Shown here: positions 1-64,000 of the stretch, piece after piece
How the letters are laid out: each line of letters opens with the position of its first letter
Numbering within the stretch: the first letter of the stretch is position 1
Source of the DNA: Candidatus Staskawiczbacteria bacterium
Lineage (GTDB): Bacteria; Patescibacteriota; Minisyncoccia; Minisyncoccales; Staskawiczbacteraceae
Length of the DNA stretch: 64,000 nt
Assembly (NCBI GenBank): GCA_041661545.1
Contig: JBAZUH010000001.1
Coordinates: 147,877 to 211,876, forward strand
Direction: 5' to 3'
Program-made: the position numbers and the translations under genes
The notes under the pieces: generated by a model
The model's input: only the letters and a program-made list of their open reading frames with translations
What the model was told of the DNA's origin: nothing
Database searches by the model: none

Positions 1-89
1 AATAATTAGCGCTTGGCGATATCCTGGAATCTCTAAACCCGGTGAAGAAATTCCAGTACCCGATGATATTAGGCAAGAGCTCTTAGAAA

Positions 90-410
90 ATGGAGACGAA
101 TAAAATTATTGGTTATACATTATTAATTGTTGGATTACTACTAATAGTTTTGCCGTTATGGCAAACTTATAATATTTTTACAGGCAAAGCTTTGCCAGCT
201 CAGGTATTTGTGCAACCCGAACCTAGTAAATCAGCCCAAGTTGCAGGTCCACTAGATATACAGGGCCAAGTTCAAAATGCCATGCTAAAAGTTTTACCAA
301 TAGACTTTATAAATAATACTTTAAATCTTACAAATTGGATGTTGTTATTATACATATTAATCTATGGTGGTGGAAAGATAGCCGACATTGGTGTAAAATT
401 AATCAAATAA
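90..410 (+). CDS. small membrane protein, unknown function
   Basis: 106-aa ORF with N-terminal (IIGYTLLIVGLLLIVLPL) and C-terminal hydrophobic segments; no family recognised. Confidence 0.45.
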   Translation: METNKIIGYTLLIVGLLLIVLPLWQTYNIFTGKALPAQVFVQPEPSKSAQVAGPLDIQGQVQNAMLKVLPIDFINNTLNLTNWMLLLYILIYGGGKIADIGVKLIK

Positions 411-411
411 T

Positions 412-801
412 ATGGCCTTTAGTCAAAAGAAGAATATTTTTATTATATGGCTTAAGTGGCATTTTTTAGAAGTGCCAAAGTTTTTGCTTGAAGTTTGGCA
501 AAATTATGTTTTGTTTGTTTTAAATTATTTTTCTTTGCCAACTCTGTTAAAATCACTATTTTCTCCTTGGCGTAGATATAGGTGGAATTATCCTAAAGGT
601 TTTCAAATTGGTGAAATTGCAGGAACGTTTCTTTCTAATGTGTTTTCTAGATTTTTGGGTTTTTTAATGAGAATTGTTTTAATAGTGTTGGGAATTTTAT
701 TGCAAGTTTTTGTTATATTCTTGGGGGCAGTAATATTTTTGTTTTGGATATTAGTGCCAATTATTATATTGGTGGGGTTTTGGTTTGTTTTATTTTATTA
801 A
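412..801 (+). CDS. polytopic membrane protein, unknown function
   Basis: 129-aa ORF starting 1 nt after the previous stop; long hydrophobic C-terminal half. Confidence 0.45.
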   Translation: MAFSQKKNIFIIWLKWHFLEVPKFLLEVWQNYVLFVLNYFSLPTLLKSLFSPWRRYRWNYPKGFQIGEIAGTFLSNVFSRFLGFLMRIVLIVLGILLQVFVIFLGAVIFLFWILVPIIILVGFWFVLFY

Positions 802-816
802 TAAGTTAAATATCAA

Positions 817-3381
817 ATGGCGTTTATTTTTGACATTAAAAATACAGAAATATTTTTGGCAGTAAAGAGAACCAAGTCTTTGCTTTTTAGATTTGCAAAA
901 ATTTTAAAAGATATTTCTTTGCTGTTGTTTATAATTTCTTTGTTGCTTATAGGTTTTTCTTTGTTTAATTTTGGTTCTGGTTATTTTGCAGAAAAAATGT
1001 TAGTTTTATTTTTTTCTGCTTATCTTGTTTTTTGGAATATTAGTTTATTTAAGGAATTTAAAATTAAAAAACCAGAAAATGATTTTAAAATTTCTGATGC
1101 AGTTGCTAAGCATAGTAATTATAACTTGGCCGAACTTTTGAGCTTTAGCGCTACTAATATTATTGTAGATTCTATTAAGTTTTGTAAAAAGAAAAAAATT
1201 AAAATCAATTCAACTTCTTTATTTTATTCTCTTGTGAGGTTTAGCAAAGATGTAGATTTAATTTGTTTACGATTGGGGCTAACTCCTAAAAAGTTATTAA
1301 TTGATATAAAAAATTATTTAGAAAAAGCAGAAAGAATTGGATTATCTGAGGACGCGGATATTTTTTCTGATAATTTTGAAAAAACTATAAAAACAGCTCT
1401 TAAAGTTTCTTTTGATAGAGGTCATCAAGCAATTGATGATAAAGACATATTAGTAGCTCTGGCCAAAGAAGATGAGCTGTTTCAGAAAATTTTAGTAGAA
1501 TTTGATTTGAAGGCAGAAGATGTTGAAAATTTAACTTTATGGTTAGAATCTGCAGAATTATTAAGAAATAAAAATAAAAAGTTTTGGACGTATGAAAATT
1601 TATTAAGACAAGGGTCTTTGGGAAAAGATTTTGCAACTGGCTATACAATAACCTTAGATAAATACTCTACAGACTGGAGAAAGGTAGTTTCTAATTGGAA
1701 ATATAGAGAAATTATAGGTCATAAAAAAGAATTAGAGGCAACAGAAATAGTATTGGCTAAAAAAAGTTCATCTAATGTTTTAATAGTGGGGGAAGCTGGC
1801 ACTGGTAGAAAAAGTATAATTGAGGCTTTAGCTCAAAAATGTTATTTGGGAACTTCTTTAGAAGAATTGAATAGTAAAAGGGTGGTTGAGCTAGATGTTA
1901 TTATGTTGGCGGCTCAAATACCTGATTTTGAAAAAATGGAATCTGCTTTAGAACAGATATTTTCAGAAGTTATTTCCTCTGGAAACGTAATTTTAGTTAT
2001 AGACAATTTAGAAAATTTTGTTGGTCAAAAAATACAAAAAGCTGGAGCAGTTGATATTACGGGAGTGCTTTCAAAATATTTGCCACTTCCAAATTTTCAG
2101 TTTATAGGGATAACTTCTTATGATGGTCTTCATAAAAGTTTAGAGGGTAACTCATCTTTTTCTAATTTTTTTACAAAAGTTGAAGTTTCTGAGGTTACAG
2201 AAGCTGAAACTATTAATATATTGCAATCTTCGGCTTTAGAATTAGAATATCACCATAAAGTTGTTATTTTATATCCAAGCATAAGAGAAACAGTAAATTT
2301 AACTGCTAGATATATGCCCAGCTTGCCATTTCCTAAAAAAGCATTAGATGTTTTAGAGGAAACTGCTGTTTATGTTCATAGATTAAAAGAAAAAATTGTT
2401 TTGCCTCACCATGTTGCAGAAATTATTTCTAAAAAAACAGAAATACCAGTTGGAAAAATGGAAGTTAAAGAAAAAGAGGTTCTACTTAATTTAGAAAATC
2501 TTATTCATGAAAGAATTGTTAACCAAGAAGAAGCTGTAAAGGGCATTTCAACCGCCATGAGGCGGGCTAGAATGGGCCTTGCCTCTAAAAAAAGACCTAT
2601 GGGTACATTTTTGTTCTTAGGGCCCACTGGAGTTGGTAAAACAGAAACCGCAAAGGCATTATCACAAATATATTTTGGGTCTGAGCAAAAAATGATAAGA
2701 CTTGATATGTCGGAGTTTCAAAGTGTTTTGGATATTCCACGATTAATTGGAGCTACTTCACCAATAGAAATGCAGGGTCTTTTGACCACGCCAGTTAGAG
2801 AATCTCCATTTTCTTTAGTTTTGTTAGATGAAATAGAAAAAGCGCATCCCAATATATTAAATTTATTTTTACAAATTTTAGACGAAGGTCATATAACAGA
2901 CGGACAGGGTCGCAAAGTTGTTTTTGCTAGCACAATTATTATTTGCACTTCAAATGCGGGAGCTGATATTATTTTTAAACAAGTAGAATCTGGTCAAGCG
3001 CTAGAAAAAGATAAATTATTAGCTATGCTTTTTGAGAAGAATATATTCAGGCCCGAATTTGTTAACCGTTTTGACGCAGCTGTAATTTTTCATCCTTTAA
3101 CAAAAGATAATTTAATGAAAATAGCCCAGTTATCTTTGGGCGGGTTGCAAAAAAACCTAAAAGAAAAAGATATTAATTTTGAAATTACAGAAGAGCTAAA
3201 ATCAAAAATTGTGGAATTATCTTATAAGCCAGAATTTGGAGCTAGAGAAATGAGAAGAGTTGTTCAAGATAAAGTAGAGGCAGTGGTTGCCGAAGCTTTG
3301 TTGTCTGATAAAATAAAAAAAGGAGATAGAATAGAAATTGATTCAGAAAGCTTTGAAGTTATTATTAATCCGATTGAATAA
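817..3381 (+). CDS. ClpA/ClpB-family AAA+ ATPase with N-terminal membrane anchor
   Basis: 854 aa. The second nucleotide-binding domain is canonical (GPTGVGKTE, LLDEIEKAH, sensor region). The first P-loop is atypical (GEAGTGRKS). The first ~80 aa are hydrophobic helices. Confidence 0.85.
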   Translation: MAFIFDIKNTEIFLAVKRTKSLLFRFAKILKDISLLLFIISLLLIGFSLFNFGSGYFAEKMLVLFFSAYLVFWNISLFKEFKIKKPENDFKISDAVAKHSNYNLAELLSFSATNIIVDSIKFCKKKKIKINSTSLFYSLVRFSKDVDLICLRLGLTPKKLLIDIKNYLEKAERIGLSEDADIFSDNFEKTIKTALKVSFDRGHQAIDDKDILVALAKEDELFQKILVEFDLKAEDVENLTLWLESAELLRNKNKKFWTYENLLRQGSLGKDFATGYTITLDKYSTDWRKVVSNWKYREIIGHKKELEATEIVLAKKSSSNVLIVGEAGTGRKSIIEALAQKCYLGTSLEELNSKRVVELDVIMLAAQIPDFEKMESALEQIFSEVISSGNVILVIDNLENFVGQKIQKAGAVDITGVLSKYLPLPNFQFIGITSYDGLHKSLEGNSSFSNFFTKVEVSEVTEAETINILQSSALELEYHHKVVILYPSIRETVNLTARYMPSLPFPKKALDVLEETAVYVHRLKEKIVLPHHVAEIISKKTEIPVGKMEVKEKEVLLNLENLIHERIVNQEEAVKGISTAMRRARMGLASKKRPMGTFLFLGPTGVGKTETAKALSQIYFGSEQKMIRLDMSEFQSVLDIPRLIGATSPIEMQGLLTTPVRESPFSLVLLDEIEKAHPNILNLFLQILDEGHITDGQGRKVVFASTIIICTSNAGADIIFKQVESGQALEKDKLLAMLFEKNIFRPEFVNRFDAAVIFHPLTKDNLMKIAQLSLGGLQKNLKEKDINFEITEELKSKIVELSYKPEFGAREMRRVVQDKVEAVVAEALLSDKIKKGDRIEIDSESFEVIINPIE

Positions 3382-3645
3382 TTAGCTATTGACATAAATA
3401 TATAAAAGAGTAGCATATAAATATAAATAGATGAATATTAAAAACCTCACAATTTTATTGAACTTGTTGTTATTGGACTTGCGCCAGGAGGTTTTTGATA
3501 ATGTGTAAACAATAAAACAAAAAAATATCAAAAAATCCTCCTAACAGAGGATTTTTTCTTTATTATTCTCGTTAGGCTAAAGCTTTAAACAGTTTTAGCC
3601 TAGCGAGAATAGTCGCACTTTCAAAATCAAACTACACATATAGCC

Positions 3646-3906
3646 ATGAGAACAATTAAATTTTCGCATGCAGTAAGAGGCAATTTAGACGTTGCCTCAG
3701 CAGCAGATGCTATCAATGAAATAGCTGAAAAACTGAACATCACGATAGTTAGCGAAGGAGCATCTTACAATGAGGAGACAGGAGAAATCGACATAAAAGT
3801 GAAGATAGACACTTCTTCTGGAGAAGTTCATAAATTCGAAAGTACCCTGCGGGAGGCTATTGATAATTTAGCACAGGTGGATGAATCAGCGATACCTGCT
3901 GCGTAA
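3646..3906 (+). CDS. hypothetical acidic 86-aa protein (GC-rich cassette I0)
   Basis: ORF visibly GC-richer than its flanks; followed by a hairpin plus C+T7 terminator at 3936-3963; no family recognised; no obvious SD. Confidence 0.45.
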   Translation: MRTIKFSHAVRGNLDVASAADAINEIAEKLNITIVSEGASYNEETGEIDIKVKIDTSSGEVHKFESTLREAIDNLAQVDESAIPAA

Positions 3907-3935
3907 AAGTTTATATAAAATAGTGATACTATTTT

Positions 3936-3963
3936 GGCTTGATGAAAATCGGGCCCTTTTTTT
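3936..3963 (+). terminator. intrinsic terminator of cassette I0
   Basis: GGCUUGA-UGAAAA-UCGGGCC stem (two G.U pairs) followed by C + 7 T. Confidence 0.6.
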
Positions 3964-4057
3964 ATGCCTGTGCACAAGTCTGTTTTTATATAAAAATGCT
4001 TTTACTGACCTGTGGATAACTATATTAAAATAGCTCTATTTAAGACTATTTTTGACA

Positions 4058-4136
4058 GTGGGGCAGGGGTGTTGACTAGGTGCCATGAAGTGGACTATAA
4101 ATAAGGAGAAGTGGGGAGATGTGGATAAATGTGGGA
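4058..4136 (+). promoter_or_regulatory. putative MraZ operator (GTGG[G/A] direct repeats)
   Basis: GTGGG/GTGGA boxes start at 4058, 4090, 4111, 4121 and 4131. The last three are spaced exactly 10 nt apart, just downstream of the -10 and upstream of mraZ. Confidence 0.6.
4072..4101 (+). promoter_or_regulatory. sigma70-like promoter of mraZ operon
   Basis: TTGACT (4072-4077), 18-nt spacer, TATAAA (4096-4101). Confidence 0.55.
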
Positions 4137-4178
4137 AAACTGGTAAAATAAGAGTATAACTAAAATAAATATATTTTC

Positions 4179-4610
4179 ATGTTAATTGGTCAATACGAAC
4201 ATACAATTGATATAAAAAAGCGATTAGCCCTTCCATCTAAATTTAGAGGAGAGTTGGGCGAAAAGGTGATTGTTACAAAGGGAGTAGAGAACTGCTTGAT
4301 TGTTTATACAGAAAAAGAATTTTTAGTAATTTCTGAAAAATTAAGTAATTTAACTATTAGTCAACCAGAAGCTAGGGGATTTGCAAGAACATTTTTAGCT
4401 TCAGCTATGGAAATAAATTTAGATAAATTAGGAAGAATATTAGTTCCAGACTATTTAAAAAAATATGCAGGGTTAAATAAAAATGTTGTTATTTGCGGAT
4501 TGTCTAATAGGTTAGAAATATGGGATTTGGAAAACTGGAATGCTTGGACAAAAGAAACAGAAAAAGGAGTTAGTGATATGGTTTCTAAATTAGGAGGGTT
4601 AGGAATATAA
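4179..4610 (+). CDS. mraZ: transcriptional regulator MraZ
   Basis: 143 aa; duplicated SpoVT/AbrB-like halves (DIKKRLALPSKFR ... DKLGRILVPDYL); first gene of the dcw-type operon. Confidence 0.95.
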   Translation: MLIGQYEHTIDIKKRLALPSKFRGELGEKVIVTKGVENCLIVYTEKEFLVISEKLSNLTISQPEARGFARTFLASAMEINLDKLGRILVPDYLKKYAGLNKNVVICGLSNRLEIWDLENWNAWTKETEKGVSDMVSKLGGLGI

Positions 4611-4615
4611 AAAAT

Positions 4616-5503
4616 ATGATACATACAGCTGTTCTTAAAAAAGAAGTTTTAGAAGGTCTTTCTCCAAAACAAAATGAAAACTTTATTGATTGCACAGTAG
4701 GTGAGGGGGGCCATGCAGAAGATATTCTTAAAAAAAATGGACCAATAGGAAAAGTGTTAGGTATAGATTTAGACCCACAGCAAATTGTATCTAGCCATTG
4801 GTTAGAAGCAATTTATAAAGATAGAGTTGCATTGGTTAACGATTCTTATACGCACATTACAGAAATTGTTGAAAGAAAAGATTTTAAACCAGTTAATGGC
4901 ATTTTATTGGATTTGGGAATGTCTTCTGTGCAATTAGACAAGGCTCATAAAGGTTTTTCTTTCAAAGTAGATCAAGGGATAGATATGAGATACAACGACG
5001 AAACGGGATATCTTACAGCAGAAAAAATTGTAAATGAATGGCCTGAAGAAAAAATTGAAGAAATGTTAGAAGAATATGGAGAAGAAAAATTTGCCAGAAA
5101 AATTGCTAAAAGTATTGTAGAGCAAAGAAAGCTAGGAAGAATTAAAACAACATTTCAACTTATAGAAATTATAAAAGATTCTACGCCTAGCGCATATTGG
5201 GGAGGAAAAATTCATTATGCAACTAGAACATTTCAAGCATTAAGAATTGCAGTTAACGACGAACTGGAAAATATTAAAAAAGTATTGCCACAAGCAGTTT
5301 CAATTTTAGAGCCAGAAGGCAGGTTAGTGATAATATCTTTTCATTCATTAGAAGACAGAATAGTTAAACAGTTTTTAATAGAAGAATCAAAAAAGGGAAC
5401 AATAAAAATATTAAACAAAAAACCACTAACAGCTTCCAGAGACGAGCTTGGGAAAAACCCCCGCTCAAGATCTGCAAAGTTGAGAGTGGCTATAAAAATA
5501 TGA
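4616..5503 (+). CDS. rsmH: 16S rRNA (cytosine1402-N4)-methyltransferase RsmH
   Basis: 295 aa; DCTVGEGGH, LLDLGMSS, SFHSLEDR motifs; follows mraZ. Confidence 0.95.
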   Translation: MIHTAVLKKEVLEGLSPKQNENFIDCTVGEGGHAEDILKKNGPIGKVLGIDLDPQQIVSSHWLEAIYKDRVALVNDSYTHITEIVERKDFKPVNGILLDLGMSSVQLDKAHKGFSFKVDQGIDMRYNDETGYLTAEKIVNEWPEEKIEEMLEEYGEEKFARKIAKSIVEQRKLGRIKTTFQLIEIIKDSTPSAYWGGKIHYATRTFQALRIAVNDELENIKKVLPQAVSILEPEGRLVIISFHSLEDRIVKQFLIEESKKGTIKILNKKPLTASRDELGKNPRSRSAKLRVAIKI

Positions 5504-5883
5504 CAACAGCTATATTAAGCTTAGGCAAAGCACAAAAAAGAATACAAAGTAGAATACAAACACAAATTGATTCTATAGAAATTCCTACTATAAATTGGAA
5601 ATTATTATGTATTGCCGGATTCTTTATGAGTTTAATGCTGTTGGTTTTTTATGTTTGGCAAATAGGCAACTTAACTAAGAGCTATTATTTGGTATCTGGA
5701 TATGAAAGACAAATTAGTAAACTTTCTGATGAAAATAAAAATTTACAAATTTCTTTTGCAGAAAATAGTTTTATGGAGCAAGCTATGGTAAGAATGCAAG
5801 AATTAAATTTTCAAAAAGCTACATTAATAAAATATGTGCACGTATTAGATTCTGAAACTCAAACAGCATTAGCAAACAAATGA
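5500..5883 (+). CDS. FtsL-like cell division protein
   Basis: 127 aa with a single TM helix then a coiled-coil-like region; lies in the position of ftsL between rsmH and ftsI; start and stop overlap both neighbours. Confidence 0.5.
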   Translation: MTTAILSLGKAQKRIQSRIQTQIDSIEIPTINWKLLCIAGFFMSLMLLVFYVWQIGNLTKSYYLVSGYERQISKLSDENKNLQISFAENSFMEQAMVRMQELNFQKATLIKYVHVLDSETQTALANK

Positions 5884-7616
5884 AGAAAAATGTTAGCTGG
5901 CGAATAAGTTTTATTTTAATAGCCATTATCTTATTGGGGACGGGTGTTGCTGCTCGTCTATTTTATTTACAAATTTTAAAACATAAACTTTACGAAGCTC
6001 AAGCACTTGGCCAACAAGTAGATTTTAACCCAGTTATTGGCCCAAGAGGGCAAATTTTTTGTGAAAATAGCCAAGAAACAAAAGGCGGAAAAGCTTCTGG
6101 AGATGTAAAAAGTTTAGCAATTAATAAAGATAACTGGACTATTTCTGTAAATCCTAAAGATATTACAAACAAACAAACTTTTGCTGAAATTTTAAGCAAA
6201 AATATTGGCCTTGCACAAGAAGAGATATTATCTAAGATAAGTGCTCAAAATTCTTATGTGGTAATAAGAAAAAACTTATCTTCAGCAGAAGCAGATAAAA
6301 TTAAGGCTTTAAATATTAGAGGTTTATTTTGGGAAAATAATCCGGAAAGATATTATCCTCAGGGGCAGATGGCTTCAAAAACGCTTGGATTTTTAGGTGG
6401 TTCGGGAGTTGGGCAATATGGCATAGAGGGGTATTACGAAGACATATTAAAAGGCAAAGAAGGCATTCAACAAAAAAATATTGGTCTAGACTCAGTATTT
6501 TTAAATGATGATAGAATTTCTTTAAATGGCTCAGATATTTATTTAACAATTGATTATAATATACAATTTCAAGCAGAAAATTTATTAAAACAAGAAAAAA
6601 TAAAAAATGATATAGAATCTGGTCAAATAATGGTTATAAAACCTGATACCGGAAAAATTTTAGCTTTGGCTGGTTTTCCTAATTTTAATCCTAATCAATA
6701 TTCTAAAGAGTCAGATTTAGATATTTTCCAAAACCCAATTCTTCAAAAACTTTTTGAGCCAGGATCTATTATGAAGCCATTTACTATGGCTGCCGCCCTA
6801 AACGAAGGAAAAATAACACCAGATACAACCTACACAGACACCGGAGTAGTAACATTTGGCAATTATTCTATTTATAACTTTAATAGAGAAAAATCTGGGC
6901 TGCAAACAATGACACAAGTTTTAGAAAAATCTATTAATACAGGTGTTGTTTTTGCAGAGCAAAAAATATCGCATCAATCATTTTTTAATTATATTGATAA
7001 ATTTGGATTTACTCAAAAAACAGGCATTGATTTGCAAGGAGAAGTTTATTCGCATAATAGTTTATTAAAAAATGGTCATGATATTGAATATGCAACAGCT
7101 TCTTTTGGCCAAGGAATTGAATTAACTCCTATTCAAATTACTAGAGGATTTTGTGCAATAGCAAACGGTGGCAAATTGGTAAAACCATATATAGTTGAAA
7201 AAATTGTTGATGGAAATAATGAAATTTATACTAAGCCCGAAATATCTAATTCTATTATTTCACAAAAAACAACCACTCAATTAACGAGAATGTTGATTAG
7301 TGTTATTGATAATGGTTTTAATAAAGTAGCTCAAATTCCCGGATATTATTTAGCTGCTAAAAGTGGAACAGCTCAAATTCCTTTAGAAAATGGAAAGGGG
7401 TATAGACCAAATAATCAGACTATTCAAAGCTTTGTTGGTTATGGCCCAGCCCTAAATCCCGAATTTTTAATATTTATTAAGTTAGATAATCCTAAATCAT
7501 CTCAATCTTCTCTTTCTGCAGGCCCAGTTTTTAAACAATTAGCTCAATATATTATTAATTATTGGCAGATTCCGCCAGACTATGATGTAGAAGCCAATAC
7601 GCAACCTGCTCAATAA
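5880..7616 (+). CDS. ftsI: class B penicillin-binding protein (FtsI/PBP2-type transpeptidase)
   Basis: 578 aa; N-terminal TM; SxxK (SIMKPF), SxN (SINTG), KSG (KSGTA) motifs. Confidence 0.9.
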   Translation: MKKNVSWRISFILIAIILLGTGVAARLFYLQILKHKLYEAQALGQQVDFNPVIGPRGQIFCENSQETKGGKASGDVKSLAINKDNWTISVNPKDITNKQTFAEILSKNIGLAQEEILSKISAQNSYVVIRKNLSSAEADKIKALNIRGLFWENNPERYYPQGQMASKTLGFLGGSGVGQYGIEGYYEDILKGKEGIQQKNIGLDSVFLNDDRISLNGSDIYLTIDYNIQFQAENLLKQEKIKNDIESGQIMVIKPDTGKILALAGFPNFNPNQYSKESDLDIFQNPILQKLFEPGSIMKPFTMAAALNEGKITPDTTYTDTGVVTFGNYSIYNFNREKSGLQTMTQVLEKSINTGVVFAEQKISHQSFFNYIDKFGFTQKTGIDLQGEVYSHNSLLKNGHDIEYATASFGQGIELTPIQITRGFCAIANGGKLVKPYIVEKIVDGNNEIYTKPEISNSIISQKTTTQLTRMLISVIDNGFNKVAQIPGYYLAAKSGTAQIPLENGKGYRPNNQTIQSFVGYGPALNPEFLIFIKLDNPKSSQSSLSAGPVFKQLAQYIINYWQIPPDYDVEANTQPAQ

Positions 7617-7620
7617 AAAA

Positions 7621-7646
7621 CACCTCGAGAAGTTCGAGGTGTTTTA
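7621..7646. terminator. bidirectional hairpin terminator between ftsI and tRNA-Glu
   Basis: CACCTCGA-loop-TCGAGGTG flanked by an A-run and TTTT. Confidence 0.7.
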
Positions 7647-7650
7647 GATG

Positions 7651-7725
7651 TGGCCCTACCGGGATTTGAACCCGGGTTTAGTGCTTGAGAAGCACGCGTC
7701 CTAGACCAGGCTAGACGATAGGGCC
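7651..7725 (-). tRNA. tRNA-Glu (anticodon CUC)
   Basis: The reverse complement folds as a cloverleaf. Acceptor GGCCCTA/TAGGGCC; Glu-type D arm GTCTAG..GGTCTAGGAC; anticodon loop TTCTCAA; T arm CCGGG-TTCAAAT-CCCGG. One C.U mismatch at 27:43. Confidence 0.8.
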
Positions 7726-7868
7726 ATGATTATTTATGTAAATTTATATTATTTTTATCATAAATTTAAGGTTTTGTCTATTTAGCCGTGTTTAACCAAC
7801 AATAAGTTATCCCCATAGCCATTGAGTTATTTTTAGGGTAAAATAAATAAATATATAATTATCTGTTT

Positions 7869-9008
7869 ATGATTAAGAATTTATTTAAAAATTACATTTA
7901 TCCAATCTCTGTTTTTTCTGGTGGGGTAATTGGAGTGGGGTTTTTATCTTTGCCATATGTTGCAATGCAATCGGGCATATGGATAACCTTAGGATATTTT
8001 ATAATTTTAACAGCTTTAATTGTTTTAATTAATTTAATTTTTTGTGACATTAGCTTAAAAACTCCTGATTTTAAAAGATTCCCCGGTTTTGTTGGCCATT
8101 ATTTTGGAAAAAAAGCAGAGATTTTTACCATGATTTTAATTATTGTGGGGGCAATAGGAGTTCTTTTAGCATATTTATTGGTTGGCTCCCAGTTTTTAGA
8201 ATCAGTTTTTAAACCAGTGTTAGGCGGGAGTACTTTTTTATATGTGTTAATTTATTTTTTTATAGTTAGCATAATTGTATATTTTGATATAAAAGTAGTT
8301 TCTAAAGTAGAATTTTGGGTTTTAGTTTTACTTTTTTTATCTTTGCTAGTTGTTTTTATAGAGGGTTTTTCAAACATAAAATTAAGCAATATTTTTAGTA
8401 ATAATCAAAATATTGGAATTGATAATTTATTTTTACCCTATGGGCCGTTATTGTTTGCTCTTTGGGGCGTTGGATTAATACCAGAGGTAGAAGAAATGAT
8501 TAGGGGCAACAAAAAAAGGTTAAAATCTATAATTACAGCCTCTACGATAATAATTTCAGTTTTTTATTTTTTATTTGTTATTTTAATATTAGGCATAACA
8601 GGAAATCAAACAGATCAAATTGCTTTAATTGGTCTTAAAAATTTTTTAAATAGTAATTTAGTTTCAATTGCCCTGTTAATGGGTGCTTTAGCAGCTATTG
8701 TTGCTTTTATCACTCAAGGAATAATTCTTAAAAAGACTTTAGTATTTGATTTAAAAATTAAACATTGGCAAGCATTTATTATAACGTGTTGCCCTCCATT
8801 AGTACTTTTTTTAATTGGATTTACATCTTTTATACCATTATTGTCTTTTATTGGAGCAGTATTAATTGGAATTGATGGAATTTTGATTTTGTTAATGTAT
8901 AAAAAAATTGGAGGAAAAAATATAATAATTTATTCGTTGTCTTTATTGTTTCTATTGGGAGTAATATATGAATTAATGTATTCCTGCCTACCGGCAGGCA
9001 GGTTATAA
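7869..9008 (+). CDS. amino-acid-permease-like polytopic membrane transporter
   Basis: 379 aa with ~11 hydrophobic helices; resembles the aromatic amino acid/HAAAP permease family; the last 7 codons are supplied by the 20-bp GC palindrome. Confidence 0.55.
   Translation: MIKNLFKNYIYPISVFSGGVIGVGFLSLPYVAMQSGIWITLGYFIILTALIVLINLIFCDISLKTPDFKRFPGFVGHYFGKKAEIFTMILIIVGAIGVLLAYLLVGSQFLESVFKPVLGGSTFLYVLIYFFIVSIIVYFDIKVVSKVEFWVLVLLFLSLLVVFIEGFSNIKLSNIFSNNQNIGIDNLFLPYGPLLFALWGVGLIPEVEEMIRGNKKRLKSIITASTIIISVFYFLFVILILGITGNQTDQIALIGLKNFLNSNLVSIALLMGALAAIVAFITQGIILKKTLVFDLKIKHWQAFIITCCPPLVLFLIGFTSFIPLLSFIGAVLIGIDGILILLMYKKIGGKNIIIYSLSLLFLLGVIYELMYSCLPAGRL
8983..9002. repeat. 20-bp GC palindrome CCTGCCTACCGGCAGGCAGG (copy 1)
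   Basis: Near-perfect palindrome in AT-rich DNA; encodes ...CLPAGR at the permease C-terminus; second copy at 54971-54990. Confidence 0.9.
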
Positions 9009-9024
9009 AATAAACGTAAATTAT

Positions 9025-9984
9025 ATGGTTTTACAAATTTTAGGATTTATAGCATCAATATTTATTTTATCTTGGTTGAGCTCTAAAATGGTGTCGGCAT
9101 TAATTAACATAGCTAAATATTTGCGTTGGAGAGAGTTTATTATTGCTTTTTTTGTAATGGCAGTAGCAGCATCTTTGCCAAACCTTTTTGTAGACATTGG
9201 AGCTGCAATGCGAGGTATGCCAGAATTAGCTTTTGGTGATATATTAGGAGGAAATTTAATTGATTTAACTTTAGTTTTGGCGTTAGCTGTATTTTTTAGC
9301 GCAAAATCTTTGCCCGCAGAAAGCGAAATGGTACAGAAGTCAGCGGTTTTTACATCTATAATAACCCTTCTTCCTTTATTTTTAATTTGGGATCAAAAAT
9401 TAGATAGAATAGATGGTGTAATACTTTTGTTGGCTTTTTGTATTTATACATGGTGGATGTTTTCAAAAAAAGATAGGTTTAAAAAAGTTTATAGGGGAAA
9501 ACCAAAGAACGAAGGGGTGGCATATTTTGGTTTTTTAATAAACACAATAAAAATAGTATTTTTTATAATTTTACTTTTAGCGATTTCTTATTTTATTATA
9601 AGTTCTGCACAATTTTTCTCTAGTCAGTTGGGTATATCTTTATCGCTTGTTGGTATATTAATTGTGGGGTTGGGAAACTGCTTTCCAGAAATATATTTTT
9701 CTATTATTTCTGCCAGGAGAGGGGAAAATTGGCTTATTTTGGGTGACTTAATGGGGTCTGTAATAATTTCTGCTACTTTGGTTCTTGGTATAATTGCATT
9801 AATTTTTCCTTTTGAAATTAAGGATTTTTCTCCATTTTTAGTTGCTAGAATATTTACTATAGTAGCTTCTTTAGTATTTTTAGTGTTTATAAGAACAGGT
9901 AAAAAAATTACCAAAATAGAGGGTTCAATTTTTACGTTAATTTATATACTATTTTTAATCACAGAAATATTTTTACCCCGTTAA
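9025..9984 (+). CDS. Ca2+/Na+ antiporter (CaCA / YrbG family)
   Basis: 319 aa with two alpha-repeat signatures (GDILGGNLIDLTLVL and GNCFPEIYFSIISA...GDLMGSVIISATLVLG). Confidence 0.8.
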   Translation: MVLQILGFIASIFILSWLSSKMVSALINIAKYLRWREFIIAFFVMAVAASLPNLFVDIGAAMRGMPELAFGDILGGNLIDLTLVLALAVFFSAKSLPAESEMVQKSAVFTSIITLLPLFLIWDQKLDRIDGVILLLAFCIYTWWMFSKKDRFKKVYRGKPKNEGVAYFGFLINTIKIVFFIILLLAISYFIISSAQFFSSQLGISLSLVGILIVGLGNCFPEIYFSIISARRGENWLILGDLMGSVIISATLVLGIIALIFPFEIKDFSPFLVARIFTIVASLVFLVFIRTGKKITKIEGSIFTLIYILFLITEIFLPR

Positions 9985-10007
9985 ATTTTTAAGGTAATAT
10001 ATTAAAT

Positions 10008-11075
10008 ATGGATATATCAATAATACTTTTAATAATAATTGCAGTTGGGGTAATAACAGCGGTTTTTTTGTTGCTTCGCAAAAAGGAAGAACCTACCAAA
10101 AAAGATGATGGGTCTATGCTTATGCTTCAACAACAAATAAACCAAATTGCGCAAGCAGTTGATTTAAAACTTTCGGAATCTAATAAAAACGCGCAAGAGC
10201 AGTTTAAATATTCTGCTGACATAATAAAAAATGTAACAGAAAAATTAACCAAGTTAGATGAAACAAATAGACAGGTGGTTAACTTTGCAGACCAATTGAA
10301 TTCATTGCAAGATATTTTAAAAAATCCTAAACAGCGAGGAATTTTAGGAGAATATTATTTAGAAACTGTTTTAAAAAATGTTTTACCACCAGGAAGTTAT
10401 GAAATGCAATATAGGCTAGGAAAAAATGAAGAAGGCGATGAATTAATTCCCGATGCAGTTGTGTTTGTTAAAGAAAAAATTATTCCCATAGATTCAAAAT
10501 TTTCTTTAGAAAATTATAATAGAATTATTGAGCAAAAAGATCCTTTAGAAAAAGAAAAACTAGAAAAAGTATTTGTAAATGATTTAAAAAATAGAATTGT
10601 AGAAACATCAAAATATATTCAGCCATCAAAAGGAACAATGGATTTTGCATTTATGTTTATACCCCACGAAGCCATTTATTATGATTTGCTTATAAATAAA
10701 ATTGGAGCATTAAAAGAGGAAACAGAAAGTTTAATTCAACGCGCAGCCTCTAAATATAAAGTAATTATTGTTTCGCCAACATCATTTTTGGCATATTTGC
10801 AAACAGTGCTACAAGGGTTAAAAGCTATGCAAATTGAGGAACAAGCCAAAGATATTGTAAAAAGGGTTGGAGATTTGATGACGCATCTTAAAAAATATGC
10901 AGAAAAGTACGATAAATTAGGAAAATCACTTTCTACAGTAATTAATCAATACAATGATGGAGGAAAAGAATTTAAAAAAATTGATAAAGACATTATAAGA
11001 ATAACTGGTGCTGAGGAAGCTTTGGGTTATGAGCCTCCCGCATTAGATAAGCCAGATTTAGAAGATGGTGAGTAG
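10008..11075 (+). CDS. rmuC: DNA recombination protein RmuC
   Basis: 355 aa; N-terminal TM, long coiled coil, C-terminal RmuC nuclease-like core (DAVVFV...IPIDSKF, FMFIPHEAIY). Confidence 0.8.
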   Translation: MDISIILLIIIAVGVITAVFLLLRKKEEPTKKDDGSMLMLQQQINQIAQAVDLKLSESNKNAQEQFKYSADIIKNVTEKLTKLDETNRQVVNFADQLNSLQDILKNPKQRGILGEYYLETVLKNVLPPGSYEMQYRLGKNEEGDELIPDAVVFVKEKIIPIDSKFSLENYNRIIEQKDPLEKEKLEKVFVNDLKNRIVETSKYIQPSKGTMDFAFMFIPHEAIYYDLLINKIGALKEETESLIQRAASKYKVIIVSPTSFLAYLQTVLQGLKAMQIEEQAKDIVKRVGDLMTHLKKYAEKYDKLGKSLSTVINQYNDGGKEFKKIDKDIIRITGAEEALGYEPPALDKPDLEDGE

Positions 11076-11131
11076 CGGGGTTGACGAATAGCACATTTTT
11101 TGCTAAGATATATCTATATAAAAACACTCAT

Positions 11132-11437
11132 ATGATAGCAATAATAAAAACTGGCGGAAAGCAATATTTGGTTCAGCCAGGAGACAAAATAAAAGTAGAA
11201 AAGTTATTAAAAGAAGTAGGAGAAGAAGTTGTTTTCTCTGATGTTTTATTAGTGGAAAAATCTAAGAAAGTAGAAATTGGAACACCTTTTGTTACAGCTC
11301 AGGTTCATGCAAAGGTTTTAAAACATGGAAAGGGAGATAAAATAATAGTTTATAAATACAAACCAAAGAAAAGAGAAAGTAGAAAAATTGGTCACAGACA
11401 GCCATATACAGAAGTGGAAATTACAGGAATTAAATAA
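11132..11437 (+). CDS. rplU: 50S ribosomal protein L21
   Basis: MIAIIKTGGKQYLVQPGDKIKVEKL is a canonical L21 N-terminus. Start moved to the internal ATG at 11132 because the longer ORF covers a TTGACG..TAAGAT promoter. Confidence 0.9.
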   Translation: MIAIIKTGGKQYLVQPGDKIKVEKLLKEVGEEVVFSDVLLVEKSKKVEIGTPFVTAQVHAKVLKHGKGDKIIVYKYKPKKRESRKIGHRQPYTEVEITGIK

Positions 11438-11443
11438 AATTTT

Positions 11444-11467
11444 AAAAACCCCGCATTGCGGGGTTTT
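11444..11467 (+). terminator. intrinsic terminator after rplU
   Basis: AAAAA-CCCCGC-ATT-GCGGGG-TTTT. Confidence 0.8.
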
Positions 11468-11472
11468 ATATT

Positions 11473-12243
11473 ATGACAAAAGAAGTAAAATGGCTTCTAG
11501 ATGAGAAGTATAACGGCAAAAAAACAGAAAGTTTTTATAAAGATGTTAAAAGGCTCGAAGCTGGTGAGCCGGTTGATTATGTAATAGGATTTACTGAGTT
11601 TTTGGGTTGTAAAATTGATTTATCTAAAAAACCTTTAATACCACGACCAGAAACAGAATATTGGGTATGTGAAGAGATTAAGAGAATTAGTCGCGTTTTT
11701 GGCGAACGCCAAAAACGCGACTTTTTTGCCTTAGACATGTTTGCGGGGTCGGGGTGCATTGGAATTGCTATTTTGCGCCACGTGAAAAATGTGAAAGTTA
11801 TTTTTGCAGATAAAAGCCAAGATTGTGTTAAGCAAATAAAAATTAATCTTAAAATAAACCATGTCAAAAAGGGTTTTATTGTGCGACAATCAGATATATT
11901 TAGTAATATAAAAGAGAAGGCCGATTACATTTTCGCTAATCCGCCATATATTCCAACAACACGCAGAAGTAGGGTTGGAAAATCTGTTTTAAAATTTGAA
12001 CCGCACAAAGCTTTATTTGCCGGCAAAAATGGACTATTTTTTATAAATAAATTTTTAAAAGATGCCAAAAAATATTTAAATGCCGGTGGAATAATTTTTA
12101 TGGAATTTGATGGTTTGGCAGGCTCGTCACATGCCCCATCGCAGAAAAAAGAAATAGAAAAATTAATAAAAAAATATAAATATTCTAAATGGGAATTTAA
12201 AAAAGATCAATATAACCGTTGGCGCTGGGTCGAAATACAATAA
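11473..12243 (+). CDS. prmC: release-factor glutamine N5-methyltransferase PrmC/HemK
   Basis: 256 aa; SAM-binding DMFAGSGCIG and catalytic NPPY (FANPPYIP). Confidence 0.85.
   Translation: MTKEVKWLLDEKYNGKKTESFYKDVKRLEAGEPVDYVIGFTEFLGCKIDLSKKPLIPRPETEYWVCEEIKRISRVFGERQKRDFFALDMFAGSGCIGIAILRHVKNVKVIFADKSQDCVKQIKINLKINHVKKGFIVRQSDIFSNIKEKADYIFANPPYIPTTRRSRVGKSVLKFEPHKALFAGKNGLFFINKFLKDAKKYLNAGGIIFMEFDGLAGSSHAPSQKKEIEKLIKKYKYSKWEFKKDQYNRWRWVEIQ
11878..11887 (+). repeat. ATTGTGCGAC polar motif copy 1
   Basis: Exact 10-mer inside prmC (read as I-V-R). Confidence 0.9.
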
Positions 12244-12244
12244 T

Positions 12245-12273
12245 TTGACGGAAATTGTCTAATCTGTTAATGT
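12245..12273 (+). promoter_or_regulatory. sigma70-like promoter of cassette I1
   Basis: TTGACG (12245-12250), 17-nt spacer, TAATGT (12268-12273). Confidence 0.45.
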
Positions 12274-12347
12274 TTAGATAAGTTATCATCTCGCGACTGA
12301 GATGCAAACACAAGCAGTTCGTTGTCAACCAAAATAGAGGAAGTAAA

Positions 12348-13697
12348 ATGAAGACGCAAGACATGGAACACAACAGAAAAGGCGCTATAATCGCCGAAGG
12401 TAAGACCAAGAGAATTCACAAAGTTCTTGGTCGACCAGGCTTGGTTATTGTTGAGTCGAAAGACGATATTACTGCCGGCGACGGGGAAAAACATGACGTC
12501 ATCAAAAACAAAGCTGAGCTGTCCACCGCAACAACATGTAATGTGTTTTCGTTGCTCAGGCATTGCGGCTTGCCGGTTGCCTTTGAGGACCAACTAAACC
12601 CCAAGGAATTCTTAGCTCCGGCGCTGGATATGATTCAATTGGAAGTTGTGGGGCGTCGTGTTGCAACGGGCTCTTACCTCCAGCGCAACCCGCACGTTCC
12701 CAATGGTACAGTGTTTCCACGCCTCGTGACCGAGTTCTACTTGAAGACGCACGGCTGCGAGTTCAACGGACACAAGTTCCCGAAAAGTACGCCAGGGAAA
12801 TCCTACGACGATCCGTACATGAAAATCGTCGGCGAAGAAGTCTGGCTCTATAATGCGCACATCCCGTTGGCTACGCAGGAGCCATTCCTCAAGCTTCCGC
12901 TTATCGAGATTTTCCCGAAAAACAACGGGGAAGAAGTGATGGCACGCATGGCTGCGTTGAATACGCTTGCTTTCCTGATCATTGAGAAGGCCTGGAAAAT
13001 CCTCGGCTATGACATGTTGGATTGGAAAATCGAATTTGGCTGGTACAACGACACGCTTTGTATCGGAGACGTGATCGACGCTGATTCGTGGCGTGTGATG
13101 AAGGATGGGCAGAAATTGTCCAAGCAGGCTTACCGTGATAATGAAGGGCTTACTGTGATGGAAAAAGTCCTACGCAGGACGGCAACACTCACCGGTTGTT
13201 TTCGGATTCCCGAGCAGTCTTTGGTGGTATGGAGTGGTTCGCCAAACGATGATACGAACCCCTTCATGACGGCTTTCAAGCTATTCACCGACTCAGGAAT
13301 TCCCGGATTGAACATTCATTGCTTCGTCAGATCTGCTCACAAAGAAACGATTCAGTCGGCGTTTATGTTACAGGACATGGAATTTGGTTGTAAAGGCCTT
13401 GGTGATTCCACCCCATTGCCCGATCCGGTTATCGTCACTAACGTTGGAAGGAGTAATGGTTTGGGACCTATGTGTGCGGCGAATAGCATGGTGCCGGTTA
13501 TCAGTACAGTTCCCGACCCGGTGGATGTCAACTCATCGTTGCGCATGCCCAGCGATGTTCCGCTGATGGTGGTTACCGATCCTAAACTCGCCGTTCAGGC
13601 CGCGCTCAAGATTCTTGCCGGCAGAAATCCTTTATTATGGGCTCTTTTGCGCCTGAAGCAGGAAGAGCGCACGACTAATGCGATTCTGCTTCCGTAA
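12348..13697 (+). CDS. bifunctional SAICAR synthetase / class II AIR carboxylase (PurC-PurE fusion, PAICS-like)
   Basis: 449 aa and GC-rich. N-terminal half carries PurC motifs (EGKTK, SKDDITAGDG, VVGRRVATGSYLQRNP, DWKIEFG, VIDADSWR). C-terminal half carries PurE motifs (RSAHK, GRSNGLGP). The domain order and several blocks match what I recall of animal PAICS. Confidence 0.85.
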   Translation: MKTQDMEHNRKGAIIAEGKTKRIHKVLGRPGLVIVESKDDITAGDGEKHDVIKNKAELSTATTCNVFSLLRHCGLPVAFEDQLNPKEFLAPALDMIQLEVVGRRVATGSYLQRNPHVPNGTVFPRLVTEFYLKTHGCEFNGHKFPKSTPGKSYDDPYMKIVGEEVWLYNAHIPLATQEPFLKLPLIEIFPKNNGEEVMARMAALNTLAFLIIEKAWKILGYDMLDWKIEFGWYNDTLCIGDVIDADSWRVMKDGQKLSKQAYRDNEGLTVMEKVLRRTATLTGCFRIPEQSLVVWSGSPNDDTNPFMTAFKLFTDSGIPGLNIHCFVRSAHKETIQSAFMLQDMEFGCKGLGDSTPLPDPVIVTNVGRSNGLGPMCAANSMVPVISTVPDPVDVNSSLRMPSDVPLMVVTDPKLAVQAALKILAGRNPLLWALLRLKQEERTTNAILLP

Positions 13698-13724
13698 TCG
13701 GTGTAACTCCATTTTTTTATTTTT

Positions 13725-13760
13725 GCCCGCTACGCTTTGCGTTTGCCGGGCTCTTTTTTT
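13725..13760 (+). terminator. intrinsic terminator of cassette I1
   Basis: GCCCG...CGGGC stem with inner ACGC/GCGT, then TC + 7 T. Confidence 0.65.
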
Positions 13761-13778
13761 ATGGTAATATATATTAAT

Positions 13779-14465
13779 ATGCTAGAGAAACAGATAAAAT
13801 TATCACCAAATTCGTTAAACCTTTATTTAGATTGTCCACATTGCTTTTGGTTAGATAAAAATTTGGGCATTAAAAGACCTCCGCCATATCCCTATGCATT
13901 AAATTCTGCAGTTGACGCATTATTAAAAGAAGAGTTTGATACATATAGAGCAAAAAATTTGCCACATCCAATTTTTAAGGAGAACCATATAAAAGCCCAC
14001 TTATTTGGCAACCAAAAACTGTTAAATCAATGGAGGAACAATTTGGCTGGAATAAGATATTTTGATGAAGACTTAAAAGCCACTTTATTTGGTGCTGTTG
14101 ATGATGTTTTAGAATTTGATAATGGTGAACTAGCCCCTTTAGATTATAAATCAACTGGAAGCACAGCAGGAAAAGTTTATGATAGATTTCAGCTTCAGTT
14201 AGATACATATACATTTTTAATGGAAAAAAACGGATACAAAACTCCAAGAAAAGGTTATTTAGCTTTTTATATTGTAGATAAAAGTAGGGGATTTATTGAT
14301 AGATTGCCATTTAGAAAAGAAATTGTAGAAATAGAAACAAATCCATTGGATGTTTATGAAATTTTTAAAGATGCAGTTAAGATTTTAAGAGAACCCCAAC
14401 CTCCAAAACATAGTTTAGATTGTGTTTTTAAAAAGTTTTTAGATGGGGCAAAAAATTTTAATTAA
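13779..14465 (+). CDS. PD-(D/E)XK (Cas4/RecB-like) nuclease family protein
   Basis: N-terminal CPHCFW cysteine pair; D...DYK core (VDDVLEF...LAPLDYKS); QLQLDTY. The start at 13779 (or 13761) was chosen to clear the upstream terminator. Confidence 0.55.
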   Translation: MLEKQIKLSPNSLNLYLDCPHCFWLDKNLGIKRPPPYPYALNSAVDALLKEEFDTYRAKNLPHPIFKENHIKAHLFGNQKLLNQWRNNLAGIRYFDEDLKATLFGAVDDVLEFDNGELAPLDYKSTGSTAGKVYDRFQLQLDTYTFLMEKNGYKTPRKGYLAFYIVDKSRGFIDRLPFRKEIVEIETNPLDVYEIFKDAVKILREPQPPKHSLDCVFKKFLDGAKNFN

Positions 14466-14500
14466 TAGTAATTTAGTGTATAATATAATAAATAATATAA

Positions 14501-16015
14501 ATGAAAATGAAAATTCCTAATTTTTTAAAAAATATATTCACTGACAAGCACAAAAAAAGAAATAGATGGATTGTTGCTATTTTAGTTATAGCTGTATTAT
14601 CATTTTTTGTTTTTGCCCCTAAGGGCGATAATGAATCTATTCAAGCAGGTTTTGTTACAAAACAAAATTTGAAAGAAACGGTTTTATCTACTGGTCAAGT
14701 TGTTAGCTCTACAGACCTTGCATTAAGTTTTCAAAGTGGTGGAGTTGTTACGCGTGTTTCAGTAAAAGAGGGAGATAAAGTTAAAAAAGGAAAAGTCTTA
14801 GCTTCTTTAAATGCAGGCTCAGCTCTTGCTTCTTTAACTTCCGCAAGAGGGGCTTTGGCACAAGCAAAAGCAAACTATGATAAACTAATAGCGGGTGCAA
14901 CATTTAATGATATTAATTCTGGCGTGGTTGTTATAGAATCTAGAAGGATTGTTTTAGATGGAGCATATAACGATGCTTTAAATGCTATTAGCGACGCCCT
15001 GTTAAAATCTTATAATGCTTTAACAGCGGTAACTAATTTGCAAAATACTTATTTTACTGGATTTGACCAGGCTGCCAAAGATGGAAAAGCACAAATTCAA
15101 GCTGCACTTTCTTCTTTAGAATTATCTTCAAACAAAGCAAAAAGTAGCAAATCTTCGGTAGAAATTGATAGCGCCGTATCTACTACAGTTTATTCTTTAA
15201 ACACAATTTCAAGTGCTTTAAAAGTTGTTCGTGATATGTTAGACGAAACTTATTATTATGGCAGAGTGCCTGAATCGGAAAAAACCGCAATTGATACGCA
15301 AAGAACAAACATTAATACTGCCCTAACAAGTGTTACAAATTATCAGCAGGCAGTATCAAATGCAAAAATATCATTATTACAAAGTCGTCCAGAAATTGAT
15401 TTAGCAAAGGGGCAAATATTGTCGGCGCAGGGTCAGGTTGATGCAGCTCAGGCTGTTTTGAATAATTTAATTATTGTAGCTCCAGCTAACGGAACAATCA
15501 CGCAAATAGACGTCAAGGTAGGTGAACAAGCCACCCCACTAAAAACAGCTATAATTTTGCAGGACATAGGCAATCTTTATGCAGAGGCTGATATTAGCGA
15601 AGCCAATATTGCAAGTTTACAAATTGGTCAAACAATAGATTATACTTTAGATGCATTGGGGCCAGACCAGCATTTTAGCGGAAATGTTTTAACAATTAAT
15701 CCTTCATCTACGGTTATTTCTGGGGTAGTCAATTATTTGATAAAAGGTAGTTTAGACAATATTCCAAATATAAAGCCGGGGATGACAGTTAATATCACAA
15801 TTTTAGTTGCAGAAAAAAACGATGTTTTAGCTGTTCCATCAACAGCAGTAATTAATAAAAATAATAAGCAATACGTAAGAGTTATTGATGACTCAAAGAA
15901 AAAAACTTATCACGAAGTAGAAGTAGAAACAGGTTTACGAGCAGATGGCGGTTTGATAGAAATTATCTCTGGATTAAGCGAAGGCCAAGAAGTTATTATT
16001 TATATGAAAAAATAA
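14501..16015 (+). CDS. efflux periplasmic adaptor (HlyD/MacA family)
   Basis: 504 aa; N-terminal TM, biotinyl-lipoyl-like hairpin flanks, long coiled coil, C-terminal beta-barrel; precedes ABC ATPase and permeases. Confidence 0.8.
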   Translation: MKMKIPNFLKNIFTDKHKKRNRWIVAILVIAVLSFFVFAPKGDNESIQAGFVTKQNLKETVLSTGQVVSSTDLALSFQSGGVVTRVSVKEGDKVKKGKVLASLNAGSALASLTSARGALAQAKANYDKLIAGATFNDINSGVVVIESRRIVLDGAYNDALNAISDALLKSYNALTAVTNLQNTYFTGFDQAAKDGKAQIQAALSSLELSSNKAKSSKSSVEIDSAVSTTVYSLNTISSALKVVRDMLDETYYYGRVPESEKTAIDTQRTNINTALTSVTNYQQAVSNAKISLLQSRPEIDLAKGQILSAQGQVDAAQAVLNNLIIVAPANGTITQIDVKVGEQATPLKTAIILQDIGNLYAEADISEANIASLQIGQTIDYTLDALGPDQHFSGNVLTINPSSTVISGVVNYLIKGSLDNIPNIKPGMTVNITILVAEKNDVLAVPSTAVINKNNKQYVRVIDDSKKKTYHEVEVETGLRADGGLIEIISGLSEGQEVIIYMKK

Positions 16016-16019
16016 TAAT

Positions 16020-16736
16020 ATGGCTCTTATCGAAGTTGATAATTTAAAAAAAGATTATATAAACGAAGAAGTTATTACACGTGTTTTGCATGATGTAAGT
16101 TTTAAGATACAAGAAGGAGAATTTGTGGCAATTATGGGGCCCTCTGGTTCTGGAAAATCAACATTAATGCATATTCTAAGTTTTTTAGATAGAGAAACCG
16201 GTGGTATTTATAAGTTTGAAGGAGAAAATACAAAAGATTTTAACGACGATTATTTAGCAAAATTAAGAAATGAAAGAGTTGGGTTTGTTTTTCAATCTTT
16301 TAATTTGCTAGCACGTACAACTGTTTTAGATAATGTAAAATTACCGTTAGTTTATAGCAAGAAAAAAGACCTTGATAAATTAGCAGAGAAAGCTTTAGAA
16401 TCGGTTGGTTTGTCTCATAGGTTAAATTATTTAACTAATCAAATTTCTGGCGGAGAAAAACAACGTGTGGCTATTGCCAGAGCCTTGGTAAATAATCCCG
16501 CAGTAATTTTTGCTGATGAGCCCACAGGAAATTTAGATTCAAAATCTGGCAACACGGTGATGTTTCTTTTGCAAAAATTAAATAATGCAGGACACACTAT
16601 TATTTTAGTTACACACGAAACTGATACAGCCAACCATGCCAAAAGAATTATTAGAATTAAAGACGGCACAATTATTTCAGATGAAAAAGTAGCAAATAGA
16701 ACAATTGCTAGTGCAGAAAAAGATTTAGTTAAATAA
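16020..16736 (+). CDS. ABC transporter ATP-binding protein (MacB/LolD type)
   Basis: Walker A GPSGSGKST, signature LSGGEKQR, Walker B IFADEPTGNLD. Confidence 0.92.
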   Translation: MALIEVDNLKKDYINEEVITRVLHDVSFKIQEGEFVAIMGPSGSGKSTLMHILSFLDRETGGIYKFEGENTKDFNDDYLAKLRNERVGFVFQSFNLLARTTVLDNVKLPLVYSKKKDLDKLAEKALESVGLSHRLNYLTNQISGGEKQRVAIARALVNNPAVIFADEPTGNLDSKSGNTVMFLLQKLNNAGHTIILVTHETDTANHAKRIIRIKDGTIISDEKVANRTIASAEKDLVK

Positions 16737-16737
16737 A

Positions 16738-18009
16738 ATGGATTTTTTGGGAACCATAAAATTAGTATTCAAAACTTTACTTGCCAGAAAAGGCAGGTCC
16801 TTTTTGACTATATTGGGAATTGTTATTGGGGTTGCCGGAGTTATAATTATTATTTCTTTGGGCGCTGGAGCACAAAGTTTAATTTTAGGACAAATAACAA
16901 AATTAGGTTCTAATCTTTTATCTGTTCAACCCGGAAAAAGTAATGAAAACGGTCCACCAGCGCAAGTTTTTGGTATTACCATAACAACTTTAATCAATGA
17001 AGATGCAGATGCTTTAAGAAATAAATCACAAGTTCCTCATGCAGAGGCTGTTGTGGGCATGGTAATGGGATCTGTATCTGTAACTTGGCAAAATAAAACA
17101 ATAGATACCAATTTTATTGGAACAGATTATAATTTTCCAAATGTTTTAAATACTTCTATACAATCTGGGCAATTTTTTGATCAAAGCCAAGGAGAAGGCG
17201 GAGCTAATGTTGTTGTTTTGGGATATTCGGTAGCATCACAACTTTTTGATAACACTGGTATAGAGCCAGTGGGGCAAGTTATTAAAGTTAGAAGTTCAAC
17301 TCAAGAAAAAGCGGGCGGAATACCTTTAAGAGTTGTAGGAGTTATGGCTGAAAAAGGCAGTGCTATATTTTTGGATTTTGATGATCAAGTTTATTTGCCT
17401 CTTACAATTGGACAACAACAAATATTAGGCGTTCGTTATTTAAGAGTTATTGATGTAAAAGTAGATTCACCTGAAAATATAGACCAAACAATTATTGATA
17501 TAGAAAATGTAATTAATCAAAGGCATCGTATAATAAAAGACTCTGATGCTGATTATACAGTAAGAAATATGGCCGATGCTATAGATATTTTAAGCACTAT
17601 AACAGATGCTTTAAGATTATTTTTAACAGCTATGGCTGCAATTGCTTTAATTGTAGGAGGAATAGGTATTTTAAATATTATGTTGGCCACTGTAGCCGAA
17701 AGAACAAGAGAAATTGGTTTAAGAAAGGCAGTAGGTGCTACTAATAAAGCAGTAATGAGACAATTTTTAATTGAGGCAGGGGTGTTAACGTTTCTGGGAG
17801 GAATTATAGGAATAATTATAGGAGTGATTATCTCATATATAGCATCTTTGATTATGCAGTATTTGGGTTATGATTGGGCCTTTGTTATTTCTTTGTGGTC
17901 GGTTCTTGTTGCCATAGGAGTCTCAGTTTTAACAGGGGTAATATTTGGATTGTACCCTGCGCTAAAAGCTTCAAAATTAAATCCAATAGATGCATTGCGT
18001 TACGAGTAA
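16738..18009 (+). CDS. ABC transporter permease (MacB/FtsX type)
   Basis: 423 aa; MacB periplasmic domain plus C-terminal FtsX-like 3-TM module (RTREIGLRKAVGAT, NPIDALRYE). Confidence 0.85.
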   Translation: MDFLGTIKLVFKTLLARKGRSFLTILGIVIGVAGVIIIISLGAGAQSLILGQITKLGSNLLSVQPGKSNENGPPAQVFGITITTLINEDADALRNKSQVPHAEAVVGMVMGSVSVTWQNKTIDTNFIGTDYNFPNVLNTSIQSGQFFDQSQGEGGANVVVLGYSVASQLFDNTGIEPVGQVIKVRSSTQEKAGGIPLRVVGVMAEKGSAIFLDFDDQVYLPLTIGQQQILGVRYLRVIDVKVDSPENIDQTIIDIENVINQRHRIIKDSDADYTVRNMADAIDILSTITDALRLFLTAMAAIALIVGGIGILNIMLATVAERTREIGLRKAVGATNKAVMRQFLIEAGVLTFLGGIIGIIIGVIISYIASLIMQYLGYDWAFVISLWSVLVAIGVSVLTGVIFGLYPALKASKLNPIDALRYE

Positions 18010-18024
18010 AAAGTTTTTAAAGTT

Positions 18025-19287
18025 ATGAATAATAAAATATTTCAACAATCTATAAAAGCTTTATCTGCAAATCCTGTAAGAACAATTTTAACTACATTGG
18101 GTATTGTTATTGGAATCGCAACAGTAATTACAGTTTTATCAGCTGGAGCAGGATTTAGAAGTTTAATAGATGCAGAATTGGCTGCTTGGGGTACAGATAC
18201 TCTTTTTATAGAAACTAGAGTTCCGCCCACAACAAAAAGTTTAGCAAATAATAATGCTGCTTCAGCTGATTTAAGTAGGGCTACTTCAACAGTACAAATT
18301 ACAACTTTTAAAACAACTGATTTAGATGCAATAAAAAAAATAAATAATGTTTCAGGTGCTTATGGCATGACAACTGGACTTTCGGTAGCAAGTTATAGAG
18401 ATAATGCTAAAAGCGCCATTTATTTTGGTGTTGGGGCAGATATGTTTTCTATAGATAAGCACACATTAAAATCAGGAAGATTTTTTACAGAAGCAGAAGA
18501 TAGTGGAGCAATTCAAGTGGTAATTTTGGGTAGCAATTTAGCAGATGATTTGTTTGGACAAGACGATTCTATTGGAAAATTAATTAGAGTTGGCAGTTTA
18601 AATTTTCAAGTAATTGGAGTTTATAATCCACAAGGGTCGCTGTCTGCTGGTGGAGCAGATGATGGTTTATATATGCCCTTGATTACGGCCCAGAAAAAAA
18701 TGCTTGGAGTAAATTATATAACAATTGGTGTTGTGCAGTTGGCAGATGTTAATTTAAGCGATATTACTGCTGAGTTAATTAGGCAAACCATGAGAGATTT
18801 ACATAATGTTAGCAACCCCGATAAAGATGATTTTATGGTTACCACTCAAGCAGATGCAATGAACACTTTTAATACAATTTTTGACGGAATAACAATTTTA
18901 TTAATTGCAATAGCATCTATTTCCTTAATTGTTGGTGGTGTGGGAATTATGAATATAATGTATGTTGTTGTAACCGAAAGAACCGCAGAAATTGGTTTAA
19001 AGAAAGCGGTTGGGGCCACTAATTCAGAAATTTTAAAAGAATTTTTAACAGAATCTATTTTAGTTACTGTTTTAGGTGGAATAATGGGAATTATTTTAGG
19101 AGCAATATTAAGTTGGTTGGTTTCATTTATTGCAACTGCTAACGGATTAGTATGGGTATTTACTGTTCCACTTTACGCAATAATTATTGCAGTAGGGGTT
19201 TCAGCTGTAATAGGAATATCTTTTGGTGTATTGCCCGCCAGGTCTGCAGCAAGGCTTGATCCTATTGAGGCATTGCGTTACGAATAG
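18025..19287 (+). CDS. ABC transporter permease (MacB/FtsX type), second copy
   Basis: 420 aa paralogue of the previous gene (RTAEIGLKKAVGAT, DPIEALRYE). Confidence 0.85.
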   Translation: MNNKIFQQSIKALSANPVRTILTTLGIVIGIATVITVLSAGAGFRSLIDAELAAWGTDTLFIETRVPPTTKSLANNNAASADLSRATSTVQITTFKTTDLDAIKKINNVSGAYGMTTGLSVASYRDNAKSAIYFGVGADMFSIDKHTLKSGRFFTEAEDSGAIQVVILGSNLADDLFGQDDSIGKLIRVGSLNFQVIGVYNPQGSLSAGGADDGLYMPLITAQKKMLGVNYITIGVVQLADVNLSDITAELIRQTMRDLHNVSNPDKDDFMVTTQADAMNTFNTIFDGITILLIAIASISLIVGGVGIMNIMYVVVTERTAEIGLKKAVGATNSEILKEFLTESILVTVLGGIMGIILGAILSWLVSFIATANGLVWVFTVPLYAIIIAVGVSAVIGISFGVLPARSAARLDPIEALRYE

Positions 19288-19334
19288 TGGACTGATATAA
19301 TTAAATAATATAAATTAAACTAAGTAAAAAATAT

Positions 19335-19961
19335 ATGTTTAAATTTAATAAAGAGCATGGGCAAGCTTCTAAACTACTTTTAGTTTTAGCAGTAGTTATA
19401 TTAGTGGCTGTTATTATTACATTTTTAATTTTAAAAATGACAGAAAAGCCGCCCGCACCACCAGTAACTCCAGAAGTAGAGGTTCCTTTGCCGGTTTACG
19501 AAAAAACATTGGGAAATATTAGATTTGTCTTTTTAACAGCAATTGATAAGGGAAATGTATTAAAGGGTTCTGAAGCGGTTAATGCTCAATTCTCTAACGC
19601 CAAAGACCTTGTTATTGGTAATCCAGGAGCAAAATTTATAACAGTTACAATGGGAGCGCAGAATGTTGGTACTATAAACACAGATAAAAATGCATGGAAA
19701 ATAGAAAATATTATTGATTCGCGAGGAAGAAATTTTGTTCCGCTTGATGGATATGTGGTTAGTGCATGGATTCCAAATCCTAATTTATGCGGAAATTTAT
19801 TAAAACCTGCATTTGATCCAACTCCTTGCACAAAAATATATGAAGTTTCTAAAGAATCAACTGGATTAAAAGTAAGAGTAATGACTGGAAAAAACAACTC
19901 TACAGCTAATAACAATATAGATAAAAATGATACGTTTTTAATTGATTTAATAGTTAAATAA
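19335..19961 (+). CDS. membrane-anchored extracytoplasmic protein, unknown function
   Basis: 208 aa; N-terminal TM, proline-rich linker, beta-rich body. Confidence 0.45.
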   Translation: MFKFNKEHGQASKLLLVLAVVILVAVIITFLILKMTEKPPAPPVTPEVEVPLPVYEKTLGNIRFVFLTAIDKGNVLKGSEAVNAQFSNAKDLVIGNPGAKFITVTMGAQNVGTINTDKNAWKIENIIDSRGRNFVPLDGYVVSAWIPNPNLCGNLLKPAFDPTPCTKIYEVSKESTGLKVRVMTGKNNSTANNNIDKNDTFLIDLIVK

Positions 19962-19969
19962 TAAAAATT

Positions 19970-20371
19970 ATGGCAATACAAGACCCAAGCGACCAAATAA
20001 AATCTCCTGAAAAAATTTCTGAACAACAGGAGCAAGTAGTTCCTTCTGAGCAGGAAGTAGTAAAAGCTCCAGAAAAAGGAAAAGTTTCAGAAGAGGATAA
20101 AATTATAGCAGCCGAATTAAGAAGAGAAATTGAAAAAATGGAATTAAACCCTGATTTGGCTAAAGAGGTAGAAGTGCAAAAAGAAAAATTAGAATATTTG
20201 GGCGAGCAAGGAAAAATTCAACACCTTCTAGAATTGGCTAAGGCAAAGGGTGGAAGAGAAGGACTTGTTTTTGCCGTACAAACTGCAAAAACAATGAACG
20301 AACCATATTTATTAGATCTTTTGCATGATGTTCTAGTGAGTGAGGGCTTATATCAAAAATTAGAAAAATAA
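19970..20371 (+). CDS. hypothetical acidic/coiled-coil protein
   Basis: 133-aa ORF tightly packed between neighbours; E/K-rich. Confidence 0.4.
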   Translation: MAIQDPSDQIKSPEKISEQQEQVVPSEQEVVKAPEKGKVSEEDKIIAAELRREIEKMELNPDLAKEVEVQKEKLEYLGEQGKIQHLLELAKAKGGREGLVFAVQTAKTMNEPYLLDLLHDVLVSEGLYQKLEK

Positions 20372-20372
20372 A

Positions 20373-22850
20373 ATGGCGATAATTATTTTTGGGCTTATTT
20401 TAGTTTTTTTATTAATTGTTTTAGCTTTTATAATAGTTTTAAATGCTGAAACAAGCGAAAAAAATTCTGTCTTTGGTGGACTAGATATGGTTCTTTTTTT
20501 AGTTATGATGCCAAAGCATACTCCGCAAAAAGAAGGAGAAGTTAAAAAAGAAGAAAAACTATTAATAGCTCAAATGGAGCAAGTTTTTGCGAATTTTTTG
20601 TATTTGAAAAAAACAAAAATGTTTCAAACGCCACCTTCTTGTGCGTTTGAGATTGCTTCACAGATAGGTGGTTCAGATATATCTTTTTATGTGGCTGTTC
20701 CTAAATATTTAGAGTCTGTTTTTGAAAAATATGTTCAAGGAGTTTATCCTAACGCAGTAGTTGATAAAGTGCCTCAAGATTATACAATTTTTGAGCCACA
20801 GGGGGCAACAGCTGGAGCTTACTTAAAACTTACAGAAAGTTCTCTTTTTCCAATAAGTACTTACCAAAATTTAGAAACCGATCCATTAGCCTTAGTAACA
20901 AATAATTTAAGCAAAATTGCAACAAATGAGGGCGCAGCTGTGCAGGTTTTAATAAGACCAGCATCTAAATCTAATTTAAGAAAAAGAGGGGAGAAGGCGC
21001 TAAAAAAAATTAGAGAAGGAAAGGCAGTTAATATGGCTGTTATTCAGGCCTCTCAAGGTCATGTCATGGAGGGTTTGCAAGACATGCTCGATACTTTGCA
21101 TGGAAAAAGTTTGCGCAAACAAGAAGAAGAGGCTGGAATAAAAGATAGAGAACAAACTTTTGATCAAAAAGGCTATGATGCTATTCAAAATAAAATTCAA
21201 AAACAACCATTTGAAGTTGATATAAGAGTTATTTCTTATGCTCAATCACAAAGTAGGGCAGAAGATATTTTGCGCCATTTAACTTCATCATTTAGTCAGT
21301 TTTCGTTGTCTGCCATAAATGGTTTAGAAGTTAAAGAAGTATATGGTAAAGAATTGCAAAAATTAGTTTATAATTATAGCTTTAGAAGTTTTGTAAAAAG
21401 AGAAGCAAACATTTTAAATTTAGAAGAGCTAGCTAGTATTTATCATTTTCCAACTCAATATATTGAAACTCCATATATTAAGGCTGCAAAATCTGCAAAT
21501 GCAGCACCACCAGATAATTTGCCAGCAACAGGAGATATATTAGTTGGAGCGGTTGATTATCGTAATGAAAAAAGAAATGTTTATTTTGGAAGCAAGGCTG
21601 ATAGAAGAAGACATTTTTATTATATTGGGCAAACTGGTACTGGAAAGTCGTATTTTTTAGAGGGTTTGGTTATGCAAGATATAAAAAATGGAGAAGGTGT
21701 AGCAGTAATTGACCCTCACGGAGATGTAGTTGAACATATTTTAGAATATATTCCAAAAGAACGCATAGATGATGTTGTAATTTTTGAACCTTTTGATTTA
21801 GAAAGGCCATGTGGTTTAAATATGTTAGAATATGATAGTCCAGAACAAAAAGATTTTGCAGTTCAGGAAATGATAGCAATTTTTATGAAGCTTTTTCCTC
21901 CCGAAATTATTGGTCCAATGTTTGAGCACTATATGAGAAACGCAATGTTAGCCTTAATGGCCGACAAAGATAACCCAGGAACTTTAGTTGAAATTCCTAA
22001 AATGTTTACTGATCCAGCTTTTTTACAACAACGTTTAGCAAAAGTTACAGATCCTGTGGTTAGATCTTTTTGGACAAAAGAATGGGCGCAAACAACAGGT
22101 TCTACAAGGTCTGATATGTTAGGATATGTAGTTTCAAAACTCGGCCGGTTTATTGAAAACGAAATGATGAGAAATATAATAGGACAATCTCATTCTGGTT
22201 TTGATTTAGCGCAAGTAATGGATGGCAAAAAAATATTTTTAGCTAATTTATCTAAAGGTTTAACGGGCGAAGTAAATAGCTCTTTGCTTGGTATGATTTT
22301 AGTTTCAAAAATGCAAATGGCAGCAATGAAACGAGCTAGAGTTACAGAAGACAAAAGAACAGATTTTTATTTATATATAGATGAGTTCCAAAATTTTACT
22401 ACCGATTCTATTTCTACAATTTTATCTGAAGCTAGAAAATATAAGCTTAATTTAATTATGGCTCACCAATATATGCCTCAACTTACAGATCAAATTAGAG
22501 ATGCGGTTTTGGGTAATGCGGGCGCAATAGGTGCATTTAGAATTGGAGCTGAAGACGCAGAAAAACTAGAAAAACAATTTCAACCAGGATTTTCAAGATT
22601 TGATTTGGTAAACTTAGATAACAGAACAATGATTTTGAAAATGCTAATTAATGAAAAGGTTTCTACTCCATTTAAAATGAATACTGTTTCACACGAAAAA
22701 GGTAGGCCAGAAATTGTAGAGCCAATTAAAAAAATATCAAAATTAAAATACTCAAGAGCAAGAGCAATAGTTGAAGAAGAAATTTCTCAGCGTTCATTTG
22801 TAACTTTGCCTCCAATGCCACTCCCTCCACCAATGCCTCCAGTGCGATAA
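20373..22850 (+). CDS. VirD4/TraD-like (type IV coupling protein-like) P-loop ATPase with N-terminal TM
   Basis: 825 aa; Walker A IGQTGTGKS, Walker B LYIDEFQNF, HQY...Q motif; proline-rich tail. Confidence 0.7.
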   Translation: MAIIIFGLILVFLLIVLAFIIVLNAETSEKNSVFGGLDMVLFLVMMPKHTPQKEGEVKKEEKLLIAQMEQVFANFLYLKKTKMFQTPPSCAFEIASQIGGSDISFYVAVPKYLESVFEKYVQGVYPNAVVDKVPQDYTIFEPQGATAGAYLKLTESSLFPISTYQNLETDPLALVTNNLSKIATNEGAAVQVLIRPASKSNLRKRGEKALKKIREGKAVNMAVIQASQGHVMEGLQDMLDTLHGKSLRKQEEEAGIKDREQTFDQKGYDAIQNKIQKQPFEVDIRVISYAQSQSRAEDILRHLTSSFSQFSLSAINGLEVKEVYGKELQKLVYNYSFRSFVKREANILNLEELASIYHFPTQYIETPYIKAAKSANAAPPDNLPATGDILVGAVDYRNEKRNVYFGSKADRRRHFYYIGQTGTGKSYFLEGLVMQDIKNGEGVAVIDPHGDVVEHILEYIPKERIDDVVIFEPFDLERPCGLNMLEYDSPEQKDFAVQEMIAIFMKLFPPEIIGPMFEHYMRNAMLALMADKDNPGTLVEIPKMFTDPAFLQQRLAKVTDPVVRSFWTKEWAQTTGSTRSDMLGYVVSKLGRFIENEMMRNIIGQSHSGFDLAQVMDGKKIFLANLSKGLTGEVNSSLLGMILVSKMQMAAMKRARVTEDKRTDFYLYIDEFQNFTTDSISTILSEARKYKLNLIMAHQYMPQLTDQIRDAVLGNAGAIGAFRIGAEDAEKLEKQFQPGFSRFDLVNLDNRTMILKMLINEKVSTPFKMNTVSHEKGRPEIVEPIKKISKLKYSRARAIVEEEISQRSFVTLPPMPLPPPMPPVR

Positions 22851-22860
22851 ATTAAAAATA

Positions 22861-22886
22861 AAAATAGGGGATAGCCCCTATTTTTT
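22861..22886 (+). terminator. intrinsic terminator after VirD4-like gene
   Basis: AAAATAGGGG-ATAG-CCCCTATTTTTT. Confidence 0.8.
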
Positions 22887-22997
22887 GTTTGGGCTTAACT
22901 ATTGACATAATATAATAAATGTTATAAAATCTAAATGCTGGACATTGACAATACAGATCGTTTAGAACACGGCCACCCCGTGTGCGATCACACATAA

Positions 22998-23624
22998 TTG
23001 AAAATGTCCCCACCGAATACCACCATGAAAACGTTCCAAAAACTCCGTCAGAAGATCCTCGGACAAAGCTGCCTGGGAAGCCTTTTGGTCATTGCCGTGT
23101 TCGCCGTGATGATCATCATGATTTGTGGCGTGCACTGGCCTACGACGGCACTTGCTGCTCAGACACCGCAATCCGTAGATATCAAGGCCAAGGAGTTGTT
23201 TCGGCCGACCGAGGCGATGTTTCACGTGCAGAATGAGGACATCGCCGTTACCGTGCTTCGGCCAATTCTCGATGAGTCCTCAACCAAGGACCACTTAGTC
23301 ATCGTCGGTTACAACCCGACGGTGGTTATCCCCGACTATATGGAGTTCGTCGGTACGCCCCAGTGTCACTGGGATGGTATTCACGAAAGTACGCGCTGGG
23401 CATACACCATTTATGTCCGGCATGGATCCACTGGTCGCCTGGCGACTCGCCAGATTAACCTCGCGGATTTCATGTCGGCCTACCCGGATGCGTTGGGATC
23501 CAAGCTTGTTCGTCTAGGCGTCATCTCCGGCAACAATTCCGTGGAGTTTACCACGATGCCCTTTAGCCGGATGAATCTTGATCAGGGGATGAACCCCTGG
23601 GATTTTGTCGAGACCGAGGAATAG
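22998..23624 (+). CDS. membrane-anchored hypothetical protein (GC-rich cassette I2)
   Basis: 208-aa GC-rich ORF. Start ambiguous (TTG 22998, ATG 23004 or 23025). One TM helix (LLVIAVFAVMIIMICGV), then a ~150-aa domain with no recognised family. Confidence 0.5.
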   Translation: MKMSPPNTTMKTFQKLRQKILGQSCLGSLLVIAVFAVMIIMICGVHWPTTALAAQTPQSVDIKAKELFRPTEAMFHVQNEDIAVTVLRPILDESSTKDHLVIVGYNPTVVIPDYMEFVGTPQCHWDGIHESTRWAYTIYVRHGSTGRLATRQINLADFMSAYPDALGSKLVRLGVISGNNSVEFTTMPFSRMNLDQGMNPWDFVETEE

Positions 23625-23705
23625 TCGGCTCTCCATTTTTCGCGTGTGATGTGTGTGTAAGGGTGGGGGTAGCTACTGATGCGTTTGTAGCGCCCCCACC
23701 CAAAA

Positions 23706-23756
23706 CCCCGTAGAAATTAATGGCTTGCTCCGTTTAATTTGCGGGGTTCTTTTTTT
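23706..23756 (+). terminator. intrinsic terminator of cassette I2
   Basis: CCCCG...AAATTAA-loop-TTAATTT...CGGGG, then TTC + 7 T; preceded by a separate strong hairpin at 23661-23701. Confidence 0.65.
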
Positions 23757-23796
23757 GTATAAAAAAACCGCCTTTCAGCGGGTTTTTATTTTTAAA

Positions 23797-24357
23797 TTAA
23801 ACTCTTTTTACGTATGTTCCGGTTTCGGTGTTAACTTCTATAATATCTCCTTCCTCTACAAATAACGGAACTTGTATTATAGCCCCAGATTCTAATATGG
23901 CCTCTTTGGTTCCGCCCTGAGCCCTATCTCCTTTAACTCCTGGGGCAGATTCTTTAACTTTTAGTTGAACTTTTATTGGTAGCTTAAAAGTAATAATTTT
24001 TTCATCAAAAAGAATTCCAGTTACAGTTTCATTTGGTCTTAAATATTTTGCTTGAGGCCCAATGTGGTCTTCTGTGAAAAAAAATCTTTTTGATGGATCA
24101 TTTATTTCACAAAAAAAGTATTGCCCTTTGCTTTGATATAAAAATTTAATATCTTTTTTTTCTAAATCAGCTTCATGAAAAACATCTCCCTGTTGAAAGT
24201 TTCTTTCTTGAACTCGGCCATCGATTAAGTTTTTTATTTTACTTTGGATAACAGGCCTTCTTTGAGCCATTTTCATCATAGAAGCTTCTAAAACTTCCCA
24301 TGGTTGACCCTCATCAATAAATTGTACTCCTGGTTTTAAATCTGTATGTGTAAGCAT
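23797..24357 (-). CDS. efp: translation elongation factor P
   Basis: 186 aa; canonical EF-P N-terminus and KOW/OB organisation (DLKPGVQFIDEGQPWEVLE...KMAQRRPVIQSKIKNL). Confidence 0.95.
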   Translation of the reverse strand: MLTHTDLKPGVQFIDEGQPWEVLEASMMKMAQRRPVIQSKIKNLIDGRVQERNFQQGDVFHEADLEKKDIKFLYQSKGQYFFCEINDPSKRFFFTEDHIGPQAKYLRPNETVTGILFDEKIITFKLPIKVQLKVKESAPGVKGDRAQGGTKEAILESGAIIQVPLFVEEGDIIEVNTETGTYVKRV

Positions 24358-24431
24358 CTAAGTTTATCAGGTTTATAAAGTCAAAAGTAGAAAGTATTTT
24401 TATAACTTTAAGAACTTTATAACTTTAAAAA

Positions 24432-25103
24432 CTATTCAGTTATTCTCCATTCTACGTCTTCTTTTTTACCAACATATTCTAGCCATTCACCATTTTTGAT
24501 AACAAACCATTTCTTTTTTGTTTCAGACCAAATCATTGGGTCACCTTTATAAAATGGTTTTTTAACTATTTCTTTTGGTTTTAAGCGGTCTAATTCAAGC
24601 CATTTTTTAAATACAGTTTCAATGGCATAGTCTAATTTTCTTGTATTTGCCCATTTTGAAACCGTAGTTATAGCCTCCTTGGCTTTTTCGGTTGAACCAG
24701 CCAATTCCAACAATTGTTTTGCTGGTTTAGTGAATCTAGAATAGATTATCTTTTTCTTTTTAGCATTATTTTTCAATTCTTGCAACCCAATGCCCTTGGT
24801 TTGAAAGTAGTGGGCAATAATGTTTTGTATAGCTGTTTCTTCTTTTAATTCTTCAAAATCTTTAATTTTTTGGCGTTTTATATACTCTTCAATTTTCTTA
24901 GCATTTTTTTCACCAATGCCTAAAGCCATAATAGCTTTCAAGCCATTTCCTTTATAAATATCCGCAACATCAACTTGTAGTGCATCTAAAATGCCGATAG
25001 CTTTTTTATAAGCTTTTATCTTAAAATTTAAAGCTTTGTCTCCCTTAAGTTCTAAAAGCTTTATAATCTCCCCAAAAATTTCCGTAATTTCTTTGTTTAT
25101 CAT
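24432..25103 (-). CDS. helix-hairpin-helix domain protein (PolX N-terminal-like), function unknown
   Basis: 223 aa; the N-terminal ~90 aa resemble the 8-kDa/HhH region of family X polymerases (FKIKAYKKAI...GIGEKNAKKIEEY); no polymerase domain. Confidence 0.5.
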   Translation of the reverse strand: MINKEITEIFGEIIKLLELKGDKALNFKIKAYKKAIGILDALQVDVADIYKGNGLKAIMALGIGEKNAKKIEEYIKRQKIKDFEELKEETAIQNIIAHYFQTKGIGLQELKNNAKKKKIIYSRFTKPAKQLLELAGSTEKAKEAITTVSKWANTRKLDYAIETVFKKWLELDRLKPKEIVKKPFYKGDPMIWSETKKKWFVIKNGEWLEYVGKKEDVEWRITE

Positions 25104-25141
25104 TATCGTATTTTACCACAGGCACAGGTTGGGGGGAACTC

Positions 25142-25169
25142 TTGACTAATTGGCATAACATGATATAAA
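25142..25169 (+). promoter_or_regulatory. sigma70-like promoter of cassette I3
   Basis: TTGACT (25142-25147), 16-nt spacer, TATAAA (25164-25169). Confidence 0.5.
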
Positions 25170-25205
25170 GAGTATGCAAAAGGAACTTCGTCCTTTCGTC
25201 GCCCA

Positions 25206-25448
25206 ATGGGCAAACGTAACCCGCAACTTGAAAATCAACAAATCATGAACTCAATTTTGGCCTATACACTCGTTGTCCGTTTCGACAGCCCCCCGTGGTT
25301 AGCAGTGGTGATGATTGCAGTAGCGCTGCTCGGCTTTGTGGCATCTCGCTTCAAAAGCGAGGCGGCCAAGTATGTGGTTGTCGTCACGTACCTACTTTCA
25401 GCCGTGCTTTTGGGGGTGGTGCTTTCCTCGCTGTCCATCACTCACTGA
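25206..25448 (+). CDS. small two-helix membrane protein (GC-rich cassette I3)
   Basis: 80-aa GC-rich ORF (alternative start 25245) with two hydrophobic helices; own promoter and terminator; no SD seen. Confidence 0.4.
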   Translation: MGKRNPQLENQQIMNSILAYTLVVRFDSPPWLAVVMIAVALLGFVASRFKSEAAKYVVVVTYLLSAVLLGVVLSSLSITH

Positions 25449-25468
25449 TTTTCATTCACGTGTTTTAT

Positions 25469-25505
25469 GCCCTTAGGTTCCTATACCTTTCGGGCTTCTT
25501 TTTTT
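25469..25505 (+). terminator. intrinsic terminator of cassette I3
   Basis: GCCC..AGG-loop-CCT..GGGC, then TTC + 7 T; ends nearly identical to the I5 terminator. Confidence 0.55.
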
Positions 25506-25526
25506 ATATGTATTTATATTTATATT

Positions 25527-25566
25527 CAGTTCATAATATACGCTATCGCGTGTTTATTGAACTTGG
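25527..25566. repeat. ~39-bp imperfect palindrome, left copy
   Basis: cAGTTCATAATATACGCTATCGCGTGTTTATTGAACTTGG; shares the core TACGCTATCGCGT and GTTCAT/ATGAAC-type ends with 26152-26190. Confidence 0.85.
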
Positions 25567-25591
25567 TTGAAGCTTGTGATATTGTTAAAAT

Positions 25592-26131
25592 ATGAACGAG
25601 ATTAAGGAAAAAATATTATTACTTTTGCTTGGTGGCATTGCTTTTGGCTACAGCATTACTCCTGGCAAGCAACGTATGGTGCTTAGGGAAATTTCTAGAG
25701 AATGGAATAAAATAAACAAGAGAGAGCTAAATGAAGGAATAAAATATTTATATAAAGTGGGGCTTATTGATAAAGATACCAAAGGTAATGGTTCCATATT
25801 TTTATCGCTGACAAAAAAGGGTAAATTAAAAGCGTTAAATTTTCAGCTCAACAATATTAAAAACAAAAAAGAAAAGTGGGACGGGAAATGGCGGATGGTA
25901 GCCTTTGATATACCCGAAAAATATAAAGGGGGAAGAGATGCCTTGCGACACAGGTTGAAGATTATAGGATTTTGCGAATTACAGAAGAGCGTCTTTATAA
26001 CTCCATATAATTGCATGAAAGAAATAAATTTTTTGGTTAATTATTTTAAATTAGATAAGTATGTCCGCTTCGGAATTTTAGAAACAATTGATAACGGTAG
26101 GTATTTTAAAAAAATATTTAAATTAGATTAA
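25592..26131 (+). CDS. PaaX-like regulator (winged-helix N-terminus + Cas2-like ferredoxin-fold domain)
   Basis: 179 aa; WDGKWRMVAFDIPEKYKGGRDALRHRLKIIGFCELQKSVFITP is typical of the PaaX-family middle domain. Confidence 0.6.
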   Translation: MNEIKEKILLLLLGGIAFGYSITPGKQRMVLREISREWNKINKRELNEGIKYLYKVGLIDKDTKGNGSIFLSLTKKGKLKALNFQLNNIKNKKEKWDGKWRMVAFDIPEKYKGGRDALRHRLKIIGFCELQKSVFITPYNCMKEINFLVNYFKLDKYVRFGILETIDNGRYFKKIFKLD

Positions 26132-26151
26132 ATATTCATTGGACTAGGTGT

Positions 26152-26190
26152 AAGTTCATATATTACGCTATCGCGTATTTTATGAACTGG
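26152..26190. repeat. ~39-bp imperfect palindrome, right copy
   Basis: aAGTTCATATATTACGCTATCGCGTATTTTATGAACTGG; about 32/39 identical to the left copy; arms pair 13/15. Confidence 0.85.
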
Positions 26191-26255
26191 TAAGGTGATG
26201 TGGTTGTTAGTAGTTTATAAATTATGAAATTATGGTAATATAAATGAAATAAAAT

Positions 26256-26828
26256 ATGGAAAAAAGACATAGAATTTTTATTGCTATAAATTTACCCAGT
26301 GATATTAAAAAACAGTTGTTTCTATATTCAGAAAAATGGTTAGATTTGCCCGCCAAATGGACGCCTAAAGATAATTTGCATATTACTTTAGAATTTTTGG
26401 GTGCTTTAACAGATCAAGAAATAGGAGAAATTTGTGTTGTTGTTAAAGAAGTTGCAGAAAGGCACGAAAGTTTTTCTGTAAATTTGAATAAAGTTTTATA
26501 TGGACCACCTAACAAAATGCCACCGAAAATGGTTTGGGCAGAGGGCGAAAAATCTAAAGAATTAGCAGAACTTAGGCAAGATTTAGAAAATTCTTTAGGC
26601 GAAAAAGTTGCTTTTGTACCAGAAAATAGGGCATTTGCTCCGCATATAACATTGGCTCGCATTAGCGCTATGGAGTTTAAATATATTGAGCCAGAAGAAA
26701 GGCCAGAAATAAACGAAAATATTGATTTAAGTTTTACAGTTGAATCAATTGAGGTTATGGAGTCTGAAATGAGAAAAGGCGGTCCTATTTATACAGTTTT
26801 AGAATCGCACGAGCTTGGTAATGGGTAA
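26256..26828 (+). CDS. thpR: RNA 2',3'-cyclic phosphodiesterase (ThpR/LigT, 2H family)
   Basis: 190 aa with two HxT/S motifs (HITLEFLG and HITLARI). Confidence 0.85.
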   Translation: MEKRHRIFIAINLPSDIKKQLFLYSEKWLDLPAKWTPKDNLHITLEFLGALTDQEIGEICVVVKEVAERHESFSVNLNKVLYGPPNKMPPKMVWAEGEKSKELAELRQDLENSLGEKVAFVPENRAFAPHITLARISAMEFKYIEPEERPEINENIDLSFTVESIEVMESEMRKGGPIYTVLESHELGNG

Positions 26829-26850
26829 TTAGTAATAGGTAACGGGTAAT
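26817..26850. repeat. GGTAAY-unit repeat arm (left)
   Basis: GGTAATGGGTAATTAGTAATAGGTAACGGGTAAT; inverted relative to 27224-27256. Confidence 0.75.
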
Positions 26851-26852
26851 AT

Positions 26853-27224
26853 ATGGAAAATAAAATTAAAAATTTTTATGAACTCGAAGCCTGGCAAGAG
26901 GGGCACAAGCTAGTTTTAGATATTTACAAAATTACAGCAGGATTTCCATTAGATGAAAGATTTGGAGTAATAAGTCAACTGAGACGAGCGTCAAGTTCTA
27001 TTACCGCTAATATAGCGGAAGGATTTGATAGATATCATTTTAATGATAAAATAAGATTTTATTATCAGTCTCGCGGATCTGTTGGTGAAGTCCAAAATTT
27101 TATGATGTTGTCTTGTGATTTAAAATTTATTGATGGCCAAATTTTAGATGAAATAATGGAGAAGTGTAATATTGTACGGAGATTAATTAATGGTCTAATA
27201 AGATCTATAGAAAATCAAAAATAA
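26853..27224 (+). CDS. four-helix-bundle protein (23S rRNA intervening-sequence protein family)
   Basis: 123 aa; LEAWQ...QLRRASSSITANIAEG...YYQSRGSVGEV signature of this family. Confidence 0.85.
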   Translation: MENKIKNFYELEAWQEGHKLVLDIYKITAGFPLDERFGVISQLRRASSSITANIAEGFDRYHFNDKIRFYYQSRGSVGEVQNFMMLSCDLKFIDGQILDEIMEKCNIVRRLINGLIRSIENQK

Positions 27225-27256
27225 TTACCGGTTACTCGTTACTGTTTACCGGTTAC
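27224..27256. repeat. GGTAAY-unit repeat arm (right, inverted)
   Basis: ATTACCGGTTACTCGTTACTGTTTACCGGTTAC is the reverse-complement style of the left arm. Confidence 0.75.
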
Positions 27257-27262
27257 AAAGTT

Positions 27263-28585
27263 ATGAAGATACATTTAATTGGAATTGGGGGAATAGGGGT
27301 TAGTGCAATAGCACAATATTATTTATCAAAAGGCTATCAAGTTAGCGGTTCTGATTTAGTTAAGTCAGAAATTACAGATTTTTTAAAGAAAAAAGGCATA
27401 AAAATTATCATTGGTAATTCAGAAAAAAACATAAAAAAGGATATAGATTTAGTTGTTTATAGTCCAGCAGTTAAGAAAAATAGCCCAGAATTATTGAAAG
27501 CTAAAAATTATAATATAAAAGCTATGAGCTATCCTAAAGCTTTGGGTGAATTAACTAAAGAATATTATACAATTGCGGTGGCCGGAGCACATGGTAAAAG
27601 CACAACTGCATCAATGATTGCTTTAACAATGATTAAAGCCAAGCTAGACCCAACTGTTATTGTTGGCACAAAATTAAAAGAGTTTGGTGGTTCTAATTTT
27701 AGAGCTGGTAAGTCAAAATTTTTAGTAATTGAGGCCTGTGAATATGATTCTTCGTTTTTACAATATTTTCCTAATATAGCAGTAGTAACAAATGTAGATA
27801 AAGAGCATTTGGATTTTTTTAAAACACTTGCCAATGTCAAAAAAGCATTTAAAAGTTTTATATTAAAAACCGACAAAGACGGTTATTTTGTTTTTAATTT
27901 AGATAATAAATATATTCCTAAAATTAAAAATCCTAAATTTAAAGTTTTGCCATTTTCTATAAAGCAAAAAGAGGTTTTTCAATTAAGTAAAATTTTAAAT
28001 GTTCCTGGTAAGCATAATATTTACAATGCACTTGCCACTATAGCTGTGGCAAAAATTTTAGGTATTCCTAGCACAGTATATTTCAAAGCACTGGGCCAAT
28101 TTAAAGGAACGTGGAGAAGGTTTGAATCAAAACAAGCAGTTGTCGGCAACCCGCCTTCGTCAAAGACTTCGGCGAGGCAAAGAAAGATAATAATAATTTC
28201 TGATTATGCCCATCACCCTAATGAAGTTTCGGCAACTTTGCAGGCTACTAGAGAAAAATATCCAGATAAAAAAATTTGGTGCATTTTTCAACCACACCAG
28301 CACCAAAGAACTCATTATCTATTTAATGATTTTGTTAAAATTTTTAGAAAAATGCCAATAAATGGAATTGTTATTACAGATATATACGATGTTGCAGGCA
28401 GAGAAACAAAAACCATAAACTCTGAAGTTAGTTCTGAAAAATTAGTTAAAAAAATAAATAAAAAAGACGTATTTTATTGTGCGACAAAGAATCTTGAAAA
28501 AGAAATTATAAATAATATAGGCAATAATGATGTGTTAATAATAATGGGTGCAGGAGATATATATAAATTATTTGATAAATTTTAG
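27263..28585 (+). CDS. murC: UDP-N-acetylmuramate--L-alanine ligase MurC
   Basis: 440 aa; IGIGGIGVSAIA Rossmann start, P-loop AGAHGKSTT, DYAHHP. Contains a GC-rich patch encoding NPPSSKTSARQRK at about 28148-28190. Confidence 0.9.
   Translation: MKIHLIGIGGIGVSAIAQYYLSKGYQVSGSDLVKSEITDFLKKKGIKIIIGNSEKNIKKDIDLVVYSPAVKKNSPELLKAKNYNIKAMSYPKALGELTKEYYTIAVAGAHGKSTTASMIALTMIKAKLDPTVIVGTKLKEFGGSNFRAGKSKFLVIEACEYDSSFLQYFPNIAVVTNVDKEHLDFFKTLANVKKAFKSFILKTDKDGYFVFNLDNKYIPKIKNPKFKVLPFSIKQKEVFQLSKILNVPGKHNIYNALATIAVAKILGIPSTVYFKALGQFKGTWRRFESKQAVVGNPPSSKTSARQRKIIIISDYAHHPNEVSATLQATREKYPDKKIWCIFQPHQHQRTHYLFNDFVKIFRKMPINGIVITDIYDVAGRETKTINSEVSSEKLVKKINKKDVFYCATKNLEKEIINNIGNNDVLIIMGAGDIYKLFDKF
28476..28485 (+). 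repeat. ATTGTGCGAC polar motif copy 2
   Basis: Exact 10-mer inside murC, in a different reading frame from copies 1, 3 and 9. Confidence 0.9.
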
Positions 28586-28586
28586 T

Positions 28587-29204
28587 ATGATAAAATTAGT
28601 TTATTTTGATTATGGAGGAGTCATTAAAGACGGATATCCGTTAAAAAAATATTTCCATAAAATTTGTGATGTTTCATTAGAGGAAGCTGAAAAAACAAGT
28701 TTATCAATAAAGACATTCGGCAATAAAGCCAGCAAGGGCCTAATAAGTGACGAAGAATTCTGGAAAGAATGTTCTATAATTTTAGATAAAAAACTGCCAG
28801 ATAATTACTTAGATTTGGCTATTGGTGAATATAGAGCAAATTTTATTTTTAAAACTGACATTTTAAATTTAGCGAAAAAGCTAAGAAATCAGGGCATTAA
28901 AACGGGCATTCTATCAAATATTTTTAAATTTGAAGCAGATGTAATCAGGGGTAACGGTGGCTATGATGAGTTCGATCCGACAATCTTGTCTTATGAAGTA
29001 GGGTTCAGGAAGCCGGAGGCTGAAATATATAGAATGGCCATAGATAGAGCGAGAGTTAAGCCAGAGGAATGCATATTTATAGACGACAAAAAAGAAAATC
29101 TTATTTTACCAGAACAATTAGGTATAAAAACAATATTATTTAAAAATCCAAAACAGGTTATAGACGATGTGTGGAAAATTGTTGACGTAAATAAGAATGA
29201 ATGA
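28587..29204 (+). CDS. HAD-superfamily hydrolase
   Basis: Start reset to ATG 28587 (MIKLVYFDYGGV carries HAD motif I DxD); later FIDDKKEN motif IV. Confidence 0.75.
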   Translation: MIKLVYFDYGGVIKDGYPLKKYFHKICDVSLEEAEKTSLSIKTFGNKASKGLISDEEFWKECSIILDKKLPDNYLDLAIGEYRANFIFKTDILNLAKKLRNQGIKTGILSNIFKFEADVIRGNGGYDEFDPTILSYEVGFRKPEAEIYRMAIDRARVKPEECIFIDDKKENLILPEQLGIKTILFKNPKQVIDDVWKIVDVNKNE

Positions 29205-29240
29205 TAATATTGAGCTACATTGAAAAATTTAAAATCTTTG

Positions 29241-29467
29241 ACTTGGGTCCCCGGCGAAAGCTTAGGGGGTTGGGCCCAACGAGATGGCTTGTGCGCTAGT
29301 GCAGGCCCGGCTTCCTCCGTAATCATAGGATAACTGCTAAATCAAGTAAATTGATGAGTCAGTAAGCGACCCGCTTGGCGGGTAATTGGGGTGGTACCGC
29401 GAGATTTTAAGACTTCTCGTCCCTGTTCTCCGATGTTGCATCGGAGCATAGAGATGAGAAGTTTTTT
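29241..29467 (+). promoter_or_regulatory. T-box riboswitch leader (tRNA-sensing antiterminator)
   Basis: Canonical T-box sequence AATTGGGGTGGTACCGCGAG (29384-29403). Stem III ACCCGC-TTG-GCGGGT lies immediately 5' of it. An antiterminator is possible (GGG[bulge GTGGTACCG]CGAG...CTCG-T-CCC). The competing terminator is CTTCTCGTC...CTCCGATG-TTG-CATCGGAG...GATGAGAAG + T6 (29413-29467). A long GC-rich Stem I is closed by ACTTG/CAAGT (29241-29347). Confidence 0.8.
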
Positions 29468-29504
29468 ATTTGTAAAGAACATTAACAACCAACAAACCAA
29501 AATT

Positions 29505-29711
29505 ATGCACGACGAAGATCTGCCCAAGGATAATCTCGATATGACGTGTACTGAATGTGGAGTAGTGGCACCGACGTGGCGATTGAAAAAAGCCATAGGT
29601 GGTAATCACTTAATAGTTCGGCATAATTTTTGTCCGATTGTTAGAAGCGGGAAGATTGTGCAGCTGTGTATGCCATGCAAGCTGAAAAGCTTGCCTAAAG
29701 GGACACTTTAA
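29505..29711 (+). CDS. 68-aa zinc-ribbon-like protein (GC-rich cassette I4)
   Basis: ATG 29505 lies 38 nt after the T-box terminator. CxxC (CTEC) ... CxxC (CMPC) plus a further Cys. Own terminator at 29700-29728. Confidence 0.45.
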   Translation: MHDEDLPKDNLDMTCTECGVVAPTWRLKKAIGGNHLIVRHNFCPIVRSGKIVQLCMPCKLKSLPKGTL

Positions 29712-29728
29712 TGTGGCCCTCTTTTTTT
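29700..29728 (+). terminator. intrinsic terminator of cassette I4
   Basis: GGGACAC-TTTAAT-GTGGCCC (one mismatch), then TC + 7 T; the stop codon sits in the loop. Confidence 0.55.
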
Positions 29729-29852
29729 GCGTTTTACTCTTTATCTTTTCTTGATAAATTGGTATTATTTAATAATGTTTACCCTGGTTAAATAGCGCCA
29801 TGCGCTAATTTTGTAGCAGCAAAATTATTTAACTGGGTGAAATCACAAATTT

Positions 29853-31052
29853 ATGATAGATACAAATAAACAAAAAATAGAAGAAATTTTAACTCGCGGG
29901 GTTGAAGATGTAACAGTAAAAGAAGAATTGCATAAAAAGCTTCTTTCTGGAAAGAAAGTAAGGCTTTATTTGGGCATAGATCCAACTGGAGCAGATTTGC
30001 ATTTAGGACACGTGGTTGTTTTATGGAAATTAAGAGATTTCCAAGATTTAGGCCACGAAGTTATTTTATTAATAGGAGATTTTACTGCTAAAATTGGAGA
30101 CCCAACAGGAAGAGATACGGCCAGGAAAGTTTTAACAGAAAAAGAAATAAAAGAAAATTTTAAATACTACAAAAAACAAGCGTCAAAGATTTTAGACTTT
30201 TCTAAAGTAAAAATAAAATATAATTCAGATTGGCTTTCTAAATTAAAATTTGAAGATATTTTAAAGCTATCTAGTAATTTTACAGTTCAGCAAATGATTC
30301 AGCGAGATATGTTTCAAAAAAGAATATCAGAAAATTTACCAATAAGCTTGCAAGAGTTTATGTATCCTTTAATGCAGGGGTATGATTCTGTAGTAATGGA
30401 TGTTGATTTAGAAATTGGAGGAAATGACCAGATGTTTAATATGCTGGTGGGGAGAGACTTGCAAAAAATTTATAACAATAAAAATAAAGATGTAATGACT
30501 TGTAAACTTTTATTGGGCACAGATGGCAGAAAAATGAGCAAGACTTTTGATAATTTTGTTGCGATAGAAGATGCTCCTAATGATATGTTTGGAAAAATAA
30601 TGTCTATTAAAGATGAGTTAATGGATCATTATTTTGAGTTAACTACAAGACTATCTAATACAGAAATTTCAGAAATTAAAAATTCTTTAGATAATCCACG
30701 CGATATGAAAGCAAGATTAGCTAAAGAAGTAGTAAAGCTGTATTACGGAGATGTGGAAGCCGTAAAAGCAGAGGAAGAATTTAATAAAGTTCACAGAGAT
30801 AAAGAATTGCCAAGCGATATGCCGGTTTTTGAAACAGATAAAAATAATTATCCACCTTTAGATTTATTATTTGATACAAAGTTAGCTGAATCGAAAAATG
30901 AAGCCAAAAGGTTAATTGAGGGCGGGGGAGTGGAAATTATAAATGGTGATATAAAAGAAAGGGTTGCTGATTGGAAAAAAGAAATTAGTTTAAAAGACGG
31001 AGATATCATAAAAGTTGGAAATAGGAAATTTGTTAAGATATCGCTACGCTAA
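29853..31052 (+). CDS. tyrS: tyrosine--tRNA ligase
   Basis: 399 aa; HIGH (DLHLGH), KMSKT, C-terminal S4-like domain. Confidence 0.95.
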   Translation: MIDTNKQKIEEILTRGVEDVTVKEELHKKLLSGKKVRLYLGIDPTGADLHLGHVVVLWKLRDFQDLGHEVILLIGDFTAKIGDPTGRDTARKVLTEKEIKENFKYYKKQASKILDFSKVKIKYNSDWLSKLKFEDILKLSSNFTVQQMIQRDMFQKRISENLPISLQEFMYPLMQGYDSVVMDVDLEIGGNDQMFNMLVGRDLQKIYNNKNKDVMTCKLLLGTDGRKMSKTFDNFVAIEDAPNDMFGKIMSIKDELMDHYFELTTRLSNTEISEIKNSLDNPRDMKARLAKEVVKLYYGDVEAVKAEEEFNKVHRDKELPSDMPVFETDKNNYPPLDLLFDTKLAESKNEAKRLIEGGGVEIINGDIKERVADWKKEISLKDGDIIKVGNRKFVKISLR

Positions 31053-31070
31053 AAATTAAATTAAAATAAT

Positions 31071-32498
31071 ATGCCAAGATTTTTAATAAAAGATACATCA
31101 AAACACATAGGTGAAAAAGTCAGAGTTTGTGGATGGGTAAATACCTGGAGAGCCCACGGTAAAATTTTGTTTATTGATTTACGAGATATTAGCGGAATTT
31201 TACAAGTGGTTTTTGTTCCTTCAAATGCAGAGGCTTATGAATTGGCAAAACAGTTAAGGCCCGAGTGGGCAATAGAAATTGTGGGGCAAATTGTAAAAAG
31301 GCCAGAAAATATGATTAACGATAAAATTGAAACAGGACAGGTTGAAATGTCTGTAGAAAGTTTAAAGGTTTTATCAAAATCAGAAACCCCACCATTTTCT
31401 ATAGAGGGTGATGGTTATGATATTGGAGAAGAAACAAGAATGAAATATAGGTATTTAGATTTGAGAAGAGAAAGGCTTAAGAACAATCTTATTGTGCGAC
31501 ATAAAGTTATGCAATTTGCTAGAAATTTTTTGAGTCAAGAGGGTTTTACAGAAATTGAAACCCCCATATTAACAAAATCAACCCCAGAGGGTGCAAGAGA
31601 TTATATTGTGCCATCTAGGCAAGAACCCGGAAAGTTTTATGCATTGCCTCAATCTCCTCAGCAATATAAGCAATTATTAATGGTTGCTGGAATAGAAAAA
31701 TATTTTCAATTTGCAAAATGTTTAAGAGATGAGGACCCAAGAGGAGACAGACAACCAGAATTTACTCAATTAGATTTAGAAATGAGTTTTGTGTTGCAAG
31801 AAGATGTTATGGATTTAATAGAAAGGCTTCTAATACTTACTGTGCAAACATTATTTCCAAATAAAAAAATTCAAGAAACTCCTTTTCCAAGAATAGATTA
31901 TAAAGATGCGATTAAAAAATATAAAACTGATAGGCCAGATCTTAGAAAAGATAAACATGACAAAGATTTGTTAGCTTTTTGTTGGATTGTAAATTTCCCA
32001 TTTTTTGAAAAAACAAATAATGGCAAATGGACATTTACGCATAACCCCTTTTCGGCAGCTAAACCAGAATTTGAAGAAGACTTATTGAATAATAAAAATA
32101 TAGAAAATATATTAACTACTCAATATGATGTTGTATTAAATGGTTTTGAAATTGGTGGAGGAAGTATTAGGAATCATAGACCAGAAGCTCTTGAAAAAGT
32201 TTTTGAAATAATGGGTTATAAGAAAGAAGTTATAAAAGAGCAATTTGGTCATATGCTAGAAGCTTTTAAATATGGTGCTCCGCCTCACGGGGGCATTGCC
32301 TGGGGTTTTGACAGGCTTATTGCTTTACTCACAGGAGAGCCTAATATTAGAGAAGTAATTGCTTTTCCTAAAACTGGAGATGGCAGAGACTTAATGATGC
32401 AAGCTCCAGCAGAGGTAGATAAAAAACAATTAGAAGAGTTACATATAAAAATTAACTCGTCTAAGCCCATTAAAAATGGAGAAATAAAAAAGAAATGA
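31071..32498 (+). CDS. aspS: aspartate--tRNA ligase (short form, possibly non-discriminating)
   Basis: 475 aa; OB anticodon-binding N-terminus, class II motifs (QSPQQYKQLLM, FRDEDPRGDRQPEFTQLD, GGGSIR, GFDRL); no GAD insertion. Confidence 0.9.
   Translation: MPRFLIKDTSKHIGEKVRVCGWVNTWRAHGKILFIDLRDISGILQVVFVPSNAEAYELAKQLRPEWAIEIVGQIVKRPENMINDKIETGQVEMSVESLKVLSKSETPPFSIEGDGYDIGEETRMKYRYLDLRRERLKNNLIVRHKVMQFARNFLSQEGFTEIETPILTKSTPEGARDYIVPSRQEPGKFYALPQSPQQYKQLLMVAGIEKYFQFAKCLRDEDPRGDRQPEFTQLDLEMSFVLQEDVMDLIERLLILTVQTLFPNKKIQETPFPRIDYKDAIKKYKTDRPDLRKDKHDKDLLAFCWIVNFPFFEKTNNGKWTFTHNPFSAAKPEFEEDLLNNKNIENILTTQYDVVLNGFEIGGGSIRNHRPEALEKVFEIMGYKKEVIKEQFGHMLEAFKYGAPPHGGIAWGFDRLIALLTGEPNIREVIAFPKTGDGRDLMMQAPAEVDKKQLEELHIKINSSKPIKNGEIKKK
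31491..31500 (+). repeat. ATTGTGCGAC polar motif copy 3
   Basis: Exact 10-mer inside aspS. Confidence 0.9.
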
Positions 32499-33466
32499 AC
32501 TTAAAGCGTATTATTGGGGGGCCACTTTTGGCAATTATTTTTTTAGGTGGTTTTGTATATACCATTAATGGAGCTCAGAGGTTTTTTGATAATTCTGCAA
32601 AATTACCGGAAGAAAAAGTATTTTTAGGTAGTGTTTCTAGCGGGTTAGAGAGCGTTATAGACAAAAATAGTACAAATGAGTTATTAGAAAATCCAGTAGC
32701 TCCTGTTATATTAAAAGTTGTACCTTTAGAACAAAAACAAGAAATAAATATAAGCGCTAAATCAGTAATTTCTGTGGAAAGTGATTTAAACAATTATAGT
32801 AAAATAATTTTTGAAAAAAATTCTGATGAAAAATTACCAATAGCAAGTTTAACAAAACTAATGACAGCAATTATTGTTTTAGATAACTATAATTTGTCAG
32901 ATACTTGGGTTGTAAGCAAAATAGCAGACTCGCAAAGTTCTATTAGGCAAGATGTAAAATTAGGGCAAGAGTTAACTATTAAAAGTTTTTTAGAAATAAT
33001 GTTGGTGGAATCAAGTAATAAATCAGCGTATGCTTTATCTGAATTAGTTGGTAAAAGTAATTTTATTGATTTAATGAATCAAAAAGCAGAAGAGCTTGAA
33101 CTAAAAGATACAATTTTTGTAGACCCCACGGGCTTGAGCCATAAAAATGTATCTACTGCTAAAGACTTAGTTAAATTAACAGAATATATTATTAAAAATT
33201 ATCCTCAAATAGCAGAGATAAGCCAATTTAAAAAACTTTATGTTGAAGGGTTTGGAGACATTATTAACACAGACCAATTGTTGGGAGAGATTCCAGAAAT
33301 AGTTTGTAGCAAAACAGGATTTACTACTTTAGCTAAAGGTTGCCTGCTTTTGGCCGTAAAGAATCCTCAGAGCAATAATTATTTAATTAACGTTGTTTTG
33401 GGCTCAGATGATAGATTTGGAGAAATGAAAAAATTAATTAATTGGTCTGTTGAATCTTGCAAATGA
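32495..33466 (+). CDS. D-alanyl-D-alanine carboxypeptidase (S11, PBP5/DacB-like)
   Basis: SxxK (ASLTK), SxN (ESSNK), KTG (SKTGFT); N-terminal TM. Confidence 0.8.
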   Translation: MNLKRIIGGPLLAIIFLGGFVYTINGAQRFFDNSAKLPEEKVFLGSVSSGLESVIDKNSTNELLENPVAPVILKVVPLEQKQEINISAKSVISVESDLNNYSKIIFEKNSDEKLPIASLTKLMTAIIVLDNYNLSDTWVVSKIADSQSSIRQDVKLGQELTIKSFLEIMLVESSNKSAYALSELVGKSNFIDLMNQKAEELELKDTIFVDPTGLSHKNVSTAKDLVKLTEYIIKNYPQIAEISQFKKLYVEGFGDIINTDQLLGEIPEIVCSKTGFTTLAKGCLLLAVKNPQSNNYLINVVLGSDDRFGEMKKLINWSVESCK

Positions 33467-34140
33467 CTAGGAAAATAATATTTTTGATATTTGTAGTATT
33501 AATATTGGCGTCTACAATATTTATTTTATATTTTTACGAATTTAAAAATAAAACAATTAAAATAAGTGTTCCAGAAGCAATAGAACAAAAAAATATAAAT
33601 GATGATGACTTATTATTAAAAGTAAATAAACAAAATTGTTTGTTAGCAGACTATGTTCCAAGTGATTTAATAGATGTGTTGAATTATCAGATTCCCGCTA
33701 GTAAAAGTTTTAAACTTAGGAAAGTTGCAATTTATGATTTAAAGGCTATGATAAATCAGGCCAAGCAAGAAGGCATTAGTTTAAAAGTAATTTCTGCTTA
33801 TAGGTCTTATCAAGATCAAAAACGTATTTATAATTCTTGGGTTGATAAATTAGGGCAAAAAGAGGCTAGTAGGCAGAGCGCACCTCAAGGATGTAGCGAA
33901 CATCAACTGGGCACAACAATAGATTTTAATAAACTAGATTCTAATTTTGCCAATGAGCCCGCTGGAATTTGGCTTGAAAAAAATGCTTATAAGTATGGAT
34001 GGGTTATTTCTTATCCTGCAAATTCAGAAAAAATAACAGGCTATATTTATGAGCCATGGCATTATAGATATATTGGAATAGATAATGCATTAAATTTTAA
34101 AAATTCGGGGTTGATATTAAGTGAATTTTTAAATAAATAA
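33457..34140 (+). CDS. M15B (VanY-type) D-Ala-D-Ala carboxypeptidase
   Basis: SAYRSY, SEHQLGTTIDF, EPWHYRY zinc-peptidase motifs; N-terminal TM. Confidence 0.8.
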   Translation: MQMTRKIIFLIFVVLILASTIFILYFYEFKNKTIKISVPEAIEQKNINDDDLLLKVNKQNCLLADYVPSDLIDVLNYQIPASKSFKLRKVAIYDLKAMINQAKQEGISLKVISAYRSYQDQKRIYNSWVDKLGQKEASRQSAPQGCSEHQLGTTIDFNKLDSNFANEPAGIWLEKNAYKYGWVISYPANSEKITGYIYEPWHYRYIGIDNALNFKNSGLILSEFLNK

Positions 34141-34150
34141 TTTTAAAAAT

Positions 34151-35215
34151 ATGACAACGTTATTAATATTAAATGTTATTAAAATATTTTCCTTGGCTGC
34201 TTTTGCTTCGGTGGTAGCCATTTTATGGACTCCGCTTTTAACGCATTTTTTATATAAAAATAATCTTTGGAAAAAAACATCAGGTAAAAAAGCAATTTCT
34301 GGCGAAGAAGCAGTAATTTTTAATAATTTACATAAAGAAAAAGAAATTGGAATTCCAAGAATGGGAGGGCTTTTGATTTGGATGACAACAGTTTTTATTA
34401 TTTTTTTATTTTTTATATTATCTTTAATTTTTCCTGATACATGGGTGTCTAGGCTTAATTTTTTATCAAGAAGCCAAACGTGGTTACCACTTTTTACATT
34501 AATAATTGCATCTATAGTTGGTTTAATTGACGATATTTTAGTTACAAAAGGTTGGGGCAAATATATTGCTGGAGGAATATCCTTAAAGAAAAGATTATTA
34601 ATTGTTACATTAATAGGGCTTATTGGAAGTATTTGGTTTTATCAAAAATTAGGTTGGGATGTAGTATTTATTCCATTTTTAGGTGACGTTTCTATAGGGC
34701 TATGGTATATACCATTATTTATTATAGTAACAATTGCTTGTTGGTCTGGAGGAATAATAGATGGTTTAGACGGTTTAGCAGGGGGAGCATTTGCTTCTAT
34801 TTTTGGAGCATTTACAGTTATAGCTTTCTCATTAGGACAAATTGACTTGGCTGCTTTTTGCGCCGTTATTACAGGAACATTATTTTCATTTTTATGGTTT
34901 AATATACCCCCTGCTCGGTTTTATATGGGCGAAACGGGTATATTGGGTTTAACAACTGTTTTGTCTGTGATAGCATTTTTAACTAATTCGGTTTATGTTT
35001 TGCCAATAATTGCGGGGCTTTTAGTAATTACTGTGGCTTCAGCAATAATTCAAGTTTTGTCTAAAAAATTTAGAAAGAAAAAAATATTTTTATCTACTCC
35101 AATACATCATCATTTTGAAGCATTAGGCTGGCCGTCTTATAAAGTTACCATGAGAGCGTGGATTATAGGTGTTATTTTGGCATTAATAGGTGTTGCCATA
35201 AGACTATTCAAATAG
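34151..35215 (+). CDS. mraY: phospho-N-acetylmuramoyl-pentapeptide transferase MraY
   Basis: 354 aa polytopic; GLIDD, DGLDGLAGG, PARFYMGETG, HHHFE motifs. Confidence 0.95.
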   Translation: MTTLLILNVIKIFSLAAFASVVAILWTPLLTHFLYKNNLWKKTSGKKAISGEEAVIFNNLHKEKEIGIPRMGGLLIWMTTVFIIFLFFILSLIFPDTWVSRLNFLSRSQTWLPLFTLIIASIVGLIDDILVTKGWGKYIAGGISLKKRLLIVTLIGLIGSIWFYQKLGWDVVFIPFLGDVSIGLWYIPLFIIVTIACWSGGIIDGLDGLAGGAFASIFGAFTVIAFSLGQIDLAAFCAVITGTLFSFLWFNIPPARFYMGETGILGLTTVLSVIAFLTNSVYVLPIIAGLLVITVASAIIQVLSKKFRKKKIFLSTPIHHHFEALGWPSYKVTMRAWIIGVILALIGVAIRLFK

Positions 35216-35290
35216 TTGAATCTTTTTTGTTTTAGGGTTATCATTTAAAATTGTAAATTTGAAATTAAAAATTCCGCGAAGGCGGCGCGG

Positions 35291-35345
35291 GCCCATAGTA
35301 AATTGTATTCGTCCCGATGTACATCGGGAAGGGCCAGATTCAATT
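35291..35345 (+). pseudogene. tRNA-like 5' fragment (truncated in T-loop)
   Basis: GGGCCCATAGTAAAT is identical to the first 15 nt of tRNA-Ala at 35603. It is followed by a D-arm-like segment, a perfect 18-nt palindrome TCCCGATGTACATCGGGA in the anticodon-arm position (6-nt rather than 7-nt loop) and GGCCAGATTCAATT (a T-arm 5' half). No 3' half is present. Confidence 0.35.
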
Positions 35346-35348
35346 AGT

Positions 35349-35612
35349 ATGTATTTTTTATATATTTTACAAAGTGTTAAAAACAATAGATATTATATTG
35401 GGAGTACAAATAATTTGGATAGACGCTTATCTGAACATAACGGAGGGAAAACCAAGTCATTAGAAAATTTAAGGCCACTAAAAATAGTTTTTAGTAAAGA
35501 ATTTGAAAAAGAGATAGACGCTAGACGAATAGAAAGAAGATTAAAAAAATTTAAAAATAGGAATATTATTGAAAATATTGTAAAAGAGCAGAGGATAAAA
35601 ATGGGCCCATAG
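35349..35612 (+). CDS. GIY-YIG nuclease family protein (small, UPF0213-like)
   Basis: 87 aa from ATG 35349: YFLYILQSVKNNRYYIGSTNNLDRRLSEHNGG is the GIY-YIG signature. The last 10 nt including the TAG stop overlap the 5' end of tRNA-Ala. Confidence 0.85.
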   Translation: MYFLYILQSVKNNRYYIGSTNNLDRRLSEHNGGKTKSLENLRPLKIVFSKEFEKEIDARRIERRLKKFKNRNIIENIVKEQRIKMGP

Positions 35613-35673
35613 TAAATCGGTATTACGCCTCCATGGCATGGAGGAGGGCCGGGTTCGATTCCCGGTGGGTCCA
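35603..35673 (+). tRNA. tRNA-Ala (anticodon GGC)
   Basis: Acceptor GGGCCCA/TGGGTCC with the G3:U70 Ala identity pair; D arm GTAA-ATCGGTA-TTAC; anticodon arm CCTCC-ATGGCAT-GGAGG; T arm CCGGG-TTCGATT-CCCGG; discriminator A; CCA not encoded. Confidence 0.85.
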
Positions 35674-35731
35674 CAAACAGGGTGTTCCTGCGATACAGAA
35701 CATTGAAAATCAAGCGAAAGGAAATCACGCC

Positions 35732-35986
35732 ATGCCAACCACGATTGACGCCATTTTGGAAAAATCTGGGGGTTCTTGTCCCTCAAGGCGCCCCGACTGT
35801 TTGCTGTTGTATAAGTATGTGCCCCTTATTTGTTGCGTTAGCAACTTTCCCGATATAAAACTGGATCAAAGGGTTCATGCTTCCCGTGTTGATAGGAATG
35901 GGGAAAATCCTAATAGGGTATATTTAAAGGAAATGGACGGTTGGATTCCGGTGGACCATTTCGATTTAGAGGAAAAAGGAGGTTGA
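35732..35986 (+). CDS. 84-aa Cys-rich hypothetical protein (GC-rich cassette I5, gene a)
   Basis: ATG 35732 preceded by AAAGGA; 4 Cys (C15, C22, C33, C34); the TGA stop overlaps the next ATG (TGATG). Confidence 0.45.
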   Translation: MPTTIDAILEKSGGSCPSRRPDCLLLYKYVPLICCVSNFPDIKLDQRVHASRVDRNGENPNRVYLKEMDGWIPVDHFDLEEKGG

Positions 35987-36246
35987 TGATGGAACCACTA
36001 AAAATTGGAGGACTTATTGAGCAAAAGCATAGGCTAAAAAGCAAGGTCCCCATACTTTTGTTGACTTTTTTCGTAATATACATTCCTTTTCTGGGCAAGA
36101 TTGTCTATGACAGCAGGTCTTTGCCAAATTTTTGGGAACTGGTTCTGCTGGGGGGATTAGCTGTTGTTCCAGTGAGTGCTGGGTTGGTATGCTTTACCGT
36201 TAATATCATGCTAAACCGAAGCAAGCACTTCAGGCCCTTTCATTAA
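35986..36246 (+). CDS. 86-aa two-helix membrane protein (GC-rich cassette I5, gene b)
   Basis: ATG 35986 preceded by the strong SD AAAGGAGG; translationally coupled to gene a; two hydrophobic helices. Confidence 0.5.
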   Translation: MMEPLKIGGLIEQKHRLKSKVPILLLTFFVIYIPFLGKIVYDSRSLPNFWELVLLGGLAVVPVSAGLVCFTVNIMLNRSKHFRPFH

Positions 36247-36251
36247 TTTTT

Positions 36252-36282
36252 GCCCTTGGACATCTCTTGGGCTTCTTTTTTT
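36252..36282 (+). terminator. intrinsic terminator of cassette I5
   Basis: GCCC...GGGC weak stem, then TTC + 7 T; flanks TGCCCTT..GG...GGGCTTCTTTTTTTAT match the I3 terminator. Confidence 0.45.
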
Positions 36283-36353
36283 ATTCATTGACACGGTTTT
36301 CTTTTATGTAATATAATAACTTAACAGTATAAATAATATTTAATTATAAAATT

Positions 36354-36848
36354 ATGAATAGTAGAAATGTATTCAGTATATTAATGATTGTCACAATATT
36401 TTTAGTTGCAGGAGCTGTTTATGCTGTGGCGCCGAATCAATTAAATTCAGTAAAATATACAGAAGCTCAAAAAAAATGTATAAAGATTGCTCAAGAAAAA
36501 ATGGCTAATGCTTTAAAGCCAGCTAGAGAGGCCATGCAAAATGCCACTAAAGATGTGTTGAAAATAAAACAAAATGCAATATCAGCAGCCCAAAAACTTA
36601 CAGACCAAGAAGCTAAAAAAGTTGCTATAAAAGCTGCTAATGAGGCATATAATAACAATCCTGTTGTTAAGAAGGCAAAAATTCCATATTCGGGGGCGGT
36701 TAAAGTAGCAAACGAACAATTTAAAAAAGATCAAAAAAATTGCTTATCTGAATCTCCATTTTCTCCAAACGGATTTTTAAAAAATATTAGAGAAAGATTT
36801 TCAAATTTTGGGCAAGGAATAGAAAAGTTTTTTACTGGTAGAAAATAA
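36354..36848 (+). CDS. secreted alpha-helical hypothetical protein
   Basis: 164 aa; signal/TM start; K/A/Q-rich. Promoter TTGACA (36288), 18-nt spacer, TATAAT (36312). Terminator at 36857-36884. Confidence 0.5.
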   Translation: MNSRNVFSILMIVTIFLVAGAVYAVAPNQLNSVKYTEAQKKCIKIAQEKMANALKPAREAMQNATKDVLKIKQNAISAAQKLTDQEAKKVAIKAANEAYNNNPVVKKAKIPYSGAVKVANEQFKKDQKNCLSESPFSPNGFLKNIRERFSNFGQGIEKFFTGRK

Positions 36849-36941
36849 GAAATAAGAAAAAACCGGCACATAGGCCGGTTTTTTAAATAATATAATTATA
36901 TTATTGATTTCTTTAAAATTTTTTAGTAATATTATATTTGT

Positions 36942-38156
36942 ATGAACATAAATTATAAAAAAATAATATATTCAGTTGTTTTTGTAATAATATTGTTAGC
37001 AGCTGTTGCTTTAGGTATATGGATAGGTGTAAATAAAGTTGCTTACCACGTGCCTCAGCCAGGAACAATTGATTTTTCACTTTTTTGGGATGCATATAGC
37101 CAACTCAAAGAAAATTTTATAAGCCCAGAAAAAATAGATGATCAAAAAGTAATTTATGGGGCTATAAAGGGAATGGCAGAGTCGTTAGGAGATCCTTATA
37201 CAGATTTTTTTAATCCCAGCCAAGCTAAATTGTTTCAACAGGACTTATCTGGTTCTTTTGGTGGAATAGGCGTAGAAATTGGTATTAAAGAAGATATGTT
37301 AACTATTATAGCTCCTCTAAAAAATACTCCAGGAGAAAGGGCGGGTTTGAAGTCAGGTGATGTAATTGTAAAAATAAATGGGCAAGATAGCAGTAAAATG
37401 ACTGGTGATGAAGCAGTAAGCTTGATTCGCGGACCAAAAGGTAAATCAGTTATTCTGAGTATTATGCGAGAAGGCTGGGACAACACAAAAGATATAACAA
37501 TTGTAAGAGACACAATAAAGGTTCCGTTTATTGAATGGTCTTTAATAAATTCTTTAGGAGATGTTGATGACAAAAATGGGGATATAGCATATATTCAAAT
37601 ATACCAATTTAACGAAAGTCTTAGTGAAGAGTTTAAAGTAATTGCTTTAAAAATTTTACAAAGTCCAGCAAAAAAGATAATATTAGACTTGAGAAACAAC
37701 CCCGGAGGTTATTTAGAAGTTTCGCAAGATATTGCTGGATGGTTTTTACAAAAAGACCAAGTAGTAACAATAGAAGATTTTGGAAAAGCTAAATCACAAG
37801 AAATATATAAAACTTCTGGTAATTCCGGTTTAATAAGTTATCCAATTGTTGTATTAATAAATGAGGGCTCTGCTTCAGCATCAGAAATATTAGCAGGAGC
37901 TTTAAGAGATAATAGAAATATCAAATTAATTGGTATGAAATCTTTTGGAAAGGGTTCAGTTCAGCAAGTGATAAGTTTGAATGGTGGTGCGTTTTTAAAA
38001 ATAACAATTGCTCATTGGCTAACCCCAAAAGGCAAATCTATTTCTGAAGTAGGGCTAACTCCAGATATAGAAATTGATATAACAGAACAAGACGTAGAAA
38101 ATAAAAAAGACTCGCAATTAGACAAAGCTATTGAAATTGTAAACAATTTAAAGTAG
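36942..38156 (+). CDS. carboxy-terminal processing protease (S41, CtpA-like)
   Basis: 404 aa; N-terminal TM, PDZ (GLKSGDVIVKING), catalytic region GSASASEILAGAL ... GKGSVQ. Confidence 0.9.
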   Translation: MNINYKKIIYSVVFVIILLAAVALGIWIGVNKVAYHVPQPGTIDFSLFWDAYSQLKENFISPEKIDDQKVIYGAIKGMAESLGDPYTDFFNPSQAKLFQQDLSGSFGGIGVEIGIKEDMLTIIAPLKNTPGERAGLKSGDVIVKINGQDSSKMTGDEAVSLIRGPKGKSVILSIMREGWDNTKDITIVRDTIKVPFIEWSLINSLGDVDDKNGDIAYIQIYQFNESLSEEFKVIALKILQSPAKKIILDLRNNPGGYLEVSQDIAGWFLQKDQVVTIEDFGKAKSQEIYKTSGNSGLISYPIVVLINEGSASASEILAGALRDNRNIKLIGMKSFGKGSVQQVISLNGGAFLKITIAHWLTPKGKSISEVGLTPDIEIDITEQDVENKKDSQLDKAIEIVNNLK

Positions 38157-38193
38157 AATATAGAATATATAAAAGTTAAATAAATATATCAAT

Positions 38194-38667
38194 ATGAAAG
38201 TGATTCTATTGCAAGACGTAGAGGGTCTTGGTAAAAAATATGAAATAAAAGAGGTAAAGAGCGGTCACGCTAGAAATCTTTTATTGCCTCAAAAAATGGG
38301 TCGCCCAGCAACAAAAGAAGCCTTAAAATGGTTGGCTGATCAAAAAGAAGTCATAGAAAAAACAGTAGAAGAAGATTTAAAGAAGTCTCAATCTTTGGCA
38401 TCTCAGCTTGATGGATTGGAATTAAACATTGCCGTTAAGGTTGGAGAAGAAGGACAACTTTTTGAAGGTGTTGGAGTACAAAAAATAGTTGAAAAATTAA
38501 AAGAAATGGGATTTGACGTTAAAAAATCTCAAGTTAAGCTAGAGCATCCTATTAAAGATTTAGGAGATTTTCCGGTAAGCATAAGTTTGGAGCATAATTT
38601 AGAAGCAGAGATAAAAGTAACAGTATCTGCTTTCTCTGAAAAAAATTCTAAAGAAGACGTAGAATAA
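38194..38667 (+). CDS. rplI: 50S ribosomal protein L9
   Basis: MKVILLQDVEGLGKKYEIKEVKSGHARNLLLPQ canonical L9 N-terminus. Confidence 0.92.
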   Translation: MKVILLQDVEGLGKKYEIKEVKSGHARNLLLPQKMGRPATKEALKWLADQKEVIEKTVEEDLKKSQSLASQLDGLELNIAVKVGEEGQLFEGVGVQKIVEKLKEMGFDVKKSQVKLEHPIKDLGDFPVSISLEHNLEAEIKVTVSAFSEKNSKEDVE

Positions 38668-38668
38668 T

Positions 38669-40318
38669 ATGGCCACAAAATATATCTTTGTTACAGGTGG
38701 AGTAATGTCTGGCGTAGGAAAAGGCGTAGCAGCCGCCTCAATCGCCAAAATCATTCAATCAAGCGGTTTTGAAGTCACAGCTATTAAAATTGACCCATAT
38801 GTAAATGTTGATGCTGGCACAATGAGCCCCACTGAACACGGTGAGGTTTTTGTTTTAGACGACGGCATGGAGTGTGACCAAGATATGGGTAATTATGAAA
38901 GATTTCTAAATACAAGCTTGTCTAGCGCTAATTATATGACAACGGGAAGTGTTTATCAGTCGGTTATTAATAAAGAACGAAAAATGGAATATGGTGGAAA
39001 ATGCGTGGATGTGGTTCCTCAAATTCCTTTAGAAGTTATTTCACGTATAGATGAGGCTGCAAAGAAAAGTAAATCAGATATTGTTATAGTAGAAGTTGGA
39101 GGCACAGTTGGAGAGTATCAAAATATTCTTTTTTTAGAAGCTATTCGTATGTTAAAGATTAAGAAGCCAAATGATATTCTTGTAGTTTTGGTTAGTTTTA
39201 TTCCGGCTTTGGGCGCAGGCGGAAACGAGCTTAAAACTAAACCAACGCAATATGCAGTAAAAAGTTTGAATTCAGTAGGTATTCAGCCAGATATTATTTT
39301 GGGAAGAGCTCCAGTATCTTTAGATCAAAAAAGAAAAGAGAAAATTCAATTTATGTGTGGCTTAGAAGAAGGAGATGTTATTTCTGCACCAAATGTAGAA
39401 AGTATTTATGAGGTGGCAATAAATTTTGAAAAAGATAATATTAGTAAAAGAATTTTTAAGAAACTCCATTTAAAACCAAAGAAGAGAAATTTAGTAGAGT
39501 GGCAGGCATTTGTTAAAAAGATAAAAAATCCAAAAGGAGAGGTTAAAATAGGTATTGTAGGAAAATATTTTGGTAGCGGAGATTTTGTTTTAACAGATTC
39601 ATATATTTCTGTATTAGAGTCGGTTAAACATGCTGCTTATTTTTATAATCAAAAACCAGTTATAGAATGGTTAGATTCTGATATATATGAAAAAAATCCT
39701 GCTAAATTAAAAGAATTAAAAGATTATGACGGCATAATTGTTCCAGGAGGATTTGGAAATAGGGGAGTAGAGGGTAAAATTAAAGCCATAGAATATTGCA
39801 GAAAAAATAAAATCCCATTTTTTGGATTGTGCTTGGGCTTACAACTTTCGGTAATTGAATTTGCAAGAAATGTTGCTGGCATAAAAGATGCAACTTCTCG
39901 CGAGTTTGATAAAAATGCTGTAAATCCGGTTATTGATGTTATGCCAGAGCAAAAAACACTTTTGGAAGAAAAGCATTATGGCGGAACAATGAGGTTGGGA
40001 GCATATGATTGTCAGGTTCAAGAGAATACTATTAGTCATAAGGCTTATAAAGATTGGGTAAACAAAGCTAGTGGCCTTTATACGATTTCTGAAAGACATC
40101 GACACAGATATGAAGTTAATAATGATTATCGCGATTTGCTTATTGAAAATGGCCTAGTAGTAGCCGGTTTGAATGAGAAAAAAGACTTAGTAGAGATAAT
40201 TGAACTAAAAGATCATCCATTTTTTGTGGGGGTACAGTTTCATCCAGAATTCAAATCAAGACCATTAAGGCCTCATCCGTTGTTTAGAGAGTTTATCAAG
40301 GCTGCAATAAAAAAATAA
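38669..40318 (+). CDS. pyrG: CTP synthase
   Basis: 549 aa; KYIFVTGGVMSGVGKG, glutaminase domain GLCLGLQ, HRHRYEVN. Confidence 0.96.
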   Translation: MATKYIFVTGGVMSGVGKGVAAASIAKIIQSSGFEVTAIKIDPYVNVDAGTMSPTEHGEVFVLDDGMECDQDMGNYERFLNTSLSSANYMTTGSVYQSVINKERKMEYGGKCVDVVPQIPLEVISRIDEAAKKSKSDIVIVEVGGTVGEYQNILFLEAIRMLKIKKPNDILVVLVSFIPALGAGGNELKTKPTQYAVKSLNSVGIQPDIILGRAPVSLDQKRKEKIQFMCGLEEGDVISAPNVESIYEVAINFEKDNISKRIFKKLHLKPKKRNLVEWQAFVKKIKNPKGEVKIGIVGKYFGSGDFVLTDSYISVLESVKHAAYFYNQKPVIEWLDSDIYEKNPAKLKELKDYDGIIVPGGFGNRGVEGKIKAIEYCRKNKIPFFGLCLGLQLSVIEFARNVAGIKDATSREFDKNAVNPVIDVMPEQKTLLEEKHYGGTMRLGAYDCQVQENTISHKAYKDWVNKASGLYTISERHRHRYEVNNDYRDLLIENGLVVAGLNEKKDLVEIIELKDHPFFVGVQFHPEFKSRPLRPHPLFREFIKAAIKK

Positions 40319-40326
40319 AAGAAAAT

Positions 40327-40362
40327 AAAAACCGTCCGCGACGAAATCGGGACGGTTTTTTT
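40327..40362. terminator. bidirectional terminator between pyrG and rpmA
   Basis: AAAA-ACCGTCC-loop-GGACGGT-TTTTTTT. Confidence 0.8.
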
Positions 40363-40373
40363 AAAATGTTATT

Positions 40374-40655
40374 TTATTTTGTAATTTCTACAGAAACTAC
40401 TTTAGCTGTTCTTCGTGATCCGTTAAAAAGTTTCTTAGCTGTTGAAGAAAATTTAACAAAACCATCTTTCATGGCATATATAGTATCATCAGATCCCTTT
40501 TTAACGTTTTTTCCCAAAAGATATTTTGTGCCACGTTGTCTGATAATAATCATTCCCGTTTTTACTTTTTGTCCGGCAGAAATTTTAACTCCTAGCCTTT
40601 GAGCAGCAGAATCTCTTCCTAGCCTAGACGAACCTCCTTGTTTAGTTTTTGACAT
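40374..40655 (-). CDS. rpmA: 50S ribosomal protein L27
   Basis: MSKTKQGGSSRLGRDSAAQRLGVKISAGQKV...IIIRQRGTK canonical L27. Confidence 0.95.
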   Translation of the reverse strand: MSKTKQGGSSRLGRDSAAQRLGVKISAGQKVKTGMIIIRQRGTKYLLGKNVKKGSDDTIYAMKDGFVKFSSTAKKLFNGSRRTAKVVSVEITK

Positions 40656-40676
40656 ATTTGTAAATATTTATAAATT

Positions 40677-40868
40677 TTGTATAATATGATTATGTTATCA
40701 GAAATAAAGGAATTTGTCAAAGTTCATTTTAGTAACATAATGCTATTTATAATAATAGTTCTTTTGGTTATGTTAGCTTTTTCAGCAGGTTTTTTAGTAG
40801 CGAAATACCAATTTAAGGAACCACTTAAAATTACAATACAATTATGGAACACATACCACAACATATAG
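40677..40868 (+). CDS. possible small membrane protein
   Basis: 63-aa ORF with one TM helix; overlaps the uppS start by 25 nt; weak support. Confidence 0.3.
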   Translation: MYNMIMLSEIKEFVKVHFSNIMLFIIIVLLVMLAFSAGFLVAKYQFKEPLKITIQLWNTYHNI

Positions 40869-41530
40869 TTTTATTTCCAGACGGCAATAGGCGCTGGGCA
40901 AAACAAAAAGGGTTGCACACTCTAGAGGGTCATAAAAAAGGCTATCAAAATCTTTTAGACTTTTCACAATGGTGCAAAAATAAAGGAGTAAAAACTCTTA
41001 CTGCTTTTGGTTTTTCTACAGAAAATTGGAATAGAACCGAAGAAGAAGTGACTTATTTAATGAAGCTTTTAGAAAACTGTTTAATAGACAATCTTTCAAG
41101 CTATGATAAAGAGGGAACTTGCGTAAGGGTAATAGGGCAAAGAGATAGATTGCCCAAATCTTTGCAAGAAGCAATTATAAAAACAGAAACAGCCACTAAA
41201 AATAATCAAAATTTATTTTTAAATTTAGCAATAAGTTATGGCGGTAAATGGGATATTTTAAATGCGGTAAAAAATATAGTTAAAGAGGGAACTCCTGCTG
41301 AGAAAATAGACGAAAAATTATTTGAAAATCATTTATCTACCACTGGCTTGCCAGCACCTGATTTTATAATAAGAGCTGGAGGAGAAATGCGTCTTTCTAA
41401 TTTTGTTTTGTGGCAAGCAGCTTATGCTGAGCTATATTTTTCTTCAAAATTTTGGCCAGACTTTAATGAAGAAGATTTAGATACAGCACTTGCTGAATTT
41501 GATAAAAGGTCACGCCGTTTCGGAAAATAA
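40844..41530 (+). CDS. uppS: undecaprenyl-diphosphate synthase
   Basis: 228 aa; HIVLFPDGNRRWA, FSTENWNR, IRAGGEMRLSNFVLWQAAYAE. Confidence 0.95.
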   Translation: MEHIPQHIVLFPDGNRRWAKQKGLHTLEGHKKGYQNLLDFSQWCKNKGVKTLTAFGFSTENWNRTEEEVTYLMKLLENCLIDNLSSYDKEGTCVRVIGQRDRLPKSLQEAIIKTETATKNNQNLFLNLAISYGGKWDILNAVKNIVKEGTPAEKIDEKLFENHLSTTGLPAPDFIIRAGGEMRLSNFVLWQAAYAELYFSSKFWPDFNEEDLDTALAEFDKRSRRFGK

Positions 41531-41536
41531 AAATTT

Positions 41537-41560
41537 AAAACCCCGCTTAGCGGGGTTTTT
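41537..41560 (+). terminator. intrinsic terminator after uppS
   Basis: AAAA-CCCCGC-TTA-GCGGGG-TTTTT. Confidence 0.8.
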
Positions 41561-41587
41561 GCTTGTGTTGAGTTTATTCAAGCATTT

Positions 41588-42076
41588 TTAATTTATTTTA
41601 CAAAATATCTTAGCCATTTCAAACCATTTTGGGGTGCGGGGATTGTTTTTATATTTTGCTGAAGATTTGTGGATTTCTATAAGAGAGCATATTTCATTTT
41701 TTTTCCAAGTAGATAAATTTTTGCCTTTGTTATTTTTAAGTATTTCTACTGCTTTTAACCAAAGTTCAAAATCTTTTTTCTTTTTATCTGACAATGGATT
41801 TTTTTTAAAAAATGATATTACTATTTTAGATAAGTCGTCTATTTTTTGAACAGAAAATCTTGCTTGGTCTTTTGAGGTTGAAATTTCTCCGCAGTTAAAT
41901 TCTTTTTTTATTTTTTCTAATATTTTAATTTTACTTAAAGGAGATGTAACAACAAATTGAGCTTTCCATCTATAATATGTTGGCGAGCCTGTTCTATCGT
42001 GTCTAGCATCTTTTCTAAATTGCAAATCAAAACATCCATCATTGTTTACTATTGTAGAAATATTAAATGTTTTCAT
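41588..42076 (-). CDS. free-standing LAGLIDADG-family homing endonuclease-like protein
   Basis: 162 aa; degenerate LAGLIDADG core (IVNNDGCFDLQF); family-typical ...LEKIKKEFNCGEI...F.V.KIDDLSKIVISFFKKNPL..KKKKDFELW. Confidence 0.65.
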   Translation of the reverse strand: MKTFNISTIVNNDGCFDLQFRKDARHDRTGSPTYYRWKAQFVVTSPLSKIKILEKIKKEFNCGEISTSKDQARFSVQKIDDLSKIVISFFKKNPLSDKKKKDFELWLKAVEILKNNKGKNLSTWKKNEICSLIEIHKSSAKYKNNPRTPKWFEMAKIFCKIN

Positions 42077-42099
42077 GGTCTTAGTATACCAAATAGATA

Positions 42100-42109
42100 A
42101 TTGTGCGAC
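42100..42109 (+). repeat. ATTGTGCGAC polar motif copy 4
   Basis: Exact 10-mer, intergenic, 20 nt upstream of the metK promoter -35. Confidence 0.9.
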
Positions 42110-42129
42110 AAGGGTGTGGATATCTATGC

Positions 42130-42157
42130 TTGCATTGAATTTTTATTTTGATATAAT
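42130..42157 (+). promoter_or_regulatory. sigma70-like promoter of the SAM riboswitch-metK unit
   Basis: TTGCAT (42130-42135), 16-nt spacer, TATAAT (42152-42157). Confidence 0.6.
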
Positions 42158-42176
42158 TTAGACAATACAATTTAAA

Positions 42177-42308
42177 TTATCAAGAGAATAGGAAAGGGTA
42201 CTGACCCGTTAAATCCTATCAGCAACCTGCTTAGTTGAGTAAGGTGCTAATTTCAGCCCGAAAGGGAAAGATAAATTTTTAATTAGCTTTCCCATAAGGA
42301 AAGTTTTT
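42177..42308 (+). promoter_or_regulatory. SAM-I (S-box) riboswitch with terminator
   Basis: TTATCAAGAG...GGAAAGGGTACTGACCC...AATCC..TCAGCAACC...GGTGCTAATTTCAGC...AGATAA matches the S-box core. The terminator CTTTCC-CATAA-GGAAAG + T5 (42287-42308) can compete with GGGAAAG of the aptamer 3' side. Confidence 0.85.
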
Positions 42309-42314
42309 ACGTTT

Positions 42315-43364
42315 ATGATTATAAATCAAAAAACATATGCAGTAGAAAGTGTGACATCTGGTCATCCAGATAAAGTTTGCGATCAAATTTCAGACGCAAT
42401 TTTAGATGCTTGTTTAGCACAAGATGCAAATTCAAGAGTTGCAGTAGAATCATTTGGTGGGCATGGAATGTTAGTTGTTGGCGGAGAAGTTACAACAACA
42501 GCAAAAGTTGATTATCAGGCAATTGCAGAAAAAGTTTATAAAGATATTGGTTATACTCAAGAATTAAAATTTATAGTAAATGTTGTTGAACAATCACCAG
42601 ATATTGCTATGGGTGTAAATACTGGCGGAGCAGGGGATCAGGGCATTATGTATGGATATGCTACAAGCGAAACCCCAGAATATATGCCATGGGCAGTGGT
42701 TAAGGTTCATGCTTTAGCAAAAGGCTTGCAAAATTTAAGAGAATCAGGAGAAATAAAATGGCTAAAACCAGATGGAAAATCTCAAATAACAATGCAAGAT
42801 GGAAAAATTAAAAATGTTTTAATTAGCACTCAGCATGATGTGGAAGTTTTGCAAGAAGAAATAAAAAACACTTTAACAGAAAAATTAATAAAACCAATTT
42901 TAGGAGATATCGCTGGCATAGATATATTTGTTAATCCAACGGGAAATTTTGTGCAAGGTGGTTTTGAGGCTGACACTGGTTTAACTGGCCGAAAAATAAT
43001 GGTAGATACTTATTGCGGTTTAATTTCTCACGGTGGTGGAGCTTTTTCAGGCAAAGACCCAAGCAAAGTAGACAGGTCAGCTGCTTATATGGCTAGATTT
43101 GCAGCAAAAAATATTGTTGCTAATGGATACGCAAAAGAATGTTTGGTATCGGTGGCTTATGCAATTGGCATGGCCGAACCATTAATGGTTTCTGCAGTTG
43201 ATGAAAATGGAAAAAGTTTAGATGAATTAATTGCTAAGTTTGATTTTAAACCACAATCTATTATTAAAACTTTAGAATTAAAACAGCCTATTTATCAAAA
43301 AACAGCAGCCTACGGTCATTTTGGAAAAGCCGACCTACCCTGGGAAAAAATAATCAAAATCTAA
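42315..43364 (+). CDS. metK: S-adenosylmethionine synthase
   Basis: 349 aa; ESVTSGHPDKVCDQISDAILD, GAGDQG, GGGAFSGKDPSKVDRS. Confidence 0.95.
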   Translation: MIINQKTYAVESVTSGHPDKVCDQISDAILDACLAQDANSRVAVESFGGHGMLVVGGEVTTTAKVDYQAIAEKVYKDIGYTQELKFIVNVVEQSPDIAMGVNTGGAGDQGIMYGYATSETPEYMPWAVVKVHALAKGLQNLRESGEIKWLKPDGKSQITMQDGKIKNVLISTQHDVEVLQEEIKNTLTEKLIKPILGDIAGIDIFVNPTGNFVQGGFEADTGLTGRKIMVDTYCGLISHGGGAFSGKDPSKVDRSAAYMARFAAKNIVANGYAKECLVSVAYAIGMAEPLMVSAVDENGKSLDELIAKFDFKPQSIIKTLELKQPIYQKTAAYGHFGKADLPWEKIIKI

Positions 43365-43374
43365 TATCAAAAAT

Positions 43375-43413
43375 AAAAAACAGCCATGTGCACCGGTGCA
43401 CATGGCTGTTTTT
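43375..43413 (+). terminator. intrinsic terminator after metK
   Basis: AAAAAA-CAGCCATGTGCACC-GGTGCACATGGCTG-TTTTT; a perfect long stem. Confidence 0.85.
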
Positions 43414-43423
43414 ATTGTGCGAC
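43414..43423 (+). repeat. ATTGTGCGAC polar motif copy 5
   Basis: Exact 10-mer immediately after the metK terminator T-run. Confidence 0.9.
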
Positions 43424-43600
43424 AAAAATACCTTTAATTCCGTCGTTTTTTGTTTTAATATAAAGTTATAATATTAAAAGACTTATATCTTAGAGACATT
43501 TTGGATGGCTCAAAACTACTAATATGATTATTTTAAAAAGTTTGTTTTTTCTGTTTGCATTTTTATATAGAAAGAGCAATATTAAACAATAAATATAAAT

Positions 43601-44245
43601 ATGAAAATGCCACTATCATCTTTAGAAAATCTTATCCGGCCACCATTAATGAGAGACATTTTTGGCTATTTCGTGCCAGGTTTTATTTTTTGTATTGTGT
43701 ATTTTATTTACGCCAATGATTATACGTCTTTAATATTATCAACTTCTGGGCTTGCATTAATTTGGGTTAGCGTGGCGATTACTGTAGTTTCTTATTTTGC
43801 TGGTAAAATCGGCATGATGTTAATTGATTGTCTATACTCAATGGTTAGTTTTGTAGTATATACCGTAATAAAAATTCACAAATGCCATATAAGTAAAACT
43901 TCGGTTTTTCAATACATTAAAAATTCTATGCCCGTTGGATCGGTTTCCACACCAGTTGAAACTAAAGATGAAATTGTATATTCTGAATTGCTATCATTAT
44001 GTCAGGAGGTGCCAGTAGTTGGCGATTATCTTGAGAGGAGTGCCATACGTCAAATTTTTTGTAGAAGCGGTCTTGGCTTGTCGATAATACTAGCTGCGAT
44101 ATTAACTCCTAGACTGCCCATAGTGTTAATCGTAGTCGCCGTAAGTTTTCTGTTTCTAATCGATCACATCGCAACTACAAAAAGTTCGAGAGACATGGAG
44201 ATTGACATCGCGATTTTATCTGAAAAAAGAAGGCAGGGCAAATAA
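43601..44245 (+). CDS. polytopic membrane protein, unknown function
   Basis: 214-aa AT-rich ORF with 4-5 hydrophobic helices; bracketed by motif copies 5 and 6. Confidence 0.5.
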   Translation: MKMPLSSLENLIRPPLMRDIFGYFVPGFIFCIVYFIYANDYTSLILSTSGLALIWVSVAITVVSYFAGKIGMMLIDCLYSMVSFVVYTVIKIHKCHISKTSVFQYIKNSMPVGSVSTPVETKDEIVYSELLSLCQEVPVVGDYLERSAIRQIFCRSGLGLSIILAAILTPRLPIVLIVVAVSFLFLIDHIATTKSSRDMEIDIAILSEKRRQGK

Positions 44246-44265
44246 TGGTTTAAAGCGTACATATT

Positions 44266-44275
44266 ATTGTGCGAT
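44266..44275 (+). repeat. ATTGTGCGAT polar motif copy 6 (1-nt variant)
   Basis: 9/10 match; 20 nt after the preceding stop and about 14 nt upstream of a TTGACA -35. Confidence 0.7.
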
Positions 44276-44345
44276 ATTTCAGGCATTAATTTGACAAAGT
44301 ATGTAGATTATATAATATACAAGATGTAGGCAACTTGTATTTATT

Positions 44346-45059
44346 ATGAATAAAAAAAATAATAAACAACGTAAAGATGGTGCAGAGCTAGCTATTTTGC
44401 ATAAAATTATAGAAACAATAAGTTATGACTTAAACCTAGAAGAGGTTTTGTCAAAAATTATAAAAACAGTTGGCAAAGTTACAAAAGCTGATTCTTGTTT
44501 TTTATATTTAATTGATGGCAACAACCTTGTTATGCGCGCTTCGCAAAATCCTCACCCAGGGATTATTGGAAATATTAAATTAAAATTAGGAGAGGGAATT
44601 ACAGGTTGGGTGGCTAAACACAAAAAAACAGTTATTATACCAAAAAATGCATATGAAGATTCTCGATTTAAATTGTTTAATAATTTGCCCGAAGATAAAT
44701 ATGAAACATTTTTGTCTGTGCCTGTAATATATAAAAAACAAACTTTGGGTGTAATCAATGTTCAACATAAAAATTCTCAAAAATATTTTGATAGTGAAAT
44801 AAAACTTTTTGAAACTATTGCCAGAGCAATTGGTGGGGCTATTGAAAATGCAAGATTATTTTCAGAGAGCGAGTGTTTAAGAGAAACTTTAGAAACTAGA
44901 AAATCAGTAGAAAAAGCAAAAGGAATTTTAATGAAAGAAATGTCAATTTCTGAAGATGATGCTTATAAACTTTTAAATAAAAAAAGCATGGACAAAAGAA
45001 TTTCAATGAAAGAAGTTGCAGATGCAATTTTAATTTCTGATGAATTAAGAAAACAATAA
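44346..45059 (+). CDS. GAF-ANTAR RNA-binding antitermination regulator
   Basis: 237 aa. N-terminal GAF-like domain (ADSCFLYL...GEGITGWVA...SVPVIYK..LGVINVQH). C-terminal ANTAR (LETRKSVEKAKGILMKEMSISEDDAYKLLNKKSMDKRISMKEVADAIL). Confidence 0.85.
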   Translation: MNKKNNKQRKDGAELAILHKIIETISYDLNLEEVLSKIIKTVGKVTKADSCFLYLIDGNNLVMRASQNPHPGIIGNIKLKLGEGITGWVAKHKKTVIIPKNAYEDSRFKLFNNLPEDKYETFLSVPVIYKKQTLGVINVQHKNSQKYFDSEIKLFETIARAIGGAIENARLFSESECLRETLETRKSVEKAKGILMKEMSISEDDAYKLLNKKSMDKRISMKEVADAILISDELRKQ

Positions 45060-45060
45060 C

Positions 45061-45088
45061 TTGACACGATATTTATAAAGAATATAAT
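45061..45088 (+). promoter_or_regulatory. sigma70-like promoter of cassette I6
   Basis: TTGACA (45061-45066) starts 2 nt after the ANTAR gene stop; 16-nt spacer; TATAAT (45083-45088). Confidence 0.65.
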
Positions 45089-45100
45089 TAAATTGAAGCT

Positions 45101-45167
45101 GGCACAATGTTGTGTCAACTAAAGCGACAAAGAGGTCTCCTACGCAGGTAGGGGATTTTTGTTGTTT
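45101..45167 (+). promoter_or_regulatory. ANTAR-type leader: two hexaloop hairpins overlapping an intrinsic terminator
   Basis: HP1 is GGCAC-AATGTT-GTGTC (45101-45116). A 7-nt linker follows. HP2 is GCGAC-AAAGAG-GUCUC (45124-45139). Both loops have A at position 1 and G at position 4. The terminator CTCCTAC-GCAG-GTAGGGG + ATTTTTGTTGTTT (45137-45167) shares 45137-45139 with the HP2 3' arm. Confidence 0.65.
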
Positions 45168-45225
45168 AGGCTCATTGAAAACCAATCTTACAGGAACAAC
45201 AACCAGCCAACCAAAGGAGAACCAA

Positions 45226-45453
45226 ATGAACAACTGTCCACTTGCAAAAAATTGCGGAACCAAAAGGTTTTTGGATGATTTCTATGGCGACAGCCACCCC
45301 GATAAGCCTTGCTCGGGCATTTATGCCAGTTGCCACCTCTATATAGCAGACAGAGATGCCCGAGAAGTAGCCGAAGATGCCAAGGACTCGTCCGATCACC
45401 ATTCTGGCGAGCACGCTTCACTTCTGGACAAATTGCTGAGGAGAGCTGGTTAA
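45226..45453 (+). CDS. 75-aa Cys/His-rich hypothetical protein (cassette I6, gene a)
   Basis: ATG 45226 preceded by AAAGGAGAA; Cys at 4, 10, 29 and 36; His/Asp-rich acidic tail; terminator at 45483-45513. Confidence 0.5.
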   Translation: MNNCPLAKNCGTKRFLDDFYGDSHPDKPCSGIYASCHLYIADRDAREVAEDAKDSSDHHSGEHASLLDKLLRRAG

Positions 45454-45482
45454 TAACCATGGTTGATTGATCTCGTCTCTAT

Positions 45483-45513
45483 GCCGCGTTTCCCAAAGCG
45501 TGGCTCTTTTTTT
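45483..45513 (+). terminator. intrinsic terminator after I6 gene a
   Basis: GCCGCG-TTTCCCAAAG-CGTGGC (one G.U), then TC + 7 T. Confidence 0.6.
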
Positions 45514-45593
45514 GACTTTATTGATTTTGTGTTGTAAGTTATACATACTACAACATTGTGTTGTGGCGTTCATTTACAAGTAGAACAACAACT

Positions 45594-46226
45594 ATGAAAA
45601 CACGATATTTACTGATTGGCTTTGTATGCGCATTGGCGCTTGGCTGTCAAAAGCCTGAAAATACTTCGGCAAAAACGGAAAATGTATGGGGTAAATTTGC
45701 AAAGAGCGTTCTTGCAGCCGGGAAGGCCAAAGACGCCGACACATTCGTCAACAAGCTGAGCATGTCCAGCGTTGCCGACCTCGACGCTCTGCTTGAGGAG
45801 CTGAAAAAAGCTAACCCCGAAGTTGAATTTGAGGAGAACGCGGAAAGACCCACGGACGCCGAGATCCGCAAAGAAGCAGAGGCAAACGTGCGCCTCTTCA
45901 TGAACTCGTACGCGGACGTGTTTGACGGCGGCGGTGAGCTTTTTAGTGTTATAACCGCTCAATTCCCCGAGACAAGGGGCACAAACATTTACTCCTTGAT
46001 CATTTGGGCAAAACAAAGCGACGGAAAATTTCGGGGCATCAAGGTCGACAGCGTCTGGAAGAAAGACGACGGCACCATTAAGGTTATGACGTGGACGCAA
46101 CTTAGTGGCTACGAAGCCAGCAAGGGCGCCATCTCAAAAAAGGCCATTCTGGAACGTGACACTGCCGAGGCTTGTAATTACCCAGAGTGGATACAATATA
46201 AAACTGTTTTCACTGACCCAAACTAG
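45594..46226 (+). CDS. putative lipoprotein (cassette I6, gene b)
   Basis: From ATG 45594: MKTRYLLIGFVCALALGC is a lipoprotein-type signal with a lipobox-like LALGC. 210-aa GC-rich ORF; no family recognised. Confidence 0.55.
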   Translation: MKTRYLLIGFVCALALGCQKPENTSAKTENVWGKFAKSVLAAGKAKDADTFVNKLSMSSVADLDALLEELKKANPEVEFEENAERPTDAEIRKEAEANVRLFMNSYADVFDGGGELFSVITAQFPETRGTNIYSLIIWAKQSDGKFRGIKVDSVWKKDDGTIKVMTWTQLSGYEASKGAISKKAILERDTAEACNYPEWIQYKTVFTDPN

Positions 46227-46270
46227 GCGAGCAACTGCTCATTAATAGATGATAATAGGAAAACAAAAAA

Positions 46271-46534
46271 ATGTCACAGTACGTTTTTCCAGTTAGTGAG
46301 GGTGTGGAATGTTTAGTGGGGTGGGATGAGTCCATGCAAACATTCTTCGGCCAAATTTACAGGGTTGATAAAGACGGCGAGCGAGTGGATGCTGAGGAAG
46401 ATGGCACCATTTTATGGGTAGGTCGTCGCCACAATGAAATTAAGTCGGTTTATGTGCTGGCAACGCAACTTAGGCCAAGAGCCGAAATACCATCCAAAAT
46501 ATACGGGGCATTGTTCAAAACTGAGGTCGACTGA
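46271..46534 (+). CDS. 87-aa hypothetical protein (cassette I6, gene c)
   Basis: GC-rich ORF (..LVGWDESMQTFFGQIY..WVGRRHNEI..); resembles small proteins I associate with phage/plasmid hypotheticals, but this is unverified. Confidence 0.5.
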   Translation: MSQYVFPVSEGVECLVGWDESMQTFFGQIYRVDKDGERVDAEEDGTILWVGRRHNEIKSVYVLATQLRPRAEIPSKIYGALFKTEVD

Positions 46535-46555
46535 GATTCCAATTCAGTTGACAAG

Positions 46556-46582
46556 ACCGCGAGTCATCGTGGTTCTTTTTTT
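46556..46582 (+). terminator. intrinsic terminator ending cassette I6
   Basis: ACCGCGA-GTCA-TCGTGGT (one G.U), then TC + 7 T. Confidence 0.65.
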
Positions 46583-46614
46583 ATTTAAAAATTTTTCAGC
46601 GCTAGTATTATTCT

Positions 46615-46624
46615 ATTGTGCGAC
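46615..46624 (+). repeat. ATTGTGCGAC polar motif copy 7 (last + strand copy)
   Basis: Exact 10-mer in the convergent intergenic gap; sits in the loop of TATTCT...AGAATA. Confidence 0.9.
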
Positions 46625-46674
46625 AGAGAATATTCATATAACCGACTAAATTGGTCGGTTATGGTGTTGTGAAA

Positions 46675-47646
46675 TTATTTTTTGTCGGGGTCGCTGTGAT
46701 ATTGATGATGGATGTCGCGGAGGCGTTTGTTGGTGACGTGCGTGTAAATTTGAGTTGTTGCAATATTTGAGTGGCCGAGGAATTCTTGAATGGAACGAAG
46801 GTCAACTCCTTGATTCATTAAATCTGTTGCATAACTGTGGCGTAAAGTGTGGGGAGTTGTGAAAACTGGCACCCCAGAAAGTAAAGCATATTTTTTAACC
46901 ATTCTTTCGATTGAACGTGAAGTTAGGCGGGCATCGGTATTATCTTTTTTATCGCGAAAATTTATAAACAAAGCTTTTTGATTGGCGTGCGAAACATTAT
47001 TTCTTATTTCTAAATATTTTTTAATGTATTCTAACGCACGTTCTGAAAAATAAACTACACGGGGTTTGCCACCTTTTCCAATAACGCCCAACTCGATATC
47101 TTTTTTATTTTTTATACTATTAAATTGCTCAAGATTTAAAGATATTAATTCGGCAATTCTAAGCCCGGTTGAAAAAAAGCTCTCTAAAATAGCACGATCT
47201 CTGATGCTTATATCATCTTTTGGCTCTATAGATGACAAAAGCTTGCCAATTTGTTCTAAGGTAAGGAATTTGATACTTTTTAGGCCCCTATCAGCCTTTG
47301 CAAGGGCTATTTTGTCTGGGGGTAGGGAAACTATGTCTTTTGCCACAAAGTAGCCTAAAAGGGCTCTTAGGGCTATTAAATAGTAGTTTTGGGTGCCTTT
47401 TGATAGTAATTTACCTGTAGCTGGGCTTGGAGTGCGAGATAGGTATAAACGGTATGCCCAAATATGTTCAGAGGTCAATTGGTGGGGGAGAATAGAGCTA
47501 TTTTTGCTGGTATCTAACCATACAAAAAACTTTTCTAAATAATTTTTATAATTTTCCTGAGTATTTTTTCTTAAACCTTTTTCAACTTCACAAAAATCTA
47601 AAAAATCTTGCAAATGTTGTTTAATTGATTTGTTTGAATTTTTCAT
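46675..47646 (-). CDS. xerC: tyrosine recombinase XerC/XerD family
   Basis: 323 aa; SAM-like N-domain; catalytic R...HxxR...Y (GLRIAEL, HTLRHSYATDL, GHSNIATTQIYTHV). Promoter TTGACC, 16-nt spacer, TATTAT on the - strand at about 47713-47740. Confidence 0.9.
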   Translation of the reverse strand: MKNSNKSIKQHLQDFLDFCEVEKGLRKNTQENYKNYLEKFFVWLDTSKNSSILPHQLTSEHIWAYRLYLSRTPSPATGKLLSKGTQNYYLIALRALLGYFVAKDIVSLPPDKIALAKADRGLKSIKFLTLEQIGKLLSSIEPKDDISIRDRAILESFFSTGLRIAELISLNLEQFNSIKNKKDIELGVIGKGGKPRVVYFSERALEYIKKYLEIRNNVSHANQKALFINFRDKKDNTDARLTSRSIERMVKKYALLSGVPVFTTPHTLRHSYATDLMNQGVDLRSIQEFLGHSNIATTQIYTHVTNKRLRDIHHQYHSDPDKK

Positions 47647-47771
47647 TGTTTTAGAAGTGGCCCTTTATATAACGCCTCTTTACCTACATTTTGCGACGTA
47701 GCCTCTATCTCTATAATACACCTCCCTGGGCCCAGGTCAACCCAAAAAGACGACCTAGACATCAACTTATT

Positions 47772-48140
47772 TTAAGGCGTTGTAACAGCCGGACAATTTT
47801 GCGGAGTTCCCGGTTTAATAATGCTATCTACTATTCCAGAAAAATAATTTTTTGTTTTTTCTAAAATATTTTCTGGATTATTTTTTTCTGCTTGTGCAGA
47901 TAAATTTTGTTCAACATCGTTTTTAATTGTCTCTCCCCCATTTTCAACCCCTCCAGTCACTTTTGAGATGATGTTTGCATCAACCCATTCAGATCCTTTT
48001 GATATTTGGGCCTGTGCACTGTTAGTTGCTGCTGACACCAAGTTTTCACCAACATTTTTAAAATATATTTGTTGGCTTAAAAAAACAAAAACTAAAATAG
48101 TAATTATTGCAACCATAGAAAATATAAATCCTTTTTTCAT
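47772..48140 (-). CDS. secreted/membrane-anchored hypothetical protein
   Basis: 122 aa; N-terminal TM (IFSMVAIITILVFVFL); no family. Confidence 0.45.
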   Translation of the reverse strand: MKKGFIFSMVAIITILVFVFLSQQIYFKNVGENLVSAATNSAQAQISKGSEWVDANIISKVTGGVENGGETIKNDVEQNLSAQAEKNNPENILEKTKNYFSGIVDSIIKPGTPQNCPAVTTP

Positions 48141-48213
48141 AAGTTTATGTAATTAATGTAGCGTAGCGATATATTTTATTTTTGTTTTTTAAATATTTTA
48201 AAATTGTATTTGT

Positions 48214-48223
48214 GTCGCACAAT
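48214..48223 (-). repeat. ATTGTGCGAC polar motif copy 8 (first - strand copy)
   Basis: Exact reverse complement GTCGCACAAT; 6 nt downstream of the gltX stop, in the sense orientation of gltX. Confidence 0.9.
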
Positions 48224-48228
48224 AGTTT

Positions 48229-49728
48229 TTAAGCCAATAGCTTAATTGCGTTTTCAATGCGTTTTAGGGTTTTTTCTTTGCCCAGAATATTAGCTATTTC
48301 AAACGGGCTGGGAGACATATTTTTGCCAGAAAGTGCTACGCGCAATGGCCACAATAAATACCCTTTATTTTTTTCTGGATAGCCTTTTTCTAAATTAAAT
48401 TTTTCTGATGCAGAAAACATTTCTGTTTCCATTTGTTTTATATCCCATTTTTTTATTTCCGATAATATTTTTTCTGCCATCATTAAGGCCTCTTTTACCT
48501 CGTTATCCCCCATCTTCTGCCATCTTAATAATTCTTTATCAAATTGTAATTTATCTTTAAAAAAGAAATCTGAAAGCTCAACTATATCTGATAATTTTTT
48601 CATTCTGGTTTTAGAAATCTCTACAACCTCTTGTAGTTTGCTTTGAGTCATTTGGCCAATTACTAAAAGCCCCGCTTCCTTTAAATATGGCATGCATAAT
48701 TCTGTTAATTTTTCTATTGGTTTTTCGCGAATATAAAAACCGTTTAAAAAATCTAGTCTTTGAATATTAAAAACAGCTCCAGCTTTTTGAACTTTTTCTA
48801 TAGAAAATTCTTTAGCCAGTTGAGATAATGTAAAAATTTCTTTTTCTGTTCCGGGGTTCCAGCCCAATAAAACCATAAAGTTTATTATTGCTTCTGGCAA
48901 ATAACCGTGTTTGTGGTAGTCAGATAAGGCTACATCGCCTTGTCTTTTAGAAAGTTTGCTTCTATCTGCATTTAACATTAATGGTAAATGAGCATATATA
49001 GGCTGATAAAAATCAAGGGCTCTTTGCAATAATATATGACGAGGAGTATTGGGTAAATGTTCTTCTCCTCTAATTACGTGACTAATTTTCATTAAATAAT
49101 CATCTACAACTACTACAAAGTGGTACAGCGGAGTTGTTAAATTTTTTGCAATAACAATATCCCCCAGCAATCCTGCGTCAAACTCTACGTCTCCACGAAT
49201 TAAATCATTAAATTTAATTTTTTTATTTTCTATTTTAAATCTTATTACTGATTGTTGTTTGTTATTTATTTTTTTCTGGATTTCATCATCAGATAAATGT
49301 GCGCAGGTGCCGTCATATTTAGGGGCTAATCCCCTATCCATTTGTTCTTGTCTTTTATCTTCTAATTCTTCTTCTGTACAAAAACAATAATATGCTTTTT
49401 TTTCTTCTAAAAGTTGTTTTAAATATTTTTCATAAATATCTAGTCTTTGCGATTGTTTGTATGGGCCAAATTCCCCACCAATATCTGGACCTTCATCCCA
49501 CTGAATTCCCAACCATTTTAATTCTTCAATAATTTCTTCTGTCCATTTTTGTTCGCTTCGTTGAATGTCTGTATCTTCAATACGCAAAATAAATTTGCCT
49601 TTATTTTTTTTAGCAAATAAATAATTAAACAAAGCTGTTCGGCTACCACCTACATGTAGTGGACCTGTTGGAGACGGCGCAAACCTCACCCTTATTTTTT
49701 TTATTTCCTCTATTTTTTCTTTTTTCAT
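48229..49728 (-). CDS. gltX: glutamate--tRNA ligase
   Basis: 499 aa; RFAPSPTGPLHVGGSRTALFNY (HIGH-type), KLSKR (KMSKS-type). Confidence 0.95.
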   Translation of the reverse strand: MKKEKIEEIKKIRVRFAPSPTGPLHVGGSRTALFNYLFAKKNKGKFILRIEDTDIQRSEQKWTEEIIEELKWLGIQWDEGPDIGGEFGPYKQSQRLDIYEKYLKQLLEEKKAYYCFCTEEELEDKRQEQMDRGLAPKYDGTCAHLSDDEIQKKINNKQQSVIRFKIENKKIKFNDLIRGDVEFDAGLLGDIVIAKNLTTPLYHFVVVVDDYLMKISHVIRGEEHLPNTPRHILLQRALDFYQPIYAHLPLMLNADRSKLSKRQGDVALSDYHKHGYLPEAIINFMVLLGWNPGTEKEIFTLSQLAKEFSIEKVQKAGAVFNIQRLDFLNGFYIREKPIEKLTELCMPYLKEAGLLVIGQMTQSKLQEVVEISKTRMKKLSDIVELSDFFFKDKLQFDKELLRWQKMGDNEVKEALMMAEKILSEIKKWDIKQMETEMFSASEKFNLEKGYPEKNKGYLLWPLRVALSGKNMSPSPFEIANILGKEKTLKRIENAIKLLA

Positions 49729-49783
49729 ATAGATTTTAATTTATTTAAATCAATGCCCTTCTTTCAGGTTGTCGTACGACAAC

Positions 49784-51571
49784 CTAGGCTACTTCTTGTT
49801 GGTAACATTTTTCACAGTACACAATTTCTGGCCGGTCGGGTGCATAGGAGGTTTCAAATTCATTGATACATCCAGTATCTCCATGAAAGTGTTCTGTTTG
49901 ATTTTGATACACTCCATTTTCAGATTTTTTACCAGCACAAGCACACTTTTTATGCCACAACTTCATTGGGCTTTGTTTTTTTACGCGCCTTACATGTCTA
50001 CAATTATGGCATAAACGTGGAATGGGAAGATTGTTTGTTCTATAAAAATCAAGTTCTTGTTTTGTTATTTTAAAAGCCGTCGTGCACCTATCAGCACAGT
50101 GCCCTCCATGAGCGCACCCAATTGTTTCATTCATAATTTCATCTGTTATATCTTTGATGTGATCAGAAATTGATTCTGAGTTGAGGGTAATTTTATAACT
50201 TTTTTCCTCAGGTTCTTCCCAGCGATAACCCTCGGCGAGTGCCTCTTCTTTTGTTAAAGGAAAGTCATTAAAGGCTAAAGATTCATTATAAGAGAAAAGT
50301 GAAAGCTCGGGCGGAAAAAATTCACCATATTTATATACCCTTCCCTTTTTATCTATATAGGGCATATCATTCATATGTTGGATGATTTTAGGAATAAGAA
50401 TCTCATACTCTTCTTTTGAATATTGCTTATTAAAAATACAGTATTGTTTTTTCTGTAAGCCAACACAACCAAATAAATTATTTCCTGTATAGCATTGCAT
50501 GCAATACGTGCAATTATGGGCACTACGCGAAGTTCGATAACAAAATTTAATTTGTGAACAATTTTCTCCACAACTTGATACTTCATAAATTAATTCTGAA
50601 TTTTCTCCCCAAAGCGAAAAATCCATGGAGTCTTTTGTAGAAGGAGTTATTAAATATTGTACATACCTACAATCTTCAGCGCTTTGCACGTAATAAGAAT
50701 CTTTTACATTTTTAGAATTATTGATATATTCGCCCGAAACATTAAAGTTGTGTTTTCCGTGCACAGAACGAACAATATTTTTAGAAAAGAATTCTTCTGC
50801 CTGCAAGGTAAATTCTTCTAAATTTTTAAAGGACCCAAAATCAAGTTCTAATAATTTCTTCTTATAATTTTCTTTCGTATATGGTTGGTTAAAAATATAA
50901 TATTGTTTGTTGTGCAGATTGACACAGCCCACACAATTCATGCACCCTTGAAGATCTTTAGAAAACCAAACGTCAACGCAGTCTTCACAATCACGCGAAA
51001 AAAATGTTTTATATGACTTAATAAGACCAAAAGATTCATAGCATTGGTCAGAAGACTCTAATCTTGTTACATCTATAGAATTTTTAGTGTTGTTAATCCA
51101 TGAGCTGTACATACAATCTTCACAGGTAGTTGCTACAAAAACTAAATAACAATTTTTAAGATTATTGCATCCAGTACAATATTCGCTATTCACCACCCCC
51201 CACATTGTTTGACTAAGTTGAGGAACTTTAATTGATAATTCTCTAAGTTGTTCAAAGAACGGTTTGGAAAAATCATATTCTTGCCCATATTCCATAGGGT
51301 CCCATTTATCAGACTGCCATATATCTCGTTCATATACTTTGTATGGCGCTTCTTTTGGAAATATAGAAAATATATTTTCTCCGCTCCAATCGCTTTTTCT
51401 TTTATATAAAACTCGAAAATCTCGAGCAGCAAGTCTGCGCACAACTCGACAAGTTGGGCAAAATGTTGGTGGAGGTACTTTGATTTTTTCGTAAAACGCA
51501 AAATCATCGGGCTCTATAATAAAGTCGTGTTTACAATTTTGACATTGTCGATTTTCTGAATTCATGATCAT
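49784..51571 (-). CDS. 595-aa cysteine-rich multi-zinc-ribbon-like protein, unknown function
   Basis: About 50 Cys in CxxC/CxxxC arrays. A related motif occurs at both termini (CxxC..F.I...D..FY....P.P..C..CR..RR). Repeated C..C.GC..L..KQY.IFN..Y.KE.Y units. Confidence 0.6.
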   Translation of the reverse strand: MIMNSENRQCQNCKHDFIIEPDDFAFYEKIKVPPPTFCPTCRVVRRLAARDFRVLYKRKSDWSGENIFSIFPKEAPYKVYERDIWQSDKWDPMEYGQEYDFSKPFFEQLRELSIKVPQLSQTMWGVVNSEYCTGCNNLKNCYLVFVATTCEDCMYSSWINNTKNSIDVTRLESSDQCYESFGLIKSYKTFFSRDCEDCVDVWFSKDLQGCMNCVGCVNLHNKQYYIFNQPYTKENYKKKLLELDFGSFKNLEEFTLQAEEFFSKNIVRSVHGKHNFNVSGEYINNSKNVKDSYYVQSAEDCRYVQYLITPSTKDSMDFSLWGENSELIYEVSSCGENCSQIKFCYRTSRSAHNCTYCMQCYTGNNLFGCVGLQKKQYCIFNKQYSKEEYEILIPKIIQHMNDMPYIDKKGRVYKYGEFFPPELSLFSYNESLAFNDFPLTKEEALAEGYRWEEPEEKSYKITLNSESISDHIKDITDEIMNETIGCAHGGHCADRCTTAFKITKQELDFYRTNNLPIPRLCHNCRHVRRVKKQSPMKLWHKKCACAGKKSENGVYQNQTEHFHGDTGCINEFETSYAPDRPEIVYCEKCYQQEVA

Positions 51572-51589
51572 GTTTCAAGCCCTAGAAAT

Positions 51590-52708
51590 TTATTCTAGCA
51601 TTAAAAATTCTAATATTTCTCTGGCAATGGCGCGGGCGGCTAATGGTTTGGCAAAATCTAGGGCAGATTGCTTCATTTGTTCTAATTTTTCTGGATGTAA
51701 AAATAGTAATTTAACATTTTCCATAAAAAAATTAGGCGTTAAATTTTCTTCTTCTATTACCATGCAGGCATTATTTTGCATATATGCATAAGCATTTTTT
51801 GATTGATGGCTTCCGCCAGACGTGCTTGGCAAAGGAATTAATATGCTTGGTTTGCCAGATGCTGAAATTTCAAACACCGAGCCAGACCCAGAGCGAGAAA
51901 TTATTAAGTCGGCTGCTTTATAGGCGTGTTTTATTTTTTCTTCGTTTAAAAATCCTATTGGATGATAATATCTGTCTAAATCTTTGTCTTCCATAACCTG
52001 AGCTTCAGCGGATATTTCTTTAACATTTTGAGTGCCAGTAACATGTATAACCTCGTAGTCTTTTAATAACTCATTTATAATTCTTAGTATAAAATCATTT
52101 ATTGTTTCAGCACCTTGAGAGCCACCAATTACCAAAAATACTGGTTTAGAAAGTGTTAAGTTAAAAATCTCTACAGCCTTGTCTTTGCTACCCTCTAAAA
52201 CCTCTTTTCTTATTGGATTTCCTATTAGTGTAGTTTTTTTGGGATCAAAATATTCAGTTTTAGGAAAAGAAATAAAAACCTTCTTTGCCCATTTAGCTGT
52301 TACGCGGTTAGATAGGCCTGGTGATACATCTGACTCGTGCAAAAATACTGGAATTCTTAAAATTCTAGCAGAAATAGTTACTGCTACAGAGCCTTCGCCA
52401 CCTTTACTAAAAACTAAATCGGGTTGCATTGTTAAAAGAAAAAAGAAACTTTGCAATATGCCAAATGGTATTTTGAATAAAATATCAATAATATTTTGCC
52501 ATGAAAAATATCTTCTAATTTTTCCAGAAACAATTGTTTTTATTATAAAATCTTCTTGAGCAAGAGAAATTAAACTAAACTCGTCTTTAGGACCAATATA
52601 ATAAAATTTTAAATCCTTTTTAGGATAAATTCTTCTTATTTCTCTAACAATGGCAATTATTGGGAATATATGTCCTCCAGAACCGCCACCTGTAAATAAT
52701 ATTTTCAT
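51590..52708 (-). CDS. murG: UDP-GlcNAc:lipid I GlcNAc transferase MurG
   Basis: 372 aa; GGGSGGHIFP, GGSQGA, two-Rossmann GT28 layout. Confidence 0.9.
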   Translation of the reverse strand: MKILFTGGGSGGHIFPIIAIVREIRRIYPKKDLKFYYIGPKDEFSLISLAQEDFIIKTIVSGKIRRYFSWQNIIDILFKIPFGILQSFFFLLTMQPDLVFSKGGEGSVAVTISARILRIPVFLHESDVSPGLSNRVTAKWAKKVFISFPKTEYFDPKKTTLIGNPIRKEVLEGSKDKAVEIFNLTLSKPVFLVIGGSQGAETINDFILRIINELLKDYEVIHVTGTQNVKEISAEAQVMEDKDLDRYYHPIGFLNEEKIKHAYKAADLIISRSGSGSVFEISASGKPSILIPLPSTSGGSHQSKNAYAYMQNNACMVIEEENLTPNFFMENVKLLFLHPEKLEQMKQSALDFAKPLAARAIAREILEFLMLE

Positions 52709-53829
52709 GTATTTTTTGAAATATTTAATAAAAGACCTAAAGCGATTAATTCAACTACTAAATGTGATCCACCATAAGAAAATAATGGCAAAGGAATTCC
52801 AGCTAGTGGGAAAATACCTACTACAGAAGACATGTTTATAAGTGCTTGAAATGTTAAATAAAATACTATTCCTATGGCAAGAATTTGAGAAAATCTATCT
52901 TTAGAATCTTTAGCCATTTTAATTCCCATCCAGAATAATAAAATAAAAGAAATAACAATTATTAAACAGCCAATTATTCCTAATTCTTCACCTATAATAG
53001 CAAAAATAGAATCTGTCATAGACTCTGGCAAAAAAAATTTTTGAGCAGACATTCCAAGCCCTTTGCCAAAAAAACCACCCGATCCCAATGCAAGCATAGA
53101 TTGTTTTAATTGTAGCCCTTTGCCCATTGGATCATGATCTGGGTTTAAAAATGTAAAAAAACGATCCACCCTGTATTGTTCAAATCTAATAAAAATTAAA
53201 AAGGCCGTTGCGCCAAGAGCTACTAGGGTTATAGTATGCCAAAATGGAGTTTTTGCTGAAAAATATAATGCTAATAAGGTTGCACCAATAATTCCTAGAG
53301 TGCTAAGATCTCTTTGCAAAATTAAGCCAATCAAAATTAATCCTAACAAAACCATAAAAGGTGCAAGAATATATATTACATTATGATAACTCTTTTTTCC
53401 TGCAGATTTCCAGCTTTTTTCGTCTGAATCAGATAATTTGGAAGCAATCCATGCTGATAAATATATAATTGCTGTAATTTTTAGAAATTCTGCTGGCTGT
53501 ATGCTTGTAAATCCTAAATTAAGCCACCTGGTAGCACCCCCAGCTCTAATTCCTATGCCCGGTATAAAAACCGCAAAAAGAGCTAATATATTTACAAAAA
53601 CTAATGCTGGGGCCCATTTTTTTAAAAAATTTAAAGAAATCATATAGGCTACAAGCCCAAGTGCAACCCCTGGCAAAAGGCCAAAAAGCACCTGATGAAG
53701 CAAAAAGTAATAAATATTGCCCCTATTTTGCATAGATAGAGACGCCGAAAGACAAGCTAAAAATAAAAAGCTGAAGCTAATTATAAAAATAATTAAAAAC
53801 AATAAAGAATAGTTAGGATGTTTTTTCAT
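52705..53829 (-). CDS. ftsW: SEDS-family peptidoglycan polymerase FtsW
   Basis: 374 aa polytopic; RWLNLGFTSIQPAEF, PESMTDSIFAIIGEELG, PLFSYGGS. Confidence 0.9.
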   Translation of the reverse strand: MKKHPNYSLLFLIIFIISFSFLFLACLSASLSMQNRGNIYYFLLHQVLFGLLPGVALGLVAYMISLNFLKKWAPALVFVNILALFAVFIPGIGIRAGGATRWLNLGFTSIQPAEFLKITAIIYLSAWIASKLSDSDEKSWKSAGKKSYHNVIYILAPFMVLLGLILIGLILQRDLSTLGIIGATLLALYFSAKTPFWHTITLVALGATAFLIFIRFEQYRVDRFFTFLNPDHDPMGKGLQLKQSMLALGSGGFFGKGLGMSAQKFFLPESMTDSIFAIIGEELGIIGCLIIVISFILLFWMGIKMAKDSKDRFSQILAIGIVFYLTFQALINMSSVVGIFPLAGIPLPLFSYGGSHLVVELIALGLLLNISKNT

Positions 53830-55151
53830 TTTATATTTTTAACTGCATCTACGAATTGCTTTCCTCTATCAAATTCATTTTTAAATAAATTAAAGCTTGC
53901 TGCTCCTGGTGATAATATAACAACGTCTCCCTTTTTGGTTAATTCTTTGGCTTTTTTTACTGCTGTTTGCATTGAATTAACGTCGTGTATTCTTGTATAA
54001 TGCCCAATATTTTCTTTAATCTTATCTGAAGCCGTGCCTGGCAGCATAATTATTTCATCAACTCGCTCTCTAATAATTTTGGCCATTTCTATATATTTTA
54101 AACCTTTGTTCTGCCCTCCGCAAATTAAAATTATTCTAGAATCTGGAAAATTTTCTAAAAAGGTTTTAACTGCTGTGATTGTAGCATCTGGCATAGTGGC
54201 GGTTGTGTCATTAAAATATTTTACGCCTCGAGCTTCTCTTATAAATTCTTGACGATTTGGAACTCCCTTAAAGCTGTTTAAAGACTTTTCTATAATTTTA
54301 TCAGAAATTTTTAAAATTTTTGCAACCTCTATTGAAGCTAAAATATTAGATAAATTATGCTCACCTAATAATTTTATTTTATCTAGATTAATTGATTTGG
54401 ATTTGTTTTCTTTAGAATAAAATACAACCCTTGATTTTGAATCTTCTGAAAAATTTTTTACAATTTTATCGTCATTATTTAAAATTAGAACATCTTTATT
54501 GTTTTGGTATTTAAAAATAATTTTTTTAGATTCTATATACTCTGTCATGCTTGCATATCTGTTAAGATGATCTGGCATTATATTTGTAACCACGGCTATA
54601 TTGGGGCTTTGGTTTAAGTCTTCTAATTCAAAACTAGATAATTCTAATACAACATAATGATTATTTTTAATTTTAGGTAAAATTTCTAATGGCGAAACCC
54701 CTATATTGCCAACCAAAAAAGTGTTTTTGTTTTTATTTTTTAAGATATGAAAAATTAAAGATGCTGTTGTAGATTTTCCTTTTGTGCCAGTAACGCCTAT
54801 TTTAAAAGCTTTGGTCATTTTAAAAAATAGACTTACGTCTGTTTCTATGGGAATATTATTTTTTCTAGCAATTTTTAAATATGGTGAAGTGCTAGGAACA
54901 TCTGGATTTTTTATAATTAAATCTGCCCATAAAAAATCTTTTTCTTCATGGCGACCCAAAATATATTTTACCTGCCTGCCGGCAGGCAGGTCTTTAATCT
55001 GTTTAATAGATTCTATTAGTTGTTCTTCTGTTTTCAAATCAGTAACTAAAACTTCTGCCCCTTGTTTACAAAAAAACTTGGCTACGCCAACTCCTCCGCC
55101 ATTAAGCCCCAAGCCCATTATTAATATTTTTTTACCCTTAAATGAATTCAT
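53826..55151 (-). CDS. murD: UDP-N-acetylmuramoylalanine--D-glutamate ligase MurD
   Basis: 441 aa; GLGLNGGGVGVAKF, GVTGTKGKSTT. Contains the 20-bp palindrome in-frame (..KDLPAGRQVKY..). Confidence 0.9.
   Translation of the reverse strand: MNSFKGKKILIMGLGLNGGGVGVAKFFCKQGAEVLVTDLKTEEQLIESIKQIKDLPAGRQVKYILGRHEEKDFLWADLIIKNPDVPSTSPYLKIARKNNIPIETDVSLFFKMTKAFKIGVTGTKGKSTTASLIFHILKNKNKNTFLVGNIGVSPLEILPKIKNNHYVVLELSSFELEDLNQSPNIAVVTNIMPDHLNRYASMTEYIESKKIIFKYQNNKDVLILNNDDKIVKNFSEDSKSRVVFYSKENKSKSINLDKIKLLGEHNLSNILASIEVAKILKISDKIIEKSLNSFKGVPNRQEFIREARGVKYFNDTTATMPDATITAVKTFLENFPDSRIILICGGQNKGLKYIEMAKIIRERVDEIIMLPGTASDKIKENIGHYTRIHDVNSMQTAVKKAKELTKKGDVVILSPGAASFNLFKNEFDRGKQFVDAVKNIK
54971..54990. repeat. 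20-bp perfect GC palindrome CCTGCCTGCCGGCAGGCAGG (copy 2)
   Basis: Perfect palindrome inside murD; 19/20 identical to 8983-9002. Confidence 0.9.
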
Positions 55152-55200
55152 TAGTTGATTTTATCAGATTTTCAACAAAAAAAAAGACCCTTCTGCGCAA

Positions 55201-55230
55201 TAAAATAAAACCGCCCCCTTTGGGGCGGTT
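55201..55230 (-). terminator. intrinsic terminator after 55237..56382
   Basis: - strand: AACCGCCCC-AAAGG-GGGCGG-TTTTATTTT. Confidence 0.75.
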
Positions 55231-55236
55231 ATTTAA

Positions 55237-56382
55237 TTAAGCTTCAGAGGAAAATCTTTTGAATACAATTATAAAAAGGAATATTAACACAAGGCCTATT
55301 AAAATCCATAAATACCAGGCTTTCAAAAATTCCCAAAAACCAGATGTTGCAGGAGCCGAAGAAACCGATGCTTGTGGTTGGTCGGGGTTAAAATTTATTG
55401 AAACTGTGTCTGATTGCGTGATTCCCATGGCATTGCTTGTGCTAATGGCTTGCTTTGTGGCAACAGCAGTAAGAGTTTGTATTTTGCCCTCAAAAGTTAA
55501 TGGTTTTGTGGTTGATGGTGCAATAGAACCAATATTTACACCACTAACTATGTCTCCAGAAATCGGTACACCGTTAAGCTGTAAATTTCCTAAAGAAGAT
55601 ATTTCGGAAGGAATATTGGCTGAAATGTTAACATTATCAACCTGATTGGCAGAATTATTGGTAACAGTAATCATAAAATAAACCTGACTATTAGGACCAG
55701 ACTGAATAGTTTTTTGCCATTGCATAGAAGTTGCATTTTGTTTAGCAAAAAATGAAATTGTTAATCCATTTGAATTTGGTTGTTGAGTTGGAGTAGGAGT
55801 TGTTGGCGCAGGCGTAGTTGTTGGGCAGTTTGCAATTTGGGTGTTTATGCAATTATTTGCAGAACAAGAGTCTGTTGTGCAAGCATTATTATCATCACAA
55901 CTTTTATATAATCCACTCTCAACTCCTAAAGAATCAAACCAATGAATAGAACCTCCATAACAAGCAGTTCTAGAATGTGCCACGTAATTATTAATTGGAG
56001 GGATAACTGGATTTATAATATATGGAACGCATGCACCATATTGGCAAAATTGACTGCCACAGCTAGCATATAGGTCTTGCTGAGATCCGCATGAGTCATA
56101 CCAGTAAATGTTATTGCCTGAGCAAAGTTTATAGGCATGGTAAGTGCATCTATTGTAGTTATTGTAGTAATTATTGCATGTTCCGATATAGCTTCCTTGA
56201 TTACCGCAGGAGTCGTACCAATACATACTATTTCCTACGCATCTTTGCTGATAATTAGGAGTGCAAAGACCAGTATAATATTGGGCTTGTGCAATATTGG
56301 GAATAATTAATATAGCCAAAATAAACACCGCTGTTAAAAAGATGCTTCCAATAACTAACTTTTTTATTATTTTTGTATACAT
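55237..56382 (-). CDS. secreted Cys-rich repeat protein with C-terminal sorting-signal-like tail (candidate sortase substrate)
   Basis: 381 aa with a signal/TM start. Three C..G.S.(Y/H)W(Y/F)DS(C/L)G repeats. T/P-rich linker, then a beta-rich domain. The C-terminus is APATSG + a 25-aa hydrophobic helix + KRFSSEA. Confidence 0.55.
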   Translation of the reverse strand: MYTKIIKKLVIGSIFLTAVFILAILIIPNIAQAQYYTGLCTPNYQQRCVGNSMYWYDSCGNQGSYIGTCNNYYNNYNRCTYHAYKLCSGNNIYWYDSCGSQQDLYASCGSQFCQYGACVPYIINPVIPPINNYVAHSRTACYGGSIHWFDSLGVESGLYKSCDDNNACTTDSCSANNCINTQIANCPTTTPAPTTPTPTQQPNSNGLTISFFAKQNATSMQWQKTIQSGPNSQVYFMITVTNNSANQVDNVNISANIPSEISSLGNLQLNGVPISGDIVSGVNIGSIAPSTTKPLTFEGKIQTLTAVATKQAISTSNAMGITQSDTVSINFNPDQPQASVSSAPATSGFWEFLKAWYLWILIGLVLIFLFIIVFKRFSSEA

Positions 56383-56449
56383 AGTTCTATATTTATTAAA
56401 AATGAAGGATACAACACTATATCACTTATAGAAAAGGGCGTCAAGATTT

Positions 56450-57154
56450 TTAGTTGTTTTGTAATTCTGCCTGAACAGTAATTCTTTGATAGTTTTTTCC
56501 TGGTGGCCAGCAACTAATTAGGGTTAAAAAGTTATTATTAATAGCAGATTCATCTACGGGTATATCGGCGCCTTTTTGTATTATCTTTTTTTGTTTAACT
56601 ATATATTTATATTGTTGATTATTTAAATGCACAAAAACTTCGTCACCAATTGATAGGTCATTTAAATCAGTAAATACCCAATCATGTTTTATCATGGGCC
56701 AGCCTGGGGGCGCTGAGTGGCCCAAAATTACCATTTGACCTATTTGGCCAGGATAAACTGACCCTGGATAAAAAACCACTCCCTTATCTAAATCTTTTTT
56801 TAGAGCATTATTGTCTGTGGTAGTAGAAAAAATTATTGGAACTGAAATAGATATTTTAGGAATTTCTAGTATATTTTGTTTGTCAGTATATGTGGTTTTG
56901 ATATCTTTAATTGGTTGAGCTGTTGGTTGAATTGTTGTAGATTCTATAGTGGGTTGACTATGATTAGGATAAAAATAAGCGTTCATGGTAGAGGCGTCTA
57001 TTGATGGATAAGGATTAAAAAAATCACTAACTAACCCAGAAACTGTTCTATAATTAAAAACCCAGGAGACATCAGCCCAATTTATAATTAAAAAGCTTGC
57101 TAAATATATTAGCATAGCGGTTTTTAATATTTTTTGGGCATTATTTTTTTCCAT
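56450..57154 (-). CDS. sortase family transpeptidase
   Basis: 234 aa; N-terminal TM; catalytic His (VILGHS), TLISC active-site Cys motif, downstream Arg (YQRITV). Confidence 0.8.
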   Translation of the reverse strand: MEKNNAQKILKTAMLIYLASFLIINWADVSWVFNYRTVSGLVSDFFNPYPSIDASTMNAYFYPNHSQPTIESTTIQPTAQPIKDIKTTYTDKQNILEIPKISISVPIIFSTTTDNNALKKDLDKGVVFYPGSVYPGQIGQMVILGHSAPPGWPMIKHDWVFTDLNDLSIGDEVFVHLNNQQYKYIVKQKKIIQKGADIPVDESAINNNFLTLISCWPPGKNYQRITVQAELQNN

Positions 57155-57156
57155 AA

Positions 57157-58224
57157 TTAGATAAACATTTGATGTGGAATTAAAGCTATTATAGTATTTT
57201 TATCTAATAATGTAGCTATAGATAATAATACAATAATTAAAACAGACCTATAAACAAGCTGATTTTTAAAACTGATATTAAAATTAAATAATATCAAGGT
57301 TAATAAAATCCCAATTATTACAAAAGAAACTCCATATATAACGTTTTGAATTAAAACATCGTGGTTATATACTACAGAATTTATTATTTTAGATGATATA
57401 TTATTCAGCCCGGTTTCAATTGGAACATTTATATAGCTTGTTGAGTCTGTTGTTTCTGACAAAACTTTTTCCGAATTGTTGGCAATTTTTACAGTTTCGT
57501 TGTTTACTGTTTTAGAGTTCTCTGGAGTTGTTTTAGTTATATCAGATTTAACAATCTCTTTTTTAACCTCTGCGGGTTGTTTTTCTATATTTGTATTTGT
57601 AGTTATTGGTTTTGCTAGTATTTGACTGCCAAACTCTTGAACAACTATTATGGCATTTCCTTGACCAAATCCCTTTAAAATTGCTGTTCCTACTTCTGTA
57701 TAATTAGGGCTTACAATGTTTGCTCTGTGTGAAGGAGAATTTAACCATGCATTGTAAACTTCTTCTGATTCATAAAATCCAATAGCTAAATTTTCGCCAG
57801 CATATTTATATTTATATCCCACCTGTCTAAACCAAAACCAGGGAGTAACTCCGGTAGGACTTACGTGTTCAAAATAGTTATTTTGAACCATATTTTTAGC
57901 CTTCAATTCAGCGGCTTGATTGAGTTTATTATTTTCTGCCAAGGGTTTTAACCCTATTGCTTCCCTAGTTTGGTTAACAAGATTTTCAAGGGTTGCTTTT
58001 GTTATATCTGCAAAAAATATATTTTGAGGAAAATTAATTGCAATTAAAGTAGTTCCAAGCTTTAATACAAAAAGAAAAATAACACAACAAAGCAAAAGTT
58101 TGCTTTGTAAAAATTTAGATCTATACCCATTGCTTTCTGAAGGCAAAATCAATTCTTTTGCCTTGTCAAAAAGACGTTCTATTATGTCTTCGTTTACTGA
58201 ATAATTCATACCATTATAATACAT
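57157..58224 (-). CDS. CAP/SCP (YkwD-like) domain protein with C-terminal membrane helices
   Basis: 355 aa; NYFEHVSPTG...YAGENLA...WLNSPSHRANI CAP signature. Confidence 0.75.
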   Translation of the reverse strand: MYYNGMNYSVNEDIIERLFDKAKELILPSESNGYRSKFLQSKLLLCCVIFLFVLKLGTTLIAINFPQNIFFADITKATLENLVNQTREAIGLKPLAENNKLNQAAELKAKNMVQNNYFEHVSPTGVTPWFWFRQVGYKYKYAGENLAIGFYESEEVYNAWLNSPSHRANIVSPNYTEVGTAILKGFGQGNAIIVVQEFGSQILAKPITTNTNIEKQPAEVKKEIVKSDITKTTPENSKTVNNETVKIANNSEKVLSETTDSTSYINVPIETGLNNISSKIINSVVYNHDVLIQNVIYGVSFVIIGILLTLILFNFNISFKNQLVYRSVLIIVLLSIATLLDKNTIIALIPHQMFI

Positions 58225-58263
58225 TAATAATGATACTTTGTCAATACTTAATAAAAGATCGTT

Positions 58264-59115
58264 TTATAACCCACAAGTGCTGTTATCGCAAACAATTGCC
58301 CTATCTTTTGGCCTAAGGTCGATATATTTTAAATTTTTTATATTATCAGTGGCAATTTCTCCACCCAATAATAAATTTAGTTTTTTAATTTGGGCATCAA
58401 TATCTGCTTTGGGAGATAAGTCAAAATAAGCTTTCCAATTATTGCTGGTATTAACATCTAGCCTTATTGGGCTGGTTACTAGGGCTTCTTTTAGGTCTAT
58501 TTGAAAACTATTTTTTAAATTTTCTTTAATCTTATAAATAGCGGTTATTATGTTTTGACTAATTACTTTTTGGCCTAAAAAAGCTTGGCTGGTGGCCATA
58601 TTCTGTCGCACAATAGTAGTGTCTGCTGGTATTGTTGTTAATAATTCAAAAATAGTTCCTGTTGGGTCAATCATAAAGCAATTATTGCTAATTTGATCAC
58701 AATAAGCCCCAATAGGTTTTCTTTCTACTATTGCAAGCGTCATAGTTTGTGGTAACTTTTTATTTATTTTAAGTTTTTCTATTTCAGGAAATTTTTCTAA
58801 TATTTTTTTATTTACTTCTTTTGTGTTTACTAAAAGAATGCTTTTAGAAGTTATTTTGATATTAAAAAAACTAGCTAATTCTTTTTCTATATAGTTATAA
58901 GTAGCATCATTAAGATTTTGCGTGTTAATTTTAACATTGCCAGAAATTAGAATATTTTTTATCTGAAGTCCAGGATAGAAAAATAAAAAATAAAATCCAG
59001 AAATTATAACAATTAAAATTAATAATAAAATCCAAAACCACAACATTTTAAATATTGATTTTTTTGGTTTTGCACGATGCAGTTTGTCTTTTATATGATT
59101 TTTTCTATATGACAT
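58264..59115 (-). CDS. ftsQ: cell division protein FtsQ/DivIB-like
   Basis: 283 aa; basic N-terminus, single TM, POTRA-like region (IKNILISGN), beta domain; dcw context. Confidence 0.7.
   Translation of the reverse strand: MSYRKNHIKDKLHRAKPKKSIFKMLWFWILLLILIVIISGFYFLFFYPGLQIKNILISGNVKINTQNLNDATYNYIEKELASFFNIKITSKSILLVNTKEVNKKILEKFPEIEKLKINKKLPQTMTLAIVERKPIGAYCDQISNNCFMIDPTGTIFELLTTIPADTTIVRQNMATSQAFLGQKVISQNIITAIYKIKENLKNSFQIDLKEALVTSPIRLDVNTSNNWKAYFDLSPKADIDAQIKKLNLLLGGEIATDNIKNLKYIDLRPKDRAIVCDNSTCGL
58605..58614 (-). repeat. ATTGTGCGAC polar motif copy 9
   Basis: Exact reverse complement inside ftsQ; in the sense orientation of the gene (I-V-R). Confidence 0.9.
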
Positions 59116-60152
59116 TAAAGACCGCGTTTAACTTTGCGCACACTTTCTATTATATAATTTATCCAATATTTTTTAGAAATAACCAAATCTTGAGTTTTAA
59201 TATATTCTTGTTTATAACCACCAAATCCCATTTTAAATAAAGTTGGGCCTGCCCATGGATGATTGGGGTATTTTTCTGGGTCTGTAAAACCCCAAAAGTC
59301 GTATGTTTTACACCTTCTTTTTTCTGCTTCTTTTATGGCCTCCCATTGCAATAAATAAGGTATAGAATATTTGGAAAATTTTTGCAAAGAAGCTGCTTGA
59401 TGGTAAAAAGCTATCTCGGACCAAAAAATAATCATAGCTCCAGCAGTAATCTCGCCTTTATATTTTCCGAAAACGAAAACGATCTGCTTATCTTTATTAA
59501 AAATTTCAAACTCGTTCTTAATAAAATCATCAGAAAATGGAATAAATCTCTGTCTTTTTGCAACTGCTTTATTGAGTTTTTGATATGTTGCAATATCTTT
59601 TGGATCGTCGCTCACTTCAATGGATATATCTTTGTTTTCTGTTGCTTTTCTAATTAAATATCTTGTAGTTTTACGCATTCCATGAACCAAATCCTTTTCT
59701 ATAGGTAAAAGGTCTAATTTCCATGTTGCTTCATAAGCTGATGCATGCATGGGGGCATTTCTAAACCCTAAATCTAAAAATAAGTTTCTGTTTTCTTCAT
59801 TATCCAAAAAAATTGGCGAACATCTTATAAAACTGGCTTTTTTGTTTTTGGCAATATCACTTAAATGTAATAAAATTAATTCTAAAATTTCTTTTTTATC
59901 ATGAGCTGGTAGTTCATTTGTTAAAACAGGGCCATGAGGAATGGTTAAAAATGTCCCTCTTTTAGCGGATACTTTATAAACTAAAACTACTCCAACTAGC
60001 CTTTCTTTGTTGTATGCCCCCAATCTCCAAATTTCTCCACCCATTTGAATATTAAAATCTCCCCAATTCCAAGATTGTAAAAAGGTTTTATCAGAGCAAG
60101 ATAAAAGAAAATTTTCCCACTCTTCTTTGTTTGTTATCTCTCTTATTTCCAT
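59115..60152 (-). CDS. FemAB-family peptidoglycan interpeptide-bridge aminoacyltransferase
   Basis: 345 aa; FLQSWNWG, GNAT-like duplicated fold, YDFWG, FKMGFGG. Confidence 0.8.
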   Translation of the reverse strand: MEIREITNKEEWENFLLSCSDKTFLQSWNWGDFNIQMGGEIWRLGAYNKERLVGVVLVYKVSAKRGTFLTIPHGPVLTNELPAHDKKEILELILLHLSDIAKNKKASFIRCSPIFLDNEENRNLFLDLGFRNAPMHASAYEATWKLDLLPIEKDLVHGMRKTTRYLIRKATENKDISIEVSDDPKDIATYQKLNKAVAKRQRFIPFSDDFIKNEFEIFNKDKQIVFVFGKYKGEITAGAMIIFWSEIAFYHQAASLQKFSKYSIPYLLQWEAIKEAEKRRCKTYDFWGFTDPEKYPNHPWAGPTLFKMGFGGYKQEYIKTQDLVISKKYWINYIIESVRKVKRGL

Positions 60153-60163
60153 TATTATAATTT

Positions 60164-60745
60164 TTAAATTTTATAACCAATATCATTTAACATTTCCATT
60201 ATTTGCTCTAAAGGAATGTCTCTTGTAATATTGTTGTAACTGCCCTCTATGCGTTCAATAAAAGACGAGCTTGAGTGCTCTAAGGGATCATATCCTAGTG
60301 CATATGTATTAAAATATTGGTCTTCGTTTAAATATTTATCAATTTCTTCTTTTGAAAATTTTCTCATAAATACTTGCGTTGGCACAATTTTTGAAATTTC
60401 TTTACCAGATTTGGTGTCTAACATAAAAATTCCGGTATAAAATTGGTGGTTATTTCCAGATAGAGATGATAGTCTTTTAAAGGCTTCTTCTTTTGATTTG
60501 GGTTTTTCTAAAATTTGACCATTAAAATAACCAACCGAATCAAAACCAATAATAATAGCATCTGCGTAATTTTTGGCAACTGCTTTGGCTTTTAATTTTG
60601 ATAGGGCTTTTACCAAATTTTCAGGATCTTTTCTTTCTATTAGGGATTCGTCTACGCTACTTGCTTGTGGTTCAAAATCAATTCCCAAAAACTTAAATGC
60701 TTTAATTCTATATGGAGAAGTTGTAGCTAAAATAATTTTACGCAT
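60164..60745 (-). CDS. maf: Maf-like nucleoside triphosphate pyrophosphatase
   Basis: 193 aa; ILATTSPYR, GFDSV, GAYALGYD-type motifs. Confidence 0.88.
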   Translation of the reverse strand: MRKIILATTSPYRIKAFKFLGIDFEPQASSVDESLIERKDPENLVKALSKLKAKAVAKNYADAIIIGFDSVGYFNGQILEKPKSKEEAFKRLSSLSGNNHQFYTGIFMLDTKSGKEISKIVPTQVFMRKFSKEEIDKYLNEDQYFNTYALGYDPLEHSSSSFIERIEGSYNNITRDIPLEQIMEMLNDIGYKI

Positions 60746-62024
60746 ATTTTTTTAAAAAATTGATTATTCTGTCAGCATCTTTTTTTGAAATATTTATGTG
60801 AGTTGGTAAATTAAATGTAATTTTAGATAAATCTTCGGCATTTTTGCAGCTACCTGCGGTATATTTCATTTCTTCAATTTTTGTATCAAATGGGGCTATT
60901 GGGGTTGTATACCAATCTCCAAGTAAAATATTTTGACTGTGCCATGCCTGATAAATTATATCGTGAGCTTTTGGATGTTTAATTGCAAAACGTAAAAAAG
61001 TATTTCTTCGGGCCGCCGAAGCTTCTCCAGAAGCGGAGGAGCCTTCGTACCGTTTTGGTAGCTCAAATTTAGTATTTTTAAGTTCCTTGTAATAATATTC
61101 TGCTATTTTCTGCCTGTGATTAATAAATTTTTCTAATTTATAAAACTGATTTAGCGCCATTACAGCTAAAGCATTTGGTAAAGCTTTGGGAAAATAATCT
61201 GGCTTTACTCCCTGTTTTTCTTTTTTGGTAACTGCTTTTGATAAAATGTGAAACCATTGAGAAAAAACTAAAAATATTTTACCTAAATCTAAAAAATTAT
61301 AAATTGGCAAAATTAAATAACCTAACAATATGGGGTGTAGTATTTGTTGAAATGTCCAAAATGAATTTGGCATACTAAAATCATCTTGAGCCTGCTTTAA
61401 ATTTTTGGCTAGTTCGTCATCGTTTGTTACAACCATGCCCCCGTAAACTGAAGATATAACTTTATCTCTGCCAAAACTGAAAAATGCGGCCCTACTATGG
61501 GCGCCAACTTTCAGCCCATTAAATTCAGCTCCTAGCGAATGGGCACAGTCTTCTATTAGTATTAAATTATAGGCTCCGCAAATGGCCCTAATTGCGTCCA
61601 TATTGGCGGGAAGTCCAAAAACGTGCTGAACTACCACAACCCTTGTTTTGGTCGTAATTTTGGCCTCTAAATCGCTTGCATCCATGTTAAAGTCGTCTTT
61701 ATTGCAATCTACATAAACTGGTTCTAATCCAGCCCATAAAATAGGATTTGGAACAGCATTACAGGTAAAAGATTGTATTAAAACTTCGCTTCCCTTCTCT
61801 AAATTTAAAGACTTAAGAATTGCATAGAGAGAGCTTCTTCCAGAATTAAAAGAAAAAGCGTGTTTTACTCCAAGATATTCTTTAAATTCGCTTTCTAATT
61901 TTTCTATTGTTTTCCCCTTTTTCCATAACCATGGTCGAATAAGCAAATTTAAAGCAAGATGCAAGTCATCTTTTTCTACATTTGGAGAAAGTGATATTGA
62001 TATTGGTTTAAAATATTGAAACAT
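60738..62024 (-). CDS. DegT/DnrJ/EryC1/StrS-family PLP aminotransferase
   Basis: 428 aa; SGRSSLY, FTCNAV, EDCAHSLGA, FSFGRDKV (PLP lysine). Carries a GC-rich in-frame patch (..SSASGEASAARR..) at about 61008-61050. Confidence 0.85.
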   Translation of the reverse strand: MFQYFKPISISLSPNVEKDDLHLALNLLIRPWLWKKGKTIEKLESEFKEYLGVKHAFSFNSGRSSLYAILKSLNLEKGSEVLIQSFTCNAVPNPILWAGLEPVYVDCNKDDFNMDASDLEAKITTKTRVVVVQHVFGLPANMDAIRAICGAYNLILIEDCAHSLGAEFNGLKVGAHSRAAFFSFGRDKVISSVYGGMVVTNDDELAKNLKQAQDDFSMPNSFWTFQQILHPILLGYLILPIYNFLDLGKIFLVFSQWFHILSKAVTKKEKQGVKPDYFPKALPNALAVMALNQFYKLEKFINHRQKIAEYYYKELKNTKFELPKRYEGSSASGEASAARRNTFLRFAIKHPKAHDIIYQAWHSQNILLGDWYTTPIAPFDTKIEEMKYTAGSCKNAEDLSKITFNLPTHINISKKDADRIINFLKKYA

Positions 62025-62028
62025 GTTT

Positions 62029-63648
62029 TTAATTAGTCAGCATTTTAATTAATCCACCAGGAACTCGGCCTTCTAGTAAAACTGCGTCGCCTGATTTAGC
62101 AAAAACTGTAATCATAGAATAAGCGTCTTTTGCATTGTTACATAATATGCACTTTGCCTTGTTCTTTTTAGTACTATTAAATCCTTTTTCTATGTCTTTA
62201 AAATTTTCTTTATTTGTTATTATTGCTAAGTCGCAAACTTGTCCTATTTTTTTCCCTATTTTTTCATGAATTTTACTAGAAGCTTGACCAAGTTCTATTA
62301 AGCAAGGCATTACGATTATCTTTTTGTTAGAAAAAATAGATAAATAATCTAAATCTGCTAAAACTCCGTCTGGATTAGAAGAATAAGAAGAATCTATAAT
62401 ATCTATATTATGTTTTCCTTTTTTAAGCGTAGCTCCAATTAAGTTTGGTTTTATTTTTTTGCAAGCATCAGAAATATCTCCAAAATTAACACCCAACTCT
62501 TTTGCCACTAAAATAGCTCCCAAAATATTTTGTACATTTTGTTTGCCTAAAACATTAGCTCCAAAGTGAGCTAAATCGCCAGATTTATCAATAGCTAAGA
62601 AAGAAACCTCATTTTTGTGAACAGTAATACTATCAGACCAAATATCTGAATCTAATAACTTATTGCTTAAGCTATAAATTTTTGCTCGTACTCCAAGAGG
62701 GGCTGAGCCTTCAAATTTTTTATAAAGATCTAAACAATATTTATTGTCTCCATTTAAGAATAATTTACCATCTTTTGGCAATGAATCTGCTAATTCCCTA
62801 CCTCCTTCGGCTGAAAGCAAATTATCAAGTGAACCAAAAAGAGATAAATGTTGCTCGTTTACTCCGGTAACAACTCCTATTTTTGGTTTTACTATATCGC
62901 ATAATAAAGCAACCTCACCTTTTCTATAAGCTCCCATTTCTACAATAAAAATTTCGTGATCTGGTTTAAGTTTTTTTAAAACTGTTTGCGCCACTCCAAT
63001 TTCGGTATTAATGTTTCCAGTAGTTTTTAATACTTTATATTTTTTTGATAAAAAAGCATAAAGAAACTCTTTAGTAGAGCTTTTTCCATAAGAACCAGTA
63101 ATGCCTATAACTGCGAGATTTTTAAGTTTTTTTATTTTTTCTCTAGCTTTTTTATATATTAATTTTTTAATAAAAAGCGTGGGAACTTGTAAAATTTGCA
63201 CCAATAAAAGCGTTGCAATAGCAATAAATATTTCTGTAATTACTATAAATAAAGAAAAGTTTTTAATAAATAATAACGAAAGATATATTGTTGCGCCAAA
63301 AGTTAATAATAGTAAAAGTAATGCTTTTTTAGTAAATTTAGGAAATTTCCAACCTCTTCTTGCTAAAGTAAAAATAGAGTATGCTCCAAGCAAATAAAAA
63401 ACACTAGAAACTAACATATCCCATAAAAATATATATTCTTTGCCCAAATATACAAACGAAAAAAGCCACAGTATAATTGCTAGGGCTACAGTTTTGGGGA
63501 GTAATGTTTTTAAAGATTTTTTAATATCACCTTTTATTCTATCAAGTCGGTATTCTTTAATTTGCCAAAAATATATAGAATAAAAAATTCTTTGAGATAA
63601 ATGAATAAACCAAAACAAAAATAATATATAAAAAGTTGATAAAACCAT
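62029..63648 (-). CDS. murF: MurF-like Mur ligase fused to an N-terminal ~165-aa membrane domain
   Basis: 539 aa; about 5 TM helices, then GITGSYGKSSTKE P-loop, EMGAYRKGE, DSSYSSNP. Confidence 0.75.
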   Translation of the reverse strand: MVLSTFYILFLFWFIHLSQRIFYSIYFWQIKEYRLDRIKGDIKKSLKTLLPKTVALAIILWLFSFVYLGKEYIFLWDMLVSSVFYLLGAYSIFTLARRGWKFPKFTKKALLLLLLTFGATIYLSLLFIKNFSLFIVITEIFIAIATLLLVQILQVPTLFIKKLIYKKAREKIKKLKNLAVIGITGSYGKSSTKEFLYAFLSKKYKVLKTTGNINTEIGVAQTVLKKLKPDHEIFIVEMGAYRKGEVALLCDIVKPKIGVVTGVNEQHLSLFGSLDNLLSAEGGRELADSLPKDGKLFLNGDNKYCLDLYKKFEGSAPLGVRAKIYSLSNKLLDSDIWSDSITVHKNEVSFLAIDKSGDLAHFGANVLGKQNVQNILGAILVAKELGVNFGDISDACKKIKPNLIGATLKKGKHNIDIIDSSYSSNPDGVLADLDYLSIFSNKKIIVMPCLIELGQASSKIHEKIGKKIGQVCDLAIITNKENFKDIEKGFNSTKKNKAKCILCNNAKDAYSMITVFAKSGDAVLLEGRVPGGLIKMLTN

Positions 63649-64000
63649 TATGTTAACTTTCTTATTACTCTAGTAATTTTATAAATATTATACCAAAAAC
63701 TTTGAAAAACTATGTCTACTCCATGGGGATATTCTAACTCTGTGCCTCCAAAACCCTTTTTAAACGCAGTTAAATTGGGCCATTTTTTTTCATCAATTCC
63801 CCACATGTCTATTTCTTCTAACCCATCTTTTTTACTAGAAGAAATAATTTCCCATTTTAAAAGATTGGTTCCTTTTACATTTCTATAATTATAATCAGAC
63901 CCCGAATGCAGTGTTACAGCCCTATTGTTAAATATTAAAACAATAGTGGCATTTATTATTTTACTATCGTATTGGGCTAAAAACAATTTAAATTTAACAA
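63648..64000 (-). CDS. FemAB-family protein, C-terminal part (5' end outside window)
   Basis: The frame stays open to the window edge; LHSGSDY...LLKWE...DMWGI...FKKGFGG matches the FemAB C-terminal half. Confidence 0.65.
   Translation of the reverse strand, partial: VKFKLFLAQYDSKIINATIVLIFNNRAVTLHSGSDYNYRNVKGTNLLKWEIISSSKKDGLEEIDMWGIDEKKWPNLTAFKKGFGGTELEYPHGVDIVFQSFWYNIYKITRVIRKLT

Follow-up and report, generated by a model that had tools for sequence, protein, structure and literature searches.

Probable independent acquisition of GC-rich gene blocks in gaps between core genes of a Candidatus Staskawiczbacteria chromosome

In E. coli and other bacteria, horizontally transferred genes are known to collect at chromosomal hotspots between conserved core genes and in small genomic islands ('islets'). 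Tailed phages carry morons, autonomous promoter-gene-terminator units that lie between two phage genes and often deviate in composition. For Patescibacteria, up to 13% of the genome is reported to consist of genomic islands and single-gene transfers (PMC12455944). The window analyzed here, a stretch of 64,000 nt, is chromosomal DNA from a 738-kb contig of Candidatus Staskawiczbacteria (Patescibacteria). This organism is an ultra-small, uncultured and probably symbiotic bacterium.

Five GC-rich blocks of the window (I1, I2, I3, I5 and I6) conform to what is commonly seen when genes are transferred horizontally into hotspots. The accessory genes cluster in a small number of gaps that separate syntenic core genes, a given gap is empty in some Staskawiczbacteria relatives and filled with different gene families in others, the blocks are of atypical composition, and most gaps are devoid of mobility genes, as expected if exchange uses flanking homology. 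The differences from described hotspots and islets are: i) the unusually small scale of one to three genes per gap, ii) the high density of five blocks in 46 kb (~10% of that length), iii) the very large contrast in GC3 (0.19 versus 0.44-0.68), and iv) the ultra-small, probably symbiotic host, whose cargo includes late purine-pathway genes that are usually absent from such bacteria. Like phage morons, the cassettes are one-gene units equipped with a terminator and usually a promoter of their own, lie between genes that are neighbours in relatives, and differ from these genes in composition; in contrast to morons, their backbone is a cellular housekeeping chromosome, neither phage nor prophage, with no phage genes nearby, and they have no relatives in the phage collections searched. 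The cassettes also resemble those of integrons, including integrase-less clusters of attC sites, in being compact, mostly single-gene and foreign in composition, and a tyrosine recombinase gene (xerC-like) adjoins I6. Unlike integron cassettes they are scattered without forming an array, carry promoters, and share no attC-like imperfect palindromes or other common boundary sites in the window, and the recombinase belongs to the conserved core genes and is located at the skew switch. We consider it likely that the five blocks are independent acquisitions from higher-GC sources in hotspot gaps, with block I4 being native and I0 probably belonging to the backbone (Table 1).

Table 1. Blocks I0-I6 and associated features, with positions in the window
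Feature	Position	Strand	Properties or evidence
I0 block	3600-3963		GC 0.385, z 1.9
I0 86-aa acidic ORF and terminator	3646-3963	+	GC 0.385, z 1.9, GC3 0.32; terminator by scan and fold
I1 block	12300-13760		GC 0.496, z 4.9
I1 promoter-like site TTGACG, 17-nt spacer, TAATGT	12245-12273	+	read from sequence
I1 5' leader: stem-loop CATCTC..GAGATG, then GTTCGTTG motif	12287-12324	+	
I1 gene, PurC-PurE fusion (SAICAR synthetase and AIR carboxylase), 449 aa	12348-13697	+	GC3 0.59
I1 terminator, hairpin and seven T	13725-13760	+	-13.6 kcal/mol, z -2.6
I2 block	22950-23756		GC 0.525, z 5.7
I2 promoter-like site TTGACA, 17-nt spacer, TAAAAT	22902-22930	+	consensus scan, 11/12 matches
I2 gene, 206-aa signal-anchored protein, function unassigned	23004-23624	+	GC3 0.68
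I2 terminator	23727-23756	+	scan; fold of 23705-23756 -18.1 kcal/mol, z -4.1
I3 block	25130-25505		GC 0.476, z 4.3
I3 promoter-like site TTGACT, 16-nt spacer, TATAAA	25142-25169	+	read from sequence
I3 gene, 80-aa predicted membrane protein	25206-25448	+	GC3 0.60
I3 terminator	25469-25505	+	-11.3 kcal/mol, z -3.3
I4 block	29229-29728		GC 0.454, z 3.8
I4 first half, T-box leader RNA	29229-29427	+	Rfam RF00230
I4 second half, 68-aa CxxC...CxxC zinc-ribbon ORF, between T-box and tyrS	29505-29711	+	
I4 terminator	29699-29728	+	-9.4 kcal/mol, z -2.6
I5 block	35603-36282		GC 0.447, z 3.6
tRNA-Ala(GGC), left edge of I5	35603-35674	+	ARAGORN, Rfam
I5 genes: 84-aa Cys-rich protein (35732-35986) and overlapping 86-aa membrane protein (35986-36246)	35732-36246	+	GC3 0.44-0.46
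I5 terminator	36252-36282	+	-8.1 kcal/mol, z -2.5
AT-rich accessory segment: SAM riboswitch, metK, unknown gene, GAF-ANTAR gene	42100-45059	+	
I6 block	45090-46582		GC 0.463, z 4.0
I6 promoter-like site TTGACA, 16-nt spacer, TATAAT	45061-45088	+	consensus scan, 12/12 matches
I6 leader hairpin, 13 pairs, and T5, attenuator-like	45131-45165	+	scan
I6a gene, 75-aa Cys/His-rich protein	45226-45453	+	
I6a terminator	45483-45513	+	scan; -12.8 kcal/mol, z -4.1
I6b, 210-aa predicted lipoprotein (45594-46226), and I6c, 87 aa (46271-46534)	45594-46534	+	GC3 0.57 (I6b)
I6 terminal terminator	46555-46582	+	scan and fold
xerC-like tyrosine recombinase	46675-47646	-	Pfam PF00589, 2.4e-39

A preliminary description of this DNA had listed seven blocks richer in GC than their surroundings. 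Windowed GC and GC3 bear out this discontinuity for six of them, I1 to I6, with a GC content of 45-53% compared to 31% for the backbone (mean 0.314, sd 0.037, maximum 0.43 in 300-nt windows); the richest 300-nt windows within blocks reach 0.48-0.55. Backbone genes have GC3 of 0.16-0.33, mostly ~0.19, and cassette ORFs 0.44-0.68, with the exception of I0, which lies inside the backbone range. The GC enrichment of I0 is marginal, and this block is probably ordinary backbone.

Misjoining of short pieces from a GC-richer organism during assembly or binning could produce such a picture, given that the source is a metagenome assembly and that cassette proteins form singleton clusters at 90% identity. 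However, five contigs from a second assembler (Logan, SRR18595301; window positions 11362-16172, 21932-24579, 24756-29334, 35647-37093 and 43384-47361), which may have been built from the reads already used for the original assembly, match at 100%, reading through I1, I2, I3 and I6 across their two junctions and through the right junction in the case of I5. In addition, several independent metagenomes hold the I1 unit in the same gap, and backbone sequence lies on either side of every block within one contig. We therefore regard an artefact as extremely improbable. It is also very unlikely that the blocks are GC-rich as structured RNAs and not as protein genes. This explanation applies to the T-box RNA in the first half of I4 and to the tRNA-Ala at the GC-rich left edge of I5, but the cassette ORFs show a coding signature (GC3 > GC2, GC1 0.5-0.57), I1 has strong Pfam matches (PF01259, 5.9e-34; PF00731, 5.3e-10), I2 has protein homologues and a confident predicted fold, and there are no further Rfam matches in the blocks. 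The long antisense shadow ORFs described earlier were found within the blocks.

Backbone gene order is the same in ~100 related loci, and the synteny comparison upholds the proposal that the blocks occupy gaps between genes adjacent elsewhere, as many relatives have empty sites. Of 23 relatives, 10 have a prmC|nuclease gap of 0-90 bp, and in five others it measures 1.2-1.9 kb with GC of 0.47-0.56. For virD4|efp, 25 of the 46 relatives have less than 120 bp between the two genes, and the gap in the rest reaches 7.9 kb; the gap between the HhH gene and the next core gene is ~40-65 bp in 8 of 36. The flanking genes had all been taken as conserved, but the HAD, paaX-like and ANTAR genes are missing from the same place in relatives. 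Across genomes, the prmC|nuclease gap carries PurC-PurE, PurC, PurB or PurH, including two unrelated PurC(-E) families with a mutual identity of only 33-50%, which indicates repeated replacement. The gap upstream of the protease gene in relatives contains an FGGY sugar kinase or fucose isomerase (after the tRNA in locus L147), and an ABC transporter is found beside xerC. Overall, GC-rich islands comprise 4.5-5.7% of 2.1 Mb of related loci. Because many relatives have nothing in these gaps and others carry different GC-rich genes there, the gaps are recurrent hotspots for single horizontally acquired genes. The hotspot gaps of the window would be prmC|nuclease, virD4-like|efp, HhH|next core gene, tRNA-Ala|protease gene and LAGLIDADG gene|xerC, where acquired genes would accumulate and turn over.

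The history of I1 can be followed through its orthologues (67-80% identity). The whole promoter-leader-gene-terminator unit is common to at least six species; I1 is not a recent insertion confined to this genome. In every context checked (the set with 77-80% identity and one orthologue with 68%), the gene is on a Staskawiczbacteria contig and is either followed by the nuclease gene or preceded by prmC. The promoter-like site, which begins two bases past the prmC stop codon, has aligned counterparts of the TTGACA / TAAT type ahead of the orthologous PurC-PurE genes of five other genomes; in a six-genome alignment of the leader the stem changes are compensatory and the motif is conserved; and the terminator aligns with those of the orthologous units, among which the T-run length differs. 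At four-fold degenerate codon positions, identity in comparisons with the window is 0.43-0.59 for PurC-PurE versus 0.28-0.44 for flanking genes, an excess of only about two standard errors per comparison. GC3 of PurC-PurE is near-constant (0.57-0.63) in six genomes with backbone GC3 of 0.19-0.41 and has no positive trend with the latter. A two-state relaxation fit using the gene's own divergence gives an ancestral GC3 of 0.82 (rmsd 0.039), and using backbone divergence an impossible 1.22; a pure decay model matches the near-constant GC3 only approximately, and a polarity test for ongoing GC loss was confounded by composition, as seen in the backbone control. A fusion homologue with 44% identity on a 2.24-Mb contig has GC3 of 0.83, with GC of 63.5% in the surrounding 9.3 kb. 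The synonymous divergence of I1 fits a donor with GC3 of ~0.8, arrival after the species split and partial decay. Under this scenario, the unit would have spread among several Staskawiczbacteria species after their divergence and would now be about half-way decayed toward the AT-rich backbone.

These data also bear on the possibility that the blocks are long-term residents, with high GC actively kept by codon or mRNA selection or by GC-biased gene conversion at recombination hotspots. The constant GC3 of PurC-PurE irrespective of the backbone, its synonymous sites being more conserved than those of its neighbours, and the many unrelated island genes of relatives near GC3 0.55-0.63 speak for maintenance. 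We nevertheless find it unlikely, because neutral decay from 0.82 fits, the prmC|nuclease gap has undergone the repeated replacement described above, and core genes beside the hotspots are not GC-enriched, which counts against hotspot-wide gene conversion. Moreover, the gene for ribosomal protein L21, presumably highly expressed, has backbone-like GC3 (0.19 in the window, 0.26-0.30 in relatives), making translational selection for GC-ending codons unlikely.

The remaining acquired blocks, I2, I3, I5 and I6, have no homologue in ~160 related loci and their proteins form singleton clusters at 90% identity (among them those of I3, I6b and I6c); they would be private to this genome. Searches of related loci and of the clusters identified no donor for these orphans, and I6b has no relatives in IMG/VR or phage records. 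The I2 protein falls into a small family with 15 cluster representatives out of 1.84 billion, made up of secreted proteins of ~170-200 aa with a PQCHWDG motif. Its closest relative is 41% identical; its AlphaFold2 model (mean pLDDT 82.6) is beta-rich and has no fold match in PDB. I5 begins right at the 3' end of tRNA-Ala. The I6 leader hairpin has no match in Rfam. I6 shares the xerC-side gap with the AT-rich accessory segment, for which no homologue was found in relatives; there the LAGLIDADG gene is mostly directly beside xerC.

As described earlier, every cassette has its own terminator: all eight 3' ends carry a hairpin (-8 to -18 kcal/mol, z -2.5 to -4.1) followed by C, exactly seven T, and A or G. 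The TTGACA-type promoters attributed to most cassettes fared less well. Sigma-70-like sites precede I6, I2 (Table 1) and I0 (10/12 matches), and TTGAC-type sites were found by eye upstream of I1 and I3, but such matches are no commoner than in shuffled sequence and the consensus scan found none at I5. The uniform terminators, the GCCC...GGGCTTCTTTTTTT-type ends behind GC-rich stretches in many relatives, and the single orientation of the window cassettes would suit one higher-GC donor, as initially suggested, or a dedicated system in which a common vector or recombinase places promoter-gene-terminator modules in gaps. However, GC3 differs among the cassettes (p = 2e-4), and so do their ages, I1 being present in at least six species and the others having no homologues in related loci. 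The cassettes have no sequence in common, and no shared boundary or inverted repeats, target-site duplications, terminal repeats or att-like sites were found at their boundaries. Likewise, the T-run length varies in orthologous PurC-PurE terminators, islands in relatives lie on both strands, and I4 is native. The suggested phage or plasmid pool is not borne out, as searches returned no phage or plasmid matches and no IMG/VR relatives of the cassettes. A single donor or system is thus decidedly unlikely.

The orientation itself requires no special mechanism. All cassette ORFs are indeed on the + strand, the one with positive GC skew, but among 50 listed backbone ORFs that precede 46.6 kb, 47 have this orientation as well. 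The cumulative GC skew has its maximum at the xerC-like gene, where the gene strand flips, pointing to a probable replication terminus nearby; the + strand pattern is explained by leading-strand bias (co-orientation with replication) up to this point.

I1, I2, I3, I5 and I6 are best read as acquisitions from sources of higher GC. As first proposed, these blocks are foreign in composition, mostly monocistronic, and each ends in a terminator of its own. They would represent separate events of differing ages, each bringing a short transcription unit with an intrinsic terminator and, in most cases, an AT-rich sigma-70-type promoter upstream. Foreign DNA would most likely have been taken up and then integrated by illegitimate or homology-facilitated recombination, and later exchange between relatives would run via the conserved flanking genes.

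Block I4 had been described as a T-box and a 68-aa zinc-ribbon protein. The RF00230 match is full-length, including GGGUGGUACCGCG, and scores 56.3 bits (E = 1.7e-11), below the gathering score of 93. A T-box is present at the same place in two relatives (L008 and L003), and the zinc-ribbon ORF is kept at the same position in three (49% identity in L006, 43% in L008 and 35% in L013). With this leader and the conserved small ORF, I4 is native and not a foreign cassette. Like known T-box leaders of aminoacyl-tRNA synthetase genes, it lies upstream of such a gene, tyrS, and has the conserved T-box sequence and a terminator/antiterminator hairpin; it differs from them in its score under the threshold, a very short Stem I, and the presence of an ORF with its own terminator before tyrS.

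The GC-rich blocks of the window (I0 to I6), apart from I4 and the marginal I0, are best regarded as horizontally acquired single-gene islets that occupy conserved chromosomal hotspots of this Patescibacteria genome. Their neighbours are housekeeping genes (clpB-like, mraZ, prmC-like, efp, tyrS, CTP synthase, S41 protease and a xerC-like recombinase). Comparison with ~160 related loci, which were fetched in two scans around the virD4-like gene and around the CTP synthase gene and are denoted L003, L011 and so on, reveals that the backbone order is kept in dozens of Staskawiczbacteria genomes, both in a first stretch (prmC, nuclease, ..., virD4-like, efp, HhH, ..., tyrS) and in a second one (..., protease, CTP synthase, ..., LAGLIDADG gene, xerC). 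The length of the cassette-bearing gaps is highly variable among relatives, and the search for empty sites proposed in the preliminary description found the prmC/nuclease, virD4/efp, HhH/next and LAGLIDADG/xerC gaps closed in many of them. The prmC/nuclease gap is empty (0-90 bp) in 10 of 23 relatives and holds 1.2-1.9 kb of DNA with a GC content of 0.47-0.56 in five others; the virD4-like/efp gap is shorter than 120 bp in 25 of 46 relatives and reaches 7.9 kb when filled; the gap between HhH and the next core gene spans ~40-65 bp in 8 of 36 relatives and up to 7.1 kb when filled. The LAGLIDADG gene directly abuts xerC in most relatives and lies 4.6 kb from it in the window, where the intervening segment, an AT-rich part followed by the GC-rich I6, has no homologue in relatives. 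The AT-rich part is missing from this gap in every relative examined; thus, the GC-rich I6 shares its gap with accessory DNA that resembles the backbone in composition. The free-standing LAGLIDADG endonuclease-like gene itself (41588-42076, minus strand) adjoins xerC across relatives with 49-78% identity, a conserved placement that is unexpected for a homing endonuclease.

Coordinates and base composition of the blocks and associated features (window coordinates unless another locus is named; z is relative to backbone windows)
Feature	Coordinates	GC	z	Terminator T-run	Remarks
I0	3600-3963	0.385	1.9	3956	GC within backbone range
I1	12300-13760	0.496	4.9	13753	PurC-PurE
I2	22950-23756	0.525	5.7	23749	
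I3	25130-25505	0.476	4.3	25498	
I4	29229-29728	0.454	3.8	29721	T-box + zinc-ribbon region
I5	35603-36282	0.447	3.6	36275	
I6	45090-46582	0.463	4.0	45506, 46575	
T-box + zinc-ribbon region, L008	19215-19744				
Zinc-ribbon region, L006	17203-17391				
Zinc-ribbon region, L013	16454-16597				
AT-rich accessory segment	42100-45059				SAM riboswitch (42174-42277) with metK, unknown 214-aa gene, GAF-ANTAR regulator
Logan contig match	11362-16172				100% identity
Logan contig match	21932-24579				100% identity
Logan contig match	24756-29334				100% identity
Logan contig match	35647-37093				100% identity
Logan contig match	43384-47361				100% identity

The GC content of the window is 32.8%, and the backbone without the seven blocks has a mean of 0.314 in 300-nt windows (sd 0.037, maximum 0.43), as compared with 0.48-0.55 in the top 300-nt windows of the blocks. 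All seven blocks had been described as visibly richer in GC than their surroundings; windowed statistics bear out such a compositional break for six (z 3.6-5.7) but not for I0. The difference extends to third codon positions, with GC3 values of 0.44-0.68 in the cassette ORFs and 0.16-0.33, mostly ~0.19, in backbone genes. In the cassette ORFs GC3 exceeds GC2, the pattern expected for genuine coding sequence, and the long shadow ORFs reported on the antisense strands were seen in the blocks. We defined GC-rich islands in relatives as stretches whose GC exceeds the locus median by more than 0.10; such islands account for 4.5-5.7% of the related loci. Ribosomal and other known RNAs were rejected as the cause of these islands, since the search detected nothing beyond tRNAs and one LOOT RNA, the latter (RF03000, 87 bits) at positions 2915-3034 of the Staskawiczbacteria-like contig L103. 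A separate locus of 36% GC, L058, carries three tandem paralogous ORFs of ~60 aa at 935-2260 that are 82-95% identical, with GC3 of 0.61-0.64.

The blocks are not an assembly artefact. Five Logan contigs of run SRR18595301, located by exact-protein look-ups, are identical to the window over their matched ranges. They run through the left and right junctions of I1, I2, I3 and I6, and for I5 through the right one, which argues against chimeric junctions at these sites. The Logan contigs possibly derive from the same reads as the original assembly, and therefore represent an independent assembly rather than independent data.

Different GC-rich cargo within one and the same gap indicates that the gaps are probable hotspots of repeated gain and replacement. 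The prmC/nuclease gap contains a PurC-PurE fusion of the window's type in L011 and a more distant version in L006, a second PurC or PurC-PurE family with members only 33-50% identical to each other in L005, L007, L008, L009, L014, L018 and L043, PurB in L005, PurH in L019, and unknown proteins elsewhere. The gap that precedes the protease gene and starts at tRNA-Ala in the window contains an FGGY sugar kinase gene directly after the tRNA in L147, a fucose isomerase in L133, and also unknown genes; the xerC gap of L103 holds an ABC transporter. The cargo genes of these three gaps in relatives are all GC-rich against their own backbones. Another variable gap, between the L21 gene and prmC, carries an aspartate/ornithine carbamoyltransferase gene with GC3 of 0.45-0.49 in L083 (1866-2849), L087 (316-1263) and L090 (1012-2037) that is absent from this position in the window, a GC-rich metabolic gene possibly involved in nucleotide synthesis.

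Orthologues of the PurC-PurE fusion in I1 share 67-80% identity with it. In all contexts checked (L011 and L083-L090) they also occupy the prmC/nuclease gap, as shown by the nuclease gene on their downstream side, by prmC on their upstream side or, on contigs long enough, by both; PurB often lies between prmC and PurC-PurE. The I1 unit is homologous end to end in six genomes, comprising a TTGAC-type promoter, a leader stem-loop, a GTTCGTTG motif, the gene and a terminator. The leader stem-loop (12287-12324) displays compensatory changes relative to the aligned L011, L083, L086, L087 and L089, with the stem variants CATCTC/GAGATG, GCTTTC/GAAAGC and GCCTT/AAGGC, and is followed on its 3' side by the conserved GTTCGTTG(A) motif; we consider this leader a candidate cis-regulatory element for purine genes. 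The GC3 of PurC-PurE is 0.57-0.63 in the six genomes, where backbone GC3 is 0.19-0.41, and this near-constancy across species is the remaining oddity. At four-fold degenerate positions, pairs of PurC-PurE genes are 0.43-0.59 identical (0.27 expected at saturation), as compared with 0.28-0.44 for flanking genes relative to the window (0.28-0.35 expected), an excess of ~2 standard errors per comparison that is consistent across comparisons. A two-state relaxation model based on the divergence of PurC-PurE itself yields an ancestral GC3 of 0.82 (rmsd 0.039), whereas with backbone divergence it requires an impossible value of 1.22. The nearest relatives of I1 outside the clade are 43-48% identical; a fusion homologue with 44% identity resides in a 2.24-Mb contig, where its GC3 is 0.83 and the 9.3 kb fetched around it have 63.5% GC. 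Matches to PurC-PurE in phage records are limited to distant PurC proteins (27-29% identity). From the homologous unit in the same gap, the excess four-fold identity, the relaxation fits and the high-GC fusion homologue, we infer that a high-GC bacterium was the source of the I1 unit, which spread among Staskawiczbacteria species once these had diverged and has partly decayed. Majority-rule polarity of synonymous changes in PurC-PurE (19 from G/C to A/T vs 3 in reverse) was dropped as evidence, because the backbone control showed the mirror bias (34 from A/T to G/C vs 7 the other way) that is expected from majority-rule polarisation.

The preliminary description attributed all cassettes to one higher-GC source, such as a phage or plasmid pool. 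The GC3 values of the cassettes are heterogeneous (p = 2e-4), and the proteins of I2, I3, I5 and I6 are without homologues in the ~160 related loci; those present in a large protein collection form singleton clusters at 90% identity. The I2 gene (23004-23624) encodes a member of a rare secreted-protein family (~170-200 aa) that is marked by a PQCHWDG motif, in which the HW.G core is invariant. The family has 15 cluster representatives among 1.84 billion, together with one 3347-aa protein that contains 22 matched stretches. The proposed similarity and structure searches were productive for I2 in that its best relative is 41% identical and its AlphaFold2 model is confident (mean pLDDT 82.6, beta-rich), but the model has no match among PDB folds at E <= 0.001. 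The I3 protein and I5b, the second ORF of I5, look like small membrane proteins, and I6b, the second ORF of I6, looks like a lipoprotein. No relatives of I2 or I6b were found in IMG/VR, none of I6b in phage records, none of I2 in plasmid records, and no close relatives of I2 in JGI metagenomes; no donor emerged for I2, I3, I5 or I6. Transposon-like and att-like boundaries were rejected, as the search for direct or inverted repeats bounding the blocks gave only AT-rich low-complexity matches, and a second dif-like site was dismissed as a boundary of I6 after no duplicate was found flanking it. The lack of homologues in relatives, the differing GC3, the absence of boundary repeats and of a dif-like duplicate, and the lack of phage, plasmid and metagenome relatives of I2 or I6b argue for separate events and against one donor or one mechanism.

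Block I4, previously counted among the foreign cassettes, would instead be native, with its GC content derived from a structured RNA and a conserved small gene. Positions 29229-29427 match the full-length T-box model (RF00230; 56.3 bits, E = 1.7e-11, under the Rfam gathering score of 93), including GGGUGGUACCGCG and the terminator/antiterminator hairpin, with a very short Stem I. The corresponding position carries a homologous T-box hit in L008 (55 bits) and in L003 (39 bits), and the 68-aa CxxC...CxxC zinc-ribbon ORF that follows is kept in L006, L008 and L013. This ORF, with its own terminator, sits between the T-box and tyrS, and tyrS has its own promoter-like site as well as a long-range hairpin (29778-29842). 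The T-box appears to control the small zinc-ribbon protein, which would be an unusual arrangement.

The location of all cassette genes on the plus strand is a true observation but not a special property, as it follows from the general leading-strand bias: 47 of the 50 listed backbone ORFs upstream of the skew switch are also on the plus strand. Island genes of relatives occur on either strand. The cumulative GC skew climbs to ~46.6-47 kb (46500-47700) and then drops, and the gene strand switches from plus to minus where the skew peaks, adjoining the xerC-like recombinase gene. Because these two features coincide next to xerC, the window probably spans the replication terminus at 46500-47700; no convincing dif site was recognised near xerC with the dif sequences of E. 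coli and B. subtilis as references.

The claim that every cassette has its own terminator holds for all eight cassette 3' ends, where a hairpin (folding energy -8 to -18 kcal/mol, z -2.5 to -4.1) precedes a run of exactly seven T, always with C before the run and A or G after it. The GC-rich stretches of relatives end in similar GCCC...GGGCTTCTTTTTTT sequences, in which T7 is the commonest run and T6 and T8 are also present, and most backbone terminators consist of a perfect palindrome with A and T runs (T5-T6) on its sides. The TTGACA-type promoters ascribed to most cassettes are recovered as strong consensus matches at I6 (12/12), I2 (11/12) and I0 (10/12) and plausible ones at I1 and I3, but such matches are no commoner than in shuffles, an equally perfect site precedes a backbone gene at 36288, and I5, which begins at the 3' end of tRNA-Ala, has none. 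Between the perfect-consensus site of I6 and the start codon of its first ORF (I6a), a 13-pair hairpin followed by T5 (45131-45165) looks like an attenuator or a novel riboswitch; it has no match in Rfam.

Among known classes of elements, the blocks correspond to genomic islets in hotspots of horizontal gene transfer: their flanks are adjacent or nearly so in relatives, unrelated families share one gap across genomes, and the composition of six blocks departs from that of the host. Integrase-mediated genomic islands are defined by an integrase or mobility gene, tRNA adjacency and direct repeats. Here, as was noted before, only I5, which touches a tRNA, and I6, near the recombinase gene, have such neighbours, and flanking direct repeats are absent from every block. 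Like phage morons, the cassettes are autonomous units of deviant composition between genes that are adjacent in relatives, with promoters as consensus matches only and none at I5; unlike morons, they sit in a cellular chromosome among housekeeping genes and have no phage matches. Integron cassettes carry attC at the cassette end and form an array beside an integrase, whereas the present ones are dispersed, and no imperfect palindromes shared among them were found beyond ordinary terminators. Terminal inverted repeats and target-site duplications, the marks of transposons, IS elements and MITEs, were not found by the repeat search, and Pfam detected no transposase in or beside the blocks. Published work on Patescibacteria describes horizontal transfer of genomic islands and single genes, including some nucleotide-metabolism genes, amounting to as much as 13% of genome length (PMC12455944); therefore, the islets are a clear further example of a known phenomenon, and the locus reveals no new kind of genetic element. 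We regard it as rather improbable that Staskawiczbacteria (and perhaps further Patescibacteria) possess a systematic means of capturing single foreign genes in fixed intergenic slots, each as a monocistronic unit with promoter and terminator, and keep the GC3 of these genes at ~0.6 against an AT-biased backbone. The sole hints of it are the near-constant GC3 of PurC-PurE in six species and the uniform hairpin and seven-T ends; if true, it would constitute a cellular analogue of phage morons in which composition is maintained rather than decaying.

Patescibacteria have tiny genomes and usually lack nucleotide synthesis. The locus offers a view of metabolic patching in one of their members at single-gene resolution, in which PurC, PurE, PurB and PurH of the late purine pathway, all of foreign composition, would repeatedly enter a single conserved gap and pass from species to species as complete transcription units. 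Empty and filled sites within a conserved gene order provide a natural system for dating transfers by compositional decay, for establishing donor identity (possibly hosts), and for identifying accessory surface proteins with a possible role in host contact.

Upstream of mraZ, GTGGGGA, GTGGATA and GTGGGAA repeats with ~10-nt spacing, read by eye at 4040-4150, look like MraZ operator boxes. The prmC-like coding sequence contains a perfect palindrome with a 15-bp stem at 11689-11722, AGTCGCGTTTTTGGCG AACG CGCCAAAAACGCGACT.

Follow-up and report, generated by a model that had tools for sequence, protein, structure and literature searches.

Eight hairpins with a uniform C+T7 tail at the ends of GC-rich islands in a Staskawiczbacteria chromosome have intrinsic terminator anatomy

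With reference to an earlier note on this locus, eight hairpins that share one tail close eight GC-rich islands (I1 to I8, Table 1) in a window of 64,000 nucleotides (the whole stretch of DNA analysed), and the question raised is whether the tail is the mark of a shared mobile origin or of normal terminator function. The window is chromosomal DNA of Candidatus Staskawiczbacteria bacterium (CPR/Patescibacteria) with 33% GC, and the genes around the islands are housekeeping genes, namely clpB, mraZ, efp, tyrS, metK and gltX. Positions 11362-16172 and 52029-63703 gave 100% gapless matches to independent Logan contigs of run SRR18595301, which also reproduced the seven-T run at 13754. In this study, we consider it probable (roughly 62%) that the eight are intrinsic (Rho-independent) terminators of the canonical, one-directional kind and that each closes a small, independently transcribed and compositionally foreign accessory unit; normal terminator function on accessory genes fits the pattern better than a shared mobile origin.

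Anatomy of the eight hairpins

The shared tail claimed in the earlier note was read in all eight stretches, which end in (C/T)(C/T)C followed by exactly TTTTTTT, and the next base, A or G as claimed, is A in five and G in three of them. Folding yields one single hairpin per stretch, which stops 1-3 nt 5' of the T-run, with minimum free energies (MFE) of -8.1 to -19.6 kcal/mol and z-scores of -2.1 to -4.6 relative to shuffled sequences, 0-6 out of 200 of which folded as well as the respective real hairpin. The stem is followed by a spacer of C, TC or TTC and the seven T, making 8-10 pyrimidines from the stem end, and the C lies outside the stem in five of the eight terminators, where the spacers are TC or TTC. 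G.U pairs and mismatches are present in the stems and no hairpin (0/8) is preceded by an A-tract, in agreement with the earlier description. Relative to the stop codon of an ORF on the + strand, the hairpin starts range from -13 to +79 nt, and no hairpin falls within another ORF. Each of the eight is found where a GC-rich block ends (3' edge), the 300 nt upstream lying +0.05 to +0.22 over the window mean. The hairpins at 25469 and 36252, previously described as near-identical, do have the TGCCCTT 5' end and the GGGCTTCTTTTTTTAT 3' end in common, but their loops differ; the proteins encoded upstream of these two were compared and showed no similarity.

We observed C+T7 at 29 sites of the window (18 on the + strand and 11 on the - strand), and a compact hairpin was detected at only 8 of the 29, which are the eight themselves (-6.9 to -18.9 kcal/mol in a constrained scan), the other 21 giving -6.4 kcal/mol or weaker from long, sloppy folds. 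As a hairpin of -7.5 kcal/mol or lower lies upstream of 130 of the 2141 runs of at least four T (approximately 6%), about 1.8 hairpin-backed sites are predicted among the 29. Our data support an intrinsic terminator anatomy for the eight hairpins. Judging from this anatomy, the nascent RNA would fold a G/C-rich hairpin, and the 8-10-nt pyrimidine/U-rich tract (U)(U)C-U7 would form a weak hybrid from which RNA polymerase releases the transcript. In this way, transcription started at an island promoter would probably not run on into the housekeeping gene downstream. No transcript maps for the Staskawiczbacteria lineage were found in the literature searched.

Table 1. Features of the window; MFE in kcal/mol, followed by z
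Feature	Position	Strand	Description	MFE; z
Island I1	3646-3906	+	86-aa ORF; closed by T1, 29 nt past stop codon	
Terminator T1	3936-3963	+	GGCTTGAT-GAAA-ATCGGGCC, C, T7 (3957-3963)	-10.9; -2.6
Island I2	12246-13760	+	PurC-PurE fusion gene 12348-13697, 449 aa, GC3 0.59	
Terminator T2 (I2)	13725-13760	+	GCCCG..CGGGC + TC + T7	-13.6; -2.6
Island I3	22902-23756	+	promoter TTGACA-17-TAAAAT 22902-22930	
I3 gene	23025-23624	+	orphan 199-aa secreted/membrane protein, GC3 0.68	
I3 3'UTR hairpin	~23660-23700	+	conserved	
Terminator T3 (I3)	23704-23756	+	AACCCCG...CGGGGTT + C + T7	-19.6; -4.6
Island I4	25142-25505	+	promoter TTGACT-16-TATAAA 25142-25169	
I4 gene	25206-25448	+	80-aa membrane ORF, GC3 0.60	
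Terminator T4 (I4)	25469-25505	+	GCCC..GGGC + TTC + T7	-11.3; -3.1
Island I5	29182-29728	+	upstream of tyrS (29853)	
I5 T-box leader	29229-29427	+	own attenuator terminator to ~29467; Rfam T-box E=1.3e-9, below gathering score	
I5 gene	29505-29711	+	68-aa Cys-rich ORF	
Terminator T5 (I5)	29699-29728	+	AGGGACAC..GTGGCCCT + C + T7	-9.4; -2.6
Island I6	35603-36282	+	tRNA-Ala(GGC) 35603-35674; small ORFs 35732-35986, 35986-36246	
Terminator T6 (I6)	36252-36282	+	GCCC..GGGC + TTC + T7; weakest of eight	-8.1; -2.1
Island I7	45061-45513	+	perfect promoter TTGACA-16-TATAAT 45061-45088; structured leader	
I7 gene	45226-45453	+	75-aa Cys-rich ORF	
Terminator T7 (I7)	45483-45513	+	GCCGCG..CGTGGC + TC + T7	-12.8; -4.1
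Island I8	45514-46582	+	lipoprotein gene 45594-46226, 210 aa; 87-aa ORF 46271-46534	
Terminator T8 (I8)	46553-46582	+	GACCGCGA..TCGTGGTT + C + T7	-11.5; -3.0
Xer-type recombinase gene	46675-47646	-	directly adjoins I8	
Backbone terminator	11444-11467		AAAAA-CCCCGC-ATT-GCGGGG-TTTT, A/T-symmetric, bidirectional-style	
Backbone class	7621-7645			
Backbone class	22861-22886			
Backbone class	36857-36884			
Backbone class	40327-40362			
Backbone class	41537-41560			
Backbone class	43375-43413			
Backbone class	23757-23795		efp	

Two terminator styles in the window and among relatives

The backbone terminators form the contrast class: in each, a Watson-Crick stem stands between an upstream A-tract and a run of 4-7 T, and three of them lie between convergent genes. 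The six listed in the earlier note indeed combine an A-tract with a near-perfect stem and T4/T6/T7/T5/T5/T6, none having C+T7. Whereas C+T7 closes 8/8 islands in the window, it closes 0 of approximately seven verified backbone terminators, which display T4-T6 preceded by G or A, and the tail of the T-box attenuator in the window is G+T6.

The coexistence of two styles was noticed not only in the window but lineage-wide, in 79 related loci with 75 terminators after GC-rich ORFs and 177 after backbone ORFs. T-runs of 4/5/6/7/8 were recorded 5/9/21/22/18 times (mode 7) after GC-rich ORFs, with an A-tract in 10/75, and 69/47/38/14/9 times after backbone ORFs, with an A-tract in 81/177. C+T7 followed 13/75 GC-rich versus 6/177 backbone ORFs (p=3e-4), and runs of at least seven T followed 40/75 versus 23/177 (p=8e-11), so that in both the window and the 79 loci C+T7 is tied to GC-rich blocks and is not equally common after AT-rich genes, the outcome that the earlier note had named as refuting. 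Among hairpin-backed runs of at least six T in the relatives, C precedes the run in 42%.

The island style, with no A-tract, G.U pairs tolerated and a long unbroken T-run, may be adopted because action is needed on one strand only: a G.U pair would be tolerated in the island stem, whereas the other strand would have an A.C mismatch. The backbone terminators are of the bidirectional type, palindromes with Watson-Crick pairing, A/T symmetry and short T-runs. The G.U pairs per hairpin were 0.49 with an A-tract and approximately 1.0 without. However, backbone terminators lacking an A-tract keep short T-runs (OR 12, p=2e-10), indicating that directionality alone is insufficient for long T-runs.

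Origin of the islands and of their tail

The islands are compositionally deviant, their ORFs having a GC3 of 0.32-0.68 versus 0.17-0.26 in backbone genes, with I1 only weakly GC-rich (41%, GC3 0.32), and their contents are heterogeneous, including a PurC-PurE fusion (Pfam SAICAR_synt and AIRC, I2), a T-box with a small ORF, a tRNA with ORFs, and orphan genes. The comparison of sites, which covers I2-I5 (the search for syntenic relatives retrieved none for I1, I6 and I7), revealed 2-60 nt in many relatives and 0.3-8 kb in others; the I2 site is empty in L021, L029, L055 and L057, the I3 site (8-60 nt) in about 17 relatives and the I4 site (~40 nt) in eight. Same-site orthologues of I2, I3, I4, I5 and I8 were identified in other species, with diverged stems and tails of C+T5, C+T6, C+T7, C+T8 and A+T8; the C before the run is kept in 12/13 of these tails, and the run ranges from T5 to T8. 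The I2 orthologue (L010) has C+T7 on a different stem, that of I3 (L082) has C+T8 and a 3'UTR ~93-95% identical, and that of I4 (L005) conserves the promoter and leader and ends in TTC+T7. The I5 arrangement is kept in L002, L012, L007, L005 and L003 with tails of C+T7, C+T7, C+T8, C+T5 and A+T8, respectively. The I8 gene pair adjoins xer in L164 (C+T6) and L165 (C+T8), the lipoprotein gene alone adjoins it in a third relative, and in L166 and L167 different genes come after the pair.

At the 5' edges of GC-rich blocks, the -35 element ATTGACA is 6.9-fold enriched (window and relatives pooled). Promoters with 9-12 of 12 consensus matches were detected upstream of I1, I3, I4, I5 and I7, that of I1 lying ~230 nt upstream, past an intervening terminator; only a weak match (9/12) precedes the tRNA of I6, and no promoter with at least 9/12 matches was found for I2 and I8. 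A clear promoter is present in about half of the islands, and a terminator in 8/8.

The earlier note had argued from the two styles to one origin or one generating process, and this was not supported by the comparison. In its fuller form, the proposal is that the GC-rich units derive from one donor pool or cassette-forming mechanism, each bringing its native terminator style, which we consider unlikely. The tight correlation between terminator style and composition, seen in the window as in relatives, speaks for it, as does the fact that, compared with many relatives, the units are inserted DNA, and the alternatives leave part of the 8/8 uniformity unexplained. Furthermore, 4-fold synonymous sites are near saturation between island orthologues while GC3 stays at 0.6-0.7 in orthologous pairs, which is what repeated import out of a GC-rich pool could produce; the same saturation marks the islands of these pairs as old residents rather than one recent insertion wave. 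Against a shared origin, the eight hairpins are not alignable, C+T7 being the sole invariant part at a mean column identity of 48%, and the heterogeneous contents and GC3 and the variable tails of same-site orthologues described above point the same way, together with the lack of attC sites and of an integron integrase. Island proteins are also less similar between species than flanking genes (63% versus 86%; 76% versus 80-86%), giving no sign of recent transfer, and the backbone terminators of GC-richer relatives are not of the island style. A search for island relatives on viral contigs found none, a PHROGs scan gave nothing informative (one marginal partial match, I1 ORF, E=0.002), no target-site duplications or common left-end motif of the islands were found, and a candidate leader motif was not enriched.

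The uniform tail would, on the terminator reading, be convergent and not inherited. In many relatives the C is simply the 3' partner in the G-C pair that closes the stem, although its position outside the stem in five of the eight window terminators speaks against this account. Seven T would be near the upper limit of A/T homopolymers in the genome, and slippage would shift orthologous tails between T5 and T8. A/T runs of 5, 6, 7, 8 and 9 number 592, 267, 108, 14 and 1 in the window, and those of 7, 8, 9 and 10 number 1906, 554, 52 and 2 in relatives, the ratio of 8+ to 7 in the window (0.15) falling in the lowest ~12% of relatives. As a weak test of such a ceiling, T7:T8 was 10:3 in genomes with few 8+ runs versus 18:15 in others (p=0.2). 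Considering the C+T7 share of 13/75 and the C rate of 42% in relatives, 8/8 is unexpected (nominally 1e-3 to 1e-6, chosen post hoc); a less uniform set would be expected from the statistics of the lineage, and the uniformity has only a partial explanation.

It is on this excess over the broader spread in relatives that a genome-specific machinery requirement could be built, in which C at -8 and exactly seven U are needed at weak hairpins and selection fixes the tail; seven of the eight stems are weak (-8 to -13 kcal/mol) and could demand an optimal U-tract. We regard this as improbable, as the verified backbone terminators and the T-box attenuator of the same genome do with the shorter runs and the G or A given above, and close orthologues have T6 or T8.

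That the hairpins are recombination sites, either integron attC-like or serving the adjacent tyrosine recombinase, with the islands as site-specifically captured gene cassettes, is largely refuted and very improbable. The imperfect stems and the position of the recombinase gene beside I7 and I8 suit it; however, the islands are spread over 43 kb with no array, about half having a clear promoter, and the G.U pairs imply selection on RNA. The recombinase is no integron integrase (110 bits against a cut-off of 265; XerD and XerC best, at 222 and 215 bits), and at its gene both GC skew and gene orientation switch, a position at which a chromosome-dimer resolvase would be expected. An attC identity was rejected too, the hairpins being 20-45 nt long and not alignable, without the conserved core (RYYYAAC / GTTRRRY) and R/L boxes. 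Least probable of all, a dispersed family of REP or MITE-like palindromic copies, suggested by the common stem ends and tail of 25469 and 36252, is refuted by the hairpin alignment, in which stems and loops are unrelated, stem lengths differ and GCCC/GGGC is simply the commonest stem core.

Significance and comparison with known systems

If the elements are ordinary terminators, the direct finding is of modest weight. The signature of no A-tract, long T-run and G.U-tolerant stems could mark accessory genes of streamlined CPR genomes that are independently transcribed and compositionally foreign. The majority of the genes flagged in this way are orphans. More speculatively, and in our view doubtfully, GC-rich accessory transcription units may form a distinct and persistent class in Staskawiczbacteria ('chromosomal morons') with their own expression grammar. 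Such units may recur at the same intergenic hot spots, may hold a GC3 of 0.45-0.7 in genomes of GC3 ~0.2 with saturated synonymous sites, and may combine a strong ATTGACA-type promoter with a one-directional long-U terminator; in that case, the uniform C+T7 tail would make this grammar visible at one point. If true, this would imply continuing import from an unseen GC-rich pool via an unknown cassette-exchange route, or a gene-specific GC-maintaining force, and such compositional decoupling, if general, would bear on gene gain and retention in ultra-small symbiotic bacteria.

Among known systems, the E. coli trp attenuator (GCGGGC-U8) is of the 'L-shaped' intrinsic terminator type. The island terminators are like this type in their G/C-rich hairpin, their U-rich tract of 8-10 nt, their position just past the stop codon on the sense strand and the C that often precedes the U-run, but unlike it their stems are short, imperfect and G.U-bearing, the C is an unpaired spacer in five of eight and the run is always T7. 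A canonical terminator consists of a G/C-rich hairpin and an 8-10-nt U-rich tract, and upstream A-tracts mark bidirectional terminators (PMC12207403). The window's backbone terminators, with perfect palindromic stems, resemble the Firmicutes-type bidirectional A-tract/U-tract terminators (PMC12207403), of which the eight, with neither A-tract nor Watson-Crick symmetry, appear to be the one-directional counterpart.

Like integron cassettes with attC sites, the islands are small, mostly single-gene units with an imperfect terminal hairpin and a tyrosine recombinase near; unlike them, they have no IntI-type integrase, attC core or boxes, or array, some have a candidate promoter of their own, and their G.U pairs suggest that they function at the RNA level. 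By analogy, the islands resemble chromosomal versions of the phage 'morons' of the Hendrix/Juhala concept (review PMC3594210). In contrast to phage morons, they lie in a bacterial chromosome among housekeeping genes and not in a prophage, with no phage relatives found, and several are old residents common to related species. The likeness lies in additional DNA that separates genes adjoining each other in relatives (I2-I5 sites), with deviant GC, a probable terminator in each island, a candidate sigma-70-type promoter in about half of them, and mostly small proteins of unknown function.

Tails of the terminators closing the islands

Each of the eight terminators closes one of the GC-rich blocks of the window (islands I1-I8), and the pattern noted earlier was found at all eight: a short hairpin is followed by (C/T)(C/T)C, by exactly seven T (C+T7), and then by A (n=5) or G (n=3). 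On folding, each is a single hairpin ending 1-3 nt ahead of the T-run, with MFE values of -8.1 to -19.6 kcal/mol and z of -2.1 to -4.6. C+T7 sites occur 29 times in the window on both strands, and a compact hairpin was detected only at these eight; about 6% of runs of at least four T have such a hairpin in the background, which gives about 1.8 expected among the 29. The backbone terminators cited in the earlier note are of a different style, as described there: they display an A-tract, a near-perfect stem and T-runs of 4-7, and none harbors C+T7.

We extended the comparison to hairpin and T-run sites located just 3' of ORFs in 79 related loci (about 1.2 Mb). After GC-rich ORFs, T-runs of 4, 5, 6, 7 and 8 were counted 5, 9, 21, 22 and 18 times, with an A-tract in 10/75; after backbone ORFs, the counts were 69, 47, 38, 14 and 9, with an A-tract in 81/177. 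C+T7 was not equally common after AT-rich genes (13/75 after GC-rich against 6/177 after backbone ORFs), so the C+T7 or long-T style is tied to the GC-rich units. The two classes differ in the frequency of T-runs of at least seven (p=8e-11), of the A-tract (p=4e-7) and of C+T7 (p=3e-4), and the mean T-run climbs steadily from 4.5 to 6.3 as the upstream ORF becomes richer in GC. An A-tract upstream is an accepted sign of a bidirectional terminator (PMC12207403). G.U pairs are half as frequent in hairpins that have an A-tract, as expected if folding is needed on both strands. Directionality as the sole cause of the long T-runs was rejected.

With reference to the exact tail, canonical U-rich tracts measure 8-10 nt (PMC12207403), and TTC-T7 reads as an interrupted T10. 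A/T homopolymers in this genome drop sharply past seven (108 of length 7, 14 of length 8 and 1 of length 9), and in the relatives past eight; a terminator under selection for a long U-run is thus already at the practical limit. This ceiling is kept as no more than a partial explanation of the exactly-seven tail, since a genome-by-genome test, with the terminators themselves excluded, went in the right direction and was not significant (p ~0.2). In relatives, the closing G-C pair frequently supplies the C as its 3' base, as in GGTC before T8 (locus L165) and GGGAC before T7 (L010), and C precedes just 42% of their hairpin-backed runs of at least six T. The 8/8 uniformity is above expectation, nominally at 1e-3 or lower for a feature that was chosen post hoc.

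Island contents, age and setting

The contents of the islands are heterogeneous (see the table). Their GC3 is 0.32-0.68 against 0.17-0.26 in the backbone, an increase seen in C3 as well as in G3. Consensus promoters with 9-12/12 matches lie ahead of I3, I4, I5 and I7; I1 has one at a distance. No family matches were obtained for the island proteins in Pfam, PurC-PurE apart, or in NCBIfam.

Features of the window and their same-site orthologues in related loci (window tails of T2, T3, T5 and T8, the terminators of I2, I3, I5 and I8, are all C+T7)
Feature	Position	Strand	Content	Orthologues	Orthologue tails
I1			86-aa ORF
I2	12348-13697 (gene)		PurC-PurE fusion	L010 (1813-3153)	C+T7
I3	23025-23624 (gene)		orphan 199-aa protein, strongly conserved 3'UTR	L082 (6001-6630)	C+T8
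I3 3'UTR	23640-23756			L082 (6655-6768)
I4			80-aa membrane ORF	L005
I5			T-box leader and 68-aa Cys-rich ORF upstream of tyrS	L002, L012, L007, L005, L003	C+T7, C+T7, C+T8, C+T5, A+T8
T-box leader	29229-29728 (region)
I6			tRNA-Ala, two small ORFs
GIY-YIG nuclease ORF	35259-35612
tRNA-like fragment	35288-35345
tRNA-Ala(GGC), intact	35603-35674
Insertion-like segment	35259-35674
I7			75-aa Cys-rich ORF
I8			lipoprotein, 87-aa ORF	L164, L165, L166	C+T8 (L165), C+T6 (L164)
Promoter	3389-3416		TTGACA-16-TAGCAT
A/T-symmetric terminator	3530-3557
GTGGG/GTGGA repeats	4020-4150
mraZ	4179-4610
12-mer TATTGTGCGACA (<=1 mismatch)	11877, 28475, 31490, 42099, 43413, 44265, 46614	+
12-mer TATTGTGCGACA (<=1 mismatch)	48213, 58604	-
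Palindrome ATAACCGACTAAATTGGTCGGTTAT	46637-46665		perfect 11-3-11
Xer-type recombinase gene	46675-47646

Four island sites could be tested in relatives (I2-I5): they span 2-60 nt in many related genomes, and in other genomes contain 0.3-8 kb of DNA that is often rich in GC. Various GC-rich genes, PurC-, PurE- and PurH-like by eye, occupy the I2 site in different relatives. Orthologous terminators have different stems and variable tails, and in 12/13 the C is kept. Island orthologues are 45-49% identical at 4-fold degenerate sites, the same as flanking genes; this divergence, together with same-site orthologues in other species, argues that these islands are old residents and not one recent insertion wave. 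Their GC3 is nevertheless 0.6-0.7 in both species of orthologous pairs, so that the composition looks maintained and not like the fading trace of a recent transfer. For the I2 and I3 genes the values were 0.59-0.72 in both pair members, against about 0.19-0.44 for the backbone in the same comparison, in which 4-fold sites are near saturation. A metagenome scan with the GAF-ANTAR neighbour for I6-I8 synteny returned distant, non-syntenic loci only.

Several islands display features of their own. The PurC-PurE fusion has the PAICS domain order, SAICAR synthetase then AIR carboxylase; only a small group of proteins is close to it (67-80% identity), and both of those with a source name are Staskawiczbacteria. 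Identity falls to 43-48% in the next relatives, whose length is about 425-470 aa. The I3 3'UTR (about 120 nt) is about 93-95% identical to its orthologue, against 49% at coding 4-fold sites, and its first hairpin, GGGTGGGGGTAGCTACTGATGCGTTTGTAGCGCCCCCACCC, is 100% identical, loop included; a 136-nt stretch there folds with z -4.5, no match was found in Rfam, and the region is a candidate RNA element or small RNA. The T-box leader of I5 (E=1.3e-9, below the Rfam gathering score) has its own attenuator terminator; next come the ORF, whose Cys-rich product is zinc-ribbon-like, and then another terminator. The tyrS gene does not follow the leader directly and appears to have its own promoter, and this layout is kept in at least five relatives. 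At I6, the nuclease ORF lies between the tRNA-like fragment and the intact tRNA, which have GGGCCCATAGTAAAT in common at the 5' end of the latter, and from the sequence the segment looks like an insertion with duplication of the tRNA 5' part.

The window (33% GC) belongs to a chromosome of Candidatus Staskawiczbacteria (Parcubacteria, CPR/Patescibacteria), its island proteins bear NCBI names WC711_* on a 737,971-bp contig, and its VirD4-like gene has relatives in 80 genomes at 60-83% identity, mostly labelled Staskawiczbacteria. The backbone is housekeeping (clpB, mraZ, efp, tyrS, metK, gltX and the mur/fts cluster). An assembly artefact was rejected on the basis of two independent Logan contigs, which are identical to the window over 11362-16172 and 52029-63703 and reproduce one T7 tail; exact-protein look-ups beyond the window edges gave only short Logan contigs inside the window.

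At about 47 kb, adjoining the Xer-type recombinase gene, GC skew and gene orientation switch, and the strand of the 12-mer TATTGTGCGACA flips with them. Its nine copies, against 0.13 expected, are both intragenic and intergenic; about 40 exact copies, all on the + strand, occur in 29 related loci, and in L164 and L165 it also stands directly 3' of the terminators of I8. The 12-mer is a candidate KOPS/Chi-like polar motif or else a candidate DNA-uptake sequence. Palindrome ATAACCGACTAAATTGGTCGGTTAT lies just past the 3' end of the recombinase gene, where the skew changes sign; as it has no T-run it is no terminator, and it may be a dif-like site. Between clpB and I1, the A/T-symmetric terminator comes about 115 nt after the good promoter with no ORF between, and the segment may be a small RNA gene. 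The repeats upstream of mraZ are as expected for MraZ operator repeats.

Origin of the islands and likeness to morons

Our data are best read as showing eight intrinsic terminators of an ordinary, one-directional kind on accessory transcription units that resemble morons; we infer that they actually terminate transcription and insulate. The earlier note had taken the two terminator styles to argue for one origin or one generating process of the cassettes, and this was not supported: C+T7 alone is invariant in the alignment of the eight, the hairpins are unrelated, and the two look-alike terminators, of I4 and of the second small ORF of I6, follow proteins with no similarity to each other. Neither a common left-end motif nor a target-site duplication was found for the islands. 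A 5' leader motif, ACATTGAAAATCAA, apparently common to I1, I4, I6 and I7, occurs 31 times in the window against 33 expected, and with window and relatives pooled it was not one of the k-mers enriched at the edges of GC blocks. Import from GC-richer Staskawiczbacteria was rejected, as their backbone terminators lack the style. A phage origin was likewise set aside: a PHROGs scan of nine island proteins was uninformative, with one marginal partial match, and three viral-contig scans revealed no relatives. The integron/attC reading was rejected, as the recombinase is Xer-like and not an integron integrase, and no core motif was seen.

Patescibacteria are known to have genomic islands and to undergo horizontal transfer (PMC12455944), and no paper combining Patescibacteria with intrinsic terminators was found in our literature search. 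A moron is described as extra DNA of deviant GC content with its own promoter and terminator (PMC3594210). Apart from lying in a chromosome and not in a phage, and from several having no clear promoter, the islands agree with this definition.

Follow-up and report, generated by a model that had tools for sequence, protein, structure and literature searches.

The dominant repeated word of the window, by which we mean the whole 64-kb stretch of DNA analysed, is a strict, polar sequence whose copies converge on a lone xer gene and on a 28-bp site in its leader that is very probably dif. As the word differs from an arm of this site by a single base, our leading interpretation, held at about even confidence and drawn from sequence comparison, is that its copies are solitary Xer-binding half-sites.

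The dispersed word and its convergent polarity

The 10-mer ATTGTGCGAC, mostly followed by A, has 8 exact matches in the window, where about 0.02-0.06 are expected. Exact copies lie at 11878, 28476, 31491, 42100, 43414 and 46615 on the + strand and at 48214 and 58605 on the - strand, and a 9/10 variant, ATTGTGCGAT, is present at 44266 (+); the number and positions of copies given in the first-pass annotation were all recovered. Scored against order-3 Markov expectations, the over-representation that it had claimed is upheld: the 10-mer has an expectation of 0.059, the 11-mer ATTGTGCGACA was observed 8 times versus 0.020 expected, and the 12-mer TATTGTGCGACA 7 times versus 0.007. Among all 8- to 12-mers of the window, no other comes near this excess. 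When up to one mismatch to ATTGTGCGAC is allowed there are 11 matches, as compared to a mean of 1.77 and a maximum of 7 in 100 dinucleotide shuffles; the extra ones, missing from the original list, are located at 47688 (+) and 25198 (-), the latter probably arising by chance. The full word, TTTT-ATT[G/A]TGCGACA-AA, has the core ATT[G/A]TGCGACA flanked by a 5' T-run and a 3' A-run, and contains a short inverted-repeat core, TTGT-GCG-ACAA. Its logo is that of a bounded site of 16-18 nt from which a second arm is absent, and across 173 distinct flanking contexts the sequence information is confined to positions -4 to +14, which rules out a longer dispersed repeat family, a concern raised at the outset.

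Intergenic copies make up 71% of all copies. Within genes of the window, the putative half-site copy ATTGTGCGACA in prmC (11878..11888, +; codons IVRQ) shares its frame with the copies in aspS (31491..31501, +; IVRH) and an ftsQ-like gene (58604..58614, -; IVRQ), whereas the copy in murC (28476..28486, +) is in another reading frame (YCAT), just as first reported; the host genes prmC, murC and aspS were also confirmed, and the ftsQ match is weak. Between genes, copies lie between a LAGLIDADG ORF and the metK SAM riboswitch (42100..42110, +), right behind the metK intrinsic terminator (43414..43424, +; stem 43376-43413), and, as the variant ATTGTGCGATA, 20 nt past the stop of the ORF at 43601-44245 (44266..44276, +). 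The reverse complement of the 42100 copy supplies TTGTCG, the -35-like box of the LAGLIDADG ORF's promoter match (TTGTCG-17-TATACT). The innermost left-replichore copy (46615..46625, +) is located ~50 nt past the xer stop codon, antisense to xer and ~40 nt behind a terminator-like hairpin (46555-46574), and in the genomes of ~40 relatives a copy is kept at this place, between 5 and 136 nt past the stop. Its right-replichore counterpart (48213..48223, -) lies 6 nt past the gltX stop, and most relatives have a comparably placed copy upstream of xer, some 520-740 bp from the start of the gene. Copies frequently begin 3-10 nt past stop codons and are always in the sense of co-directional genes, a placement that would be compatible with a role at the transcript level.

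Copies in the window occupy the + strand left of ~47 kb and the - strand right of it, and gene orientation and GC skew both flip at ~46-48 kb, so the reported flip of strand with gene orientation, bracketing an XerC/D-family gene, was well founded. Metagenomes supplied 52 related xer loci, 744 kb in all, whose 148 exact copies point toward the gene in 145 cases, with 69 '+' and 0 '-' copies upstream of the gene and 76 '-' and 3 '+' copies downstream; the proposed look at relatives thus found the word and its polarity conserved. After orthologous sites were collapsed, 75 of 79 contexts are convergent; the A-variant is convergent in 40 cases and divergent in 1, and the remaining one-mismatch variants are mostly convergent. 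The dispersed word is common to many species of the clade, and an unbiased 14-mer scan across 185,579 genomes found 11 clade loci, at least 8 of them within ~20 kb of xer. Copy density is 1-4 per kb next to xer and drops to ~0.04 per kb at distances of 20-47 kb. Of the idea first favoured for the word, the geometry pointing at a terminus/dif region has proved general across dozens of related genomes, and the KOPS/SRS identity has gained no support in that form.

The xer gene and its dif candidate

The gene bracketed by the innermost opposed copies, 46615 (+) and 48214 (-), encodes a tyrosine recombinase of the XerC/D/A family (46675..47646, -) that is 100% identical to MFA6190080.1 from a Candidatus Staskawiczbacteria MAG, and it is the only xer gene seen in the window and the fetched loci. 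It is preceded by a promoter match, TTGACC-16-TATTAT (47713..47740, -), retained in relatives as TTGACA...TATTAT. The same interval holds a small ORF of 122 aa (47772..48140, -), which has a hydrophobic N-terminal stretch, as judged by eye, and no family match; the relatives examined carry, between gltX and xer, an ORF that is similarly hydrophobic at its N-terminus.

The interval enclosed by the innermost opposed copies, where it had been suggested to look for dif, yielded a 28-bp candidate of 11-6-11 architecture (47672..47699, -), which sits inside the xer leader, between the -10 box and the ATG, and reads ACGTCGCAAAA-TGTAGG-TAAAGAGGCGT on the xer strand. We consider this site very probably to be dif because it is located at the xer start, which is also the point at which pooled GC skew (250-bp bins) reverses sign. 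Each of 77 related xer loci has a single copy of it, and among these loci one arm, the centre and the inner part of the second arm are near-invariant and the outer part of the second arm is variable. The conserved arm, ATTTTGCGAC at 47688, differs from the dispersed word at one base (10/11 positions identical), a match for which arithmetic on the dif-site alignment gives a chance probability of ~3e-4. The dif-arm form ATTTTGCGACA is essentially exclusive to the 28-bp site (32 of 33 occurrences); its T at position 4 is found outside the dif site in only 1 of 33 occurrences, dispersed copies being essentially without it. The lineage arms ATTGTACGACA and ATTATCCGACA are each one base from the dispersed word in the same loci, such that three lineages with mutually different arms all stand exactly one base off the dispersed consensus. 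On both replichores, the GCGACA end of the copies, equivalent to the outer end of the arm, faces the 28-bp site, and the ATT (inner) end faces the origin. Because the word is one base from the dif-like arm, its likely reader is the Xer recombinase and not FtsK-gamma or RecBCD/AddAB, although the lack of the dif-arm T at position 4 could mean that a different protein reads it.

Alternative readings of the word

On a KOPS/SRS-type reading, the gamma domain of an FtsK/SpoIIIE translocase would recognise the word directly in double-stranded DNA, the translocase loading there and moving toward dif, and the resemblance to the dif arm would be a coincidence or a product of shared site ancestry. The most probable of the rivals but still unlikely, this reading has in its favour that the copies converge on the dif candidate with increasing density and fit the published >90% leading-strand placement near dif and polarised zone of ~10 kb on each side (PMC5357621). 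However, KOPS/SRS are 8-bp G-rich or 7-bp A-rich words, whereas here we find a strict 11-12-mer with an inverted core; the 10/11 arm match is improbable by chance (~3e-4) and is repeated in lineages with different arms; and the gradient exceeds 10-fold, as compared to the gradual increase of KOPS toward dif (PMC5357621). The 64-kb window and the fetched loci, which together cover a small part of the genome, showed no FtsK gene. A Ter-like fork trap, in which opposed polar protein-DNA barriers admit origin-derived forks into the terminus and bar their exit, is improbable. It would account for the two opposed groups on either side of the skew switch, the innermost pair ~1.6 kb apart enclosing xer and that switch, the tandem back-up copies near the centre of the array and the strict conservation of the core, and innermost Ter-type sites do flank the gene of their binder (TerB with tus, TerI/II with rtp). 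Nevertheless, the scanned window ORFs include no homologue of Tus or RTP, fork arrest is known for no tyrosine recombinase, the word is unlike Ter consensus sequences, and the dozens of copies near the terminus far exceed the ~9-10 sites per chromosome of known traps, whose target is the replication fork.

We see a slim chance that the word is a sense-strand transcript element (a 3'-UTR or processing signal) whose orientation follows transcription, its replication polarity being only apparent since ~92% of coding DNA runs in the direction of replication. The earlier caution that the two polarities are confounded was apt, and they could be separated only partly because the counter-oriented share of coding DNA is only ~7.5%. 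Intergenic copies often begin 3-10 nt past the stop of an upstream same-strand gene, genic copies are sense except for 7 in short, possibly spurious counter-oriented ORFs, and all five wrong-way copies lie downstream of a terminator and, in two loci, also follow in the sense direction a LAGLIDADG gene that is counter-oriented. Against this, the copy past the xer stop is antisense to xer in ~40 genomes, the 42100 copy is antisense to a counter-oriented LAGLIDADG gene and lies within its promoter, the 43414 and 46615 copies sit just past intrinsic terminators, no Rfam family covers the word, and neither the dif-centred gradient nor the copying of a dif arm is expected of such an element. The RNA element proposed in the first-pass annotation is therefore disfavoured, its sense copies after stops notwithstanding. 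The DNA uptake signal proposed beside it, by which competence machinery would favour DNA of its own clade, is highly unlikely: a strict and hugely over-represented 11-12-mer, common to many clade species, with a preference for intergenic positions behind genes and a one-base G/A variant used differently between genomes, recalls DUS dialects, but known uptake sequences are spread evenly at roughly 1 per kb, and here polarity is near-absolute, density is steeply terminus-centred (about 0-0.05 per kb away from the terminus), few close inverted pairs occur (two, spaced ~55 nt, without terminator-type stems) and the word resembles a dif arm. Equally little credence is given to a Chi-like hotspot for RecBCD/AddAB, co-oriented with replication. 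The leading-strand polarity and a local frequency of 1 per 5-8 kb, near that of E. coli Chi, would suit it, but all Chi sequences known to us are 5-8 nt, shorter than this 11-12-mer; the terminus-centred gradient and dif-arm identity lack a Chi rationale, and no RecB/AddA-like gene was detected in the clade loci, a weak test. Being neither a G-rich 8-mer nor a 5-8-mer, the word is a poor fit to both the KOPS/SRS and the Chi identity once offered for it.

Known systems and a proposed polar trap at the terminus

In our best reading, the nearest known system for the dispersed copies is the set of XDS sites in Bacillus. B. subtilis has a handful of these on a 4-Mb chromosome, whereas dozens of copies occur here, up to 1-4 per kb beside dif, with strictly convergent polarity, with members inside essential genes, and with a single xer gene (window and loci) and one base always separating them from the dif arm. 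As in our loci, XDS are reported to be isolated terminus-region sites related to the recombinase's dif site (Karaboja et al. 2021, Mol Cell; cited in PMC10945525, PMC11894783, PMC12322038), and they serve a recombinase role beyond recombination, the unloading of SMC en route from origin to terminus, which for the present array is proposed by analogy. KOPS, SRS and AIMS share leading-strand words that flip at dif, rising density toward dif and a polarised zone (PMC5357621), but KOPS are degenerate 7-8-mers (GGGNAGGG, GAGAAGGG and A-rich heptamers) that are read by FtsK-gamma and unrelated to dif, in contrast to our word, a strict 11-12-mer that differs from a dif arm at one base and follows a much steeper gradient. 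In XerS/difSL and XerH/difH a single xer gene likewise adjoins its recombination site (PMC5357621); the site here, however, is a classical 28-bp 11-6-11 and not 31 bp, lies inside the xer leader, and has its palindromic arm positions outer, not inner. Ter sites with Tus (E. coli) or RTP (B. subtilis) also form opposed polar groups, the innermost beside the presumed binder's gene, but the proteins and sequences are unrelated. Neisseria DUS and Pasteurellaceae USS are comparable strict 10-12-mers with extreme over-representation and one-base lineage variants, but they lack replichore polarity, are evenly spread at ~1 per kb and frequently form inverted terminator pairs. We know of no description of natural arrays of single Xer half-sites.

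On the Xer half-site interpretation, similarity to the arm and adjacency to the gene suggest that Xer monomers would bind the dispersed copies, in the predicted forms ATTGTGCGACA and ATTATGCGACA, where recombination would be impossible. Each bound monomer would turn its inner face toward dif-bound traffic and its outer face toward traffic leaving dif. The E. coli XerD half-site roadblock, which halts FtsK only when its outer face is encountered, is a case of one recombinase, one arm and a face-dependent effect (Graham et al. 2010, PMC2800217). It was seen in vitro on an artificial substrate, whereas the present array is natural and known from sequence, and the orientation here is the permissive one toward dif. 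By analogy, the array would be permissive for movement to dif and block movement away. In B. subtilis, XerD at XDS sites is reported to unload SMC at the terminus (PMC10945525, PMC11894783; citing Karaboja 2021), and the trap may similarly confine or unload DNA motors there, whether an FtsK-type translocase, with a KOPS-like outcome, or the SMC condensin. The array is thus best read as a polar trap centred on dif and laid out like KOPS or Ter sites, and it suggests that in these bacteria single Xer half-sites form a one-way DNA signpost system.

A convergent word around the replication terminus

The 10-mer ATTGTGCGAC occurs in eight exact copies in the window, on the plus strand at 11878, 28476, 31491, 42100, 43414 and 46615 and on the minus strand at 48214 and 58605, with a variant copy at 44266, in agreement with the number and positions reported in the first-pass annotation. 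All eight copies extend to the 11-mer ATTGTGCGACA, referred to here as the word, and seven of the eight extend to TATTGTGCGACA; an order-3 Markov model of the window predicts only 0.059 copies of the 10-mer, 0.020 of the 11-mer and 0.007 of the 12-mer, and every other word of 8-12 nt lies far behind in over-representation. A separate 8-mer, TAGAGGGT/ACCCTCTA, was counted 9 times where 1.3 copies are expected, divided 1 to 8 between the strands. The window has a G+C content of 32%, and its GC skew is approximately +0.2 as far as ~46 kb and negative past that point, with genes on the plus strand to the left of the switch and on the minus strand to the right. Such a joint switch in skew and gene strand is characteristic of a replication terminus. 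The earlier calls of prmC, murC, aspS, metK with its SAM riboswitch, gltX and a XerC/D-family tyrosine recombinase gene (xer, 46675-47646, minus strand) were borne out, as were the reading frames of the genic copies of the word; the ftsQ call also found a match, but a weak one. Rfam models matched two tRNAs and the SAM riboswitch in the window and nothing else.

The first-pass annotation had proposed looking for the word in related genomes; we searched for it there in two ways. A position-blind scan with the 14-mer TTATTGTGCGACAA, using one genome per species, returned hits that are for the most part due to chance, yet are clearly enriched in Staskawiczbacteria and also in Saccharibacteria-labelled MAGs that are syntenic with the window. 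Extraction of ±10 kb around metagenomic xer homologues of 63-91% identity yielded 80 loci, 52 of which were long enough for counting polarity (744 kb). Upstream of xer, 69 exact 11-mers lie on the xer strand and none on the opposite strand, whereas downstream the opposite strand carries 76 and the xer strand 3, making 145 of 148 exact copies convergent, i.e. pointing toward xer, although raw counts of this kind are inflated by orthologous copies, clustering notwithstanding. Merging orthologous sites by BLAST clustering of their flanks left 79 independent contexts, 75 of them convergent. A second permitted form, ATTATGCGACA, which carries A in place of G at the fourth position and predominates in some genomes, is convergent in 40 cases and divergent in 1. 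Variants with one mismatch are without exception convergent when the change is at the first or last position; internal ones are rarer and mixed. Since nearly all loci have positive GC skew upstream of xer and negative skew downstream, xer is located at the terminus throughout the clade, with the word pointing to it. By both the copy and the context counts, the word shares with KOPS, SRS and AIMS a strand skew whose orientation switches at the candidate dif site.

Several hits of the scan bear on taxonomy. Three loci from MAGs of the ERP119705 series deposited as ‘uncultured Candidatus Saccharibacteria’ (L010, L012 and L101) share gene order and 66-75% nucleotide identity with the window, and two others of the series carry either two copies of the word at a xer-LAGLIDADG locus (L001) or the skew-consistent word as sole clade feature (L117). 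The Saccharibacteria label looks wrong for at least L001, L010, L012 and L101. Hits in ‘uncultured Pseudomonadales’ contigs (CAZTME01; L027, L043 and L059) proved to be unrelated, as the 14-mer there is part of a longer palindromic operator, an inverted repeat GACTTGTCGCACAATAA ... TTATTGTGCGACAAGTC upstream of genes, that looks like the site of an unrelated regulator.

A logo of 173 distinct contexts reads TTTT-ATTGTGCGACA-AA(w), and information stops at positions -4 and +14, so the word has no second arm and is not a piece of something longer. Membership in a longer repeat family, which the first-pass annotation had named as fatal to its reading, was checked directly: the flanks are random, ruling out a dispersed repeat or mobile element. 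Among 189 copies, 71% lie outside ORFs of ≥90 aa (ORF calls were crude throughout), in non-ORF DNA that makes up 10.3% of the sequence, and intergenic copies frequently start 3-10 nt after a stop codon. Genic copies are in the sense orientation and use all three frames, except for 7 that fall within short, possibly spurious counter-oriented ORFs.

Three classes of terminus signal are known: KOPS, polar sequences that FtsK recognizes; Ter sites, which block replication forks in a polar manner; and XDS, sites at which XerD unloads SMC without recombination. The density of the word is ~4 per kb within 200 bp past the xer stop codon, ~1 per kb at 200-1000 bp upstream of xer, ~0.02-0.2 per kb at 2-10 kb, and 0.04 per kb at 20-47 kb, the last value coming from the window only. 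Across the sampled loci, the word is thus concentrated at the terminus in the manner of XDS sites, with 1-4 copies per kb near xer, ~0.1 at 4-10 kb and 0.04 at 20-47 kb. In one 33-kb contiguous stretch of a 320-kb contig, five plus-strand copies lie between -20.4 and -0.55 kb and three minus-strand copies between +0.13 and +7.2 kb, and at least 8 of the 11 clade loci from the position-blind scan are within ~20 kb of xer. Loci of 21-22 kb around dnaK or dnaB that lack xer contain 0 (L201, whose genome possibly lacks the word), 0 (L205) and 1 (L212) copies. These loci are partial far-from-terminus controls, as some genomes have dnaK only ~12 kb away from xer and L205 is probably no more than ~25 kb from xer, given the murD-ftsW-murG genes at its end.

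The xer-linked 28-bp site and its likeness to the word

Between the xer promoter and its ATG lies a 28-bp element (window 47672-47699; ACGTCGCAAAA-TGTAGG-TAAAGCGACGT) with the layout of a dif site, in which two 11-bp arms with partial dyad symmetry, palindromic over their outer 7 bp, flank a 6-bp centre. Alignment of the DNA upstream of xer reveals a TTGACA-N17-TATTAT promoter followed by a near-invariant A(T/C)GTCGCAAAA TGTAGG TAAA(G/C)CGACGT. The element is present a single time in each of 77 loci; across these, the outer part of one arm is variable, whereas its inner part, the centre and the whole of the opposite arm are near-invariant. When GC skew is pooled over 46 loci (250-bp bins), the sign reverses at the start of xer, the site of the element, and the bins within xer itself are mixed. 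As expected of dif, a single copy therefore marks the skew switch, with an extra pseudo-site in L211. This second dif-like site (L211:15068-15098; ACGTCGCAAAA TATATG TTCTGCGAAGG) pairs a perfect conserved arm with a weak other arm; located 4.1 kb past xer on a contig of 754,830 bp, it may have been left behind by an integrated element. There is precedent in XerS/difSL and XerH/difH for a lone xer gene linked to its own site (PMC5357621). Based on the 11-6-11 layout, the single copy, the skew switch and this precedent, we take the 28-bp element to be a putative dif site, and its adjacency to the sole xer gene seen in the locus suggests that Xer may act on it. The Xer protein (323 aa) is 100% identical to MFA6190080.1, whose gene lies on a 737,971-bp contig of a Candidatus Staskawiczbacteria MAG (Patescibacteria/CPR), and its nearest solved structures are XerA (4a8e) and XerD (1a0p).

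Read on the opposite strand, the conserved arm of the element is ATTTTGCGACA, which differs from the dispersed word at one base (10/11) and accounts for the one-mismatch hit at window 47688. This sequence is nearly confined to the 28-bp site (32 of 33 occurrences), and by our own arithmetic a 10/11 match anywhere in the site has a chance probability of ~3e-4. In distant relatives the arm is ATTGTACGACA (L181 and L182) or ATTATCCGACA (L183, L185 and L186), and the copy directly after xer in these loci is ATTGTGCGACA or ATTATGCGACA. Compared with each other, the arms of the lineages diverge at two or three bases, yet every one is exactly one base off the dispersed consensus, a pattern that, at the level of sequence, points to one reader for arms and dispersed copies. 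The word therefore resembles XDS sites in a further respect, as it matches one dif arm and its logo contains no partner arm. In L183, L185 and L186 we looked over 20 kb for a separate dialect word tracking the altered arm; none was enriched, and the copy after xer is still ATTATGCGACA.

Other features were noted around xer. A 122-aa ORF (window 47772-48140, minus strand) inside the innermost opposed pair of copies has an N-terminus that is hydrophobic by eye and a ..VFFSQQ.Y.. motif, had no Pfam or NCBIfam match, and has a counterpart of the same type in the gltX-xer interval of the relatives inspected. A perfect palindrome, ATA(A/T)CCGAC-TAAWTTR-GTCGG(A/T)TAT, is present in or near the region downstream of xer (window 46640-46664, L131:12523, L138:9449 and L070:2892), separated from a copy of the word by ~13 nt in the window and L131 and by ~50 nt in L070; its arms resemble the dif arm of a distant lineage (ATTATCCGAC) but point inward. 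From metK to xer, the window contains an island (43400-46620) with a G+C content of ~0.38 versus 0.32 and interspersed copies of the word, comprising one GAF-like ORF and otherwise ORFs without a family match. We rejected an integron or cassette (attC) explanation of this island, as half-sites are incapable of recombination; the recombinase also scores as Xer rather than IntI, and core genes carry copies. The metK-xer interval is wholly different among relatives (in L209 it holds GmrSD and Fic/RhuM genes), and the terminus-side region appears to be a hotspot of gene turnover. An ORF of 595 aa, rich in cysteine with numerous CxxC pairs and without a Pfam match (window 49784-51571, minus strand) has tandem paralogues on another Staskawiczbacteria contig (L091:3234-4967 and 6088-7821) and is missing from the syntenic L070. 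The sole DNA-translocase-like gene seen in the sampled DNA encodes a ~825-aa VirD4/TraG/TrwB-like ATPase of the FtsK-HerA superfamily (window 20373-22850, plus strand; L091:1-2466) that is conserved in the clade.

Alternative explanations of the polarity

Two known types of terminus signal fit the geometry of the word. It could be a KOPS-type sequence, one of the identities (KOPS/SRS-like) named in the first-pass annotation, that FtsK-gamma reads directly, but KOPS, SRS and AIMS are degenerate, purine-rich words of 7-8 bp, whereas the word is a strict 11-12-mer of balanced composition with an inverted-repeat core, and its near-identity to a dif arm is likewise foreign to that reading. No FtsK/SpoIIIE protein with a gamma domain was seen in the window or the fetched loci, which are a small part of any genome. 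Alternatively, the copies could form a Ter-type replication fork trap, whose polar sites, like those described here, stand in two opposed groups about the terminus; a homologue of the known binders Tus and RTP is absent from the 30 window ORFs scanned, and the word is dissimilar to the Ter consensus. The other DNA-level options of the first-pass annotation are at odds with the word’s polarity, gradient or length. A DNA uptake sequence is expected to be evenly spread, dense and equally frequent in both orientations, which does not fit a polar, terminus-centred word, and Chi sequences, which are replichore-polar and belong to genomes with RecBCD/AddAB, are 5-8 nt long with a roughly uniform density, as compared to 11-12 nt and a steep gradient here.

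A sense-strand transcript element is harder to set apart, because only ~7.5% of the coding DNA in the loci is counter-oriented and polarity relative to replication can be separated from polarity relative to transcription only in part. Several observations argue against it: the copy past xer is antisense to xer in ~40 genomes, the 43414 and 46615 copies are located just past intrinsic terminators, the 42100 copy lies within the promoter of a counter-oriented LAGLIDADG gene, and neither the dif-centred gradient nor the likeness to a dif arm is expected of such an element. The reverse complement of the 42100 copy supplies TTGTCG, the -35-like box of a TTGTCG-17-TATACT match in that promoter, which better explains a ‘TATAMy-N8-10-motif’ subclass that we had considered as a transcript start. 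The gene itself is a free-standing LAGLIDADG endonuclease ORF (Pfam PF00961; window 41588-42076, minus strand) that is found in many relatives a few kb from xer (L200:11066-11566, L157:11515-12012, L155:11537-12049, L209:18233-18727, L001:5170-5691 and L010:3-290), in every case counter-oriented and converging with uppS. The -35-like box of the ORF comes from a copy of the word located ~25-85 nt upstream, and in two loci an inverted second copy follows the stop codon, placing the ORF between inverted half-sites.

The five wrong-way copies that we examined (L010:347, L123:10358, L155:10566, L157:11109 and L200:11657) all follow a shared C/T-rich segment of ~40 nt, with a consensus of roughly GCTCTCACTTCCCC..CC..C.CCTATTTTT, that is positioned between a terminator and the word (L010:300-346, L123:10310-10357, L155:10520-10565, L157:11060-11108 and L200:11610-11656) and precedes none of the convergent clade copies. 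In several loci these copies are ~0.1-1 kb from a LAGLIDADG ORF. The wrong-way copies are a separate composite element and are uninformative as counter-examples.

Geometry of the array and a possible role for Xer

When the word is aligned to the arm of the dif candidate, its ATT end falls at the inner end of the arm, beside the central region, and its GCGACA end at the outer end, so that on both replichores the outer end faces the dif candidate and the inner end the origin. Graham et al. showed that XerD bound to a dif half-site halts FtsK arriving at its outer face and not at its inner face, with ~5-fold discrimination (PMC2800217), and XerD at XDS sites in the terminus region of B. subtilis unloads SMC complexes, as summarized in PMC10945525 and PMC11894783, which cite Karaboja 2021. 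We propose, from the relation of the word to the dif arm, its polarity and its distribution, that the dispersed copies may be isolated half-sites bound by Xer that act on a DNA motor reaching or leaving the terminus. By analogy with the face-dependent arrest of FtsK by XerD, such an array would be permissive toward dif and blocking away from it, and as a whole would form a trap centred on dif. Tentatively, and with well under even confidence, we suggest that the orientation signal of this CPR lineage is an array of single-arm Xer sites, on which parked recombinase monomers would serve as one-way roadblocks with their outer face toward dif, funnelling motors to the dimer-resolution site or retaining them there, among them an FtsK-like translocase, SMC and perhaps the replisome; polarity would then be read by the recombinase itself, in place of a word read by a translocase.

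The array combines features of KOPS, Ter and XDS in one element, a dense set of putative half-sites that converges almost perfectly on the dif candidate, and it is conserved over many species of an uncultured lineage with reduced genomes. The word offers a locator of the terminus and dif in these MAGs from sequence alone, and it also serves as a check on contig orientation and mis-assembly. If Xer is the reader, chromosome polarity could be encoded by the recombinase half-sites themselves, and the orientation-dependent stop imposed on FtsK in vitro by XerD at a half-site would extend to a natural system.
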